64,000 nucleotides of DNA from Anthoceros angustus (lineage: Eukaryota > Plantae > Anthocerotophyta): NCBI GenBank assembly GCA_010909165.1, contig MU008154.1:1105478-1169477 (forward strand), in the 5' to 3' direction. The number at the start of each line of letters is the position of its first letter. Within the stretch, counting starts at the first letter, position 1. Shown piece by piece: positions 1 through 64,000 of the stretch. A model generated the notes under the pieces. That model ran no database searches, was not told the origin of the DNA, and was given only the letters and a program-made list of their open reading frames with translations. Position numbers and translations under genes: made by a program.

Positions 1-383
1 AGGATATGTTTTCATCTAGGCTGAAAAAATCTCAACTCAGGTGCACATATAGCACAATACTTTAACTTAAAGATATCTATCAAACACACACACAAAAACT
101 ATAAAAATATTTGTGTGCATTATTTTTATTTAACCAAAAAAATATATCAACTTCGTTGCATATATAACATATGCTTTAATTTAAAGATATCTATCAAACA
201 AACACACACACTAAGATATATATTTATCTGCATTTTTATTTTTAGCAAAACAAAACATCAACCTTTGTACATATAGTAGAAAAGAAGATTTTACTATTAA
301 AAAAATGGAAAAAACCATCCATCCCAAAAACAAAGGGAAACATATAAGCACTTGTAGGGTCCACAATATAGTTGATGGATTGT

Positions 384-670
384 CCCTTATGTATGGAATA
401 CCAGTCTGGTCTGCAGGGAGGCGTGTGTGTGACTTTCTTTTTCGGCGTCTGGTATGGGAATATGCCATGGTATCTTTTAGATACTTATGTACAATACACA
501 TATAATATATGTGCCACATCGACACGTGCGTTGATGCAGCGGGCAAAAACTTTGTATCCTGCGTTCATAGGCACTGGTGTTCGATTGTGCCATCTGAGAT
601 GTATTCTTTAGGGTTTCGGTCCCATCAACACACATACATGTTAAACATGTGGGCAAGACATACATACACA
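384..670 (+). repeat. Left terminal inverted repeat (copy 1)
   Basis: The blocks GTATGGAATACC, GTGTGTGTGACTTTCTTTTTCGG, ATATGCCA, GTGCCACATC, TTAGGGTTTC and GGGCAAGACATACA match the reverse complement of 29480-29804 in order. Confidence 0.85.
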
Positions 671-1009
671 AATTTTAGTTAAGTATGGCCCGTGTGCACT
701 GAGTTCCCATTTGCTCAAGGCCTCGATCTCGCGGTCCTAAGCTTTTCGCCTCGCTCTCGCTCTAGCATTTGTCAGGCGCTCGCTCTAGCATGCGGCGATC
801 TCGCTCTCGCATACATCTAGCGCGACCATCGGTAGAATATGCATGCTCTGTCGGGAACTGATTCGGCATCTCATGGCATGAACATGCCATGTGTAGTCCA
901 ACGAGCATGCTCCTGATCGAAACAGTTCGGCAGCGGCATCTCATGGCATGGACATGCCGTACATGTAGTCAAGCCACTTTGGTATGCCCCTTGCATGCAG
1001 CAGCAGGTT

Positions 1010-2860
1010 ACAAGCATTGTATGTATGCGACTATTTTCATGAAATCCCTTCTACATTGGTCTTTCTGGTACAAGCTTGTTTGGGAGTAGTTGGTGCTATG
1101 TGGCACCCGTAAGCGACGAGCCTAGGAAGCGTTGCAGCCATATGTGATGCGAGCAACACCTGCGACCTTGCCGTGAGCAAGCAGCGCGCCCGCCGCAAAT
1201 ACGATGATGATTGCAAGCGCAAAACCCAGTGCATATGATAAGCGCGGCCTTCTTGCAACCAAGCAGACCCTAACAAATTATGGATGCCGCGATTCGCGGA
1301 CATGATATATTATGGCGAGCCCGTAATGGCGCGGCAGCGCAAATGACCTTCAACGCAACCCTAACCCCAAAGAAGAAAAATTTACGATTAGTGTAGAATC
1401 ATTTTGTGTACCATGGGATAGGTTCACCACATCGTGCATGACATGCGAAATAGTTTCGCCATTATGCGGGGACTATTCTTTCGTGATGCGGCGTGACCCG
1501 ATTATGGAATCTGCGATCCGTCACTAGCGGGGTGTGTGTGACAAGTTTTTTCTTCTGTATTCTACATGAAGATGCGCATCTTCAAGATTCCTTCATCACA
1601 TACGCGCCCGTTAGCGGACGGGGCGTAAGCGCCACGATTTTGTCTCGGGAACTTGCCTATAGGTGTTCGATCTAAGTCATCCACTTTTCTTTACGCCATT
1701 TAGGATTTATGCTCAAACACACATACTCATGTTTTGGGGTTTTCCTGCACACATGGACACATATATCGGATCGGACATGTCTCGGCCCGGTGAAAGCCCC
1801 GTGTGGGCATGCTAGTCGTTCAAGGCTGCGTTTCCCTTTCTCACCGTCGCGTGGCCGGATGTTAGCCTCGAACATGCTCGATCCGGTGTGTTACATCCTT
1901 TTGGCATATAGCGCCAAAATGCAATCGCCGCGGCGCCTAGCGGTGGCGTACATGGCGCCTCAGGCTACGACCACAAGGCTGTATGGCTGCAGGCGTGGCG
2001 CTCGGCGCCCGATGGCCTCTATACGCCATAATTCCCTATGGCAAACCCGGGCGAGATGGGGTCATGCGAATGGATATGCGATGGCCCATGCCTGCACGGC
2101 CCTAAAAAGAAACGCTTGTGTCAAAACCTAAAAGAATCTTCACACACACACGAGGCTTAGTAGCGAGATCGGGGACGCGATGGGCGGGCGCCCGCGGCTT
2201 GATGTCGTCAAGTGTGTACGATTTTTGGTATGCGGCGAGAAAACTCTTTGTCCTATAAAAAAAAACCCTAAAGGGGCTTCACAGCGAGATTATGGAATCA
2301 CCAAGGCGGTCATGACATCAGGATATTTTTAGGGTCATGGGCGAGGAAAAGAAATAGTCCGCGCGTCGGCGAAATTTTCGGCATGTCATGGATGACCACA
2401 TCGGTTGTGGTGCGGCCCCGGTGTCTGCGATGTGGTCAAGCTACCACATGATACGAATGATTCGACCACGGTATGATTGACCACACACGAAACTTTTCTT
2501 CTTTTAGGGTTAGGAGGTTGCGTTGCGGCCATTTTGCGTCGCGCCATTATGACGCAACATACCATGTCGCGGCCATGCGGCCATACACAAGTGTAAGGGT
2601 TGTCGGTTGCGTTAGCGCGGCCTTCGCTATCTAATAGGCGTTTGTCTTTGCAATTATGCGTCTGTTTGCGGCGTCAAAGTGCGTTTGCCCGTGGAAGGCG
2701 CTGCTTTGTTGGCAGGCGCATCGAGGCAGCGTTTCTGCGCGTCACGCCTACGATGCGGTTTCATAGCACCAACTTTCCCGTCTGACTTATACCGGGAGGA
2801 CCAACAAACACGGGCTTCCATGAAAGCGATCGGATGCATACAATCCTTGCACCCAAAAAG
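1010..2860. repeat. Internal long inverted repeat (arms ~1010-1485 and ~2345-2860); possible nested foldback or non-autonomous element
   Basis: Paired blocks: ATTGTATG/CATACAAT, AGTTGGTGCTATG/CATAGCACCAACT, TAATGGCGCG/CGCGCCATTA, AAAGAAGAAAA/TTTTCTTCTTT, CATGACATGC/GCATGTCATG, GGACTATT/AATAGTCC. Confidence 0.75.
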
Positions 2861-5800
2861 CGTCACGGGCACAAATGCAGTTCAAAGGCCTCTTGGACTC
2901 AGCGTGATGATCTGTCCGCCCGCGGCGTGGCACCGGCTGCGTCCCTGCTGGAGGTACTCGGCGATGCCTCCCCGCTCACACTCCACTGCACAATGTCGTC
3001 GGTGCAGTGCGGCGGTACACTCGAGGAGGAAGTCCATGTCAAGCAAGCCCGCGCGCATAGGCATTGTCCCTCGCGACATCGGTTCTGCAGCGCGCCGATC
3101 AGCGCGTTTGATCTGGACAGGTGCAATGCTAAAGGGATGGAACCTCACATGAGGAAAGCAGTGCAACCTACACACAAAGACAAGTGTCTCTTTGCGGTAG
3201 AAGACTCACCGGACAGCGGCTCAATCACCTAGCGGTGGCATCTCGGGGGCACGTTACGTATATTGAGGACCCACGGGCATCGTACTCCTCGCCATCGTCA
3301 TCCATTCCCATATGCGGGTGCGTGCCCTTTGGGGTGAGCCTCTTCACGGAGCTATTGCGGGCACATGGCGAGATGTCCTGTCGCATGGCCCTTATCCTGC
3401 GCTGTGCTGTTCCACACACCCCAGCGTTCGGCTCGCCCTCATGGTGGGCATGAAGGTGACATCAGGAGTGGATGTGCAGGTTGGTGATGTCAATTCAGTC
3501 GGTACTCCACCAAATCCAGCATGTACCCCTTATGCAGGAGCGCCCACTTCTCCCCAGTGACCTTAAAATGCTCAATCCTCTGCGGGCAGGCGCGGTTACT
3601 ACCACACCATACCTCCTCGGCCAAAGGCCATAAGCAACCTGATCGGACTGGTTGTGCAGGCCGCGGATGAAATTCTTGCCGTGTGCCCTTGGCCTCGCGC
3701 AGTTCATGTCGCCTCTATCGGGTTGTGCTCTGCATAGTCGGCCGAATCCATTGGGGATGGCCAAACCTCCTCTTTGCATCCACATAGGCGTTGAAAATGG
3801 TTGTCCCCGCTTGTTATCTTCCGGCACCAACCACGGGGCGTAGTGGGTGGCCCCATCTATTGCACCATGGACTCAAGTAGAATTGAGTGCGACTTGTCAT
3901 ATGGTAACCACATCCATTTCGGTGACCACTGCGGCAATCGCTCCCATTCCAATCTAACGCACAGCACACACCGAGGCAAACTGCTGGAGCCACTCACAAT
4001 CCATGTGCCACATGAACATGGGCGTCGTGTTGGTGTACTTACTCGGATCTGGATGTCGGCCGGCGGGCCATGTCTTCGTGCATCAACCGCGGCGCCTCAT
4101 CACACTCCTTGGGATGTCGATTCCATCGACTTGCACTCACTTTGCAGGCGGATTCTGCATTGGCCGTGCCGTGTGATGGGCGTATGAGTTGCAATGGCGT
4201 GCGAACCTCCACCACGGATAGCCTCCCACCCGCGCGCCATTGGTGCGTTGCGAGCCTCGTCCGAAATCCTCAAGGCTGCCCAAGCTCGGCGGCTCCTTGA
4301 TGGCGCCACGATTGCAAGTGCCTTGCGCCCATACACCCCGGCGTGGCGGAGTGTTGAAAGGCTCCGCTACCGCAGCCCGTCCTCCCCTTCCTCGTGCTCA
4401 TCCCCGCTTGCGGCGCCTCTTCCCCCCTCCGGCCCCCATTTCGTGCATCGCTGCTCGTCTGCGGCCTTCCTCCCGATGGTCCAGTCATCCACAGGTACGG
4501 CCGTCGTGCCCCCGACCACCCGTCATCACGCCATTCGGTGAGCCGCGGCGGCCTCCTCCACGGGGTCGCTTCGCTTGGGGATGGGCAAGGTGGCTTGCCG
4601 CCTCGCGCTAAGCGTGGAAGGCGTTCGCGTGGTTCCGTCTGCTGCCGCAGGGCCTCGCGGAGGTCTATTGCGCCTGACCACAGTGTTATTCAAGTCGCCG
4701 TCGTCGGGTTGAACAAATTGCGACAGCTGCGGCTACCACGGTTGATTGCCGGTTGCACCTCTTCCGCACATCCTGTTCAAATCATCGCGCGCCAGGGCGC
4801 AAATGTGTGCAAGGGGCTTCACATCTTGTGTGTGCAAGATAGGGCCTCGCTCCCTTTCCCCATCACGCCCATGGGTGCGGCCTTGATGGAAGGCTGCAGC
4901 AGCTGATGGTTAACGATGTGGTAGTGCCAAACACCACCATCTGCGGCGCCTCTGCGTGTCGCGGATTCGTGGTACAGCGCGCGCGTGTGGTCTCCTTTGG
5001 TCACCATGCTTGCGGCTTATGCGCGATGCAGGCGTTTGCCTGCGGACAAAACTTCCACCAACTCGCGCAACCGCGTCGTATTACTATCTGACCACTATGG
5101 GCCTCAGGAGCATCACAACACAACCATTGCCGCACGGCTCATTCTGTTCTGGGCGGCACATCGAGGAGGCGGGCCGCCCGGTCCTTCCCCTCAATAGCCT
5201 TGGTTGCTTCCGCAGCAAAACACTGCGAGCAGCGGCACCGCTGCCTTACCTCAACCCGCGGAGGGTCCAAGAAGGCTGCGCGCAAACATGAAAGCATCAC
5301 GATCTTCCGGCAATCAGCGCGTGCCCTTTGCGGCCCCCATGGTGTGCCATGATGATGAGGTCACATGCCTCGATTACTTGGAACGATCCCTCTTCGTTGG
5401 TGAAAAGTCCATGTAGCGGATGAAATGCTCTCCGGTTGTACACAAATGGGAGTGTGGCGGCCCACAAAGAAGTTGTGGCGATCCACATCCACATGCCGCG
5501 ATGCATAATGTGCACCCCGGCGGCGCACAATGTTCGCTGCGGTGCAATGCCCTCGAGGCCCGATCCACAACCAGTGCCCGGCATCACTGCGGCCCCGGTC
5601 CTCTCGACTACCTTCCATGCCCCGCCCGGCGGGACTTTGCGCTCCATCACTTTGTAATCACCCCCACAAAATTGCCTTCCGGCGTACTTTTCGTGTGCAT
5701 GAGATAGGCGATCACGGTGGGTAAAGGGCTTCCTTCTTAGTGCGAAATCCCACGGAGGCACCCATTTCCTTACGGCGCAGCATTTTGCGCGTCCCTATCT

Positions 5801-8800
5801 CAATTGTGGCTCGCGGTCCTCCCGAATGGCATCCAACCGCGACAACATGCCATGCGAGCTCTTTGGCGGCGTTCCGGCCACCTGGGTCCATGACATCCGC
5901 CCACCACGGTTGCTTGGTGCACCCTCAGTGCGGGCCCTGTCATCCTCTCCGCGCCCGGCAAGTCCTTGTGCCAAGCCATCCAGCTCCCCTCCAGCAGAGG
6001 ACCCATTTCCCGGACCTCTCCCGGCCATGCACTTGCGCAGTCCTTTATGCGGCCGGTCGCCCCTCGCGCATGCAGTCGGTGGAATGGATTCAGTTGAATC
6101 TCCCATGTCCATGCGGCGTATCGCCACTCTATGTCATGATCACCGTCGTTTCCATGGCTCCTTGCTTTGGATCAGTGTCCGCGGTGGCGGCCCCTCTACG
6201 GGTCAAGCCCGCCATCGGCAGTCTGACGGTGTGTCCAATACGATGGTGTCGATGGCGGCACATTCTCCGCATCGTCCCTCCATCGTGCCCTCGCCGCAGT
6301 CGCCCCTGACCGCTGACCTCACGCCCGGCGTCCCCTCCTGCCTTGCTTTGCATTCTCAACATCGGCATTGCCAAGCCGCCACTACCGCCATGCCTTGCGT
6401 CAGCACGCGAACTCGCATGGATCATACTCACTTGCGCCCACGAGGAGAATCACATTCGGCGGCGAATCGATGGATATGGGCGGCGCAATGCAAGACACCA
6501 TGGTACCTATCGCTCGTCGCGGTGAGGCGGTACATAAGCCCTCCAAAGCCGTATCCCAACATTCTGCTGCCAATCTAGAAGCGCCTCCGGTACGTTACAA
6601 CCAATCAACATGGGTTTGAGAATTCATGCAACCACCGCTTTGCGCCACGGGACACATGTCTGAAACAAGCTGCCGCCATGCTTACGCAGCGTTGCCTTCC
6701 GTCCTTTGAGGGCGCCATTCAAGCGATCATTTAATGTACGGAAACAAATGTGGCTATAGTATCCCGAATTTCGAGAGGCTTGCGGTTCGCTGCATTATTT
6801 ATTTTGATGCACCTTTGGTGTCGTCGCGCCCGGTGGTCTCCACTGGAACATTGCTGCAATGTATGCAATGTTCTGCGATCGACTAAGCGGAGTTGGTCCC
6901 TGCTTGTGCGACCACTTGCGAGTCTGCGATCACTGGACAACATCATGGAAGCATATTCTGAAAATGACACGCACACGCCGTCTGTAAACAATCGCCATGT
7001 GCTACAACTCTCGTCGCACACTAACCTCACGCGGCATGCGTTCTTCCCATCTACACAGTCGCCGCACAACTTCAACTTAGTGCGCGAAGCGACGCTACAT
7101 GCGACCCGTTAGTTGCGGTTGCGAGGCGGTAAATGCTCCTATCATTGCCGCCCTCTGCGATTACACCCACCACTATGTTTACATGCACGCCTTGCGTTGA
7201 GCTCGTTGCTCCCTCCCTCGGCGCGCCACGTCTCCAGATATGCCACCACATGGGCTTTTGCGAGGTTAATCTCGCCGAGCGAGGCGGCGGTCTTCTCATT
7301 CAATTGAGCTCCGCATATACGAAATCCACCAACTCGTAGAACCTCTAGGCCATCTTTCCACCAAATCGGTGGCCCCGTCGTGCACTGTGCGAACCAAACC
7401 CGGTCATGCCTTTGTTTCTGGTCGCTCCATGATGTACACCTTCCATTCCATCGATGGCCGTTCAAAACTTGATGCATGAAAAGGCACTCCGCCAGACGGT
7501 GGCGCTCGCGATAATTTGTCCACCGCCACTCCATTAGTTTGTCCCCGCGGTGCGGGTGGTATGGGGCTGCAAGTTTTGGATACCCCTCCATTCGAAGGCA
7601 TTGGCTATGATGGTCTTCAACAAAGTCCAAAAACTCGGAGCTCCCTATAGTTGATGAACCATAGGCCACTGACCAATGTACTCTCGAGGCATTGCATCTC
7701 CCACATATCTTCAGCCCGCTTAGGCGTTTGCCCCCGTGTGTGCGAGGCCTTGACGCCAGCCGGCCGCCCGTGACCTCAAGCACACAAGATATTGCACGTG
7801 TTTATCGCCTCCAATGCACATGATCATGTGCATTGGGCATAATGAGCCACCACCACTTGCAAGAACATCCACGTCGACCAAGGCGGTGAAGAGCACGGAC
7901 ATTGATTCACAGTTGCAAGTATGTTCGGATCGGTGCCGAACCTTTGCCTCCACGCCCGAGGATGCTCAAAGTTTTTGATATTCGCTGATTGAGGCGTCAA
8001 TAACAACCCTATACGCTATAACGGTTGGCACCAATCATCCACAGTATCCACTGCGCCACCCTCATCTGGATCTCCACACCACCACACCACAGCTGCAAAG
8101 CTGGACATCACCGGTTGTCGTCAATGCCAAATGGACACTTCGGTCGACCGTCACTTGCCACATGATCCAAGATATTGGTCACGGTAGAACACCACGACTC
8201 CTCTGCGATTCGTCACATTTATCAACACATTCAACACGGCCACCTCAAGTTATCACTTGATTCACAAGACTCGGACACCACAACCATTTCATCACCTACA
8301 TCCACACCTCCACTCAGATACCGGTGGGAAGGCACGTTGCAGCCATGATAAGGCGCAATACACCCGTGACCAACGAGGAAGCGATGGGCGCGGCCACCGT
8401 TGTAGCTTGTCTTGTGGCTGGTCATCTGCAGCGGACAAACATGTACTCAAAGTGTGAACAACGGTATCTAGTTTCAACAAAGCAATGCCCTCACAAACCC
8501 ACACGATGTCCTTCGGAGGAACACGCACACATGCCAACTTGCCGTGCATTCCTCACCTTACTTCAGAGGACCTTGTGTCTGGCCTTGGTAGTAGGAGCTA
8601 TGTCGAGGACTCGTGTGGGTACACTTTCTGTGGGGACAACGTCATCTTCAATTTGTGAGTCTAGCACCTTTGTGCACAGTGTCCTGCCCAAACATGCGCG
8701 AACAACACGAGGCTTTTCCCTCCGGGCATTGGGGTGCGAAGGAATTCACGTAGGCTTCATGTGCCTCCCGGGCCTTGCAAGCGGCAAATTCATCGGCTAC

Positions 8801-10960
8801 AGTGCGAGAAATCGTTGACATCGGCGTCGGTTGGCATAATTGCACCACGATGAGTTGAGATCTTGTATGTAATAAATTTAGTCGAGCGGACTTCCAACGA
8901 AAATGGACAAGACAACAAACACTAGAGAACTGTGGAACATACATATTGGAGACTCCAAGATTTTTTTGCTTTGGTGTGGCCAACCAATTCTTCTTGGTGA
9001 TTGTGACTCAATGTCTTTCCATCGTGTGTCATGGTCAAATTAGTGGTCACCTAACCATGCTCACACCACGATCCTCCACAGGTGGGCCAGTGCGGCCCGG
9101 CGCACCGCTAAATCCAACCTACCTTGGATGCACTTGCCACTCATAGGCGCAAGTGATCGCGGGTTCCTCATCGTCCACTCGGTCCCGCGTACGCAAAACT
9201 GGTAGCGTGGAGGTTTAGCCGGCCGAGTCGTTCTGCAGCTTATTGGCGGTTGCGTGGCCCCATGGTTGCGTGCATAAGCGTCCTTGTTGTATCAGTGACT
9301 GACTTTCAACTCAAGCTACCCGATTCTTTGGCGGAAGGGTTCGTATCCGGCATTGGGGCCGTTGTTGCGATCGCCATTCGAGGCCTCATCTCGGCTCTCG
9401 CACCATCGCCGCGATGTGGTGTGATTTGCGAATCCCCTCTACGCACCACTGACTTGCCTTTCCAACTTATGCACGGTAGCAAATCATTACATTTGGAAAC
9501 CTAGAACCCCACTCGCTCACTTATCCGTCCCCCACTGGCGGAGCGGAAAATGACCCAATGTGCGGCTGCGAGAAGCAGACCCCACCCGCTTCCCTCCCCG
9601 CCCGGCCCCATCGCTCCCGGCACCCTCCGGTGCGATGGCGGGCTGCAATGCGAATTTAAAGGCGCACAATGGCGGGTTGGGCGCGTTCTGTCTTGAGTCC
9701 CTCTCTACATTTTGTTTCAATTCGGAAAAGGGCATCTCGACGCAGGCGTTTAGTACCGCTTCTGGTGTCGGGGATTACTTTTCGGTGTTTACACACCCTT
9801 AGTCTCACCGTTTTTGAGTGGCATTTCACGGCGGTAGAAATGGGTGGATCGCATTGTATTTTGGGCTGATTCTATTTGGCTTTGCTCGCACCATCGCGTG
9901 ATATATAGCCGAGCACCGGCAGAGACACCCTCCGGCCCAGACCCAATTTTATGATTAATACATATACTGTGTCATTCGCTTGATGGGCTGAACTATTTTA
10001 TACCTCATATTATTCTACTCCATTTTTTTCTCCAAATGCTTTGGTGTGGTATAGCGAAAAGGGCAACCGTTGTGGACACTTTGTCTTTCCTTGCCTCCCT
10101 GCTGGCCTTGATATAAGCGTGCATCGGCACAATGCTTTCCACACGTGCACGTGATCGTCCGAATGTAGAATAGATCTTTGGAAATTGGGCTATTGGTACA
10201 TCGAACTGTCGTTTCCCACTTATCACAGGCATTGTATTCCCCACGCTCTTCCCGTGCACCATATTATAATTGAACGTCGGTTTGCAAATATGTGATGCTG
10301 AGCACGTCCGGTCATAGATGAGTTATTTTAAAAGTCGTTTTGCCGGCCGATGGTTCAATTACCTTTATTCAGCCATTTATACTATTCTCGCCCGACATCC
10401 GGTCTCCCTGCTCTATGTCGGATACGTAGTCCATGCTGCCATGTCCAATCATCTCATTATATGCCATTTCGCAGCGTGCACATATCTAAACACCATTCGT
10501 TACAACACAAAAAGGGCGAAGCGCCCCATCATCGTATATGCGGGTGATTTAGCAGAAATAATTCACTTCTCAATATCTGCGTAAAAGATGCACATGACAC
10601 ATTGTGCAATGAAACCTGAAGGCCTTGTATTATTGCGACTACAATTCGCAGGCATATGAAGTACTTGCGTTTTGCAACTTCAGCTTGCTTTCGACCTTGC
10701 ACCCTCTCGGTATAGGCGTATGGCTGACGCGACATTATGCCATTATGTGCTTGATTTTGGTTTTCGGATGGAGTCATACAATATGTGCATTAGATTAGGC
10801 GGGAACTACATTCCAGAACCGCTTTGAGTGCGGAACGTCGCATAAACCCCATGGATTTGCTTCGTGTTCACCGTCTGGTCCGCGATATCCTTGCCAGCCA
10901 ATTTCACGACCCTTTCGCCTGACATGGATAACGATGTCCACTTTGGTGCACATGCGAATT

Positions 10961-11285
10961 TGTGAAAACAAATGGATATGTGAGTCTTGAAAATGAGTCC
11001 GATACATGGCATTGTATCATTCCGGGATTATTCCAGCCAATTGTGCAATGGGCAAATGCAATGGTGCGGTGTGTTTCCCTAGGCACGGGCTTATGGGTCC
11101 ATTGGTGTTATTCCTCGTCCTTCCCCAATACCTCCCGCACCTCCAAAATGCGGCGGTTGCACGATCCTACATCCTCCCTGTGAAAACAAATGGATATGTG
11201 AGTTTTGAAAATGAGTCCCATACATGGCATTGTATCATACCGGGCTTGTCCCAACCAATGGTGCATGCGGCAAATGCAATGGCGC
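10961..11285. repeat. ~105-bp direct repeat pair, 218 bp apart (copy 2 at ~45290-45590)
   Basis: TGTGAAAACAAATGGATATGTGAGTYTTGAAAATGAGTCCSATACATGGCATTGTATCAT at 10961 and 11179. Confidence 0.85.
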
Positions 11286-11949
11286 ATCGTGTTCGCAACA
11301 TGCAGTGCATTGTCGGATGTTTCCCTAGACCCTATTTAGCTAAATGCGTTTGAGATGTTTCTCATTGCAGACCATAACTTCGTAGCCGGATGAAATGCGG
11401 TGTGGGTGATTTTCCCTTATACCACAAAGTAACGAATAAGTACCATGGACGCTCCTCTTCGTAGACCACGGTTCATTGGTATATGAGACAAAATGCAAGC
11501 GATAGATGGCATAGGAAAACCACAAACATTGTAGACATCAATTGAATCCCATGAGCAGTTGTACTACTCTCTACTTGCTCACCATGCTCCATACTTCAAG
11601 GTCTAGCAGTACTCGTAAGTTATCGGTCTACAAACAGTTACTTGTAAGTTATACTTAACATCGGTCCCGATTTCATGGGCCCATCGGCCCTTTCTTGCTT
11701 ATGTTTTCTTGTTTAGGGTTTTAGGATTTCGATCACAACACATACATGGGAAACATGTATACAATACACATACTGCACTTCCATACTTGAGGCCTAGAAA
11801 GCGTTATGGACGGGACCGTATTCCCAAATTCTGACGATACACATAAACTTTTTTCCCATGACCATCTCCTTCAGAATGTGTATGGGTTCAGCTTGACTCT
11901 TCTCAAGGGCGGTTTTGTGCCCTTGCATCAAGCATTTGCTTTGTGCGGT

Positions 11950-12400
11950 GGTGCGAACCAATATAGGACTCCCTAACTTTGTGCATTGGGATATCATCGA
12001 CAAAAAGTGGGGCCACTACAATGGCCCCACTCTCCATCAAGGTGACAGGCGACCGACTATCCACAGCGGTACCTTGCAAGCCTATATGCGAACCTTTCAC
12101 TATCCCAAAGACCATGGAGTGCGAGGTGAAGAACAAGAGTTCACTAGGGTAGTCAGTACCTTCAATGCGAATCACCATGTCCATCATCGGTATCTTAAAC
12201 CCAAGGCCGGAGATAAATATAGGCAGTTGATGAGACCCAATATAGGACTCCGCAACTTTGTGCATTGAGGTATCATCGACATACTGTCAATGGCAGTAAA
12301 GAGGTGAATTAGTGCAAACGAATTTAGGACTCCAACTTTGTGCATCGGGATATCGGCGACAATCTGGGAGCCACTACCATGGCCCCACTCTCTAGTAGGT
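11950..12400. repeat. Three degenerate ~85-bp repeats, with a GC-rich hairpin in the complete ones (copy 2 at ~46300-46775)
   Basis: TAGGACTCC..AACTTTGTGCAT..GRTATC..CGAC recurs three times; hairpin AGTGGGGCCA-CTACAA-TGGCCCCACT at 12006-12031. Confidence 0.75.
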
Positions 12401-13319
12401 CAAAGAGGCGAGGTCCACAACGCCTGTAAGCCTATGCAACAGGAACCCGTCGCGCAATGGCCGCATACCTCCTTGCCGACCCGTTTCCGACCTGCAGATT
12501 CCTTTGCATGGAGTAGCGAAAGTCGTCATTGGCCATTGGCCGGGAGGACAGCAAAGTTCCAGGCGTTAGGCAAGGAACAAGCTCAAATGGAGGCACTAAT
12601 CTCCTCTGGCCGCGAACAGGTGAAATTAGAGTGGTTGCCTGAGGCTCCCACTTGATCACGGTTCAGTCACTAGAGAGAAATGAGACATACTCTAGGGGAT
12701 ATGGCTGCCTTTCCATTCATACAAACATCCACAAACCAAGAATCCACTGGTGCCCACATATATAGGCAAAACCCTCGGGACCTCTTCAGCGTCCTCCTCG
12801 TTCCTTTGGTAGGCACTTAAGGTTTATTTATAATCCTACTTTCCTTGGCCTAAGCAATGATGTTTATGTGCTCAACGACTTATTCGCCCTTTTCCTTGAG
12901 TTACGATTTTAGGTATTTTCCTATAAATCGGCCTATATATGCATCACCATGCCTTACATACATAACCATGTACATACATTACATACTCGACACATCATCC
13001 ATCAACATGTCCACATTCATCAAATGCCATCCATCATGCATACATGGACACAAGGTGAATAACAAGATTTGACTAGGGTAGGGAGTAGCTTCAATGCGAC
13101 GTGCATTTCCATCGACGGTATGCTAAACCCAAGGATAAAATCAAGTATAATGAATGAGCTTGTTCTAAAAGCGGACGACATTTCCAAAGGCGACAAGCGC
13201 TTGCCCGTGAAACACCTCACTGCGAGCACTTGGTAGCACGCGATATCGAGACCGAACACGGCATATCTCATGTAATTGGAGGATGGAATACGAGTTTGTG
13301 TCAAGCAGTATTTTAGGGT

Positions 13320-13550
13320 GCGTGAGGGGCGTGCGTGGTAGGCGGGGGTGGGTAGTGGTGAGAGGCGGGGGTGGGTAGGGGGCGCGGGAGGTGGGTAAGG
13401 AAGCGAGAGGGAATGGGTGGGGTGGAAAGGAGGGGGAGGGAGGAGGGGTTGGAGGCAGGGTGGAGGAGGAGGCGTGGAGGGTGGAGGGGCGGGAGAGGGA
13501 CGGTATGAGGGTGAATGGCGATGGGGTGTGGCGGGGGGTGGGGGTGTGGT
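13320..13550. repeat. G-rich low-complexity tract (C/T-rich on minus strand), G-quadruplex potential; copy 2 at 47700-47912
   Basis: Dense GGG/GGGG runs such as GGGTGGGGTGGAAAGGAGGGGGAGGGAGGAGGGG. Confidence 0.75.
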
Positions 13551-16500
13551 GCACAATATAACATTTCCACGATGTGAAGGTGAGCAATTTAATACCTTTG
13601 AAAGCGGTGCAGCTCAGACGAAGGCTGCGGTTATCACGCAGTGCACATCGTCGGGCGGTTGTGGCGGCTAAAGCTGGGGCCGTGTTCCTGGCAACTGCGG
13701 CGCCGCAATGCATCTACAAAGTGGCGATTTCCGGTACATTGCGGCTATCGACCGCGATGCATTGTGCGCCGCTATGTCTCGCAAATCTATGCCATGTACA
13801 TGCGAGCGATGGCTTTGGCAAGGCACGGTCGGCCACGTGTGCCGGCTCTCCGGTGGTGGCGTTCGGTTTGAAGGTGTGTCATTTTTGCGGCTGGCCCGGA
13901 AGGCAATGGATGCAATAACCCAGGCGCACTGCTTCGAAGAGATGCGTGTTTGAGGGCGAATCCATGGGTTTTAACGATATCCGTGCTCGGCATCATGAGC
14001 GGTGTCCTCGGAAGGAGGCATCATCGCGCGCCAAAGGGTAATGGCGTGGTTGCGGACCCATGCGGAAACAAAATGGTAGCCCAATTCCTAACCGAGTGCA
14101 ATTGCGGATTAGGCGGGAAGAGAAGGGCCGCATGCATCTGTCGAGCAACAAGTTTGTGGCTGCGATTGGCGTTTGGCTCTTGCATACACCCTAAGGCGAT
14201 TCTGCGAGGTTGCAATTGCCACCGCATATTCCATGGCGTGGAACTCTTTTTCACCAGTGTGCAATAGTGCGGCTCGTGTGGTGCGATTGCAGCCATTTTC
14301 GGCGCATCTGGTGCGGTGTCGCTTTGGCGGTGGGCGTTGGCGCCGGAAAACATAGCGCCGCGCGAGACCTCGCGAGACTCCCGGCACCGATCCGCGCCCA
14401 TCGAAGGAGATGGCGCTTTGCACCAAGCTCCTCCGGACACCCATGGCGCGAATCACGGCCGCGGCCAGCGCCCACATGCGATCTCCAGCGCCGACCGCAT
14501 TCTGTCCCTGCGCATCGTGCGGCTGCACAAAGCCGCGCGTGCGTCGGAGGTGGCAGATGCAAGGCGGCAGCGCAGCATGGAATGGGGTCGAGTCGATCGT
14601 CCACACAATGTCGGCGACCGGATGCCGGGCCGTCGGCGCAATTATCGGATCCGCCGGAGGTTCAACGTGGCGTCCGGTGGCGTCTGCGTATCTTGGCGGT
14701 GGCGAGTGCTCGCCGGGCGTGGTACCCGCGGCGGCGGCATGGGGCCGAGGCGGCGGCGGCGGGCAGCAGCGGCAGTGGGGGCGATCCCATTCACGCGCTA
14801 CGGAATCACCGGATGCGGCCGGCCCGCGCAGGAGGCTGCGGGCACGGGGCCGAGCTTTGCGGTCGTTGGCACAACAAGCTCTGCGGATACAAATTCCACT
14901 CGACAAAGAATACTCCAGTGACGGCGATCTGAGAGGGTGGCCAAGTTGTGTTCATGTCTGCGCTCGATTGCACACAAGTGGAAGTTTGTGGTGAGCATGC
15001 CGGGAGCATACAACGGAACCGTTCGCGAAGGAAGTGGCGCATGACCATCGTCGCACGGTCGCGGCTCGATCTCACTGCGCCCAGCTGCCGTTATGCGGAT
15101 GCCACCGGTTGCATCTCGCCGCACAAAGGTGTGTCGGCGTGATATACGTCGTCTTCCTCCGAGACCGGCGTCGCGAGCCGGACCGGCTGATCAGATGTTG
15201 TACATATGGGATGTGCATGCGCGATTCACGCCGTGGCGATTGCGGATAAGGCGGGCGTGTCGGCCATCGAGGTACGACTTGGCGGCGAAGGTGATCAAGA
15301 CATGGAGGTGGCAGCAGGGTTACTGCGGCCAGCCGAGGGAGGTGGAGGTCGCGTCTTTGGAGGAGAGTTCAGCAGTCGGATGGCGCCACCGCCGCGACCT
15401 TGATGGTGGGCCCGCAGCCGCCGGCGTGCGCGACATGTGGGCATCAAATGCGATCCCCCGAGAGGTGCAAAGCTGAGTCGGCAGTGCGCACAGTCGAGGC
15501 CATGTCAGCGGCGCGGTGGCGATCGACGGATACGCGAGGCGGCGGGTGCAAGGGAGCATGGTGGTGGTCGGCGGGAGCAGGAGGAGTCTGCTGGCCGCAT
15601 GGCGGAAAACATTCTTGGCGGTGGAGGAGCTCCATGACACCTGCCGCGGGCAAGTGGAGGAAGGCATCCATAGTAGCGGCGCGGTACCGCAGATGAGGTG
15701 CTCTTTTGAGATCTTGGGTCGCTGCAGGAGAAATTTGGTATGGCCGAGGCGAAGCGGGCCCAGCTGCCCTTGCAAAGGCTACGGTCTGAGAAGAGGCGCG
15801 AGCACGAACTTTGATGGGGTGGCCGGCATTCGGTGGTGCAAAGGATGGATGGGATGGAATTGTTAAACCACCACCATACAAGGATTTTTCGCAGAAGGGC
15901 TTCACCAGTGGGATTGGTTACTGGAGGACTGGATGACATTGGGACCGACCACGGAGGAAGAGTTGCGGATCACGGAGGACCACCAATCGAGGTTCGCAAT
16001 AGGCGAGGAGGAGATGCTTGCGTGCCTGACCCATCACTTGGTGGAATCAATGCACACACCACATCGGGATGGCGAGCGGCCGGCCCGATGGTATCACGGC
16101 GCTTCTGGCGAAGAAGCGAGGCGTCACGAGATCGCGGTTTGCGGTGGCGGAGAAAGGCATCGATTCGCATCGGCGAGGCGTCGATTGAGGACCACCTAAC
16201 CTGCGGTGGAAGCCGTGGAGTGTCGGCGGTGTTCGACAATTTCCGCCTATGGGAAGGAAGGCGGACCATTTCACCGTCGGGTCTTGCGGACGGTATGGGG
16301 ATCGAGGAGGTGTTCCAGGAGGTTGGCCTGTGGCGGCCGGCAGTGCATCGTGAGGCATGGAGGCGGTTAAGTCGCCCGGCATTTGTGGGTGTGTTTGAGC
16401 GGAATGTCACGGGGGGGGGGCCACCAATACCACATCAGCCAACGGACATCATCAGACCCTCTGCAACGCAGCATGGTAAGTTCTGCGACCATGCCCATGG

Positions 16501-17779
16501 AGGCGCGAACACTTGCACCTGCGTGATGATCACTGCGTGTGCGTCCTCTGTGCAGGCAATGTTCTTCGGCCACCTGCTGTACATGGTGCTGGCCACCGGC
16601 ATAGAGGTCAGCCGTCCCATGACCTTTGCGACGCTAGCGCATGCTCTCGGCAGTCAGAAGGATGGCGTGCACAAGGAGTGGAAGGACACAGGCAGCGAGA
16701 AGACATTGAAGAGGGCTTTCAAAGGCGACATCGTCCACCACCACGACTCATGGCCATCTTCTTGCTAAAGCGGGCGCTTCGCCGGGCGAGGAGAACGGAG
16801 CCATATCGGGTCGCACTCATGGCGGAAAGGCTGCGGATTTCTTCACGTCGCCGACACAAGCCATCGCATGTGTTGGGGAAGCGGTGGCGGCGCGCATCGA
16901 GCCGCAGGGCAACACTTGTTCTCCAAGTGCACTGCGTGGGTGGGTTGGTGGGCGAGGATTTCGACATGGTGTGCTGGACAGCGAGCTATCTTTGGGCGCA
17001 TAGAGAGTGCGTTTGAGAGTGTGAGTTCTTCAATGCCACACATGGATGCGTGGACGCATTTCGTTCAAGTTCGGCGCTTGCTTGCCGATCTTGAAGGACA
17101 TGTTGACCGTGCGGGAGATGACATTCGGAGCGGTCGCTTGTACACCTTCTTAGATAGGGTGTACTTCTCCGTGTCTGCGATGGTTGTGGCGGTGCCACTT
17201 AGGCGTATGGGCAAGCGCGCGAGCAAGGCGTGCTCCTCACTCCTCCGCCCTTTATGTCTCAAAGCTGGTCATGGCGGCCAGCGGGTGTGAAGCCATCCGC
17301 ATGAACTCTCTGTGGAAAGCGTGAGCGTTTGTGGTGTCTCGCCGAAGCTTGTTTCGAGGTTCCGGCTTGTTGGTAATGTGCATTTGTGAAGGGCCCGAGG
17401 CCGTGTTGATCGATCGTGAGGCCCAATTTAGTGCTTCACCGTATGTCGAGCCGAATGAAAAGTGGACGGTGCGACCCGTTCTCGTGACATGGAGCGGGAA
17501 AAAAGCCACCGGAACCCCTACACCACCCCGCTCCCCATTGCGGATGCCCCGATGGCATCGCTGTGAGATGGAGCAGCGCGGGGCGCTCAAATCAAGCCGG
17601 GGGGCGGGAAGGCGCGGGAAGGCTGCGGGAAGTTGAATCTGCTGGCGAGGAGGCCTTGCATTGCGGGGTCGCGACATTGAAAGGCGTGAGATGGGTGGCG
17701 GTGCGGCCGGGAAGGAGGAGAACGCTGCGATGTGGACGATCGACCGGGTTGCTTGGCGATGAGGGGAGACACATAGCAC

Positions 17780-18110
17780 GTGCGAATGTGTGGTCTTGGC
17801 GGCGGTGAAACACGTTGACATTACCAAGTTCGTTACGTACAATGGATGCCAAAGGTGTGGCACATTGTTGGAGCAAGAATCTTGCCACGAAATGTGCGGG
17901 GTGGAAGGCGCCGGTCTGCGGTGCAAACTACGGTTGCTATTGGCGGGGCGAGTGGCGAGTATGAGCCACTTTGCATTCCAGTAGTGCAGGCTGCATGCGG
18001 CGGATGGGTTTGCAGGCGGATGGAAGTGGGGCGGCGGCGTGGCGAGGAAGCGGAGGAGGAAGGCGGTTCTGCTGCTCCTTGAGGATTGCGGTGCTCAGTG
18101 CGACCGGCCT
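17780..18110 (+). pseudogene. RPA70 C-terminal (DBD-C)-like OB fold with zinc ribbon, TE cargo, frameshifted
   Basis: ORF 17790-17984, VLAAVKHVDITKFVTYNGCQRCGTLLEQESCHEMCGVEGAGLRCKLRLLLA, fits the RPA1-C pattern: hydrophobic strand, YxxCxxC, second Cys pair, then R-x-K-L-x-L. Confidence 0.6.
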
Positions 18111-20249
18111 CTGTGTTGTCGTGGCGGAGCCATATCCGTGAGGCGCGCGCGAAGGTGGAGCATTGGGTAGAGGCAGTGCGACCCCATTGCATGGGATGAT
18201 GGACAGTGGGTGTCGTTCAAAGGTTGCTGGGATTGTCATTGCGGCTGGGTTTGCAACCACAGCAGTGATAGTTTTGAACTTGCCGCCCATGGCGGTACTC
18301 GCAGTGCTGGCTATAGCAGGCGCCACCGCTTGCGGGGTTATAAGAGTGGTTGATGCAGCGCGCGAAGGCAGGGAGTGACTAGTGCAGCCATATTAGCTGC
18401 GGGAAAGGCAGGATGTTCAAGTAGGATGCAGCCATCTTTGATGCCATGGAGCTACACAATAGGAAGCCTCAGTTGTCACTCAAATAGAGGGATTGAGGTA
18501 GATTGCTGCAACATGGGCCCAGGCAGCCGCCGTTTTGGGTTGACACATGTGATGTTCAATGCAAAGGAATAAAGTGGCATTATATAATGTATTTGGCGAT
18601 CGGGCATGAGAAGGCAACAAAGCGCCGCAACCGGAAATGTGCCTCTGAGTGGCGGCTAAGACCGTGATCAACAACCCCTGATCAGGCAAGCGGTAGGGGA
18701 GTAGCATTAACACCGCATCTTGAGAGCGGTGCGAGAGGCTGCCATGCTGGCCGTGATCGGGGTTGGACAAAGTAGCTTGTTCTTTGCCTTTGGGGCGCAA
18801 TAAATCACATGTGGCAAAAACCCGGTGGGAGGAGGCCATTTAAAATGATACCAAACCACTTGGCATCCACAACATTTATTGGGACGCAAGTTTTGAAAGC
18901 ATTGGCCTTGGTACAAGGAGGTGCCTGCTGTGGAGTGTGCACCCATTCTCAACTACAGGAATGAGAGGAGGCATGGGCGGCGGTGGCGAAGGAGAGGAGA
19001 TGGAGGTCGAGTTGTGGGCACCCGCAACCATGGCGGTGGAGGATTGCGCCATGGAGGAGGCTACACCCACAGTGGGTGAGGTGGAGGGCGTGGAGGACCT
19101 TCCCCTTGGCGGCGCCGTTGGCGCGTTGGAGGAGGAGGGCGCTGCTTCAAGCGCTCCCACCAGCAAGCGCCATGGCGGCGATCCGCTTTGCCGGTGAGGA
19201 GAGCACCACAGGCCGCTCGCTCTCCGTGGCGGCCAGCGGCTTGTACTTGTTTACCCGCCGGAGGAATGGAGCTCGGAGGTGGCGGCGCCGGGCCGCACTT
19301 GCAGCAAGGCTGCGATGCTGGCCGTTCACCGAACATGGTGTGCGGCAGATGGCTGCAAGACCAAGACATGATTGCCCAGGCGATTCATTTGGGGGATGCG
19401 GCGGATGGTGGACGATGCAGAGTGCGGTGCGGCCCCGGGCTGCGACCCTCCGGGGAGGTGCGGTGGTGGCGACCGGCCCTCCTCTCGACTTCGTGGCGGT
19501 AAAGGTCTTTACCGGACATCCAGCCCGGTGGGCTGCTAGGGATGCGGCGGGAGGAGGCGGAGCTCCTATGCCGTGCCTCACTTGATCAGCGGTCGGAGGC
19601 GAGGAGGTGGAGGTGGCGGGGCCGGCACAGAGCCGGCCCTTGGGCAAGGAGGTTGCACTACTGTCCGTAATAAAAATAGCGTATTGTATGATGTGCTAGT
19701 GAATTGAAGGAGAAATGGCCCCCATTCCGGCTGCGTCATTTTATTCGTCACCTAAACAACGTCACCCGCTATGCAAAATGACGTGTGAACGCCACCGGCT
19801 TTATGGTGAGGATCCGGTGGCTAAGCCGGTGCTCGGCTGAGCCACCGAATCGGAAGCCGGCCCGATCCGGTGTTTGTTGGGTGCCTCCACGTCCGGTGGG
19901 CGGGCGGCTTTCGATGGCACTGCGTCCGGCGTCCTCGCCCGATTGCAAATCCCACCTCTCCCCAACATTTAGGGAACCATACGGCCGCCAAATGTCATGG
20001 TGGCCTCTAGCCACCACGTGTCGGGGTGGTGTGTAATGACAGACGACCTTTATGTCATCTCGAACTTTCAAAATGCCGCAAAGGCGTGCCCAAATTCAAA
20101 ATCAAAGTTAAATACGTTTTACTTTTTACAATAGGAGTAACTCTTATGGACTATAGTAATAACAACTAACCACCGCTTGAACACGGGTTACATTACCGCA
20201 TGCGCCGTCTGCCGACCCGCAAAATCAACATTGAAGCATAGCGCCGGCC

Positions 20250-22070
20250 GAGATTGGAGGATTGGTGCAGCGCTGCGGCGTGCTCTCTTGGTGTACTCGC
20301 TTGCTTCATCCCGATGTACTAACCACGTTTACCCCTTTGTTGCCTTCTACCAAAGCAGACACCCCACATTACCACATCAACCTTTGGATTGTCCGGATAA
20401 CATCGTCACATTGCATCCCAAATTGTGGCCTAGCAATTGGGTGGAGAGACACTCACCCACCGGCTGTGTCTTCCCTCTGGTCCCCACAAACTCCACAGTT
20501 TAGTGCTCATTCCTCCGGCGTTTCGCATCCGCGACACGCACTTGCTGAACCCACGTAGTATGATGCCTCGGACATGCTCCATTGAGGCACACCTTACTCG
20601 ATTTCGAGTTTGTGCACGGTAACCCTCTTGCTTGCGCAGAGGTTGCAAGATCCTGCCGGCCAGCCGTGGTTGCGTTGTAGGGACAATTACCGTCGATGGC
20701 TGGTCCTCCTCTTCCCGCCCACTCCGTTTAGGTGTGTCTTGGTGGCTTTGTCTTACCTCGTTGCCCCGACCTTGCCAAAATAACCCGACAAGTATTAGTC
20801 ACCCCCAACAAATGAATCTACTACAAAGCGAGCACCAAACGATGGGTCACATTGTAGCATGTCTACTAGTACCGACAAATGCTCCTTGTCGATCACGTGC
20901 TGCCGAATCGGCTATGCCTTCAAGGTCGGGTGTCTTGCACCATTCGGTTTCATCCTCGGTCGGCATCTCTCCCCGGCGTAAAATGCTTTTCGAACTCGTG
21001 CACCCCCGACCATATGGGTTCGAGCTCGCACCATTGTGCTTCCTTAAACGTGCCTCAGCTACCGCGCGTCGCGCCACACACACCATCACCTCTCAAGTTC
21101 CCGCACTCCAAATTGTGCAATGAGCTTCCAATCCTCCTCACATCGAGCCCAAGCGCAAATCCTCATCCCGCACACCTTGTCTCCTCATTTGGGCAGAACC
21201 TTGACTCGTGATAACACACGGAAATTCCTCCGTCTTGTTGACTTGGACAATTTGTGGTGTATGAAATCTCGGTTGGTGATGTCCGAAAGACCTCTCAGAC
21301 AGATCCACAAGCTCACCAGAGCCATGGAATGTCCGTAGGGCTTCAACAAGGTCAAGCGAGTTGAGACCAACTCAAATCCGCCGGTGGAAAGTGACTTGTC
21401 CCTAGTGTTCACTCCTCCGATAATCAAAGACTCATTTGGTGTCACCAATCGCCTTGGAACAAGGCTCGAGCACAATCGCCGCTCAAGCAACAACTTGGCC
21501 TTCCCATGCACCTCCAAAACAGCCGTGGACATCACTAAGGAAAGCATTCGCAGAGCTTCATGAGCGCATAAGGCATTGGTTCGGATACTCCTCCACCAAG
21601 AATCGCTTCCAAGCCAAAGCTTCTAAGTCCTCGTCTGCATCCGCACGCATGTGTTGGCCATCCCTTCCGGTTGGTGGAGACCGCCTCTTCCTCTCCATCG
21701 TCGGACCACTCCAAAGAAGCCTCAACTTGTGCTCGACACTACCGACTGGTCTACCCCAACTCACAAGAGCGACATCCTCCGCAGCAACGGTGTGAGTATG
21801 AAATGGAGTATAGGCGTAATGAAGTCAAGGTATGTGCTCTGCGAGAGCGTTGTCGCCTCTTCCTTACGTCTGCAATTCTCTGTGCCAAAGTTTTTTGTGA
21901 TTCCTCTCCTTTACGCCTCTCACAGTGGGCGTCTTGCCCTGCACGCCTACTTCCACTTGGTACAATGCACAACTGTCTGTCAGGTCGAGCGTCTACACAG
22001 AACTCAATAAGTACGTCACTCTGCTCGTCTCGGTCGAATTTGTTGACGCTCCATTGCCTGAGCACTGTCA
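20250..22070 (-). pseudogene. TnpA-like second CACTA gene (Ptta/Transposase_24-like centre, Tnp1/EnSpm-like C-terminus), frameshifted
   Basis: Lies directly downstream of TnpD on the same strand. SNPYGRGCTSSKSILRRGEMPTEDETEWCKT resembles the Ptta P-x-x-G..G-x-x-P..E-x-W motif; PVGECLSTQLLGHNLG resembles the C-terminal domain. An AT-rich tract follows at 20090-20170. Confidence 0.5.
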
Positions 22071-22149
22071 TAGAAGAGACACCTTGTAGTGTGGCCCAAA
22101 AAACAGGCCTGAGTGTGGGCGCACACCCCCGGTGACCGAGATTAAAAAC

Positions 22150-25100
22150 AAGGATGGTCCACAGTCAAAATGACTCGAAATGACTCGCACCACACCACGA
22201 GCCCGGTTTGATCGGGATGACCAGAGATGTCTTGAAGTGCGGCCTATATGCCAATGGTAACTAATCGGATGGATAGTGTGATCCCACCGTGCACGGTGTA
22301 CATATAAAAGCCGACTTACGGCATTACATCCACATGCACAAATACTGCGTGACATGTCTTTGGGAAGGTATACGGTCCCGTCTTCAAATCACGCCCATCT
22401 GGCAAGCATGTCGAGTGTCCACCGGCGAAAATCCACAATAATCCTGACCATACTTGGTGGAACTTTGGTTAATGAACACTCGCATTACGTTTAGCACAAT
22501 GGTCGTGAAGTCACCTTCGTCAGACGACCTCTATGATCAACAACTCGCCATAGAACTCCAGGCGTCGTTGGTGCCCACCATGTCAAAAGTACCATGAACC
22601 CATGCCTTGAGTGGACCTCTTGTTCTCATCTCCATCCCAGGAAATGAAAACCCCGCGTGTTCGTGCCTCGATAAGTATTCGTAGTTTGGCGAGGGCCAAA
22701 AGGGCGAATGATGCGATCCGGCTGCCATTCCACCTCCCATTTCTAACGCCTTCAAGTAGCCATGCCATAAAGTCATCAATAGCCCCACCGTCAGTGGTAT
22801 GCTCAGCTCGCATTGGGGCTAGAACTTCTGAGTGCTGTAACAGATACCAGTGCAACCTTTTCCGGTCATCCACATTTAGTGTCACCTTGTGAGCCTGGCC
22901 TATGGTGTGATCCACTTCTTCTGTTGAACGACGACGTCCATTGGCCTCATTGTCGGCCAGAAACTCTGAGGCATAAAACATGGCCTCCATGGCCACATAA
23001 CCTGCCATGGAGCCCTCAGCCGGGCTCGTTGGCGAGCGTGATTTTTCGATACCGGCATAAAGCGCTCCATAGGGTACATCCACCGCCCATGGACTGCTCC
23101 TGCGTCTCAACTTCATCGACAAGGTGCACAATGAGGTGTTGCATGCGTTCCAAAATGTGGAAGGCATGTGCTGCTCCATTGATCATGAGGTCAACAACTT
23201 CTAGCTTCATACCGGATATCGCCACATTGATTTCCTTGCGCACATCCATCGGTATAATGCAGCCTTGTGATGCATTTAAGCTCTCGCGGCGGCAATCGAC
23301 CTCTTAACGCTATTGGCAAATAGTCGCAACAAACAATGCCTGTCATGGCTTTTAAACCGCTTACTTTGGGTCCACAACAACTCTTCAAATTGGCACCGAA
23401 TCCTGGCGGCTTCGCATCAATTCATCTTTCAGCTTGCAGATGAGGTGCCAAACGTAAGAGGCACCGCATATCGCATGTCACCTTCCTCCACAACCCAAAG
23501 CCAAGGTTTGAGTCGTTCTCCTCCATGTCAAACCCGCGCCAATAGTGTCTCCACCCACTTATTACGCCATCGCCTTGCGCTTATTGGCCTCGACATGCAT
23601 GATATCTTTTATCCATAGCTTGCACGTATGGCGTAAAATGCCTCGCAGAATGAGGGCGCACGCCCCAAGTGTTAGGCCGCATCCGGCATGAGCGTCGGAG
23701 ATGCTCCACCTTCTCATCTCATCTACTACGGACAGCATGCGATGAGGGCGGGCGGTCTCGGACCTATTGTTGAAGGCTTCGAGTGGAGAGTCCGTCATCC
23801 ATACATAGCCTCACACCACCGCCCTCAAACAAACATTTATCCAATTCCGCAGCCCACCTAGCATCGAGGCCAAGCCCACAATCAATGCACGCCGCTTTCC
23901 CACGAACCGCAACAACGATCCCAACCACAGGTAGTCACATGTCGCCATCAGAGTGCAGCCAAGCTTGAAAATACACCGAGTCACCAACAGCCCGTGAGTA
24001 ATCCTCACATTGAACACCTTCCCATAGCCGCTCTGACCGAGGGCTCAAGATAGATATCCATGTTCGCACTTGCTTCGAATGATACCGGATAGGAGGATTC
24101 TCCTTCTTGGTGGCAAGGAGGTAGATTGTGGATGACCAGCAGCAAAAAATTATGAATTGGACCTGTGCCCGCTTGGGTTCATACCATCTGCAAATGCTCA
24201 CCGACATTCCTGTCTTCGCGAGTTCCCACTTGATCCAAAGCTCTCCACGCCGGTGTCACGCCTAAAATCGCATCTTTCCATCCGGGCTACGATTGCGAGA
24301 CCACCATGTCATGTCATGTGCCTGACCTCGGACATCGGAAGATGCCGTTCCACCAAAGGGAAATGCCGAACGTTTTCGGGGCTTCACCAGCCTCGCCGGT
24401 TTGAGGCACCCTACAATGGTAACAGTGGCATCCTGCTCTCCCAAGAATGCCTGCAGTCCTTGACATGCAGAAGAGCTTGATTTGTGCCACATGGAGAAGA
24501 ATCCTTTGTGCATCTTGCGGTGGGAGTGTGTTCGGAGAAGGAAGCAAGCGTGTCCGGATGACAAGAAAGAGCTTCGACATTGCGTCGAGACAAGTTGAAG
24601 CTTTCTTGGACCCGGAGGAGAGCCACAATCGCAGAGAGGGTGCTCGCCACTTATGCAGTCCCTCACTATTGAACAAAAGCTTCCCGGCTTCAACGCCAAT
24701 GTCTCGTGCCATCGATCGGGGATGGAATGAATGAGCCCAGCCATGTCATCCTCGTTAGCGGAAACTACTTCTTCATCATCCGATTGTTGTCCGCGGCTCG
24801 GGTTGCACATTGGTCTCGCTCCCACGCCTGTATGGTACCTCACTAAGCTCCTCAATAGAGTCATCCAAAGCATCCCTTGTAGCAACTCTTCCCGATCCAT
24901 GACCTCTCGACCCCTCCATGGTGCCTGACAAAAGCATAAGTGACGACCGATCCCTAAATTGATGGATGCCGACCTTGCGTGAAAGCACCTTTGCATTCGC
25001 TCGTGTATGATGTCCGACATGTCGAGGGCAATATCGAACCGCGTCTCCCCAACGGCTTGCAATGGACATGGGCATCGCACCTAGGAATCGCCTATTCGAC

Positions 25101-25290
25101 GGGCGGAACCATGGTGATGATATACTTGTCCAGCGCTCCCGAACTTGCGAAGCGTTAGGGCCTCTTGTCGATGCATTACGTCCGGTGGGAACCCATTGTG
25201 CGGAAGTGCATTGTTAGCCGCATACTTTGGCATTACGCTTAGAGGTGGGAACACACTCGCTTATATCCAAATCGATTTACGCTCCATGCC
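22150..25290 (-). pseudogene. CACTA TnpD/Tnp2 DDE transposase (Transpos_assoc, Transposase_21, DUF4218, DUF4216), multiply frameshifted
   Basis: Ordered motifs across frames: RCPC; KPRK..HDMTW..DGKMR; LATKKEN..RLWEGV; GKAACIDC; DIMHVEAN; SGLK..DYLPIALRGRLP; MQHLIVHLVDEV; WMYPMER; EGSMAGYVAMEAMFYASEFL; EFYGELL.IEV; DYCGFSPVD. The start is approximate. Confidence 0.9.
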
Positions 25291-25537
25291 TACTGCCTTG
25301 AAAACAAGGCCACCATCTCACGCGAGCACTCCCGAGCACATATACCTCTCTTCGCTTGAAGCTTCTCTTGCTCGCCATGGCGTCCAGGCAGCAATGGGAG
25401 TGAGCGTCGGGAGGCAAAACCCACCGCAAGTGTCGTGGGATCGGGGAGGCACGTTGCAAGTCCTCGAGCGCACCCGGTGATGAGTCAAGACAAAATGTGG
25501 CGTCAAGGGCTTGGTGGGTGAGGATCGGTAGAGGTGG

Positions 25538-26269
25538 ATGAGAGGCCGATTATTGCGCCGTGCGGGAATGGTGTGTACGGACCCGCCCAACCCCGCCTCG
25601 ACTTGGACACGTCGCGGAGCTCCCATGGAGATTATGTGTGTCGCTTTCGGGGCGTGGCGTCCCATCACCGCAATATGGACACCAGCATGGGCGGTGGGTG
25701 ATTCAATTGGCGGCGAGCATGATGAGTGGTTTGAGCGAGACTTTTCCATTGTCGGTGGCAATCGGCGACTCGCCCACGGCCTCTCGGACATGGTCCGGCG
25801 TTGGATGTTCGCAATTGGTGGGTGGCATGTGCGATGCGCTTGGGCACTCGTATCTATCTTGCGTCTGCGAAGGCGTACATTGTCGACATACTGGAGGAAA
25901 TGCGGTCCATCACCCTCGCATTTATCAAGCATGGTGGAGGTGGGGACGCCTGACGCGTGTTTTCATTCCTATCTACTGGGGAGTAAGTTTGACGTTCTTT
26001 GTGTGGAAAGGGAGCCTGTGTTTGAGCCGAATCTGTCTGTACCAATGAGCCGTCCACCAACTGAGCCATCACTGCTTGTGGATATCAATATGCAGTTTGA
26101 TGATATTCGTGATACACAATTGGGCAGACAGGTTCGCGTGCGGACTGTGGGGCCGCCTTGGGACAAGCGTCGCATGGCAATGTGGACCGGGCCCGGGAGG
26201 GTGATGACAGATGTGCTTTTTTCCACAAGCCCCAAAACTGGCGAGCTATGGGTTGTGAAGAAGTCATAG
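25538..26269 (+). CDS. Hypothetical TE-cargo ORF divergent from TnpD (243 aa; possibly a frameshifted composite)
   Basis: One of the longer ORFs, with a globular-looking C-half; broken in copy 2 (59848-60560). No family recognised. Confidence 0.3.
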   Translation: MRGRLLRRAGMVCTDPPNPASTWTRRGAPMEIMCVAFGAWRPITAIWTPAWAVGDSIGGEHDEWFERDFSIVGGNRRLAHGLSDMVRRWMFAIGGWHVRCAWALVSILRLRRRTLSTYWRKCGPSPSHLSSMVEVGTPDACFHSYLLGSKFDVLCVEREPVFEPNLSVPMSRPPTEPSLLVDINMQFDDIRDTQLGRQVRVRTVGPPWDKRRMAMWTGPGRVMTDVLFSTSPKTGELWVVKKS

Positions 26270-28253
26270 GATCACCTTTTCACTGTTGGACATGCTATGC
26301 GTCTGCCGTTTATGTACAACGAGTATGAGCACCTGGTTTGCTACTCAACTCTTTGCTTCAATGAAGAAGGGGCTTCTCAAGTGGTGGCAGGTTGTGTCAA
26401 GATAGTGCGGGCTTGTCACTGCATCTGGGGCAGGAAAGGCTGGGCAATTGTTGCGGGCCAGTTGTTTGCTTTTAAGTTTGAACCGTGCACTCGTCCCTGT
26501 CGTGTCTTTGGGCGCTGGTGGAGATGGATTAGGGTGAATGCCGTCTTGTGTCTTCGATTACCATGCCTCCATGGTAGGGATTGAATTGTTGAGGTGTGGC
26601 ATAGTAGTGGGGGATAAAAGTTTGCAGTGTTTTTGGTTTATGGAAAAGTGTGCTAGGCATTTTGACATGGATAGGGTGCTGGTTTCCAAATCGGCACAAA
26701 ATTGCATGGGTTTAGGTAGGACCTTCTACGATCAAGAGACATAGTAGGCCCTCCTCTAATTGGACCGTGCACAGATGGTCCGAACTTTGTCCGAGGTATG
26801 AACTTGTTATCCTTGGAAGTTTGAGCAAATGTATGAAATAGCGCGATGGGGTGAAAGCAGGCCAAAGCGGGCAACTATTGTGCAATGGCCGTAAGCGGAC
26901 AAACCAGTCCATGGTTCAAATCGCAATGTGTATGCTTGCCCATTGGGTGTACGGCGATTGAAGACCGTCGATCCACCGACGCTACCCTAAAACACCAATT
27001 AGCCGACCCACCTCACCCATGGCGGAAAACTATTGTCAACGGACACCGTCCGATCCATGACTTAGATTCGGTAATATGGCGGAGGCGCATTCCACAAACT
27101 TGCGTAAGTGGCAAACGCTTGTTGACGCGATGCGAAAGTGGATGTCGTTCCTCGCGCGGGCACCGCCCTCTTTCCGTGTGTCAGCTCGAATCTGACGCCG
27201 AGGCTAACACGTCATTCCGGTGGCGTCATTTCCGATGCATTGCGATGGTATGTTGTGGCATAGGCGCTCCGGGGGTGGATGCCACAAGGCCGCAGGAGGA
27301 GGAGGCTGTGGGGAATTGAATGGAGGGAGGTGGAGGGGCAAGGGAGAAATCTCGGAGGACTCCGATGGTAATAACATAACGAGGTTGCCTGTGGTTGCGA
27401 GATGGGATTGACAACAATGCTAATAGGCATGATGGGTTGGGGTTGCGGTGTTGAAGGCGTGGTGAGGCAGGCCATACCAAATCATCTATGATTCGGATGG
27501 CAATTTAAATCCGCTCGTGCATGGGCGCCGTCGAAGATTGAGTCGTTTGGGGAGGCGCAAGCTGCGGCGAGGCGGCCACGCCAGGCGAGTTGGCCGAGCT
27601 CATTGTGGAGCCGGAGGCCGGGTTTGTGGGCGGAAAGAAGAGGGTCGCCCGCCGGCGGCAAACCTAAGCCCGGATGCAAGTCGGCGGGGGAAGATGGAGG
27701 GGAGGCGGGAGGCTCGTGCTCCGGCCCGAGGAGCAGTCTGAGCACCCGGCAAACGGGCGAGCACATCCCAAAGGCGGCCTTGGAGCCTGCGCCCGAGTTT
27801 CATCATGGCGACCACTCGATCATCGTTGATTGCTGATGCGACCATGAGTGGCGCCGTAACGCCTGGAGGTCGTGGACAAGGTGCGACCTTAGGTTGCTGC
27901 TGCCCGAGGTGGAGGGCATGTTGGAGAGGATGCCCCAAGTGCCCCTAACATGCAGTGCACGCGTGGGCAGTGCAGTGCGTTCATGGATATCATGAGCGAG
28001 CCTTGACAGGCTGCAATGGGTGAAGGGCTGCGAGACCACCTCCCCTCCTCGTGCCCACCTCTCCCTTTCCCCGCACCTTTCCATTTCATGCGGGGATGCC
28101 TGCTCCACACCTCCAATTCCACAATAGCGCGGTAGCGCTCATACTGCCTTGGCCGTGCAGTGCCTCTTCCTGTGTGCTCCTCCCTCAGTGCGCGAGGCGC
28201 TCCAGGCGGAGGGCCTGGGGGCACAAGAGGATGGACTCTCGACTCTTTCCAGT

Positions 28254-28415
28254 GAGCGGAGAAGGTTGTAGGATTTTTGGTAGGTAGGTGTTTTGAGCGG
28301 AGAAGGTTGTAGGATTTTTGGTAGGTAGGTGTTTTGGCGGAGAAGGTTGTAGGATTTTTGGTAGGTAGGTGTTTTGGAGGAGAAGGTTGTAGGATTTTTG
28401 GTAGGTAGGTGTTTT
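28254..28415. repeat. 41-bp tandem repeat x4
   Basis: Unit GAGCGGAGAAGGTTGTAGGATTTTTGGTAGGTAGGTGTTTT; units 3 and 4 are 40 bp. Confidence 0.95.
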
Positions 28416-29479
28416 GCGAACTTGAACATGTGCTTTTGTGGCTGCAATTGTGCAAGCTTGAGTGATTGCGCACAAGTGTTGGCTTTTCGGTTTGTTTTGT
28501 TGCTTCAAGGTTGTGTTCCACGGCGTTCTAGAGATTCAGATCCTAATGACACAAGTAGATCGATTCACCGTCATTGTGACACCTAAATCGTTGCACTTGA
28601 GAATCTATCCTTTCTCGAGGCGTGAATCTTGCATCACAAGAGGGGTTCCTTCCTTTGAGCCATGAGGGGTCATCGGCGAAATCCTTATCATGTTGCCCAA
28701 GCAAGACCCTTGCACAATGTGAGTCCGCCACGGCGCAAAACGAGAAACAAAGGTGCAGCAGACTAACAACCCGCATGAATACCGGTGTCACTTGAAGATG
28801 TTGTGTGTGGTCAATTTCCTTCATTTGCCGAGGTTGTATGAGCATCCCATTGCGAAATCCTTCTCAATTTGCACGCAAAGCAAGGCACTTGCATTCGATC
28901 GATCTTGGCTGACTCAACAAAAAGTGAAGCAAAGGTGCAACACGCACGCGCTTTGTCCATCACCTAATATGCTAAGTCTCGGAAAAAGCGTTAGAGTTCG
29001 TCCTCACATGTCCGTCTCCTAAGACACGCGTCGCTCACTCTGCGATGCGACATGAGGAAGAGGGTGTTGGATGCTCACAGTATGTGTGCCCGTGGATGCG
29101 ATGCAAATTCACGATCATCTTGTGGTGCAGGCATCCCATACATCCAGCGCAAGCACAACAAAGCATGTTAATCTGAACCACTGAAGCGTAGGGTGCTCCC
29201 CATCCTCTCCTTCCTGCATATAGTAGAAAGCAACATGTGAGCGGAGGTCGGTTTCTCAACCCTCCACCCGTGCCGTGGATGCGGATGCGATACATCTCTT
29301 GATGCGAAAGGTGTCATACATCCAACTACAAGCATAACACAAGCATGTTAGTACTCAAGCACCAAACGTGGGACTACTCCCACATCCTCCTTCACTGCAT
29401 ATATAGTGAAAGCAACATGTGTAAGCGGAGGATTTGCGTCAGTTCTCGTGACGGGCCATACTCAACAAAAGTTCACCTG

Positions 29480-29804
29480 TGTGTATGTGTTGCCCGCCAT
29501 GTTTGTGTGTATGTAGACCCGATGGAAACCCTAACACCGTCATCAAAAAAAGGTCATATGACACCATCCCAACACCGGGCCGATGAGCGTGTGATAGAAT
29601 GTTTTTCCAGCGTCTGAACCCGTGAAGCTGATGTGGCACGTATTATACGTGTATTATACGTGAGTATCAAAAGATTCCGTGGCATATCCTCGTGGCGTAC
29701 ACCCGAAAAAGAAAGTCACACACACACTCCCGTGTGACCAGATCGGTATTCCATACGAGATCGGTATTCCATAGACCAGATCGTCGGTATTCTATACTTA
29801 TGGG
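29480..29804 (-). repeat. Right terminal inverted repeat (copy 1), terminal motif triplicated
   Basis: Contains CCGAAAAAGAAAGTCACACACAC and GATGTGGCAC; GGTATTC(C/T)ATA occurs three times at 29745-29797; ends TATGGG. Confidence 0.85.
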
Positions 29805-30859
29805 GCTACACTCCACATTTATTCGGGCAAATTTTGTAGCTGGACTCCATTGACATCTATACGAGGAAACGGTTACAACATTATGGCAGACCGTTTCGGT
29901 ACCAATAGCTCTTGCGGTCCCCGGCAGAAGGAAGCCTTGCTTGCAACACCTGGTCGAAGGCCGCTTCATGAAATCTGGAAAGTGCATTCTCGCCGACATG
30001 CGTATTCCTGCAGATCTCTTGCTGCCGCAGCGACCTGCGCGATCAGCTTCTCGGGGGTGCTCTGCATCCTTCATTTCAATGTACGTGAAGTTCAGAATGG
30101 CTCCAAATTTTGCAAAGAGGAAGCGATTGGAAGGTAGCCTTCCTGGTTTCACTGTTGTAGTAACCAGCAGTCACTTGCTGCGTGGGAGGCCCCAGACGTC
30201 TTTTCCGACACTGCTTGCTCGAGTATTCAGGCTTTCCAGCATATACTGCACAGAAATGGTAGAGCAGTGATGTAAACGCGTGATTCAAAGCTGCGACAGT
30301 TACAAGCAACTGACAAACTTCGGCATACACTGACCTTGTTGTCCAAGATACCAGAAGCTCCCACTCCAACTCACTACGATGACATCGCCAATCAGCTCTC
30401 ACTGGTATGAGCGTTAAATGCACTCACTCATATGTTAGGGATGCTGCTCTTACCCGCGCAGGGCCGTATTCTCAGGGCCAGTGGAGACTGCTCCTGAGAC
30501 AGGGCTGATCAATTCGAGCTCTGTCGCTGTTACCAGTTCTGAGAGATTTGCCTCAGGAGCCTGTGGCCCAGAAATTTGTGGAGCCTGCAAGGAAATTTGG
30601 TAGAGGAACCTGTGGCACACAGCACAAAGTGAGGATGTAGTGGGCATCTTGTAGAGCAGGAGATCTGCTGTGAATACTGTTTAGGAGCGGGTTTTACCGC
30701 CAGTAGCGTAGTCGCGGGTAGGTAGCTAGCAATTTTGTATATCCATTCTTTCGCACTGATGGTTGTAATATTTACATTGGCAGTCTCGGTGGAGATGGGA
30801 GTGAGCGCATTGCCTGTTCCAGAAGCAAAATATGTTCAGAGTCTAGTCGAAGATGATAA

Positions 30860-32648
30860 TTAACTGCTGTGTTCCATCTCGACAGTTGCAGGTATACACG
30901 AGCTTGCTGCTTTAGGTTGAGCCCGTGAGATAGTTGTCACAGTGTGTGAAGAATCTACCCACTCCTTTCCACATAGATAGCAAAAATCAGCACCACACCT
31001 GGATCAGATTTTTGGGTTAGATTCCACTCGAGACAATAGCAACCTACAGTAAACGCCGAGGGATACGTGGTGTGCGTCTTACCTGCAACTCATGTGGAAA
31101 CAACCATCAACGCGCTCTACCATGCGCTGGCACTTGAAGCAGCGTTGCCACTTTCTCTGGTTGGCAAGAATGTCCAACCTCATATCCTCCATGGTCGTCT
31201 CTCCTGATGCCAAATCTCGAAATTCCTGGCAAGTCAGGTCTGCATGCCAGGGGACCTGATTCAGAAATGCAAAAGGGTCAGAGGACGATCAGTTCAACAA
31301 TAAATACTCCAGCAGGGCCATTGTGAACAGACCTACCTGACACTCAAGGCAAAAGAGTCTGTGACAGGTGGAACATTCAACAGCTCCAATAGATGTACTG
31401 TGAGGATGAGACAGAAGTGCATGACATGGTGGAAGAATCAAACACTGGTTTGAGACACAAGGCGGAACAGTCCTTAAAGGGCAGTAGCTTCGCTCCTCTC
31501 CTGGAATGGCTTCTTCAACTTGCCGGAGACAGAAGACTTGGAATGAACCTGCATCGAGCAGGTGGCTGCACTCATAACTGGTCAGAGCCTCCCGGCACTT
31601 GGGCTCAGGACACGAAATCGTCACTACGCCCGACTTTGCTTGTGCCTCGGCATACTGGTGGAGACAGTCAGTGCAGAAGTCGTGTCCACATCTGTGGAGC
31701 TTGAGAAATGTGTCTGGGCGGACTACTTTGAACTCCAAACAGATGCTGCAACGTTCCATATCCTCGATAAGGCAGCTTGGACTGGGAACCTCTGAAGCCA
31801 TATACATGTACAACAGTTAGTAGTGCATTGCAGCACATAAAAGACATACATGCTCGCATCATTCCACATTTACCTGCAGCACGGGGCGCCTGCTCCTCCA
31901 ACTTAAGTTCAGCAGGCCAGAATGAAGGGCCTGCAACGTATCTGTGATCCTCAAAGAAAACCTTAGACAGCACCATGGGCTCCCACACGGAGTTCGCAAC
32001 GACGAATTCCGTCCCTCGCCTTCTACGCTGGCTCCGAACGAAATCCTCCCCAGCATCTTGCAGATGCTCAGCGAAACGCCGTTTCAAGCGTTCCGTCAAA
32101 CTCCCATGTCCCCATTGCCTAAATACGGGTCCGACAGTTCCTCCCCACTGGCCCCTCCTGCTCGGGGACAGACGCCAGCCTCAGGCGAACTCAGCGTCGT
32201 GCTCAACAATTTCGTCGATTTCCAAGAACCGTGACTGCTCTTGAGCGGCAAAGCTGCTGTCATCCAATTCCTGGTTAAGCGTCTCCACCTCGCGCGTCTG
32301 CTCCAGGAGAACAACGTGCCTGTCTGCAGGCGCATCCCGGCTCCTCCGCAGCATTCAATTTGGGATACAAACCAAGAAAAGCGATTGCAAACTGGAGGCA
32401 GAACAGGAAGGCTGCTCCTTTTCTTTTCTTACCCTCCGAGAGCAGTCCAGGCTGCGCGCTATCTTCACTGGCCGCGAGCATCAACGGCCCGTCCGCAATA
32501 CATGGCCGAGATCCTCACCGCCTCTTCCAGCTGCAGGAGGTAGGCAAACTCCAAATCCGAGACTTCCTGCAGGACACGAGACATTTCCTTTGCTTGCAAT
32601 TTCATCAGCTCTAAATCGTCGTCTCCATTACGCTCCATGATCGCCATC
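30860..32648 (-). CDS. RBR-type (RING1-IBR-RING2) E3 ubiquitin ligase, plant RSL1/RNF144/217-like; multi-exon, with apparent frameshifts
   Basis: N-terminal SDLEFAYLLQLEEA and EHDAEFA; RING1 CSIC..CGHDFCTDC..CPEPKC; IBR YCP..ECSTCHRLFCLECQ|VPWHADLTC; RING2 WQRCFKCQRMVERVDGCFHMSCR|CGADFCYLCGKEW. GT-AG introns at 31336-31256 and 31082-30999; further introns are likely at ~31872-31793 and from 32432. The 3' end is uncertain. Confidence 0.9.
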
Positions 32649-33063
32649 CCCTCCAAGCACCAATCTCGAGCGTAAATTTCAGCTGGCCGGATGTGAGTCC
32701 CCCTCGTGATCTCTCTTTCATTCCGTCTGACAAACGATAACATACAAGTTAGGGCCACCTCCACCGGCTCACAACGTCTCAACGTCTCATGTTTATGGTA
32801 AAGTTCTGTTTAACGCCATCTTTTGATGCTGTGCGCTTGTGACTTCTCTATCTTGGACTTCGAGCTCCTTGGGCAACGACAAATCAATTCCTACAGTTTG
32901 GATTTCTCATCTTCAGGATCATGTTTTGTTTATCTACAAACACCGGATTCCCCTACTTCTAGTAGTTCATCAGGCCAAGCTCAATACATTACAGCGTACT
33001 TTTGTGGGTAGCATATGATTCTAGGCTCCCTCCACCTGATGCATGTTCTTCACGAAGGACACG

Positions 33064-33169
33064 AAGATGTTCAATTCTCAGGTTCATATAAATCCTCACA
33101 CATGCGTATGAGCAACACAAAGATGTCAATTCTCAGGTTTATATAAATCCTCACACATGCGTATGAGCA
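33064..33169. repeat. ~50-bp direct repeat pair upstream of the RBR gene
   Basis: AAGATGT(T)CAATTCTCAGGTTYATATAAATCCTCACACATGCGTATGAGCA at 33064 and 33120; each contains TATAAAT. Confidence 0.85.
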
Positions 33170-33428
33170 TATGTATGGAATACTGAAGTCGTCATGGGGT
33201 GGCTTGTGTATGAGAAAAATTTTTTCTCCAGTATTCTACACTTAGATGCCTCGGCATCTTCAAGATTCCTTCGTCTTATACGGGCCACATCATTGCATGA
33301 CGGGCCGTATGTAGCAGAAAACTTTAGTCTCACAACTTGGGCTCGGGTGTTTGCATGTTGTCATCCAGGTTTTTTCTTGGTGTTTATGGTTTTTCTTACA
33401 CACAGACACATGATACCGTTCCATACAC
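33170..33428. mobile_element. Small relic or MITE-like derivative related to the element's terminal sequence
   Basis: Begins TATGTATGGAATAC, shares GTATTCTACA..GCATCTTCAAGATTCCTTC with 1557-1594, and ends with inverted TTCCATACA at 33419-33427. Confidence 0.5.
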
Positions 33429-33889
33429 CGTTTATGAATTTAATCTCTTTCAGATACAATACTAGATCCTGATAGCTTGTGTATTATAAATTAATTCTAT
33501 ATCATCCAAGCAAGAAATGAAAGGCAAAGGAGGATCATTTTAGGGTTTAGGCCAATGAGGCTCCACCAGCACCTGGATAAAGGATAGCGGGTTGGGCGTT
33601 CTGTAACGTTCTCACCAAGATCATGAAACACAACCCACACTTTGTAGCGCCAATGCTCTCTTGAAGGTGAGCGTAATGACAATGTGGATAAGCGAGATCT
33701 TCCACAAAGAAGGCAAGAAGGCGAGATGATAGGCAAGATAGGTTAGACCACTAGAACATCCATGGCCCGGCAACAAAGAAAAAAGTGAGGTAAGGACTGC
33801 ATCTAGCACAGTCGTCAGAACCACCTTTCAAACCAAGCTGAAAAATTTGGTGGGCCATCAAAGTTTTCTTTTTGATGATGAAGTGGAAA

Positions 33890-34482
33890 TAGAAATTACC
33901 ACATGCTTGTACTTCCTTTGTGAGGCGATGGATACTGTTGTCGGAAGAAAGTATCCACACGGGATAGAGGAAGATCTACCTCATTCTTGTAGGTGTGGTA
34001 AGCTTTAGCATAAGCCTTGATAAATGTACCTCAAAAATTCCTTGCCCATGACCCAATGAGTCTCGATAGCAAGGGGAATGCTTTCTTCATAGGGCTTTAC
34101 TTGTGAACTTTGGCCGTTGCGTATCCCTCCACCACCTAACCCGGAGGATTGATGCTGACGTGCTTGCATACTGTGTCCCGATTAGGGTTTGTTTCAACCA
34201 CATTGCAACAAAGATATGTTGCCCTTGGGTCAAAAATATGTAAGCTCTAAGAGAAATACCGTTGGGCAAAATATATGGGCGCTCCCTGTAAGGAACGAAT
34301 CCACGCTCCCTGGTCATCGAGAACCTGACACCTCGGATGGCATAGTGTGTTTCAATGCATTGCCCACCAATTGCATATTGAGCTAGATGGGGTCCTAGAG
34401 TTGTCAAGGGGGCCCCAAAGTTGCAGGTCGTGAAAGAACAGGCCAGAGGTTGGGTCATGCCTAGGCGAAACCTATCACACAT
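33890..34482 (-). mobile_element. Degenerate 3' fragment of an RLE-type (CRE/SLACS-like) non-LTR retrotransposon
   Basis: RLG..TC..G..GPHL..GG..THYAIR..RERG.V.RE..ILP resembles a decayed CCHC knuckle plus endonuclease start. In a shifted frame, IPLAIETH..G.EF and VSIASQR follow. Confidence 0.6.
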
Positions 34483-34880
34483 AAACCGTAGGATATGTTT
34501 TCATCTAGCTGAAAAAAATCTCAACTCCGTGCACATATAGCACAATACTTTAACTTAAAGATATCTATCAAACACATACACACAAAAACTATAAAAAAAT
34601 ATTTGTGTGCATTATTTTTTATTTAACCAAAAAAATATATCAACTTCGTGCATATATAACATATGCTTTAATTTAAAGATATCTATCAAACAAACACACA
34701 CACTAAGATATATTTATCTGCATTTTTATTTTTTTTAGCAAAACAAAACATCAACCTTTGTACACATATAGTAGAAAAGAAGATTTTACTATTAAAAAAA
34801 ATGGAAAAAACCCATCCATCCCAAAAACAAAGGGGAAACATATAGCACTTGTAGGGTCCACAATATAGTTGATGGATTGT

Positions 34881-35170
34881 CCCTTATGTATGGAATACCG
34901 ATCTGGTCACACGGGAGCGTGTGTGTGACTTTCTTTTTTTTCGGCGTACGGTATGGGAATATGCCATGGTATCTTTTAGATACTTATGTACAATACACAT
35001 ATAATATGTGCCACATCAGCTTCTGTGCGTTCGTACGCGGGCAAAAAACTTTGTATCACACGTTCATAGGCCTGGTGTTCCGATTGTGCCATGCAGATGT
35101 ATTCTTTAGGGTTTCGGTCCCATCAACACACATACATGTTAAACATGTGGGCAAGACATACATACACAAA
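34881..35170 (+). repeat. Left TIR (copy 2)
   Basis: GTATGGAATACCGATCTGGTCACACGGGAG is an exact reverse complement of part of the copy-1 right TIR. Confidence 0.85.
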
Positions 35171-35342
35171 TTTTAGTTCGCAAGTATGGCCCGTGTGCAC
35201 GGTTCCCATTTGCTCAAGGCCTCGATCTCGCGGTCTCGCTTTCGCCTCGCTCTCGCTCTCGCATTTGTCTGGCGCTCTCGCTCTCGCATCTGTCTGGCGA
35301 TCTCGCTCTCGCATCTGTCTGGCGCGACCATCGGTAGAATAT

Positions 35343-35481
35343 GCATGCTCACAATCGAGACAGATTCGGCAGCGGCATCTCATGGCATGAACATGCCATG
35401 TAGTCCAGCAGGCATGCTCACAATCGAGACAGATTCGGCAGCGGCATCTCATGGCATGGACATGCCATGTAGTCCAGCAGG
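35343..35481. repeat. Subterminal 69-bp tandem duplication with an internal palindrome (degenerate counterpart at 841-968)
   Basis: GCATGCTCACAATCGAGACAGATTCGGCAGCGGCATCTCATGGCATG(A/G)ACATGCCATGTAGTCCAGCAG occurs twice. Confidence 0.85.
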
Positions 35482-35507
35482 CCCTTTGATGCGGCAGCCA
35501 CGCTGCG

Positions 35508-37300
35508 AGCTTTTTGGGTGCATTGTATGTATGCGACTATTTTCATGAAATCCCTTCTACATTGGTCTTTTCGGTACAAGCTTGTTTTGGTAGTTGGTGC
35601 TATGTGGCACCCGTAAGCGGCGAGCCTAGGAAGCGTTGCAGCCACAGATGTAGCGATTGCCAAACACCGCAGCCTTGCGTAGCAAGCGCAAACGCGCCGC
35701 CGTCATGGATGATGATTGCAACGCAAACCCAATTGCATATGATAAGCGCAGTAGCCTTCGCAACCAACCCTAACAAATTATGGATGCCGCGATTGCGGAT
35801 ATATTATGGCCGTAATGGCGGCACGCAAATGACCTCAACGCAACCCTAACCCCAAAAGAAGAAAAATTTCTGTGTGTCGTAGAATCATTTTGTGTACCAT
35901 GGGATAGGTTCACCACATCGTCATGCATGACATGCCGAAATAGTTTCGCCGTATGCGGCGGGACTATTCTTCTGTGATGCTTGGCGTGACGGTATGGAAT
36001 CGATCTGTCACTAAGCGGTGTGTGTGACAAGTTTTTTCTTCTGTATTCTACATGAAGATGCTGCGCATCTTCAAGATTCCTTCATCACATCGCGCCACAT
36101 TAGCGGGACGGGCGTGGCGCCACACTTGTCCCCCCCTAGTTCGATCTCGTCATCCACTTTTCTTTACGCCATTTAGGATTTATGTCAAACACACATACTC
36201 ATGTTTAGGGTTTTCACGCACACATGGACATATATATCGGATCGGACATGTCTCGGCCCGGTGGAAGCCCCGGTGGGCATGCTAGTCGTTCAAGGCTGCG
36301 TTTCCCTTTTCACCGTCGCGTGGCCCGGATGTTAGCCTCGAACATGCTCGATCCGGTGTGTTACATCCTTTTGGCACATATAGGCGCCGCAGATCGCCGC
36401 GCTAGCCCGGCCGAGGCGTACATGGCGCCTCAGGCTGCTCGCCACAAAGGCTGTATGGCTGCAGCGATGGCGCTCGGCGATGGCTCTCTATCGCCATAAT
36501 TCCCTATATGGCCCGGGCGAGATGGGGTCATGCGAATGGATGTCGATGGCCCATGCCACGGACCCTAAAAAAGAAAACCTTGTGTCAAAACCTAAAAGAA
36601 TCTTCACACACACACGAGCTTAGTGGCGAGATCGGGACACGATGGGCGGGCGGCCGATGTCGTCAAGTGTGTGACAGAGTTTCCGCCGTATGCGGCGAGA
36701 AAACTCTTTGTCCTCATAAAAAACCCTAAAGGGCTTCAGCGAGATTATGGAATACCGGGCGGTCACGCAGCATCCGGATATTTTTAGGGTCATGATGAGA
36801 AGAAATAGTCCGCCGCATCTGGGGCGGAACTATTTCGGCATGTCATGGATGACCACATCGGTTGTGCGGCCCCGGTGTCTGCGATGTGGTCAAGCTACCA
36901 CATGATACAGAATGATTCGACCACACATGATTCGACCACACGAAACTTTTCTTCTTTTAGGGTTAGGGTTGCGTTGCGGCCATTTTGCGTCGCCGCGCCA
37001 TTGCGACGCAACATACCATGTCACGACAGCGGCGCACAAGGTGTAAGGGTTGCGGCGGTTGCGTTAGCGCGCTTCGCTATCAATGGCGTTTGTCTTTGCA
37101 ATTATTTGTGTTTGCGGTAGCGGCTTGTCGTTGCCCTTGCGTGGAAAGGCGCCTTTGTTTGCGCATCCACGGCAGCGTTCTGCGCGTGCGCCTCTACTGA
37201 TGCGGTTTCACATAGCACCAACTTTCCCGATACAAGCTTATACGGGAGGACCAACAAACACGGGCTTCCATGAAAGCGATCGGATCCTTGCACCCAAAAA
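35508..37300. repeat. Internal long inverted repeat, copy 2
   Basis: TTTTTGGGTGCA (35511) pairs with TGCACCCAAAAA (37289); the other paired blocks match copy 1. Confidence 0.75.
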
Positions 37301-40300
37301 GCGTGCGAGGCACAAAATGCGATTCAAAGGGCCTCTTGGACTACGAGCGGTGATCCACATCACGCGCGTAACTGCGTCGCTTCTTTGGAGGTACTCGGCG
37401 ATGCCTCCCCCTCTCCACTCCACACTGTCTCGGTGCAGTGCGGGCGGTACTGCTCGGGAGGAAGTCCATGCCGTCAAGCCCTTCGCATTGTCCCTCGCGA
37501 CATGCGATTCACCGCAGCGCATAGCGATGCACACGTGCGTTTGATCTGGACCTGCAATGCTAAAGGGATGGAACCTCACATGAGGGCAGAACCTACACAC
37601 AAAGACAAGTGTCTGCGGTAGAAGACTCACCGGACACGGCTCAACACCTAGCGGTGGCATCTCGGGGCCACGTTACGTGCATATTGAGGACCCACAGGCA
37701 TCGTACTCCCGCCATCGTCATCCCATATGCGGGTGGCGCCCGCCCATGAGCCAGCCTCTTCAGGAGCTATTGCAGGCACATGGCGGGGATGTCCTGTCCA
37801 TGACCCTTATTCTGCGCACTGTTCCACACACCTCCAACGTTCGGCTCGCCCTCATGGTGGGCATGAAGGTGACATCACGAGGAGTGGATGTGCGGTTGGT
37901 GATGTCAGTGCTCCTCACCAAATCCAGCATGTACCCCTTATGCGAGCCGCCACCAGCCAAAATGCTCAATCCTCTGCGAGCCGGCGCGATTACTACCACA
38001 CACCTACCTCCTCGGCCAAAAAGGCCCAAGCAACCTGATCGACACAGTTGTGCGGAGGGCGGATGAAATTCTTGCCGTGTGCCCTTGGCCTCGCCGCAGT
38101 TCATGTCGCCTCTATCGGGTTGTGCTTTCTGCAGCATAGTCAGGCCGAATCCAGGGATGGCCAAACCTCCTCCTGCATCCACATAGGCGTTGAAAATGGT
38201 TGTCCCCGCTTGTTATCTTCCGGCACCAACCACGGGGCGTAGTGGGTGGCCCATCTATTGCACCATGGACTCTACGAAGTAGATTAGTGACGTCATGGGT
38301 GCACACAATCCAACCACATCCATTTCGGTGACCCGCTGTCGCTCCCATTCCAATCTAACGCCGGCACACACCGCAAGCTACTGGAGCCACTCACAATCCA
38401 TGTGCCACATGAACATGGGCGTCGTGTTGTGTCTTACTCGGATGCGGACGTCGGCCGTGAGCCATGTCTTCCGGCATCAACCATGCGCCTCACTGCCTCC
38501 TTGGGATGTCGATTCCATCGACTTGCGGCTCACTTTGCAGGCGGATTCTGCATTGGCCGTGCGTGTGATGGGCGTATGAGTTGCAATGGCGTGCAGACCT
38601 CCACCACGGATAGCCTCCCATACCGCCCGCGCCATTCGGGGTGCCGTTGCGAGCCTCGCGTCCTCAAGCTGCAGCCAAGCTCGCGGCGGCTCCTTGATGC
38701 GCCACGATTGCAAGTGCCGCGCCGGCCGTACACCGCCGGCGTGGCGGAGTGTTGGAAGGCTCCGCTACCAGCCCGTCCTCCCCCCTTCCTCTGCTCATCC
38801 CGCTTGCGGCCTCTTCCCCTCCCTCGGCCTCGTGCATCGCTGCTCGTCTGCAGCCCTTCCTCCCGGATTGGTCCGGTCATCACAGTGCGGCCGTCGTGCC
38901 CCGGCCACCCGTCATCCGCCATTGTGAGCCACACGTTGCCATCGGCCTCCTCACGGGTCGCTTCTCGCTTGGGGATGGGCAAGGTGGCTTGCACCCCTCG
39001 CACACCGCTAAGCGTGGAAGGCGTTCGTGGTTCCGTCTGCAGGGCCTCGCGGAGGTCTGTGCGCCTGACCACAGTGTTATTCAAGTCGCCGTCGTCGGGT
39101 TGAACAAGAAATTGCGACAGCTGCGGCTACCACCCAGTTGATTGCGGTTGCACCTCTTCCGCACATCCTGTTCAAAATCATGCGCGCGCGCGGGCGCTTA
39201 AGTGTGTGCAAAGGGGCTTCACATCTGTGTGTGTGCAAGATAGGGGCCTCGCTCCCTTTCCCCATCACACGCCCATGGGTGCCTTGATGGAAGGCGCTTG
39301 ATGGTTCACGATCGCGGGTATTGCCAAACACCACCATCTGCGGGCGCCTCTCTGCGTGTCGCGGATTTGGGCGCAGCGCCGCGGCGTGTGAGGTCTCCTT
39401 TGGTCACCATGCTTGCGGCTTATGCGCGGTGCAAGCGTTGCCGCTGCGGACAAGCTTCTTCGCGCTGCAACTGCGTCTGCGTATTACTATCGGGCCACTA
39501 TGGGCCTCGAGCATCACAACACAACCATTGCCGGGCTCATTCCATTCGTGGGCGGCACATCGAGGCGGGCAAGCGCCCTTGGTCCTTCCCCTCAATAGCC
39601 TTGGTTGCTTCCGCTTGGCAAAACACGAGCGGCACCGCCTTACCTCAACCCGAGGGTCCAAGAAGCTATGGCGCAAACATGAAAGCATCACGATCTTCCG
39701 GCAATCAGCGCGTGCCCTTTGCGGCCCCCATGGTGTGGCATGCCACGATGATGGTCACATGCCTCCGATGCCGAACTCCCTCTTCGTTGGTGAAAAGTCC
39801 ATGTAGCGGATGAAATGCTTCCGGTTGTACACAAATGGGAGTGTGGCGGCCCACAAAGAAGTTGTGGCGATCCACATCCACATGCCGCGATGCATAATGT
39901 GCGGCGGCACATGTATTCGCTGCGGTGCAATGCCTCTCGGGCCCGATCCACAAGCAGTGCCCGGCATCACTGCGGCCCCGTCCTCTCGACTACCTTCCAT
40001 GCCCGCCGCGGGACTTGCGCTCCATCACTTTGCAATCGCCCACAAGGTGCCTTCCGGCGCTTTCGTGTGCATGAGGGCAGTGCGGTGGGTAAGGGCTTCC
40101 TTTGCTGCGAAATCCCACAGGCACCCATTTCCTTACAGCGCATTGTCCTGCGGCGTCCCTATCTCAATTGTTATTAGGCCTTGACTCGCGGTGTGTCCTC
40201 GAATGGCATCCACAACGGCAACATGCCATGCGAGCTCTTTGGCGCGTTCATCCCCACCGTCCATGACATCCGCCCGCGGTTGCTTGGTGCACCACCAGCC

Positions 40301-43300
40301 CCTCCCTCATGGGCTGCGGGCCAATCATCCTCTCCACCGCCCGGCAGTCCTTGTGCAGGCGGCCATCGCTCCCCTCCACAGCAAGAGGACCCATTTCCCG
40401 GACCACTCTCCCGGCCAGCACTTGGCAGTCCTTGCACTGCGGCCGATGCGCCCTCGCACATGCAGTCGGTGGAATGGATTAGTTGAGCTCTCCCATGTCC
40501 ATCTGCGGCCGCCTCCGCTCTATGTTGTGATCCACCGTCGTTTCCATGGCTCCTTGCTTGGATCGGTCCGGCTCCATTGGCGGCCCCTCTGGGTCGCAGC
40601 CCGCCGCAGTCTGCGGCGGTGTGTCACGATGCACGTGGTCGTCGATGGCGGCATTCTCCGCATCCGTCCCTCCATCGCCCGTCGCACGCGTCGCCCCTGA
40701 CCCTGACCTCACTCCGCCCGGGCGTCCCCTCTGGCTGCGGTGCATTCTCAACATCATTGCCGCCCGCCACTGCCTTGGGCGCCTTGCGTCAGCGCGAACT
40801 CGCATGGATCGCATACTCACTTGCCGCGAATCACATTCGAGCGGTGCGCAATCGATGGATATGGACGGCGCAATGCAAGACTCGATGGTACCTATCGCTC
40901 GTCGCGGTGAGGCGGTACATAAACTCCTTTGAGGCCGTATCCCAACATTTCTGCGCCGATCTAGAACGCCTCGGCGTGCAATCCAACACAATCAACATGG
41001 GTTTGAGAATTCATGTGCAACCACGCTTTGCGGCCCGGACACATGTCTGACAGCGCCTTGCGGCCGCCCACCACAACGTTGCCTTCCGTCCTTTGACCGC
41101 CATTAGCGATCATTGGCGCCGGAAACATGTGCGCGATAGGCATCCCCGGTCTGCGGAGGGTGATTCTGTTGCGTTATTTGAGTGCACCGGAGGTGTGCGC
41201 GCCCGTGGTGGTCTCCACTGGAACAAATTGCAGCGCACGCATCAGTGCCTTCTGCTGATCGACTAAGCGGGAGTTGGTCGCTGCGACCATTGCGAGTCTG
41301 CGTACTTTGACAACATCATGCGGTGACATATTCTGAAAATGACGCACCTTGCGCGTCTGCGCCCACATCGCCATGTGCTTTCAACTCTCGTCGCACACTA
41401 ACCCCTCACCCGACATCGTTCTTCCCATCTACACACAATTCATACGAACACAACTTAGTGCAAAACGCGCGCGCGTGCGCACGTTAGTTGCGGTTGCGAG
41501 CGGTACTCCTATCATTGCGCCCTCTGCGATTGCACCCACCACTATGTTTACATGCGCCTTGCGGCGTTGAGCTCATTGCTCCTCGCCTCGGCGCCACGTC
41601 TCGGATATGCCACCACATGGGCTTTCGTGCGAGGTTAATCTCCTTCGAGCAGGCGGCGGTCTTCTCATTCAATTGAGCTCCGCATATCGCGAAATCCACC
41701 AACTCGTAGAACCTCCTAGGCCATCTTTCCACCAAATCGGTGGCCCCGTCGTGCACTGTGCGAACCAAACCCGCAGGTCATGCACTGTTTGCGGTCGCTC
41801 CCCGCGGCTGTACACCTTCCATTCCATCGATGGCCAACTGTCAAAAACTTGATGCATGAAAACATGGCACTCCATCAGACGGTAAGCGCTCTCGCAGTAA
41901 TTTGTCCACCGCCACTCCATTCCGTTTGTCCCCCGCCGGTGCAGGTGGTATAGGACTGCAAGTTTCGCTGGATACCCCTCCATTCGAAGGCATTGGCTAT
42001 GATGGTCTTCAACAAAGTCCAAAAACTCGGAGAGCTCCCTATAGTTGATGGGAACCATGGGCCACCCAGCAATGTACTCTCGAGGGCATTGCATCTCCCA
42101 CATATCTATCTTCCCAGCCCGCTTGAGGCGTTTGCCACCGTGTGTGTGTGCGAGGCGCTGCCACACTGCGGCCGCGACCGTCAAGCCTGCAAGATATTGC
42201 ACGTCGGCGCCGCCTCAATGCACATGATCATGTGCATTGGGCATGATACCCACCACCACTTGCAAGAACATAAATCACGTCGACCAAGGCGGTGAAGAGC
42301 ACGGACATTGATTCTGTTGCAAGTATGTTCGGATCGGTGCCGAGCCTTTGCCTCCGCAGCGGATGCTCAAAGTTTTTGATGTTACGCTGATTGAGGCGTC
42401 ATCCATAACAACCCTATACGCTATAACGATTGGCACCAATCATCACGGTATCCCTGCGCCACCCTCATCTGGATCTCCACACCACCACCACAGCTGCTGT
42501 GGACATCACGGTTGTATCGTCAATGCCAAATGGACACTTGGTCGACCGTCACTTGCCACATGATCCAAGATATTGGTCACGGTAGAACACCACGACTCCC
42601 TGCGATTCGTCACATTTATCAACACATTCAATTCGGCCACCTCAAGTTATCACTTGATTCACAAGACTCTGGACACCACAACCATTTCATCACCTACATC
42701 CACACCTCCACTCTGAATACCGGTGGGAAGGCACCGTTATGCATGCAATAAGGCGCACAATACACCGTGACCAACGAGGCGATGCGCGCCACGTTGTAGC
42801 TTGTCTTTGTGCTGGTCATCTGCATAGCGGACAAACATGTACTCAAAGTGTGAACAACGGTATCTAGTTTCAACAAAGCAATGCCCTCACAAACCCACAC
42901 GATGTCCTTCGGAGGAACACGCACACATGCCAACTTGCCGTGCATTCCTCACCAACTTAGGAGGACCTTGTGTCTGGCCTTGGTGGAGTAGGAGCTATGT
43001 CGAGGCGGAGGGCTCTCGACTTTGTGGGGACAACGTCATCTTCAATTTGTGAGTCTAGCACCTTTGTGCACAGTAATGCTGCCCAAACATGCGCGAACAA
43101 CACGAGGCTTTTCCCTCCGGGCATTGGGGTGCGAAGGAATTCACGTAGGCTTCATGTGCCTCCGGGCCTTGCGGCAAATTCATCAGCTACTGCAGTGCGA
43201 GGAGAAATCGTTGACATCGGCGTCGGGTTGGCATAATTGCACCACTGGACGAGTTCGGATCTTTGTATGACAAAATTTAGTCGAGCGGACTTCCGAAAAT

Positions 43301-46300
43301 GGACAAGACAACAAACACTGAAGCATGGAACATACATATTGGAACTCCAAGATTTTTTTCTTCTTTGGGTGTGGCCAACCAATTCTTTGGTGATTGTGAC
43401 TCAATGTCTTTCCATTTTGTCATGGTCAAATTAGTGGTCACTAACCATGCTCACACCATCCTCCCACATGGGCCAGTGCGGCCCGCGCGCATTGCCTCGT
43501 CCAACCTACCTTGGATGCGCCCGCCACTCATAGGCGCAAGTGATCGCGGGTTCCTCATCGTCCACTCGGTCCGTGCACGCCAAAACTCGGCGCGGGCGTG
43601 GAGGTTTAGCCGCAGCGAGTCGTTCTGCGGCTTATTGGCGGTTGCCGTCCCCATGGTTGCGTGCATAGCGTCGCTGTCAAATCAGACTGGACTTTCAACT
43701 CCAAGCGCAGATTCTTTGGCGGAAGGGTTATCCGGCAACCCGATTAGCCGTTTTTGCGATCGCCATTCGGGCCTCATCTCGGCTCTCGCACCATCGCCGC
43801 ATGTGTGTGATTTGCGAATCCTCTACCTGCACCCAACACCTTTCCCCTTATACGGTAGCATAAATCTATTCAGAAACCGAACCACTCGCTCCGCCCCATC
43901 CGATCACCCGGCGGGGCACGGAAATATTGTGCGGCCACTGAAGCAACCCCACCCGCTTCCTCCACGGCCCCATCTCACTCGGCCCTCAGGGCGTGCGATG
44001 GCGGGCTGCAATGCAATTTAAAGGCGCACAATGGCGGGTTGGGCTGCGTTCTGTCTTGATCCCTCTCACACATTTCCATCAATTGAAAAAGGGCATCTCA
44101 CGACAGGCGTTTAGCGGCTTCTGTTGTCGGGGATTACCGGTGTTTACACCCACCCTTAGTCTCCCACGTTTTGAGTGGCATTTTCACGGCGGTAGAAATG
44201 GTGGATCGCATTGTATTTTGGGCTGATTCTATTTGGCTTTCGCACCCATCGACATATATAGCCCGAGCACCGCGCCGAGACACCCTCCGGCCCGGACCAA
44301 TTTTATGATTAATACATATCCTGTGTCATTCGCTTGATGGGCTGAACTATTTTATACCTCATATTATTCTACTCCATTTTTTTCTCCAAATGCTTTGGTG
44401 TGGTATAGCGAAAAGGGCAACCGTTGTGGACACTTTGTCTTTCCCTTGCCTCCCCTGCTGGCCTTCGATATAACTGTGCATCCTGACGGCACAATGCTTT
44501 CACACGTACCGTGTCGGCGTCGAATGTAGAATAGATCTTTGGAAATTGGGCTATTAAATCGAGCTAATCGTTTCCCACTTATCACAGGGTATTCCCACGC
44601 TCTTCCGTGCACCATATTATATATATAATTGAGCGTCGGTTTGCAAATATGTGATGCGAGCGCGTACATTGGATGAGTTATTTTGCGTTTTGCCGTGATG
44701 GTTCAATTACCTTTATTAAGCCATTATACTATTCTGCCCGACATCCGGTCTCCACACTTTCATGTCGGATCGTAGTCCATCTTTGCCATGTCAATCATCT
44801 CATTATATGCCATTTGTGACGTGCATATCTAAACACCATTCGTTACACACAAAAAGGCGGCGCCCATCATCGTATATGGGTGATTTAGCGAAATAATTCA
44901 CTTCTCAATATCTGCGTAAAAGATGCACATGACACATTGTGCAATGAAACCTGAAGGCCTTGTATTATTGCGACTACAATTCGCAGGCATATGAAGTACT
45001 TGCGTTTTGCAACTACGCTGCTTGCTCGACCTTGCACCCTCTCGGTATGGCGTGTATGCGGCACAGCATTATGCCATTATGTGCTTCAGATTTTGGTTTT
45101 CAGATGAGTCATACAATATGTGCATTCGTTAAGAAGCGGGAACTACATTCCGAACCCGCATCTGAGTGCGGAACGTCGCATAAACCCCATGGATTTGCTT
45201 CGTGTTCACCGTCTGGTCCGCGATATCCTTGCCCAATTTCGACCCTTTGCGACATGGATAACGATGTCCACTTTGGTGCACATGCAATTTGTGAAAACAA
45301 ATGGATATGTGAGTCTTGAAAATGAGTCCGATACATGGCATTGTATCATTAGGATTATTCCAGCCAATTGTGCAATGGGGTAGTGCGGTGTGTTTCCCTA
45401 GGCAGGGCTTATGGGTCCCATTAATGTTATTCCTCGTCCTTCCCAATACCTCGCATCCAAAATCACGGTGTTCGATCCTACATCCTCCTGCGAAAACAAA
45501 TGGATATGTGAGTTTTGAAAATGAGTCCCATACATGGCATTGTATCATACCGGGCTTGTCCCAACCAATGGTGCATGCGGCAAATGCAATGGCGCATCGT
45601 GTTCGCAACATGCAGTGCATTGTCGGATGTTTCCCCTTGCAGACCCTATTTCGTAGCCAAATGCAGTACATTCTGAGATGTTTCTCATTGCAGACCATAA
45701 CTCGTAGCCAGATGAAGTACAGTGTGGGTGATTTTCCCTTCTATACCACAAACCGTAACCAGAATAAGTACACTGTGGACCGCTCCTCTTCGTAGACCCT
45801 GGTTCATTGGTATATGGAGAACAAGAAATGCAAACGATAGATGGCATAGGAAAACCACAAACATTGTAGACATCAGTGAATCCCATCAGTAGCCGGTTGT
45901 ACTACTCTCTACTTGCTCACCATGCTCCATACTTCAAGGTCTACAACCAGTACTCGTAAGTTATCGGTCTACAAACAGTTACTTGTAAGTTATACTTAAC
46001 ATCGGTCCCAGTTTCACATGGGCCCATCTGACGCCTGGTGCTGCGCATGTTTTCTTGTTTAGGGTTTTAGGATTTCGATCACAACACATACATGGGAAAC
46101 ATGTATACAATACACATACTGCACTTCCATAGCCAGCAGGCCTAGGAAACGTTGTAGACAGGACACGTATTCCCAAATTTACGACAGTAATACACATAAA
46201 CTTTTTTCCCATGACCATCTCCTTCAGAATGTGTATGGGTTCAGCTTGACTCTTCTCAAGGGGTTTGTGCCCATCGCCATGTTGCTTTGTGCGGTGGTGC

Positions 46301-49300
46301 GAACCCAATATAGGACTCCACAACTTTGTGCATTGGGATATCATCGACAAAAAGTGGGGCCACAATGGCCCCTCTCCAACAAGGTGACAGGCGACCCGGC
46401 TATCCACAGCGGTACACGCAAGCCTATGTAACACGAACCTTTCACTATCCCAAAGACCATGGAGTGCGGTGAAGAACAAGATTTCACTAGGGTAGTCAGA
46501 GTACCTTCAATGCAGCAATCAGCATTTCCATCTGTCGGTATGCTAAACCCAAGGCCCGGAGATAAATAGACAGTTGATGCGAACCCAATATAGGACTCCC
46601 GCAACTTTGTGCATTGAGGTATCATCGACAAAAAGAGTGGGGCCACTACAATGGCCCCACTCTCCAGCAAAGGTGAATTGGTGCAAACCGAATTTAGGAC
46701 ACCCGCAACTTTGTGCATCAGGATATCAGCGACAACAATGCTGGGGCCACTACCATGGCCCCACTCTCCAGGGTAGGTCAAAGAGACGACCAGCTGTCCA
46801 CAACCAGCACTACACTGTAAGCCTATGAAACACGAACCTGTCGCGCAATGGCCGCATGCCTACATGCCGACCAGTTTCCGACCTGCAGATTCCTTTGCAT
46901 GGAGTAGCGAAATCGTCATTGGCGGGAGGAGGACAGCAAAGTTCTGGCATTAGCCAAGGAACAAGATCAAATGGAGGCACAAATCCTCGGCCAGCAGTGA
47001 AATTAGAGTGGTTGCTGAGGCTCCCACTTGATCACGGTTCCCGGAGGTCAAGAGAAATGAGACATACTCTAGGGCTGCCATCCACAAACCAAGAATCCAC
47101 GGTGCCACATATATAGGCAAAACCCTCGAGGACCTCTTTTCTCGTTCCCTTTGGTAGGCACTTCAGGTTTATTTATAATCCTACTTTCCTTGGCCTTCGA
47201 GTAAGCAATGATATTTATGTCCTCAACCACGTATTCGCCCTTTTCCTTGAGTTACGATTTTTATGTATTTTCTGATATAAATCCGCTGCCTATATATGCA
47301 TCATACCATCGTGCCTTACATACATAACCATGTACATAGATTACATGCGCCTCGACACATCATCCATCAACATGTCCACATTCATCAAATGTCATCCATC
47401 CGTCATGCATACGTGGACACAAGGTGAATAACAAGATTTGACTAGGGTAGTCAGAGTAGCTTCAATGCAGCAATCAGCATTTCCATCTGACAGTATGCTA
47501 AACCCAAGGCCCGGATAAAAACAGGTATAATGAATGAGCTTGTTCTGCGACGACATTTCAAGGCGGCGAACAAGCGGCTTGCCCGTAAACACCTCACATC
47601 TGCAGTGTATTTGGTAGCCGCGGTATACGAGACCCGAACCGGCATATCTCATCTAATTGGAGGATGGAATACGAGTTTGTGTCAACCAGCGATTTTAGAG
47701 GTGCGTGGGGGCGGGTGCGTGAGGCGGGGGCGGGGGTGGGTAGTGGGAGGGTGCGGGGTGGGTAGGGCAGGGTGGGAAGGACAGACGGGGATGGGTGGGG
47801 TGGAAAGGAAGGGGGAGGAGAGGGGTTGGAGGATGAGAGGCGTGGAGGGTGGGCGGGGAGGCTGACGGAGGGTGAATGGCGATGGAGTGTGTGGCGGGGG
47901 GTGGGGGTGTGGTGCAACAATATAACATTTCCACGATGTGAAGGGTCATGCAATTTAATACCTTTGAAAAGCGGTGCACGCGCAGCTACGTTATCACAGT
48001 GCGCCTCGTCGAGGCGAAGGTTGTGGCGGCGAAGCTAAAGCGAGTGTTCCACAGCGACTGCGGCCGCAATGCATCGCAAAGTGGCTGCGATTTCCGGGCG
48101 CATTGCGGCTATCACGGCGCGATCTGAGCATTGTGCGGCCCGCTATGTCTCGCAAATCTCTGCCATGTACATGCAGGCGCCGATGGCTTTGGCAAGGCAC
48201 GGTCAGCACGTGTGCCAGCTCTCACGGTGGTGGCGTTCAGTTTGAAGGTGTGTCATTTTTTAAACGCAGCTGGCTCCGGAAGGCAATGTGGATGCAATAA
48301 CCCACCGGGGCGCACACCACTGCGAAGAGGATGCGTGTACGAGGGCGCATAATCCATGGGTTTTTTTTAACGATATCCGTGCTCAGCATCATGACTGCAG
48401 TGTCCTCAGAAGGAGGCATCATCGCGCCGCCAAAGGGTAATGGCGTAGTTGCGGACCCATGCGCGAAACAAAATCGCCCAATTCCTAACCAGTGCTTGGG
48501 GATTAGGCGGGAAGAGAAGGGCCCGCAGTCGTCGAGCAACAAGTTTGTGGGCGGTTGCATTGGCGTGCTTAGCTCTGCATACACCTAAGGGCGATTCAGT
48601 GCGAGGTTGCAATTGCCACCGCATATTCCATGGCGTGGAACTCTTTTTCACAGTGCAATAGTGGAGCTCGTGTGGTGCGATTTTCGGCGGCATCCCGAAT
48701 TGCGGTCACCTTTGGGCGGTGGGCGTTGCACCGCAAAACATGATAGCGCCATTAGCGAGACCTCGCGAGACCCGACCACGATCCGCGCGCCCGCCGGAGA
48801 TGGCGCTTTGCACCCAAGCTCCCGACACCCATGACAGATGTCAATGCGGCCGAACGCCATGCGATCTCGCGGGCATCGACCCGCATTCTGTACCACGCAT
48901 GCGATCATGCTGCGGTATACAGACGCCGCCGGCGGCTGCGTCGGAGGTGCGTCTGGCCGAGATGCAAGGCGGCGCGGCGTCCACGCATGGAATGGGGTCG
49001 AGTCCGATGGCGTCCACACACTCGGCGACATCGATTGCCGGTGTCGGCCGGTAATTATCGGATCCGCCGGAGGTTCAACGTGGCCGTCCCGCCGTCTGCG
49101 TATCTTGCGGGGGCGAGTGCACTCGCCGGCGTGTGGTAGCAGCGGGCGGCGGCATGGGAGCCGGGCGGCGGCAGCGGCGGTGGGGCGATCCCATTCACGC
49201 GGAATCACGGATGCAAGCGACCGCCCGAGGCGGAGGCTGGCGGGCGGGCCAGCTTTGCGGTGCGTTGGCACAACAAGCTCTGCGGATACAAATTCCACTC

Positions 49301-52154
49301 GACAAAGAATACTCCAGAGTGAATGGCGATCGGTGGCCAAGTTGTGTTCATGTCTGCGCCGATTGCACACAAGTGGAAGTTTCCGTGCGTGAGCATGCCG
49401 GTAGCAACAGCATACAGCACCGTCGCGAAGGAACGTGCGCAGCCATCGATCGGGACCTTCGATCTCGGTACGCGCCCGGTTGCCGTTATGCGGATGCCAC
49501 GGTTGCATCTCGCCGCACAAGGCGGTGTGTCGGCGATATATAAATCTTCCCTCCGAGACCGCGCGTCGCGAGGACCGGTGATGCATGTTGTACATATGGG
49601 ATGTGCATGCGCTTCACATGCGTGGCGGTGCGGATCGGCGGCGTGCGGACATCGAGGTGTACGACTTGGCGGCGAAGGTGATCAAGACATGGAGGTGGCA
49701 GCGGGTTACTGCCGGGCCGGCGGAGGAGGAGGTGGAGGTCGCGTCTTTGGGAGAGTTCAGCGGATGAGCGCCACCATCGCGGACCTTGATGGTGGGCGCA
49801 TCGCACGGCCCGGCGACAACGCGACATGTGGGCATCCGGCACAATGCGCCTAGGTGCAATCAGCTGCGGTCGGCGCGCCATGGTCGGGCCGTGGCGGCAA
49901 CCCGTCTGACGGATACGCGCGGTAGCGGTGCAAGGGAGCATGGTGGTCGTCGAGGCGGGAACGGGAGGAGTCTGCTGGCCGCATGGCGGCATTCTTGGCG
50001 GTGGAGGCTCCATGCGGCTGCACCCGGCAAGTGGAGGGAAGGCATCCCGCAGCGCGGCGCCGCCAGTGCAGATGAGGTGCTCTTTTCGAGATCTTGGGTC
50101 GCTGGTATGGCCGAGGCAGACGCCTTGGTGCCACTGGCAAGCACGAGAAGAGGCAGCACGAACTTGGGCGATGGGCTGACATTCGGTGGTGCAAAGGATG
50201 GATGGATGGAATTGTTAAACGACCACCACAAGGATTTTTCGCAGAAGGGCTTCACCGGGATTGGTGCTTCTGGAGGACTCGGATGACGAGGGACCAGGAC
50301 ACGGAGAAGAGTTGCGGAGATGCGGAGGACCACCAATCGAGGTTCGCAAGCGAGGAGGAGATCTACAGCGCAACCACATCACTTGGGTGGAATCAATGCA
50401 CACCACGATCGGATCGGATGGCGGCGGCCGACGATGGTATGCGGCTTCGAGGCAAGCGCACGAGCACGAGAATCGCGGTTTGCGGTGGAGAAGGCATCGA
50501 TTCGCGCCGAGCAGGAGCGTCGATTTGAGGACCACCTAACACCTGCGGTGGAAGCCGGCGTGGAGTGTCGGCTGATCGACAATTTCCGCTATGGAAGGAA
50601 GGCGGACCATTTCACCGATGCGGTCTTGTACAAGGCGGTATGGGGATCGAGGAGGTGTTCCAGGAGGTTGCCGTGGATGCCGGCAACACTGCAGTGCATC
50701 GGCGAGGCATGGAGGCGGTTCGAGTCGCCGGCATTTGTGGGCGGTGTGTTTGAAGCGGAATGTCACGGGGGCCACCCAATACCACATCAGCCAAGGACAT
50801 CATCGGACCCTGCAGCGCGACATGGTAAGTTCGCCACCATGCCCACCATGGGCCCTGAACACTTGCACTGCGTGATGATCACTTCGTGTCGTCCTGCAAG
50901 CAATGTTCTTGACCTGTCAGACATGGTGCTGGCCACCGGCATAGAGGTCACCGTCCCATGACCTTTGCGGCCTTCGCGCATGCTCTCGGCGATCAAAGGA
51001 TGGCGTGCACAAGGAGTGGAAGGACACGGTAGAAGACATTGAAGAGGGCTTTCAAAGGTGACATCTGTCCACCACCAGACTCATGGCCATCTACTGTGCC
51101 GCTTGGCGGAGCGGCGAGGCGAGGAGGAGCAGCCATATGTGGTCGCACTCATGGCGGAAAGGCTGCCGGATTTCTTCAAACGCACGTCACGAAGCCATCG
51201 CATGTGTTGGGGAAGCGGTGGCGCGCGCCGGAGGCTGCAGGAGCAACACTTGTTCTCCAAGTGCACACGCGTGGGTGGGTTGGTGGGCGAGGATTTCGAC
51301 ATGTGGTGGGCCAGGCGAGCTATCTTTGGGCGCATAGAAGAGTGCTGCGTTTGAGAGTGTGGCGTTCTTCAATGCCACACATGGATGCGGGGACGCATTT
51401 CTCGCGGCGTCGAGTTCGCTTGCCGATCTTGAAGGACATGTTCGTGAAACGAGATGACATTCGGAGACAGTCGCTTTCTTCATTAGGGTGTACTTCTCTC
51501 TTTGTCGATGGTTGTGGCAGTGCCACTTTGAGCGTATGGGCAACTGCCGCAGGCAAAGACGTGCTCCTCCACACTCCTCCTGCCTCTTTATGTCTCAAAG
51601 CTGGTCATGGCGACGCGGGTGACAGAAGCCATCCGCATGAACTCTCTGTACGGAAACGCGTGAACGTTTGTGGTGTGCGCCGAACCCGCAGTTGTTTCGA
51701 GGTTCCGGCTTGTCTGTTTGGAAATGTGCATTTAAGGAGAGGGCCCAGAGGCCGTGTTCAGTGCAGTCAGCGAGGCCCAATGAAATGCTTCACCGTATGT
51801 GCGAGCCTTGAATGAAAAGTGGAGTGCGACCCGTTCGTGACTGGATCGGGAAAAAGGCCACCGGAACCCCTACACCACCGCTCCCCATTGCGGATCATGA
51901 CCCGATGGAATGCGCCTGTGAGACGGAACGAGCGCGGGGCGCTCAAATCCAAGCCCAGGTAGGGCAGCAGGCGCGGGAAGCTGCGGGAAGTTGAATGCTG
52001 CGCGGCAGAGGAGGCCTTGCATTGCGGGGTGCGCGACATTGAAAGGCGTGAGATGGGTGGCGGTGCGGCCTCACAGTGGAAGGAGGAGGGCACTGCGATG
52101 TGGACGATCGACCGGGTTTGCTTGGCGATGAGGAGACACGCACGGCGTGCGAAT

Positions 52155-52450
52155 GTGTGTCTTGGCGGCAGTGAAACACGTTGACATTACAAGTTCGTTA
52201 CGTACAATGGATGCCAAAAGGTGGCACATTGTTGGAGCAAGAATCTTGCCACGAAATGTGCGGGGTGGAAGGCGCCGGTCTGCGGTGCAAACTACGGTTG
52301 CTATTGGCGAGCGAGTGGCGGTATGGGCCACTTTGCATTCCAGTGGTGCAGGCTGGCATGCGGCGGATGGGTTTGCAGGCGGATGGAAGTGGGGGCGGCA
52401 GGCGAGGAAGCGGAGGAAGGCGGTTCTGCTCCTTGAGGATTGCATGCCCG
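52155..52450 (+). pseudogene. RPA70-C-like domain, copy 2 (more frameshifts)
   Basis: VLAAVKHVDIT and GTLLEQESCHEMCGVEGAGLRCKLRLLLASE are split over ORFs 52147 and 52181. Confidence 0.55.
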
Positions 52451-54549
52451 GTCGCGACCGGCCTCTGTTGTTGTCCAGCGGAGCCATATCCGAGGCGAAG
52501 GTGGAGCATTGGGTAGAGGCGGCGACCCCATTGCATGGGATGATGGGCAGTGGGTGTCGTTCAAAGGTTGCTGGGATTGTCATTGCAGTTGTGTTTGCAA
52601 CCACAGCAGTGATAGTTTTGAACTTGCAGCCATGGCGGTACTCGCGATCTTGGCTATAGCGGTATGCCACCGCTTGCGGGGTTATAAAGAGTGGTTGATG
52701 CGGTGGCGAGGCAAGGGAGTGACTAGTGCGGCCATATTAGGCTGCGGGAAAGGCGGATGTTCAAGTAGGATGCGGCCATCTTTGATGCCATGGAGCTACA
52801 CACAATGAAGCCTCATGTCATCACCTCCAAATACCAGTGCTTGAGGTAGCACGCAACACAGGCAGCGCTTTGGGTTGACACATGTGATGTTCAATGCAAA
52901 GGAATAAAGTGGCATTATATAATGTATTTGGCGATCGGGCGGCGAGCGACGCAACCGGAAATGTGCACTACAGTGGCGGCTATTAAGACCGGCCATCAAC
53001 GATCGTTCAAGCAGCGGCAAAGGAGTAGCATTGGCAACCGCATCTTGAGCCGGCGGTGCAGAGGCTGCCATGCAACCTGATCGGCGAGGTTGGACAAGTA
53101 TGTTCTTTGCCGGGGCGCAATAAATCACATGTGGACCAAAACCCCGGGAGAGAGGCCATTTAAAATGATACCAAACCACTTGGCATCCACAACATTTATT
53201 GGGACGCAAGTTTTGAAGCTTGGCCTTGGTACAAGAAGGGTGCTCATGGAGTGTGCACCATTTCCAACCTGAGGAAGGAGAGGAGGCATGGGCGGCGGTG
53301 GCGAAGGAGAGGAGATGGAGGTCGAGGTTGTGGGCACCATGGCGTGGAGGATTGCGCCATGGAGGAGGCTACACCCATGTGGGTGAGGTGGAGGGCGTGG
53401 AGGACCTTCCCCTTGGCGGCGGTGGCGCGTTGGAGGAGGAGGGCGCTGCTGCGGCGCTCCCACCCAAGGCAGCGCCATGGCGGCGATCCGTCTGCCGGTG
53501 AGGAGGAGCACCACGGGCGGCCCGCTCTCCGTGGGCGGCCAGCGGCAGACGCCGGCCGGAGGAGGTGGAGGCTCGGAGGTGGCGGCCGCCTGCGGCCGCC
53601 ACTTGCGGCAAAGCTGCGATACTGGCGAAGGCGCACCGAGGGCCCCTTGTGCGGTAGATGGCTGCAGACCAAGGAGCAGCAGCAGTCGGCAATTGCGCGA
53701 TTCATTTGAAATTTGCGGCGGATGGTGGACACGATGCATTTGCGGTGCGGCCCAGGGCTTGCGACCCTCCGGGAGGTGCGGTGGTGGCGACACCCTCCTC
53801 GACTGCGGCCCAAGGTGGGGCGATGCAGTGGCAGCCCGGTGGGCTGGGGATGCGGCGGGAGGAGGCGGAGCTCCTCCTATGCCGTGCCTCACTTGGGGGG
53901 GGGGCGAGGAGGTGGAGGTGGCAGGCACAGGCCGGCCCGCAAGGAGGTTGCACTACTACAATCCGTAATAAAAAATGACGTATTGTATGATGTGCTAGTG
54001 ACGAATTGAAAGGAGAAATGACGCGGCCCCCATTCCGGCCTGCGTCATTTATTACGTCACCTAAACAACGTCACCCGCTATGCAAAATGACGTGTGAACC
54101 GCCCACCGGCTTTATGGTGAGGATCCGGTGGCTAAACCGGTGCTCAGCCGGTTGAGCCCGGCCGAATCGGAAACCGCCGACGTGTTTGTTGGTGCCTCCC
54201 ACGTCACGGTGGGCGGGCGGCTTTCGATGGCGCTCCGCGTCCTCGCATTGCACGGCCCCCACCTCTCCCCAACATTTAGGGAACCATACGGCCGCGGTAC
54301 ATGGTGTTGGCCTCTAAAACCACGCGTGTGGTGTGTGCGGCGGGGCACGACCTTTATGACATCTCGAACTTTCAAAATGCCCGGCGTGCCCAAATTCAAA
54401 ATCAAAGTTAAATACGTTTTACTTTTTACAATAGGAGTAACTCTTATGGACTATAGTAATAACAACTAACCACCGCTTGAACACGGGTTACATTACCGCA
54501 TGCGCCGTCTGCCGACCCGCAAAATCAACATTGAAGCATAGCGCCGGCC

Positions 54550-56360
54550 GAGATTGGAGGATTGGTGCAGCGCTGCGGCGTGCTCTCTTGGTGTACTCGC
54601 TTGCTTCATCCCGATGTACTAACCACGTTTACCCCTTTGTTGCCTTCTACCAAAGCAGACACCCCACATTACCACATCAACCTTTGGATTGTCCGGATAA
54701 CATCGTCACATTGCATCCCAAATTGTGGCCTAGCAATTGGGTGGAGAGACACTCACCCCACCGGCTGTGTCTTCCCTCTGGTCCCCACAAACTCCACAGT
54801 TTAGTGCTCATTCCTCCGGCGTTTCGCATCCGCGACACGCACTTGCTGAACCCACGTAGTATGATGCCTCGGACATGCTCCATTGAGGCACACCTTACTC
54901 GATTTCGAGTTTGTGCACGGTAACCTCTTGCTTGCGCAGAGGTTGCAAGATCCTGCCGGCCAGCCGTGGTTGCGTTGTAGGGACAATTACCGTCGATGGC
55001 TGGTCCTCCTCTTCCCGCCCACTCCGTTTAGGTGTGTCTTGGTGGCTTTGTCTTACCTCGTTGCCCCGACCTTGCCAAAATAACCCGACAAGTATTAGTC
55101 ACCCCCAACAAATGAATCTACTACAAAGCGAGCACCAAACGATGGGTCACATTGTAGCATGTCTACTAGTACCGACAAATGCTCCTTGTCGATCACGTCT
55201 TGCCGAATCGGGCTATGCCTTCAAGGTCGTGTGTCTTGCACCATTCGGTTTCATCCACGGCATCTCTCCCCACCGGCGTAAAATGCTTTTGAACTCGGTT
55301 TGCACCGACCATATGGGTTCGAGCACCATTGTGCTTCCTTAAACGTGCCTCAGCTTTACTGTGCGGTCGGCAGCCACACCATCACCTCTCTCAAGTTCCC
55401 GCACTCCAAATTGCACTGAGCTTCCAATCCTCCTCTCATTACAAGCGCAAATCCTCATCCACACCTTGTCTCCTCATTTGGGCCAGCAACCTTGACTCGT
55501 GATAACACGGAAATTCCTCTGTCTTGTTGACTTGGACAATTTGTGGTGTATGAAATCTCGGTTGGTGATGTTTGGAAAGACCTCAGACATCCACAAGCTC
55601 ACCTCGTGCCATGGAATGTTCTGTAGGGCTTCAACAAGGTCAGCGAGTTGAGACCAACTCAAATCCGCCGGTGGAAAGCGGACTTGTCCCTAGTGTTCAC
55701 TCCTCCATAATCAAAGACTCATTTGGTGTCACCAATCGCCTTGGAACAAGGCTCGGAGCACAATCGCGTCGCTTCAAGCAACAACTTGGCCTTCCCATGC
55801 ACCTCCAAAACAGCCGTCAGGACATCACTAAGGGAAAGCATTCGCAGACAATTCATGAGCGCACAAACAGCCGGCATTGGTTCAGATACTCCTCCAGCCT
55901 CAGCAAATCGTTTCCAAGCCAAAGCTTCTAAGTCCTCGTCTTCTGCATCCGCACCGCGGTGTTGGCCATCCCCTTCCAGTTGGTGGAGACCAGCGTCTTC
56001 CTCTCCATCGTCGGACCACTCCACCAAAGCCTCAACTTGTGCTCTCGACACTCTGGGCATGGTCTACCCCAACTCACAAGAGCGACATCCTCCTGCAGCA
56101 ACGGTGTGAGTATGAAATGGAGTATAGGCGTAATGAAGTCAAGGTATGTGCTCTGCGAGAGCGTTGTCGCCTCTTCCTTACGTCGCAATTCTACGTGCCA
56201 AAGTTTTTGTGATTCCTCTCCTTTCGCCTCTCACGGGCGTCTTGCCCACGCCTACTTCCACTTGGTACAATGCACAAGCCGTCGAGCGTCTACCAAGAAC
56301 TCAATAAACGTCACTCTGCTCGTCTCGGCCGAATTTGTTGACGCTCCATTGCTGAAGCAT
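54550..56360 (-). pseudogene. TnpA-like gene, copy 2
   Basis: Colinear with 20250-22070 (EDLEALAWKRF, ITNRDFIHHKLSK, GECLSTQLLGHNLG). Confidence 0.5.
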
Positions 56361-56439
56361 CATAGAAGAGACACCTTGTAGTGTGGCCCAAAAAACAGGC
56401 TCGAGTGTGGCGCACACCCCGGTGACCGAGATTAAAACA

Positions 56440-59400
56440 AGGATGGTCCAGTCAAAATGACTCGAAATGACTCGCACCACACCACGAGCCCGGTTTGATC
56501 GGGATGACCAGAGATGTCTTGAAGTGCGGCCTATATGCCAATGGTAACTAATCGGATGGATAGTGTGATCCCACCGTGCACGGTGTACATATAAAAGCCG
56601 ACTTACGGCATTACATCCACATGCACAAATACTGCGTGACATGTCTTTGGGAAGGTATACGGTCCCGTCTTCAAATCACGCCCATCTGGCAAGCATGTCG
56701 AGTGTCCACCGGCGAAAATCCACAATAATCCTGACCATACTTGGTGGAACTTTGGTTAATGAACACTCGCATTACGTTTAGCACAATGGTCGTGAAGTCA
56801 CCTTCGTCAGACGACCTCTATGATCAACAACTCGCCATAGAACTCCAGGCGTCGTTGGTGCCCACCATGTCAAAAGTACCATGAACCCATGCCTTGAGTG
56901 GACCTCTTGTTCTCATCTCCATCCCAGGAAATGAAAACCCCGCGTGTTCGTGCCTCGATAAGTATTCGTAGTTTGGCGAGGGCCAAAAGGGCGAATGATG
57001 CGATCCGGCTGCCATTCCACCTCCCATTTCTAACGCCTTCAAGTAGCCATGCCATAAAGTCATCAATAGCCCCACCGTCTGGTATGCTCACTCGCATTGG
57101 GGCTAGAACTTCGAAAGTCTTTCAGAGATACCGGGCAACCTTTCCGGTCATCCACATTTAGTGTCACCTTGTGAGCTGGCCTATGGTGTGATCCACTTCT
57201 TGTTGAACGACGACGTCCATTGGCCTCATTGTCGGCCGTAAACTCGAGGCATAAACATGGCCTCCATGGCCACATAACCTGCCATGGAGCCCTCAGCCGG
57301 GCTCGTTGGCGAGCGTGATTTTTCGATACCGGCATAAAGCGCTCCATAGGGTACATCCACCGCCCATGGACTGCTCCTGCGTCTCAACTTCATCGACAAG
57401 GTGCACAATGAGGTGTTGCATGCGTTCCAAAATGTGGAAGGCATGTGCTGCTCCATTGATCATGAGGTCAACAACTTCTAGCTTCATACCGGATATCGCC
57501 ACATTGATTTCCTTGCGCACATCCATCGGTATAATGCAGCCTTGTGATGCATTTAAGCTCTCGCGGCGGCAATCGACCTCTTAACGCTATTGGCAAATAG
57601 TCGCAACAAACAATGCCTGTCATGGCTTTTAAACCGCTTACTTTGGGTCCACAACAACTCTTCAAATTGGCACCGAATCCTGGCGGCTTCGCATCAATTC
57701 ATCTTTCAGCTTGCAGATGAGGTGCCAAACGTAAGAGGCACCGCATATCGCATGTCACCTTCCTCCACAACCCAAAGCCAAGGTTTGAGTCGTTCTCCTC
57801 CATGTCAAACCCCGCGCCAATAGTGTCTCCACCCACTTATTACGCCATCGCCTTGCGCTTATTGGCCTCGACATGCATGATATCTTTTATCCATAGCTTG
57901 CACGTATGGCGTAAAATGCCTCGCAGAATGAGGGCGCACGCCCCAAGTGTTAGGCCGCATCCGGCATGAGCGTCGGAGATGCTCCACCTTCTCATCTCAT
58001 CTACTACGTCAGACACTGTACGATGCGGAGGGCGGGGCCGGGTCTCGGACCTATTGTTGAAGGCTTCTGAGTGGAGAGTCCGTCGCTCATCATCCATAGC
58101 CTCACACCAGCGCCTGCTCCCCTCAAACAAACATTTATCCAATTCCGCAGCCCACCTAGCATCGAGGCCAAGCCCACAATCAATGCACGCCGCTTTCCCA
58201 CGAACCTGCAAGCCAAACAGCGATCCCAACCCTGGGTAGTCACATGTCGCCATCAGGAGTGCAGCCCGAAGCTTGAAAATACGACCCGAGTCACCAACAG
58301 CCCGTGAGTAATCCTCACATTGAACACCTTCCCATAGCCGCTCTGACCGAGGGCTCAAGATAGATATCCATGTTCGCACTTGCTTCGAATGATACCGGAT
58401 AGGAGGATTCTCCTTCTTGGTGGCAAGGAGGTAGATTGTGGATGACCAGCAGCAAAAAATTATGAATTGGACCTGTGCCCGCTTGGGTTCATACCATCTG
58501 CAAATGCTCACCGACATTCCTGTCTTCGCGAGTTCCCACTTGATCCAAAGCTCTCCACGCCGGTGTCACGCCTAAAATCGCATCTTTCCATCCGGGCTAC
58601 GATTGCGAGACCACCATGTCATGTCATGTGCCTGACCTCGGACATCGGAAGATGCCGTTCCACCAAAGGGAAATGCCGAACGTTTTCGGGGCTTCACCAG
58701 CCTCGCCGGTTTGAGGCACCCTACAATGGTAACAGTGGCATCCTGCTCTCCCAAGAATGCCTGCAGTCCTTGACATGCAGAAGAGCTTGATTGTGCCACA
58801 TGGAGAAGAATCCTTTGTGCATCTTGCGGTGGGAGTGTGTTCGGAGAAGGAAGCAAGCGTGTCCGGATGACAAGAAAGAGCTTCGACATTGCGTCGAGAC
58901 AAGTTGAAGCTTTCTTGGACCCGGAGGAGAGCCACAATCGCAGAGAGGGTGCTCGCCACTTATGCAGTCCCTCACTATTGAACAAAAGCTTCCCGGCTTC
59001 AACGCCAATGTCTCGTGCCATCGATCGGGGATGGAATGAATGAGCCCAGCCATGTCATCCTCGTTAGCGGAAACTACTTCTTCATCATCCGATTGTTGTC
59101 CGCGGCTCGGGTTGCACATTGGTCTCGCTCCCACGCCTGTATGGTACCTCACTAAGCTCCTCAATAGAGTCATCCAAAGCATCCCTTGTAGCAACTCTTC
59201 CCGATCCATGACCTCTCGACCCCTCCATGGTGCCTGACAAAAGCATAAGTGACGACCGATCCCTAAATTGATGGATGCCGACCTTGCGTGAAAGCACCTT
59301 TGCATTCGCTCGTGTATGATGTCCGACATGTCGAGGGCAATATCGAACCGCGTCTCCCCAACGGCTTGCAATGGACATGGGCATCGCACCTAGGAATCGC

Positions 59401-59596
59401 CTATTCGACGGGCGGAACCATGGTGATGATATACTTGTCCAGCGCTCCCGAACTTGCGAAGCGTTAGGGCCTCTTGTCGATGCATTACGTCCGGTGGGAA
59501 CCCATTGTGCGGAAGTGCATTGTTAGCCGCATACTTTGGCATTACGCTTAGAGGTGGGAACACACTCGCTTATATCCAAATCGATTTACGCTCCAT
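56440..59596 (-). pseudogene. CACTA TnpD transposase, copy 2, frameshifted
   Basis: ORF 57840-58517 (..LWEGVQ..FKLRAALL..GLQVRGKAACIDCG..KCLFEGSRRW..DIMHVEAN) and ORF 57063-57356 (MYPMERFMPVSKNHARQRAR). Confidence 0.9.
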
Positions 59597-62550
59597 GCCT
59601 ACTGCCTTGAAAACAAGGCCACCATCTCACGCGAGCACTCCCGAGCACATATACCTCTCTTCGCTTGAAGCTTCTCTTGCTCGCCATGGCGTCCAGGCAG
59701 CAATGGGAGTGAGCGTCGGGAGGCAAAACCCACCGCAAGTGTCGTGGGATCGGGGAGGCACGTTGCAAGTCCTCGAGCGCACCCGGTGATGAGTCAAGAC
59801 AAAATGTGGCGTCAAGGGGCTTGGTGGGTGAGGATCGGTAGAGGTGGATGAGAGGCCGATTATTGCGCCGTGCGGGAATGGTGTGTACGGACCCGCCCAA
59901 CCCCGCCTCGACTTGGACACGTCGCGGAGCTCCCATGGAGATTATGTGTGTCGCTTTCGGGGCGTGGCGTCCCATCACCGCAATATGGACACCAGCATGG
60001 GCGGTGGGTGATTCAATTGGCGGCGAGCATGATGAGTGGTTTGAGCGAGACTTTTTCCATTGTCGGTGGCAATCGGCGACTCGCCACGGCCTCTCGGACA
60101 TGGTCCGGCGTTGGATGTTCGCAATTGGTGGGTGGCATGTGCGATGCGCTTGGGCACTCGTATCTATCTTGCGTCTGCGAAGGCGTACATTGTCGACATA
60201 CTGGAGGAAATGCGGTCCATCACCCCTCTACTGCATTTATCAACAGTGGTGGAGGTGGGGACGCCTGACGCGTGTTTTCATTCCTATCTTGGGGAGTAAG
60301 TTTGACGTTCTTTGTGTGGAAAGGAGCCATGTTTGAGCGAATCATGCAATGAGCCGTCCACCAACTGAGCCATCAGCTTGTGGATATCAATATGCGCTTT
60401 GATGATATTCGTGACACACAATTGGGCGAAGGTTGGCGTGCGACTGTGGGGCCGCCTTGGGACAAGCATCGCATGGCAATGTGGACCGGGCCGGGAGGGT
60501 GATGACAGGATGTGCTTTTTCCACAAGCCGCGGCGAGCTATGGGTTGTGAAGAAGTCACAGGATCACCTTTTCAACTGTTGGACATGCTATGCGCGTTTA
60601 TGTACAACAGTATGAGCACTGGTTTGCTACTCAACCGTTTGCTTCAATGAAGAAGGGGCTTCTCAAGTGGTGGCGAGTTGTGTCGAGATAGTGCGGGCTT
60701 GTCCGCATCGGGGGGAAAGGCTGGGCAATTGTTGCTGGCCAGTTGTTTGCTTTTAAGTTTCAACCGTGCACTCGTCCCTGTCGTGTCTTTGGGCGCTGGT
60801 GGAGATGGATTAGGGTGAATGCCGTCTTGTGTCTTCGATTACCATGCCTCCATGGTAGGGATTGAATTGTTGAGGTGTGGCATAGTAGTGGGGGATAAAA
60901 GTTTGCAGTGTTTTTTGGTTTATGGAAAAGTGTGCTAGGCATTTTGACATGGATAGGGTGCTGGTTTCCAAATCGGCACAAAATTGCATGGGTTTAGGTA
61001 GGACCTTCTACGATCAAGAGACATAGTAGGCCCTCCTCTAATTGGACCGTGCACAGATGGTCCGAACTTTGTCCGAGGTATGAACTTGTTATCCTTGGAA
61101 GTTTGAGCAAATGTATGAAATAGCGCGATGGGGTGAAAGCAGGCCAAAGCGGGCAACTATTGTGCAATGGCCGTAAGCGGACAAACCAGTCCATGGTTCA
61201 AATCGCAATGTGTATGCTTGCCCATTGGGTGTACGGCGATTGAAGACCGTCGATCCACCGACGCTACCCTAAAACACCAATTAGCCGACCCACCTCACCC
61301 ATGGCGGAAAACTATTGTCAACGGACACCGTCCGATCCATGACTTAGATTCGGTAATATGGCGGAGGCGCATTCCACAAACTTGCGTAAGTGGCAAACGC
61401 TTGTTGACGCGATGCGAAAGTGGATGTCGTTCCTCGCGCGGGCACCGCCTCTTTCCGTGTGTCAGCTCGAATCTGACGCCGAGGCTAACACGTCATTCCG
61501 GTGGCGTCATTTCCGATGCATTGCGATGGTATGTTGTGGCATAGGCGCTCCGGGGGTGGATGCCACAAGGCCGCAGGAGGAGGAGGCTGTGGGAATTGAA
61601 TGGAGGGGAGGTGGAGGGGCAAGGGAGAAATCTCGGAGGACTCCGATGGTAATAACATAACGAGGTTGCCTGTGGTTGCGAGATGGGATTGACAACAATG
61701 CTAATAGGCATGATGGGTTGGGGTTGCGGTGTTGAAGGCGTGGTGAGGCAGGCCATACCAAATCATCTATGATTCGGATGGCAATTTAAATCCGCTCGTG
61801 CATGGGCGCCGTCGAAGATTGAGTCGTTTGGGGAGGCGCAAGCTGCGGCGAGGCGGCCACGCCAGGCGAGTTGGCCGAGCTCATTGTGGAGCCGGAGGCC
61901 GGGTTTGTGGGCGGAAAAGAAGAGGGTCGCCCGCCGGCGGCAAACCTAAGCCGAGGCGGATGCAAGTCGGCGGGGGAAGATGGAGGGGAGGCGGGAGGCT
62001 CGTGCTCCGGCCCGAGGAGCAGTCTGAGCACCCGGCAAACGGGCGAGCACATCCCAAGGCGGCCTTGGAGCCTGCGCCCGAGTTTCATCATGGCGACCAC
62101 TCGATCATCGTTGATTGCTGATGCGACCATGAGTGGCGCCGTAACGCCTGGAGGTCGTGGACAAGGTGCGACCTTAGGTTGCTGCTGCCCGAGGTGGAGG
62201 GCATGTTGGAGAGGATGCCCCAAGTGCCCCTAACATGCAGTGCACGCGTGGGCAGTGCAGTGCGCTCATGGATATCATGAACGAGCCTTGACAGGCTGCA
62301 ATGGTGAAGGGCTGCGAGACCACCTCCCCTCCTCGTGCCCACCTCTCCCTTTCCCCGCACCTTTCCATTTCATGCGGGGATGCCTGCTCCACCTCCACCT
62401 CCAATTCCACAATAGCGCGGTAGCGCTCATACTGCCTTGGCCGTGCAGTGCCTCTTCCTGTGTGCTCCTCCCTCAGTGCGCGAGGCGCTCCAGGCGGAGG
62501 GCCTGGGGGCACAAGAGGATGGAGGCCCCGCTCACGACTCTTTCCAGAGT

Positions 62551-62714
62551 GAGCGGAGAAGGTTGTAGGATTTTTGGTAGGTAGGTGTTTTGAGCGGAGA
62601 AGGTTGTAGGATTTTTGGTAGGTAGGTGTTTTGAGCGGAGAAGGTTGTAGGATTTTTGGTAGGTAGGTGTTTTGAGCGGAGAAGGTTGTAGGATTTTTGG
62701 TAGGTAGGTGTTTT
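62551..62714. repeat. 41-bp tandem repeat x4 (perfect), copy 2
   Basis: Four identical units. Confidence 0.95.
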
Positions 62715-63420
62715 GCGAACTTGAACATGTGCTTTTTGTGGCTGCAATTGTGCAAGCTTGAGTGATTGCGCACAAGTGTTGGCTTTTCGGTTTGTTTTGT
62801 TGCTTCAAGGTTGTGTTCCACGGCCAGTTCTAGAGATTCCAGATCCTAATGACACAAGTAGACTGTAATCAGTGTCAAGGCACATCATTGTGACCTGCTA
62901 AATTTTGCAGAATCTATCCTTTCCAAGTAGGCGTTGAATCTTTGCATCACAAGAGGGGTTCCTTCCTTTGCCGAGCCATGAGGGGATCGGGAAATCCTTA
63001 TCATGTTGCCTGAAAAGCAAGACCCTTGCACAATGTGAGTCCGGCGCCACGCACAAAAGCGAGAAACAAAGGTGCAGCTAGAAACAACCATTTGCATGAA
63101 TACCGGTGTCACTTGAAGATGTGTGTGTGCGTCGAATTTCCTTCATTTGCCGAGGTTGTATGAGCATCCCATTTGCGAAATCCTTCTCAATTTGCCTGCA
63201 AAGCAAGGCACTTGCATTCAGTCAGTACTGGCTGCCTGACTCAACAAAAAACGTGAAGCAAAGGTGCAACACGCTACACGCCTGTCCATCACCTAATATG
63301 CTAAGTGCAGAAAAAGCGTTAGAGTTCGTCCTCACATGTCCCGTCTCCTAAGACACGCCGGGTCGCTCACTCTGCGCAGGCACAGATGCAGCATGAGGAA
63401 GAGGGTGTTGGATGTCTGGC

Positions 63421-63847
63421 CCAGCAGCCGTGACAGCAGCCGTGGATGCCAGATGCAAATTACGATCATCTTGTGGTCTGAAGCTGTCCCATACATCCAA
63501 CTGCAAGCACAACACAAGCATGTTAGTACTGAACCACACCGAAACGTAGGGACTGCTCCCACATCCTCTCCTTCCTGCATATATAGTGAAAGCAACATGT
63601 GTAAGCGGAGGATTTGCAGTCAGTTTCTCGGCCCACCCAGCAGCCGTGACAGCAGCCGTGGATGCCAGATGCAAGTTACGATCGTCTTCTGGTCTGAAGG
63701 TGTCCCATACATCCAACTACAAGCATAACACAAGCATGTTAGTACTCAAGCACACCGAAACGTAGGGACTACTCCCACATCCTGTCCTTCCTGCATATAT
63801 AGTGAAAGCAACATGTGTAAGCGGAGGATTTGCAGTCAGTTTCTCGG
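63421..63847. repeat. Subterminal ~215-bp tandem duplication next to the right TIR (degenerate counterpart ~29085-29447)
   Basis: CCAGCAGCCGTGACAGCAGCCGTGGATGCCAGATGCAA..CAGTCAGTTTCTCGG occurs twice. Confidence 0.85.
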
Positions 63848-64000
63848 CGAACGCGGGCCATACCTGCGAACAAAAGTTCCTGTGTGTATGTGTTGCCCGC
63901 CATGTTTGTGTGTAGACCCGATGGAAACCCTAACACCGTCATCAAAAAAAAAAGATCTGTATGACACCATCGGAACACCAGGCCGATGAACGTGTGATAG

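Follow-up and report, generated by a model that had tools for sequence, protein, structure and literature searches.

A 29.4-kb element with CCC ends in Anthoceros angustus, probably a CACTA/En-Spm transposon with unconfirmed cargo

Does a 29.4-kb unit bounded by inverted repeats in the genome of Anthoceros angustus represent a giant transposon with genes of its own, or a known kind of element enlarged by other DNA? The unit occupies positions 384-29804 of the window, a 64,000-nucleotide stretch of contig MU008154.1 (GCA_010909165.1), and an initial annotation had read it as a giant, multi-gene member of the CACTA family. We consider it probable that the locus holds a large cut-and-paste transposon, 29.4 kb long and of the CACTA/En-Spm (CMC) type, inserted once and seen twice through a tandem repeat. 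Membership of this known superfamily, with unusual CCC ends, is supported by the transposase; the cargo is unconfirmed.

A long inverted repeat, with no second one in the 34.5-kb repeating unit, delimits the element. The left terminal inverted repeat (TIR) and subterminal region, at 384-693 on the plus strand, starts at position 384 with CCCTTATGTATGGAATACC, and its core at 391-520 pairs with 29756-29630 at 80% identity over 133 bp. Pairing continues more weakly to position 693 (391-693 against 29756-29451, 71% over 318 columns). The right TIR and subterminal region lies at 29451-29804 on the minus strand, with the element ending at 29803/29804 in ...GGTATTCTATACTTATGGG(G). Both ends start with CCC, as first annotated, and the long TIRs described around a ~29-kb unit are confirmed as ~130 bp of 80% identity, traceable to ~300 bp. 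The terminal 12-mer GTATGGAATACC has a single occurrence in the left end and, in inverted orientation, three in the right end (29745-29756, 29763-29774 and 29786-29797), the outermost copy having a CCC(C) end; 13 matches were found in the window against 3.5 expected, a count reached in none of 100 shuffles. Internal to the right TIR are two ~180-bp tandem copies at 29090-29448. Their segments 29090-29247 and 29272-29448 each match both corresponding units of the second element copy (63420-63632 and 63636-63848) at 81-85%, those two units being 95% identical to each other, and 29137-29247 matches 29315-29431 directly at 79%. A further tandem repeat, of four 40-bp copies, is found at 28256-28416. 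Motifs repeated in the subterminal regions of both ends, here the 12-mer and the ~180-bp units, are expected of CACTA/En-Spm elements. In characterised En/Spm elements, such motifs are binding sites for the element's own proteins, a role that they may also have had here. The ends of the proposed transposon would thus be long, imperfect TIRs that start with CCC rather than CACTA, together with repeated subterminal motifs.

The superfamily assignment is carried by the transposase. In the second copy, the open reading frame (ORF) at 57843-58565 on the minus strand matches the Pfam family Transposase_21 (PF02992) with an E-value of 7.5e-14 and 51.9 bits, against a gathering cut-off of 28.6. The match, at 57990-58346, covers profile positions 99-211 of 213, so that a single frame holds just the C-terminal half of the domain. 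Of the 30 clusters that ranked nearest in an Atlas search, 29 were Transposase_21. A clean Pfam match to Transposase_21 is present in the second copy only, and a weak match to DUF4218 in both, at 22903-23106 (E=1.5e-4) and at its counterpart 57066-57383 (E=4e-4), each on the minus strand. In the first copy, the remnant of a TnpD-type (CACTA) transposase extends over 22586-24745 on the minus strand as short pieces in three frames, with the DUF4218 match and the motifs HNLPP (24116-24130), WMYPMER (23062-23082) and PAEGSM (23006-23023), which we take to be TnpD-like. These motifs serve as a lead only; each copy has them in an identical order along a single strand. One-sided deletions, gathered in a 300-bp patch at ~23710-23990, interrupt the Transposase_21 stretch of the first copy, and at least two frameshifts of the DUF4218 region fall within a 557-bp stretch that is identical between the copies. 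The TnpD of the initial annotation therefore stands, on the minus strand at ~22.6-24.7 kb, as does the placement within the CACTA/CMC superfamily. The transposon would carry a TnpD-type DDE gene that is frameshifted as read here, so that this copy looks non-autonomous or dead.

The transposase pieces were queried singly and never joined. Word-index searches with 24265-25080 and 57843-58565, both on the minus strand, found no relatives. With the C-terminal piece, 22586-23182 on the minus strand, as the query, phmmer against 1.8 billion representatives returned one spurious 7,296-aa match, which had no tblastn match to the window, and the Atlas search gave nothing informative. The lineage of the transposase is therefore divergent, or its frames are damaged. 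The TnpA gene that had also been annotated was not found among the ORF pieces searched; those of 20-22.5 kb, in both copies, had no match to Transposase_24 or any other Pfam family. The ORF2 proteins of CACTA elements are poorly conserved.

Plant CACTA/En-Spm elements resemble the element in their TnpD-type DDE transposase, with Transposase_21 and DUF4218 downstream, in the position of its gene well inside one end, and in their TIRs with repeated subterminal motifs (PMC4158355). Their termini read 5'-CACTA ... TAGTG-3' (PMC4158355), whereas those of the element read 5'-CCCTT ... ATGGG(G)-3'; CACTACAA ends were no more frequent than expected by chance. The element further differs in its large size, in a TIR similarity of ~130-300 bp that is far longer than the short canonical TIR, in the lack of an ORF2/TnpA among the pieces searched, and in a transposase without close relatives in sequence searches. 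Neither a target-site duplication of 2-4 bp in general nor the 3-bp duplication of CACTA/En-Spm elements is visible at the flanks (TGT/CCC...GGG/GCT, or CTA), which is weak evidence, coming as it does from one insertion site in noisy sequence. When metagenomes were scanned for a 20-nt pattern of the TIR, seven matches of 20-24 nt were returned, all of them by chance. The non-CACTA ends and the missing 3-bp duplication would suit a different history, in which the CCC-ended TIRs are those of a host element outside the CACTA group, with the TnpD remnant as a CACTA fragment nested inside it. Against that history, the transposase region is flanked by neither CACTA-type ends nor an inverted pair, long TIRs with subterminal repeats suit the habits of CACTA elements, and no second transposase was detected; we regard it as very improbable.

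The window is made up of a direct tandem repeat with a period of 34,489 bp, present 1.86 times, and the repeated unit takes in the left flank of the element. This AT-rich flank, built of ~114-bp tandem units at 1-383, recurs at 34490-34880 ahead of the second copy, which runs on the plus strand from 34881 to 64000, where the window end cuts it at the equivalent of 29597. One alignment links 1-29597 with 34490-64000, beginning 383 bp outside the element. Because the repeat takes in the left flank, the second copy is the same insertion duplicated and not evidence of transposition; AT-rich flank, element and 5-kb host spacer would have been repeated together, head to tail. The 34,489-bp block may be a segmental duplication of very recent date; otherwise, one locus was assembled twice. 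For support, the initial annotation had asked for an unchanged order of cargo within these TIRs at sites whose flanks differ; the sole second copy, within the window, lies exactly one period away and has its left flank in common with the first, and therefore offers no such support.

The two copies differ by 13%, in dense and patchy indels of 1-3 bp. Indel events (1,741) outnumber substitutions (1,273) in their alignment, and the transition/transversion ratio is ~1. Single-base indels lie beside an identical base in 46% of cases, against a background of 45.6%, and indel direction is clustered in one-sided runs (z=-14); one 300-bp patch has ~27 deletions in the first copy and is flanked by long perfect stretches. 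In the 5,661 columns far from any indel there are 17 substitutions, mostly adjacent to one another, leaving ~3 isolated ones in 5.6 kb. The 13% is assembly noise and not divergence. The first 20 kb are therefore untranslatable, and the Pfam tests on ORFs at 1-20 kb have little power, because indels between the copies occur every ~13 bp. We tested for the reopening of frames with a local merged sequence of both copies in which all bases were kept at indels. Merging reopened hardly any frame, and the longest new one (467 aa) is rich in Arg, Ala and Gly and not protein-like. Frame repair by dynamic programming was rejected, because a choice of indel every ~13 bp lets any strand be opened.

What, then, fills the remainder of the element? 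The interior is GC-rich, as had been claimed, at 50-64% against 26-47% in the flanks. The block at 700-9800 is C-rich on the plus strand and holds no nameable gene, although the second copy alone has a local period-3 signal at 39600-44300 on the minus strand (z=+4.2). Next, at 9800-13100, the GC content falls to 40-50%, in a block that carries dispersed short repeats and lacks any coding signal. From 13200 to 20050 the sequence is G-rich on the plus strand, without a family match, and its G-rich strand has a coding-like period-3 signal in short windows of z=+3.7 to +5.5, compared with +2.5 to +3.4 in the transposase region. Within it, at 18.15-19.2 kb, G at codon position 1 reaches 0.45 without simple repeats. 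Since the period-3 signal is at the level of the transposase and G is enriched at codon position 1, some true coding sequence may exist in the interior. Between the start of the transposase and the right subterminal repeats (25400-28200), the sequence is mostly clean, with neither a period-3 signal nor a family match. Observed/expected CpG is ~1 in the element against ~0.5 in the 5.1-kb spacer, which argues against long decay.

More than 20 kb of gene-like cargo had been annotated here. Pfam was run on 100 ORF pieces, ~80 of which represent the element interior apart from the four transposase matches, and none of these ~80, from both copies, gave a credible match. Rfam and tRNA scans found no match, nor did PDB sequence searches with two pieces of a claimed RPA70-like stretch. 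The interior blocks are not duplications of one another by blastn or tblastx. Nested TIR pairs, counted only if present in both copies, were found neither around 20-28 kb nor within 0.6-20.4 kb. Signature motifs of retroelements, Helitron, MULE, hAT, PIF, Ulp1, methyltransferase and SET, a weak test, had no convincing match.

The claim of a giant multi-gene lineage with its own accessory genes is thus unsupported, there being no nameable accessory gene, no TnpA among the pieces searched and a second copy that shares its flank, yet it is not refuted, given the noise that ruins frames over 1-20 kb and the period-3 signal at 13.2-20 kb. On that claim, the ~20-kb interior of a giant CMC lineage would encode accessory genes of its own, with transcription on either strand starting at ~13.1 kb, that are unreadable here only through noise and absence from Pfam. 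It would account for the division of the interior by strand asymmetry into four blocks in which, just as over the transposase, the presumed coding strand has more G than C, for the period-3 signals (13.2-20 kb in each copy, and 39.6-44.3 kb), for the in-frame enrichment of G at the first position at 18.15-19.2 kb, and for ORFs of at least 100 aa at about twice their frequency in block shuffles. Searches of the interior also found neither an LTR pair nor a nested TIR pair, and PMC6431247 reports from the red alga Chondrus En/Spm families that reach 16-20 kb and carry 4-5 ORFs. Yet no accessory protein had a match in searches of protein families, solved structures or sequence databases, stop-poor, GC-rich DNA yields long spurious ORFs, the merged 467-aa frame is unlike a protein, and the window offers no independent copy in which conservation of cargo could be seen. 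We consider this lineage improbable. The same low probability attaches to its more specific form, an En/Spm lineage of land plants that has CCC(T) ends and is regularly 17-30 kb long, its conserved accessory genes being divergently transcribed from the middle and falling outside every described protein family.

A less remote, though still unlikely, account is that an ordinary CACTA element of ~8-10 kb, made up of 20-29.8 kb and the left end, grew between ~0.7 and 20 kb, either through insertions that came later or through host DNA that it captured. Composition, strand skew and assembly quality all shift abruptly at ~20.05-20.08 kb, and the lower-GC block at 9.8-13.1 kb, with its dispersed repeats, speaks for this account as well. 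Searches of the interior, however, found no nested TIR or LTR pair and no retroelement, Helitron, MULE, hAT, PIF, ParB or methyltransferase signature motif; in noisy sequence such as this, these are weak tests. Our preferred reading, a single large CACTA/En-Spm insertion, leans the same way on the remaining ~24 kb, which would be non-coding or foreign DNA inflating an ordinary element rather than accessory genes. Counted against the single-insertion reading are the missing target-site duplication, CACTA/TAGTG ends and TnpA/ORF2, along with the lack of transposase relatives, the period-3 signal at 13.2-20 kb, the CpG ratio of ~1 and the low power of Pfam here.

Should the interior encode conserved accessory genes, the element would show that a cut-and-paste transposon can carry cargo in a plant too. 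Fungi provide well-documented cases of such transposons, and a red alga offers a hint of them; to our knowledge, they are not established among plant CACTA elements. In that alga, Chondrus crispus, the enlarged En/Spm families (Kojima et al. 2013, as cited in PMC6431247) are likewise of the CACTA superfamily and far above its usual size, and they set a precedent for extra ORFs within it. Compared with them, the element lacks demonstrated extra ORFs, and its host is a land plant. Soybean Tgm, cited in PMC4158355 as a CACTA element carrying gene fragments (Zabala and Vodkin 2007), is alike in an interior that is mostly other than transposase, and differs in that the interior of the present element has no recognisable host gene fragment.

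The locus also carries a caution: what looks like a second copy may be one locus repeated in tandem, and what looks like 13% divergence may be noise of the assembly, which breaks reading frames as well, so that calls of gene content in this part of the assembly are unreliable. The host spacer between the element copies, at 29805-34880, contains a RING/IBR-type ORF at 31292-31816 on the minus strand, which matches zf-RING_UBOX (E=1.8e-6), zf-C3HC4 (E=8e-6) and, weakly, IBR in Pfam.

The element, a ~29.4-kb unit at 384-29804, begins with CCCTTATGTATGGAATACC at 384 and, in reverse reading, ends with CCC(C)ATAAGTATAGAATACC at 29803/29804. By self-comparison, 391-520 and 29756-29630 form a pair of 133 bp with 80% identity, and a more sensitive comparison extends this terminal inverted repeat (TIR) to 391-693 against 29756-29451 (71%, 318 columns). 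With a 12-nt seed, it is the sole inverted repeat of at least 30 nt in the 34.5-kb unit. The left end has one copy of the terminal 12-mer GTATGGAATACC, and the right end has three inverted copies in tandem; allowing up to two mismatches, the 12-mer is found 13 times in the window versus 3.5 expected, a count reached in 0 of 100 shuffles. Two subterminal units of ~180 bp each and a 40-bp tandem repeat in four copies are further features of the right end. G+C content is 50-64% in the element interior versus 26-47% in the flanks. The termini, the inverted repeat and the G+C contrast thus establish as real the CCC-ended, GC-rich, TIR-bounded unit described in the initial annotation. The CpG observed/expected ratio is ~1.0 inside the element (384-29804) versus ~0.5 in the host spacer (29805-34489); the former value is odd for an old methylated plant transposon, and random assembly errors also push the ratio toward 1.

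A Pfam search of 100 ORF pieces gave matches for four transposase pieces, two per element copy. In copy 2 (34881 to the window end at 64000), the ORF at 57843-58565(-) matched Transposase_21 (PF02992), the catalytic family of CACTA TnpD, with E=7.5e-14 and 51.9 bits across positions 99-211 of the 213-position profile, in a region free of the noisy patch of copy 1. Of the 30 clusters nearest in an Atlas search, 29 were Transposase_21, with fungal, rotifer, plant and arthropod sources, and the proposed TnpD-type transposase is accordingly present. What we take to be TnpD motifs, a lead only, are ordered alike in both copies along the minus strand, from ~24.7 to 22.6 kb. The sole Pfam-significant ORF piece in copy 1 was a 30-residue DUF4218 match at 22903-23106(-) (E=1.5e-4). 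This region contains at least two frameshifts within a stretch identical in both copies; therefore, either the underlying element has a broken transposase gene or one consensus error is common to the two copies. TnpA (ORF2), the second CACTA gene that had been claimed alongside TnpD, was not found among the ORF pieces, nor was the N-terminal transposase-associated domain when each piece was searched singly and unjoined. Sequence searches with the transposase pieces, one at a time, returned no relatives, perhaps because the lineage is divergent or the frames are damaged.

PMC4158355 defines CACTA elements by their CACTA/TAGTG ends and 3-bp duplication, along with a DDE transposase and an ORF2. 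The element resembles CACTA elements in its transposase and subterminal repeats, but it shows neither the terminal pentamer nor the target-site duplication of that definition, and ORF2, which the definition includes, was not found in it. Judged from its sequence, the element belongs by its transposase to the CACTA/CMC superfamily as an atypical member, and it is predicted to work in the superfamily's manner. Its large size has precedent, since PMC6431247 reports En/Spm families in Chondrus that measure 16-20 kb and have 4-5 ORFs, and PMC4158355 cites CACTA elements with gene fragments. The element is real, large and atypical, within a CACTA superfamily that is already known.

Self-comparison aligned 1-29597 with 34490-64000 without a break, with copy 2 offset one 34,489-bp period downstream of copy 1. 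The alignment begins at window position 1, 383 bp outside the element, and the AT-rich left flank is common to both copies through the last base before CCC. Because the alignment includes the flank up to CCC, copy 2 occupies the same insertion site, and the two copies are a single insertion, duplicated later along with its flanks. The initial annotation named the same cargo at different flanks as what would support it; copy 2 has the same left flank as copy 1 and is no evidence of mobility. The two copies represent either a very recent duplication or a single locus that was assembled two times over. An AT-rich tandem repeat of ~114 bp (26-29% G+C) lies directly left of the element at 24-275 and again at 34512-34770, and repeats of this kind may hold the duplication junction. 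Within the host spacer, the 5.1 kb between the copies, five ORF pieces were run through Pfam, and the only match was an open RING/IBR-type ORF of 175 aa at 31292-31816(-) (zf-RING_UBOX, E=1.8e-6; IBR weak), probably one exon from a gene for an RBR-type E3 ubiquitin ligase. A 55-bp tandem repeat in two copies lies in the same spacer at 33059-33169.

The copies are 87% identical, with 1,741 indel events, nearly all of 1-3 bp, and 1,273 substitutions, among which transitions/transversions are ~1. Single-base indels adjoin an identical base in 46% of cases versus 45.6% for any base, a neighbour-independent pattern from which natural slippage mutations are expected to differ. Indel direction is grouped in one-sided runs (z=-14); at ~23710-23990, for example, copy 1 lacks ~27 bases scattered across 300 bp, with long stretches of perfect identity on either side. 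The 5,661 columns more than 30 from any indel hold just 17 substitutions, mostly adjacent to each other, ~3 of them isolated. Indel events number ~75 per kb in 1-20000 and 28000-29600 (counterparts 34490-54600 and 62500-64000), and 20-28 kb is mostly identical; perfect runs of at least 150 bp number twelve there, 5 kb in total, and none in 1-20 kb. In our reading, these differences arose where the consensus of a long-read assembly failed in patches; the noisy stretches look unpolished, and no bona fide divergence between the copies is shown. Reading frames in the noisy stretches are not trustworthy, and since the locus lies in poorly polished sequence, any gene call at it needs caution.

The initial annotation read all but ~5 kb of the element as GC-rich, gene-like sequence with short AT-rich spacers, and the whole as a giant multi-gene CMC lineage. 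The ~80 other intra-element ORF pieces, from both copies and both strands and in part picked by in-frame composition score, gave no credible Pfam match, the two matches obtained being at chance level (E=0.19 and E=0.2). Scans with Rfam and for tRNAs returned nothing. These family negatives are weak for 1-20 kb, where an indel between copies about every 13 bp would chop true frames very short and leave long ORFs that are mostly stop-poor wrong frames. Nested elements were sought as LTR pairs, nested inverted pairs common to both copies and signature motifs, with none found, in tests likewise weak in noisy sequence. The multi-gene cargo is unsupported in this noisy sequence. For an RPA70-like reading of 17330-18110, the ORF pieces searched gave no match in Pfam or among PDB sequences. 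The piece at 17763-17981(+) is Cys-rich and, by eye only, zinc-finger-like.

As a noise-tolerant statistic, more informative than the Pfam negatives, we used 90-nt windows and set the strongest bias of G by codon phase against within-window shuffles. The transposase block, serving as calibrator, gave z of +3.4 and +2.5 on the minus strand and ~0 on the other. On the plus strand, 13.2-20 kb scored +4.2 and +3.7 in copy 1 and +1.4 and +5.5 in copy 2, and on the minus strand 39.6-44.3 kb, in copy 2, scored +4.2; neither strand gave a positive signal at 0.7-5, 9.8-13.1 or 25.4-28.2 kb. Within 18.15-19.2 kb, the frame used by two open pieces has G at the first codon position at up to 0.45, with no simple repeats involved. 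This enrichment and the phase bias at 13.2-20 kb make some real coding sequence within 13-20 kb plausible, none of it nameable. The 78-aa open piece at 18142-18375(+), in the G-enriched frame, has two hydrophobic helix-like runs; it is without a family match, its only hit, SLATT_3 (E=0.2), being probably a composition effect. At 13200-13600, where strand asymmetry flips, the G skew is very strong (+0.45 to +0.74) in GGAGG-type low-complexity sequence, which on the minus strand would translate to a proline-rich run.
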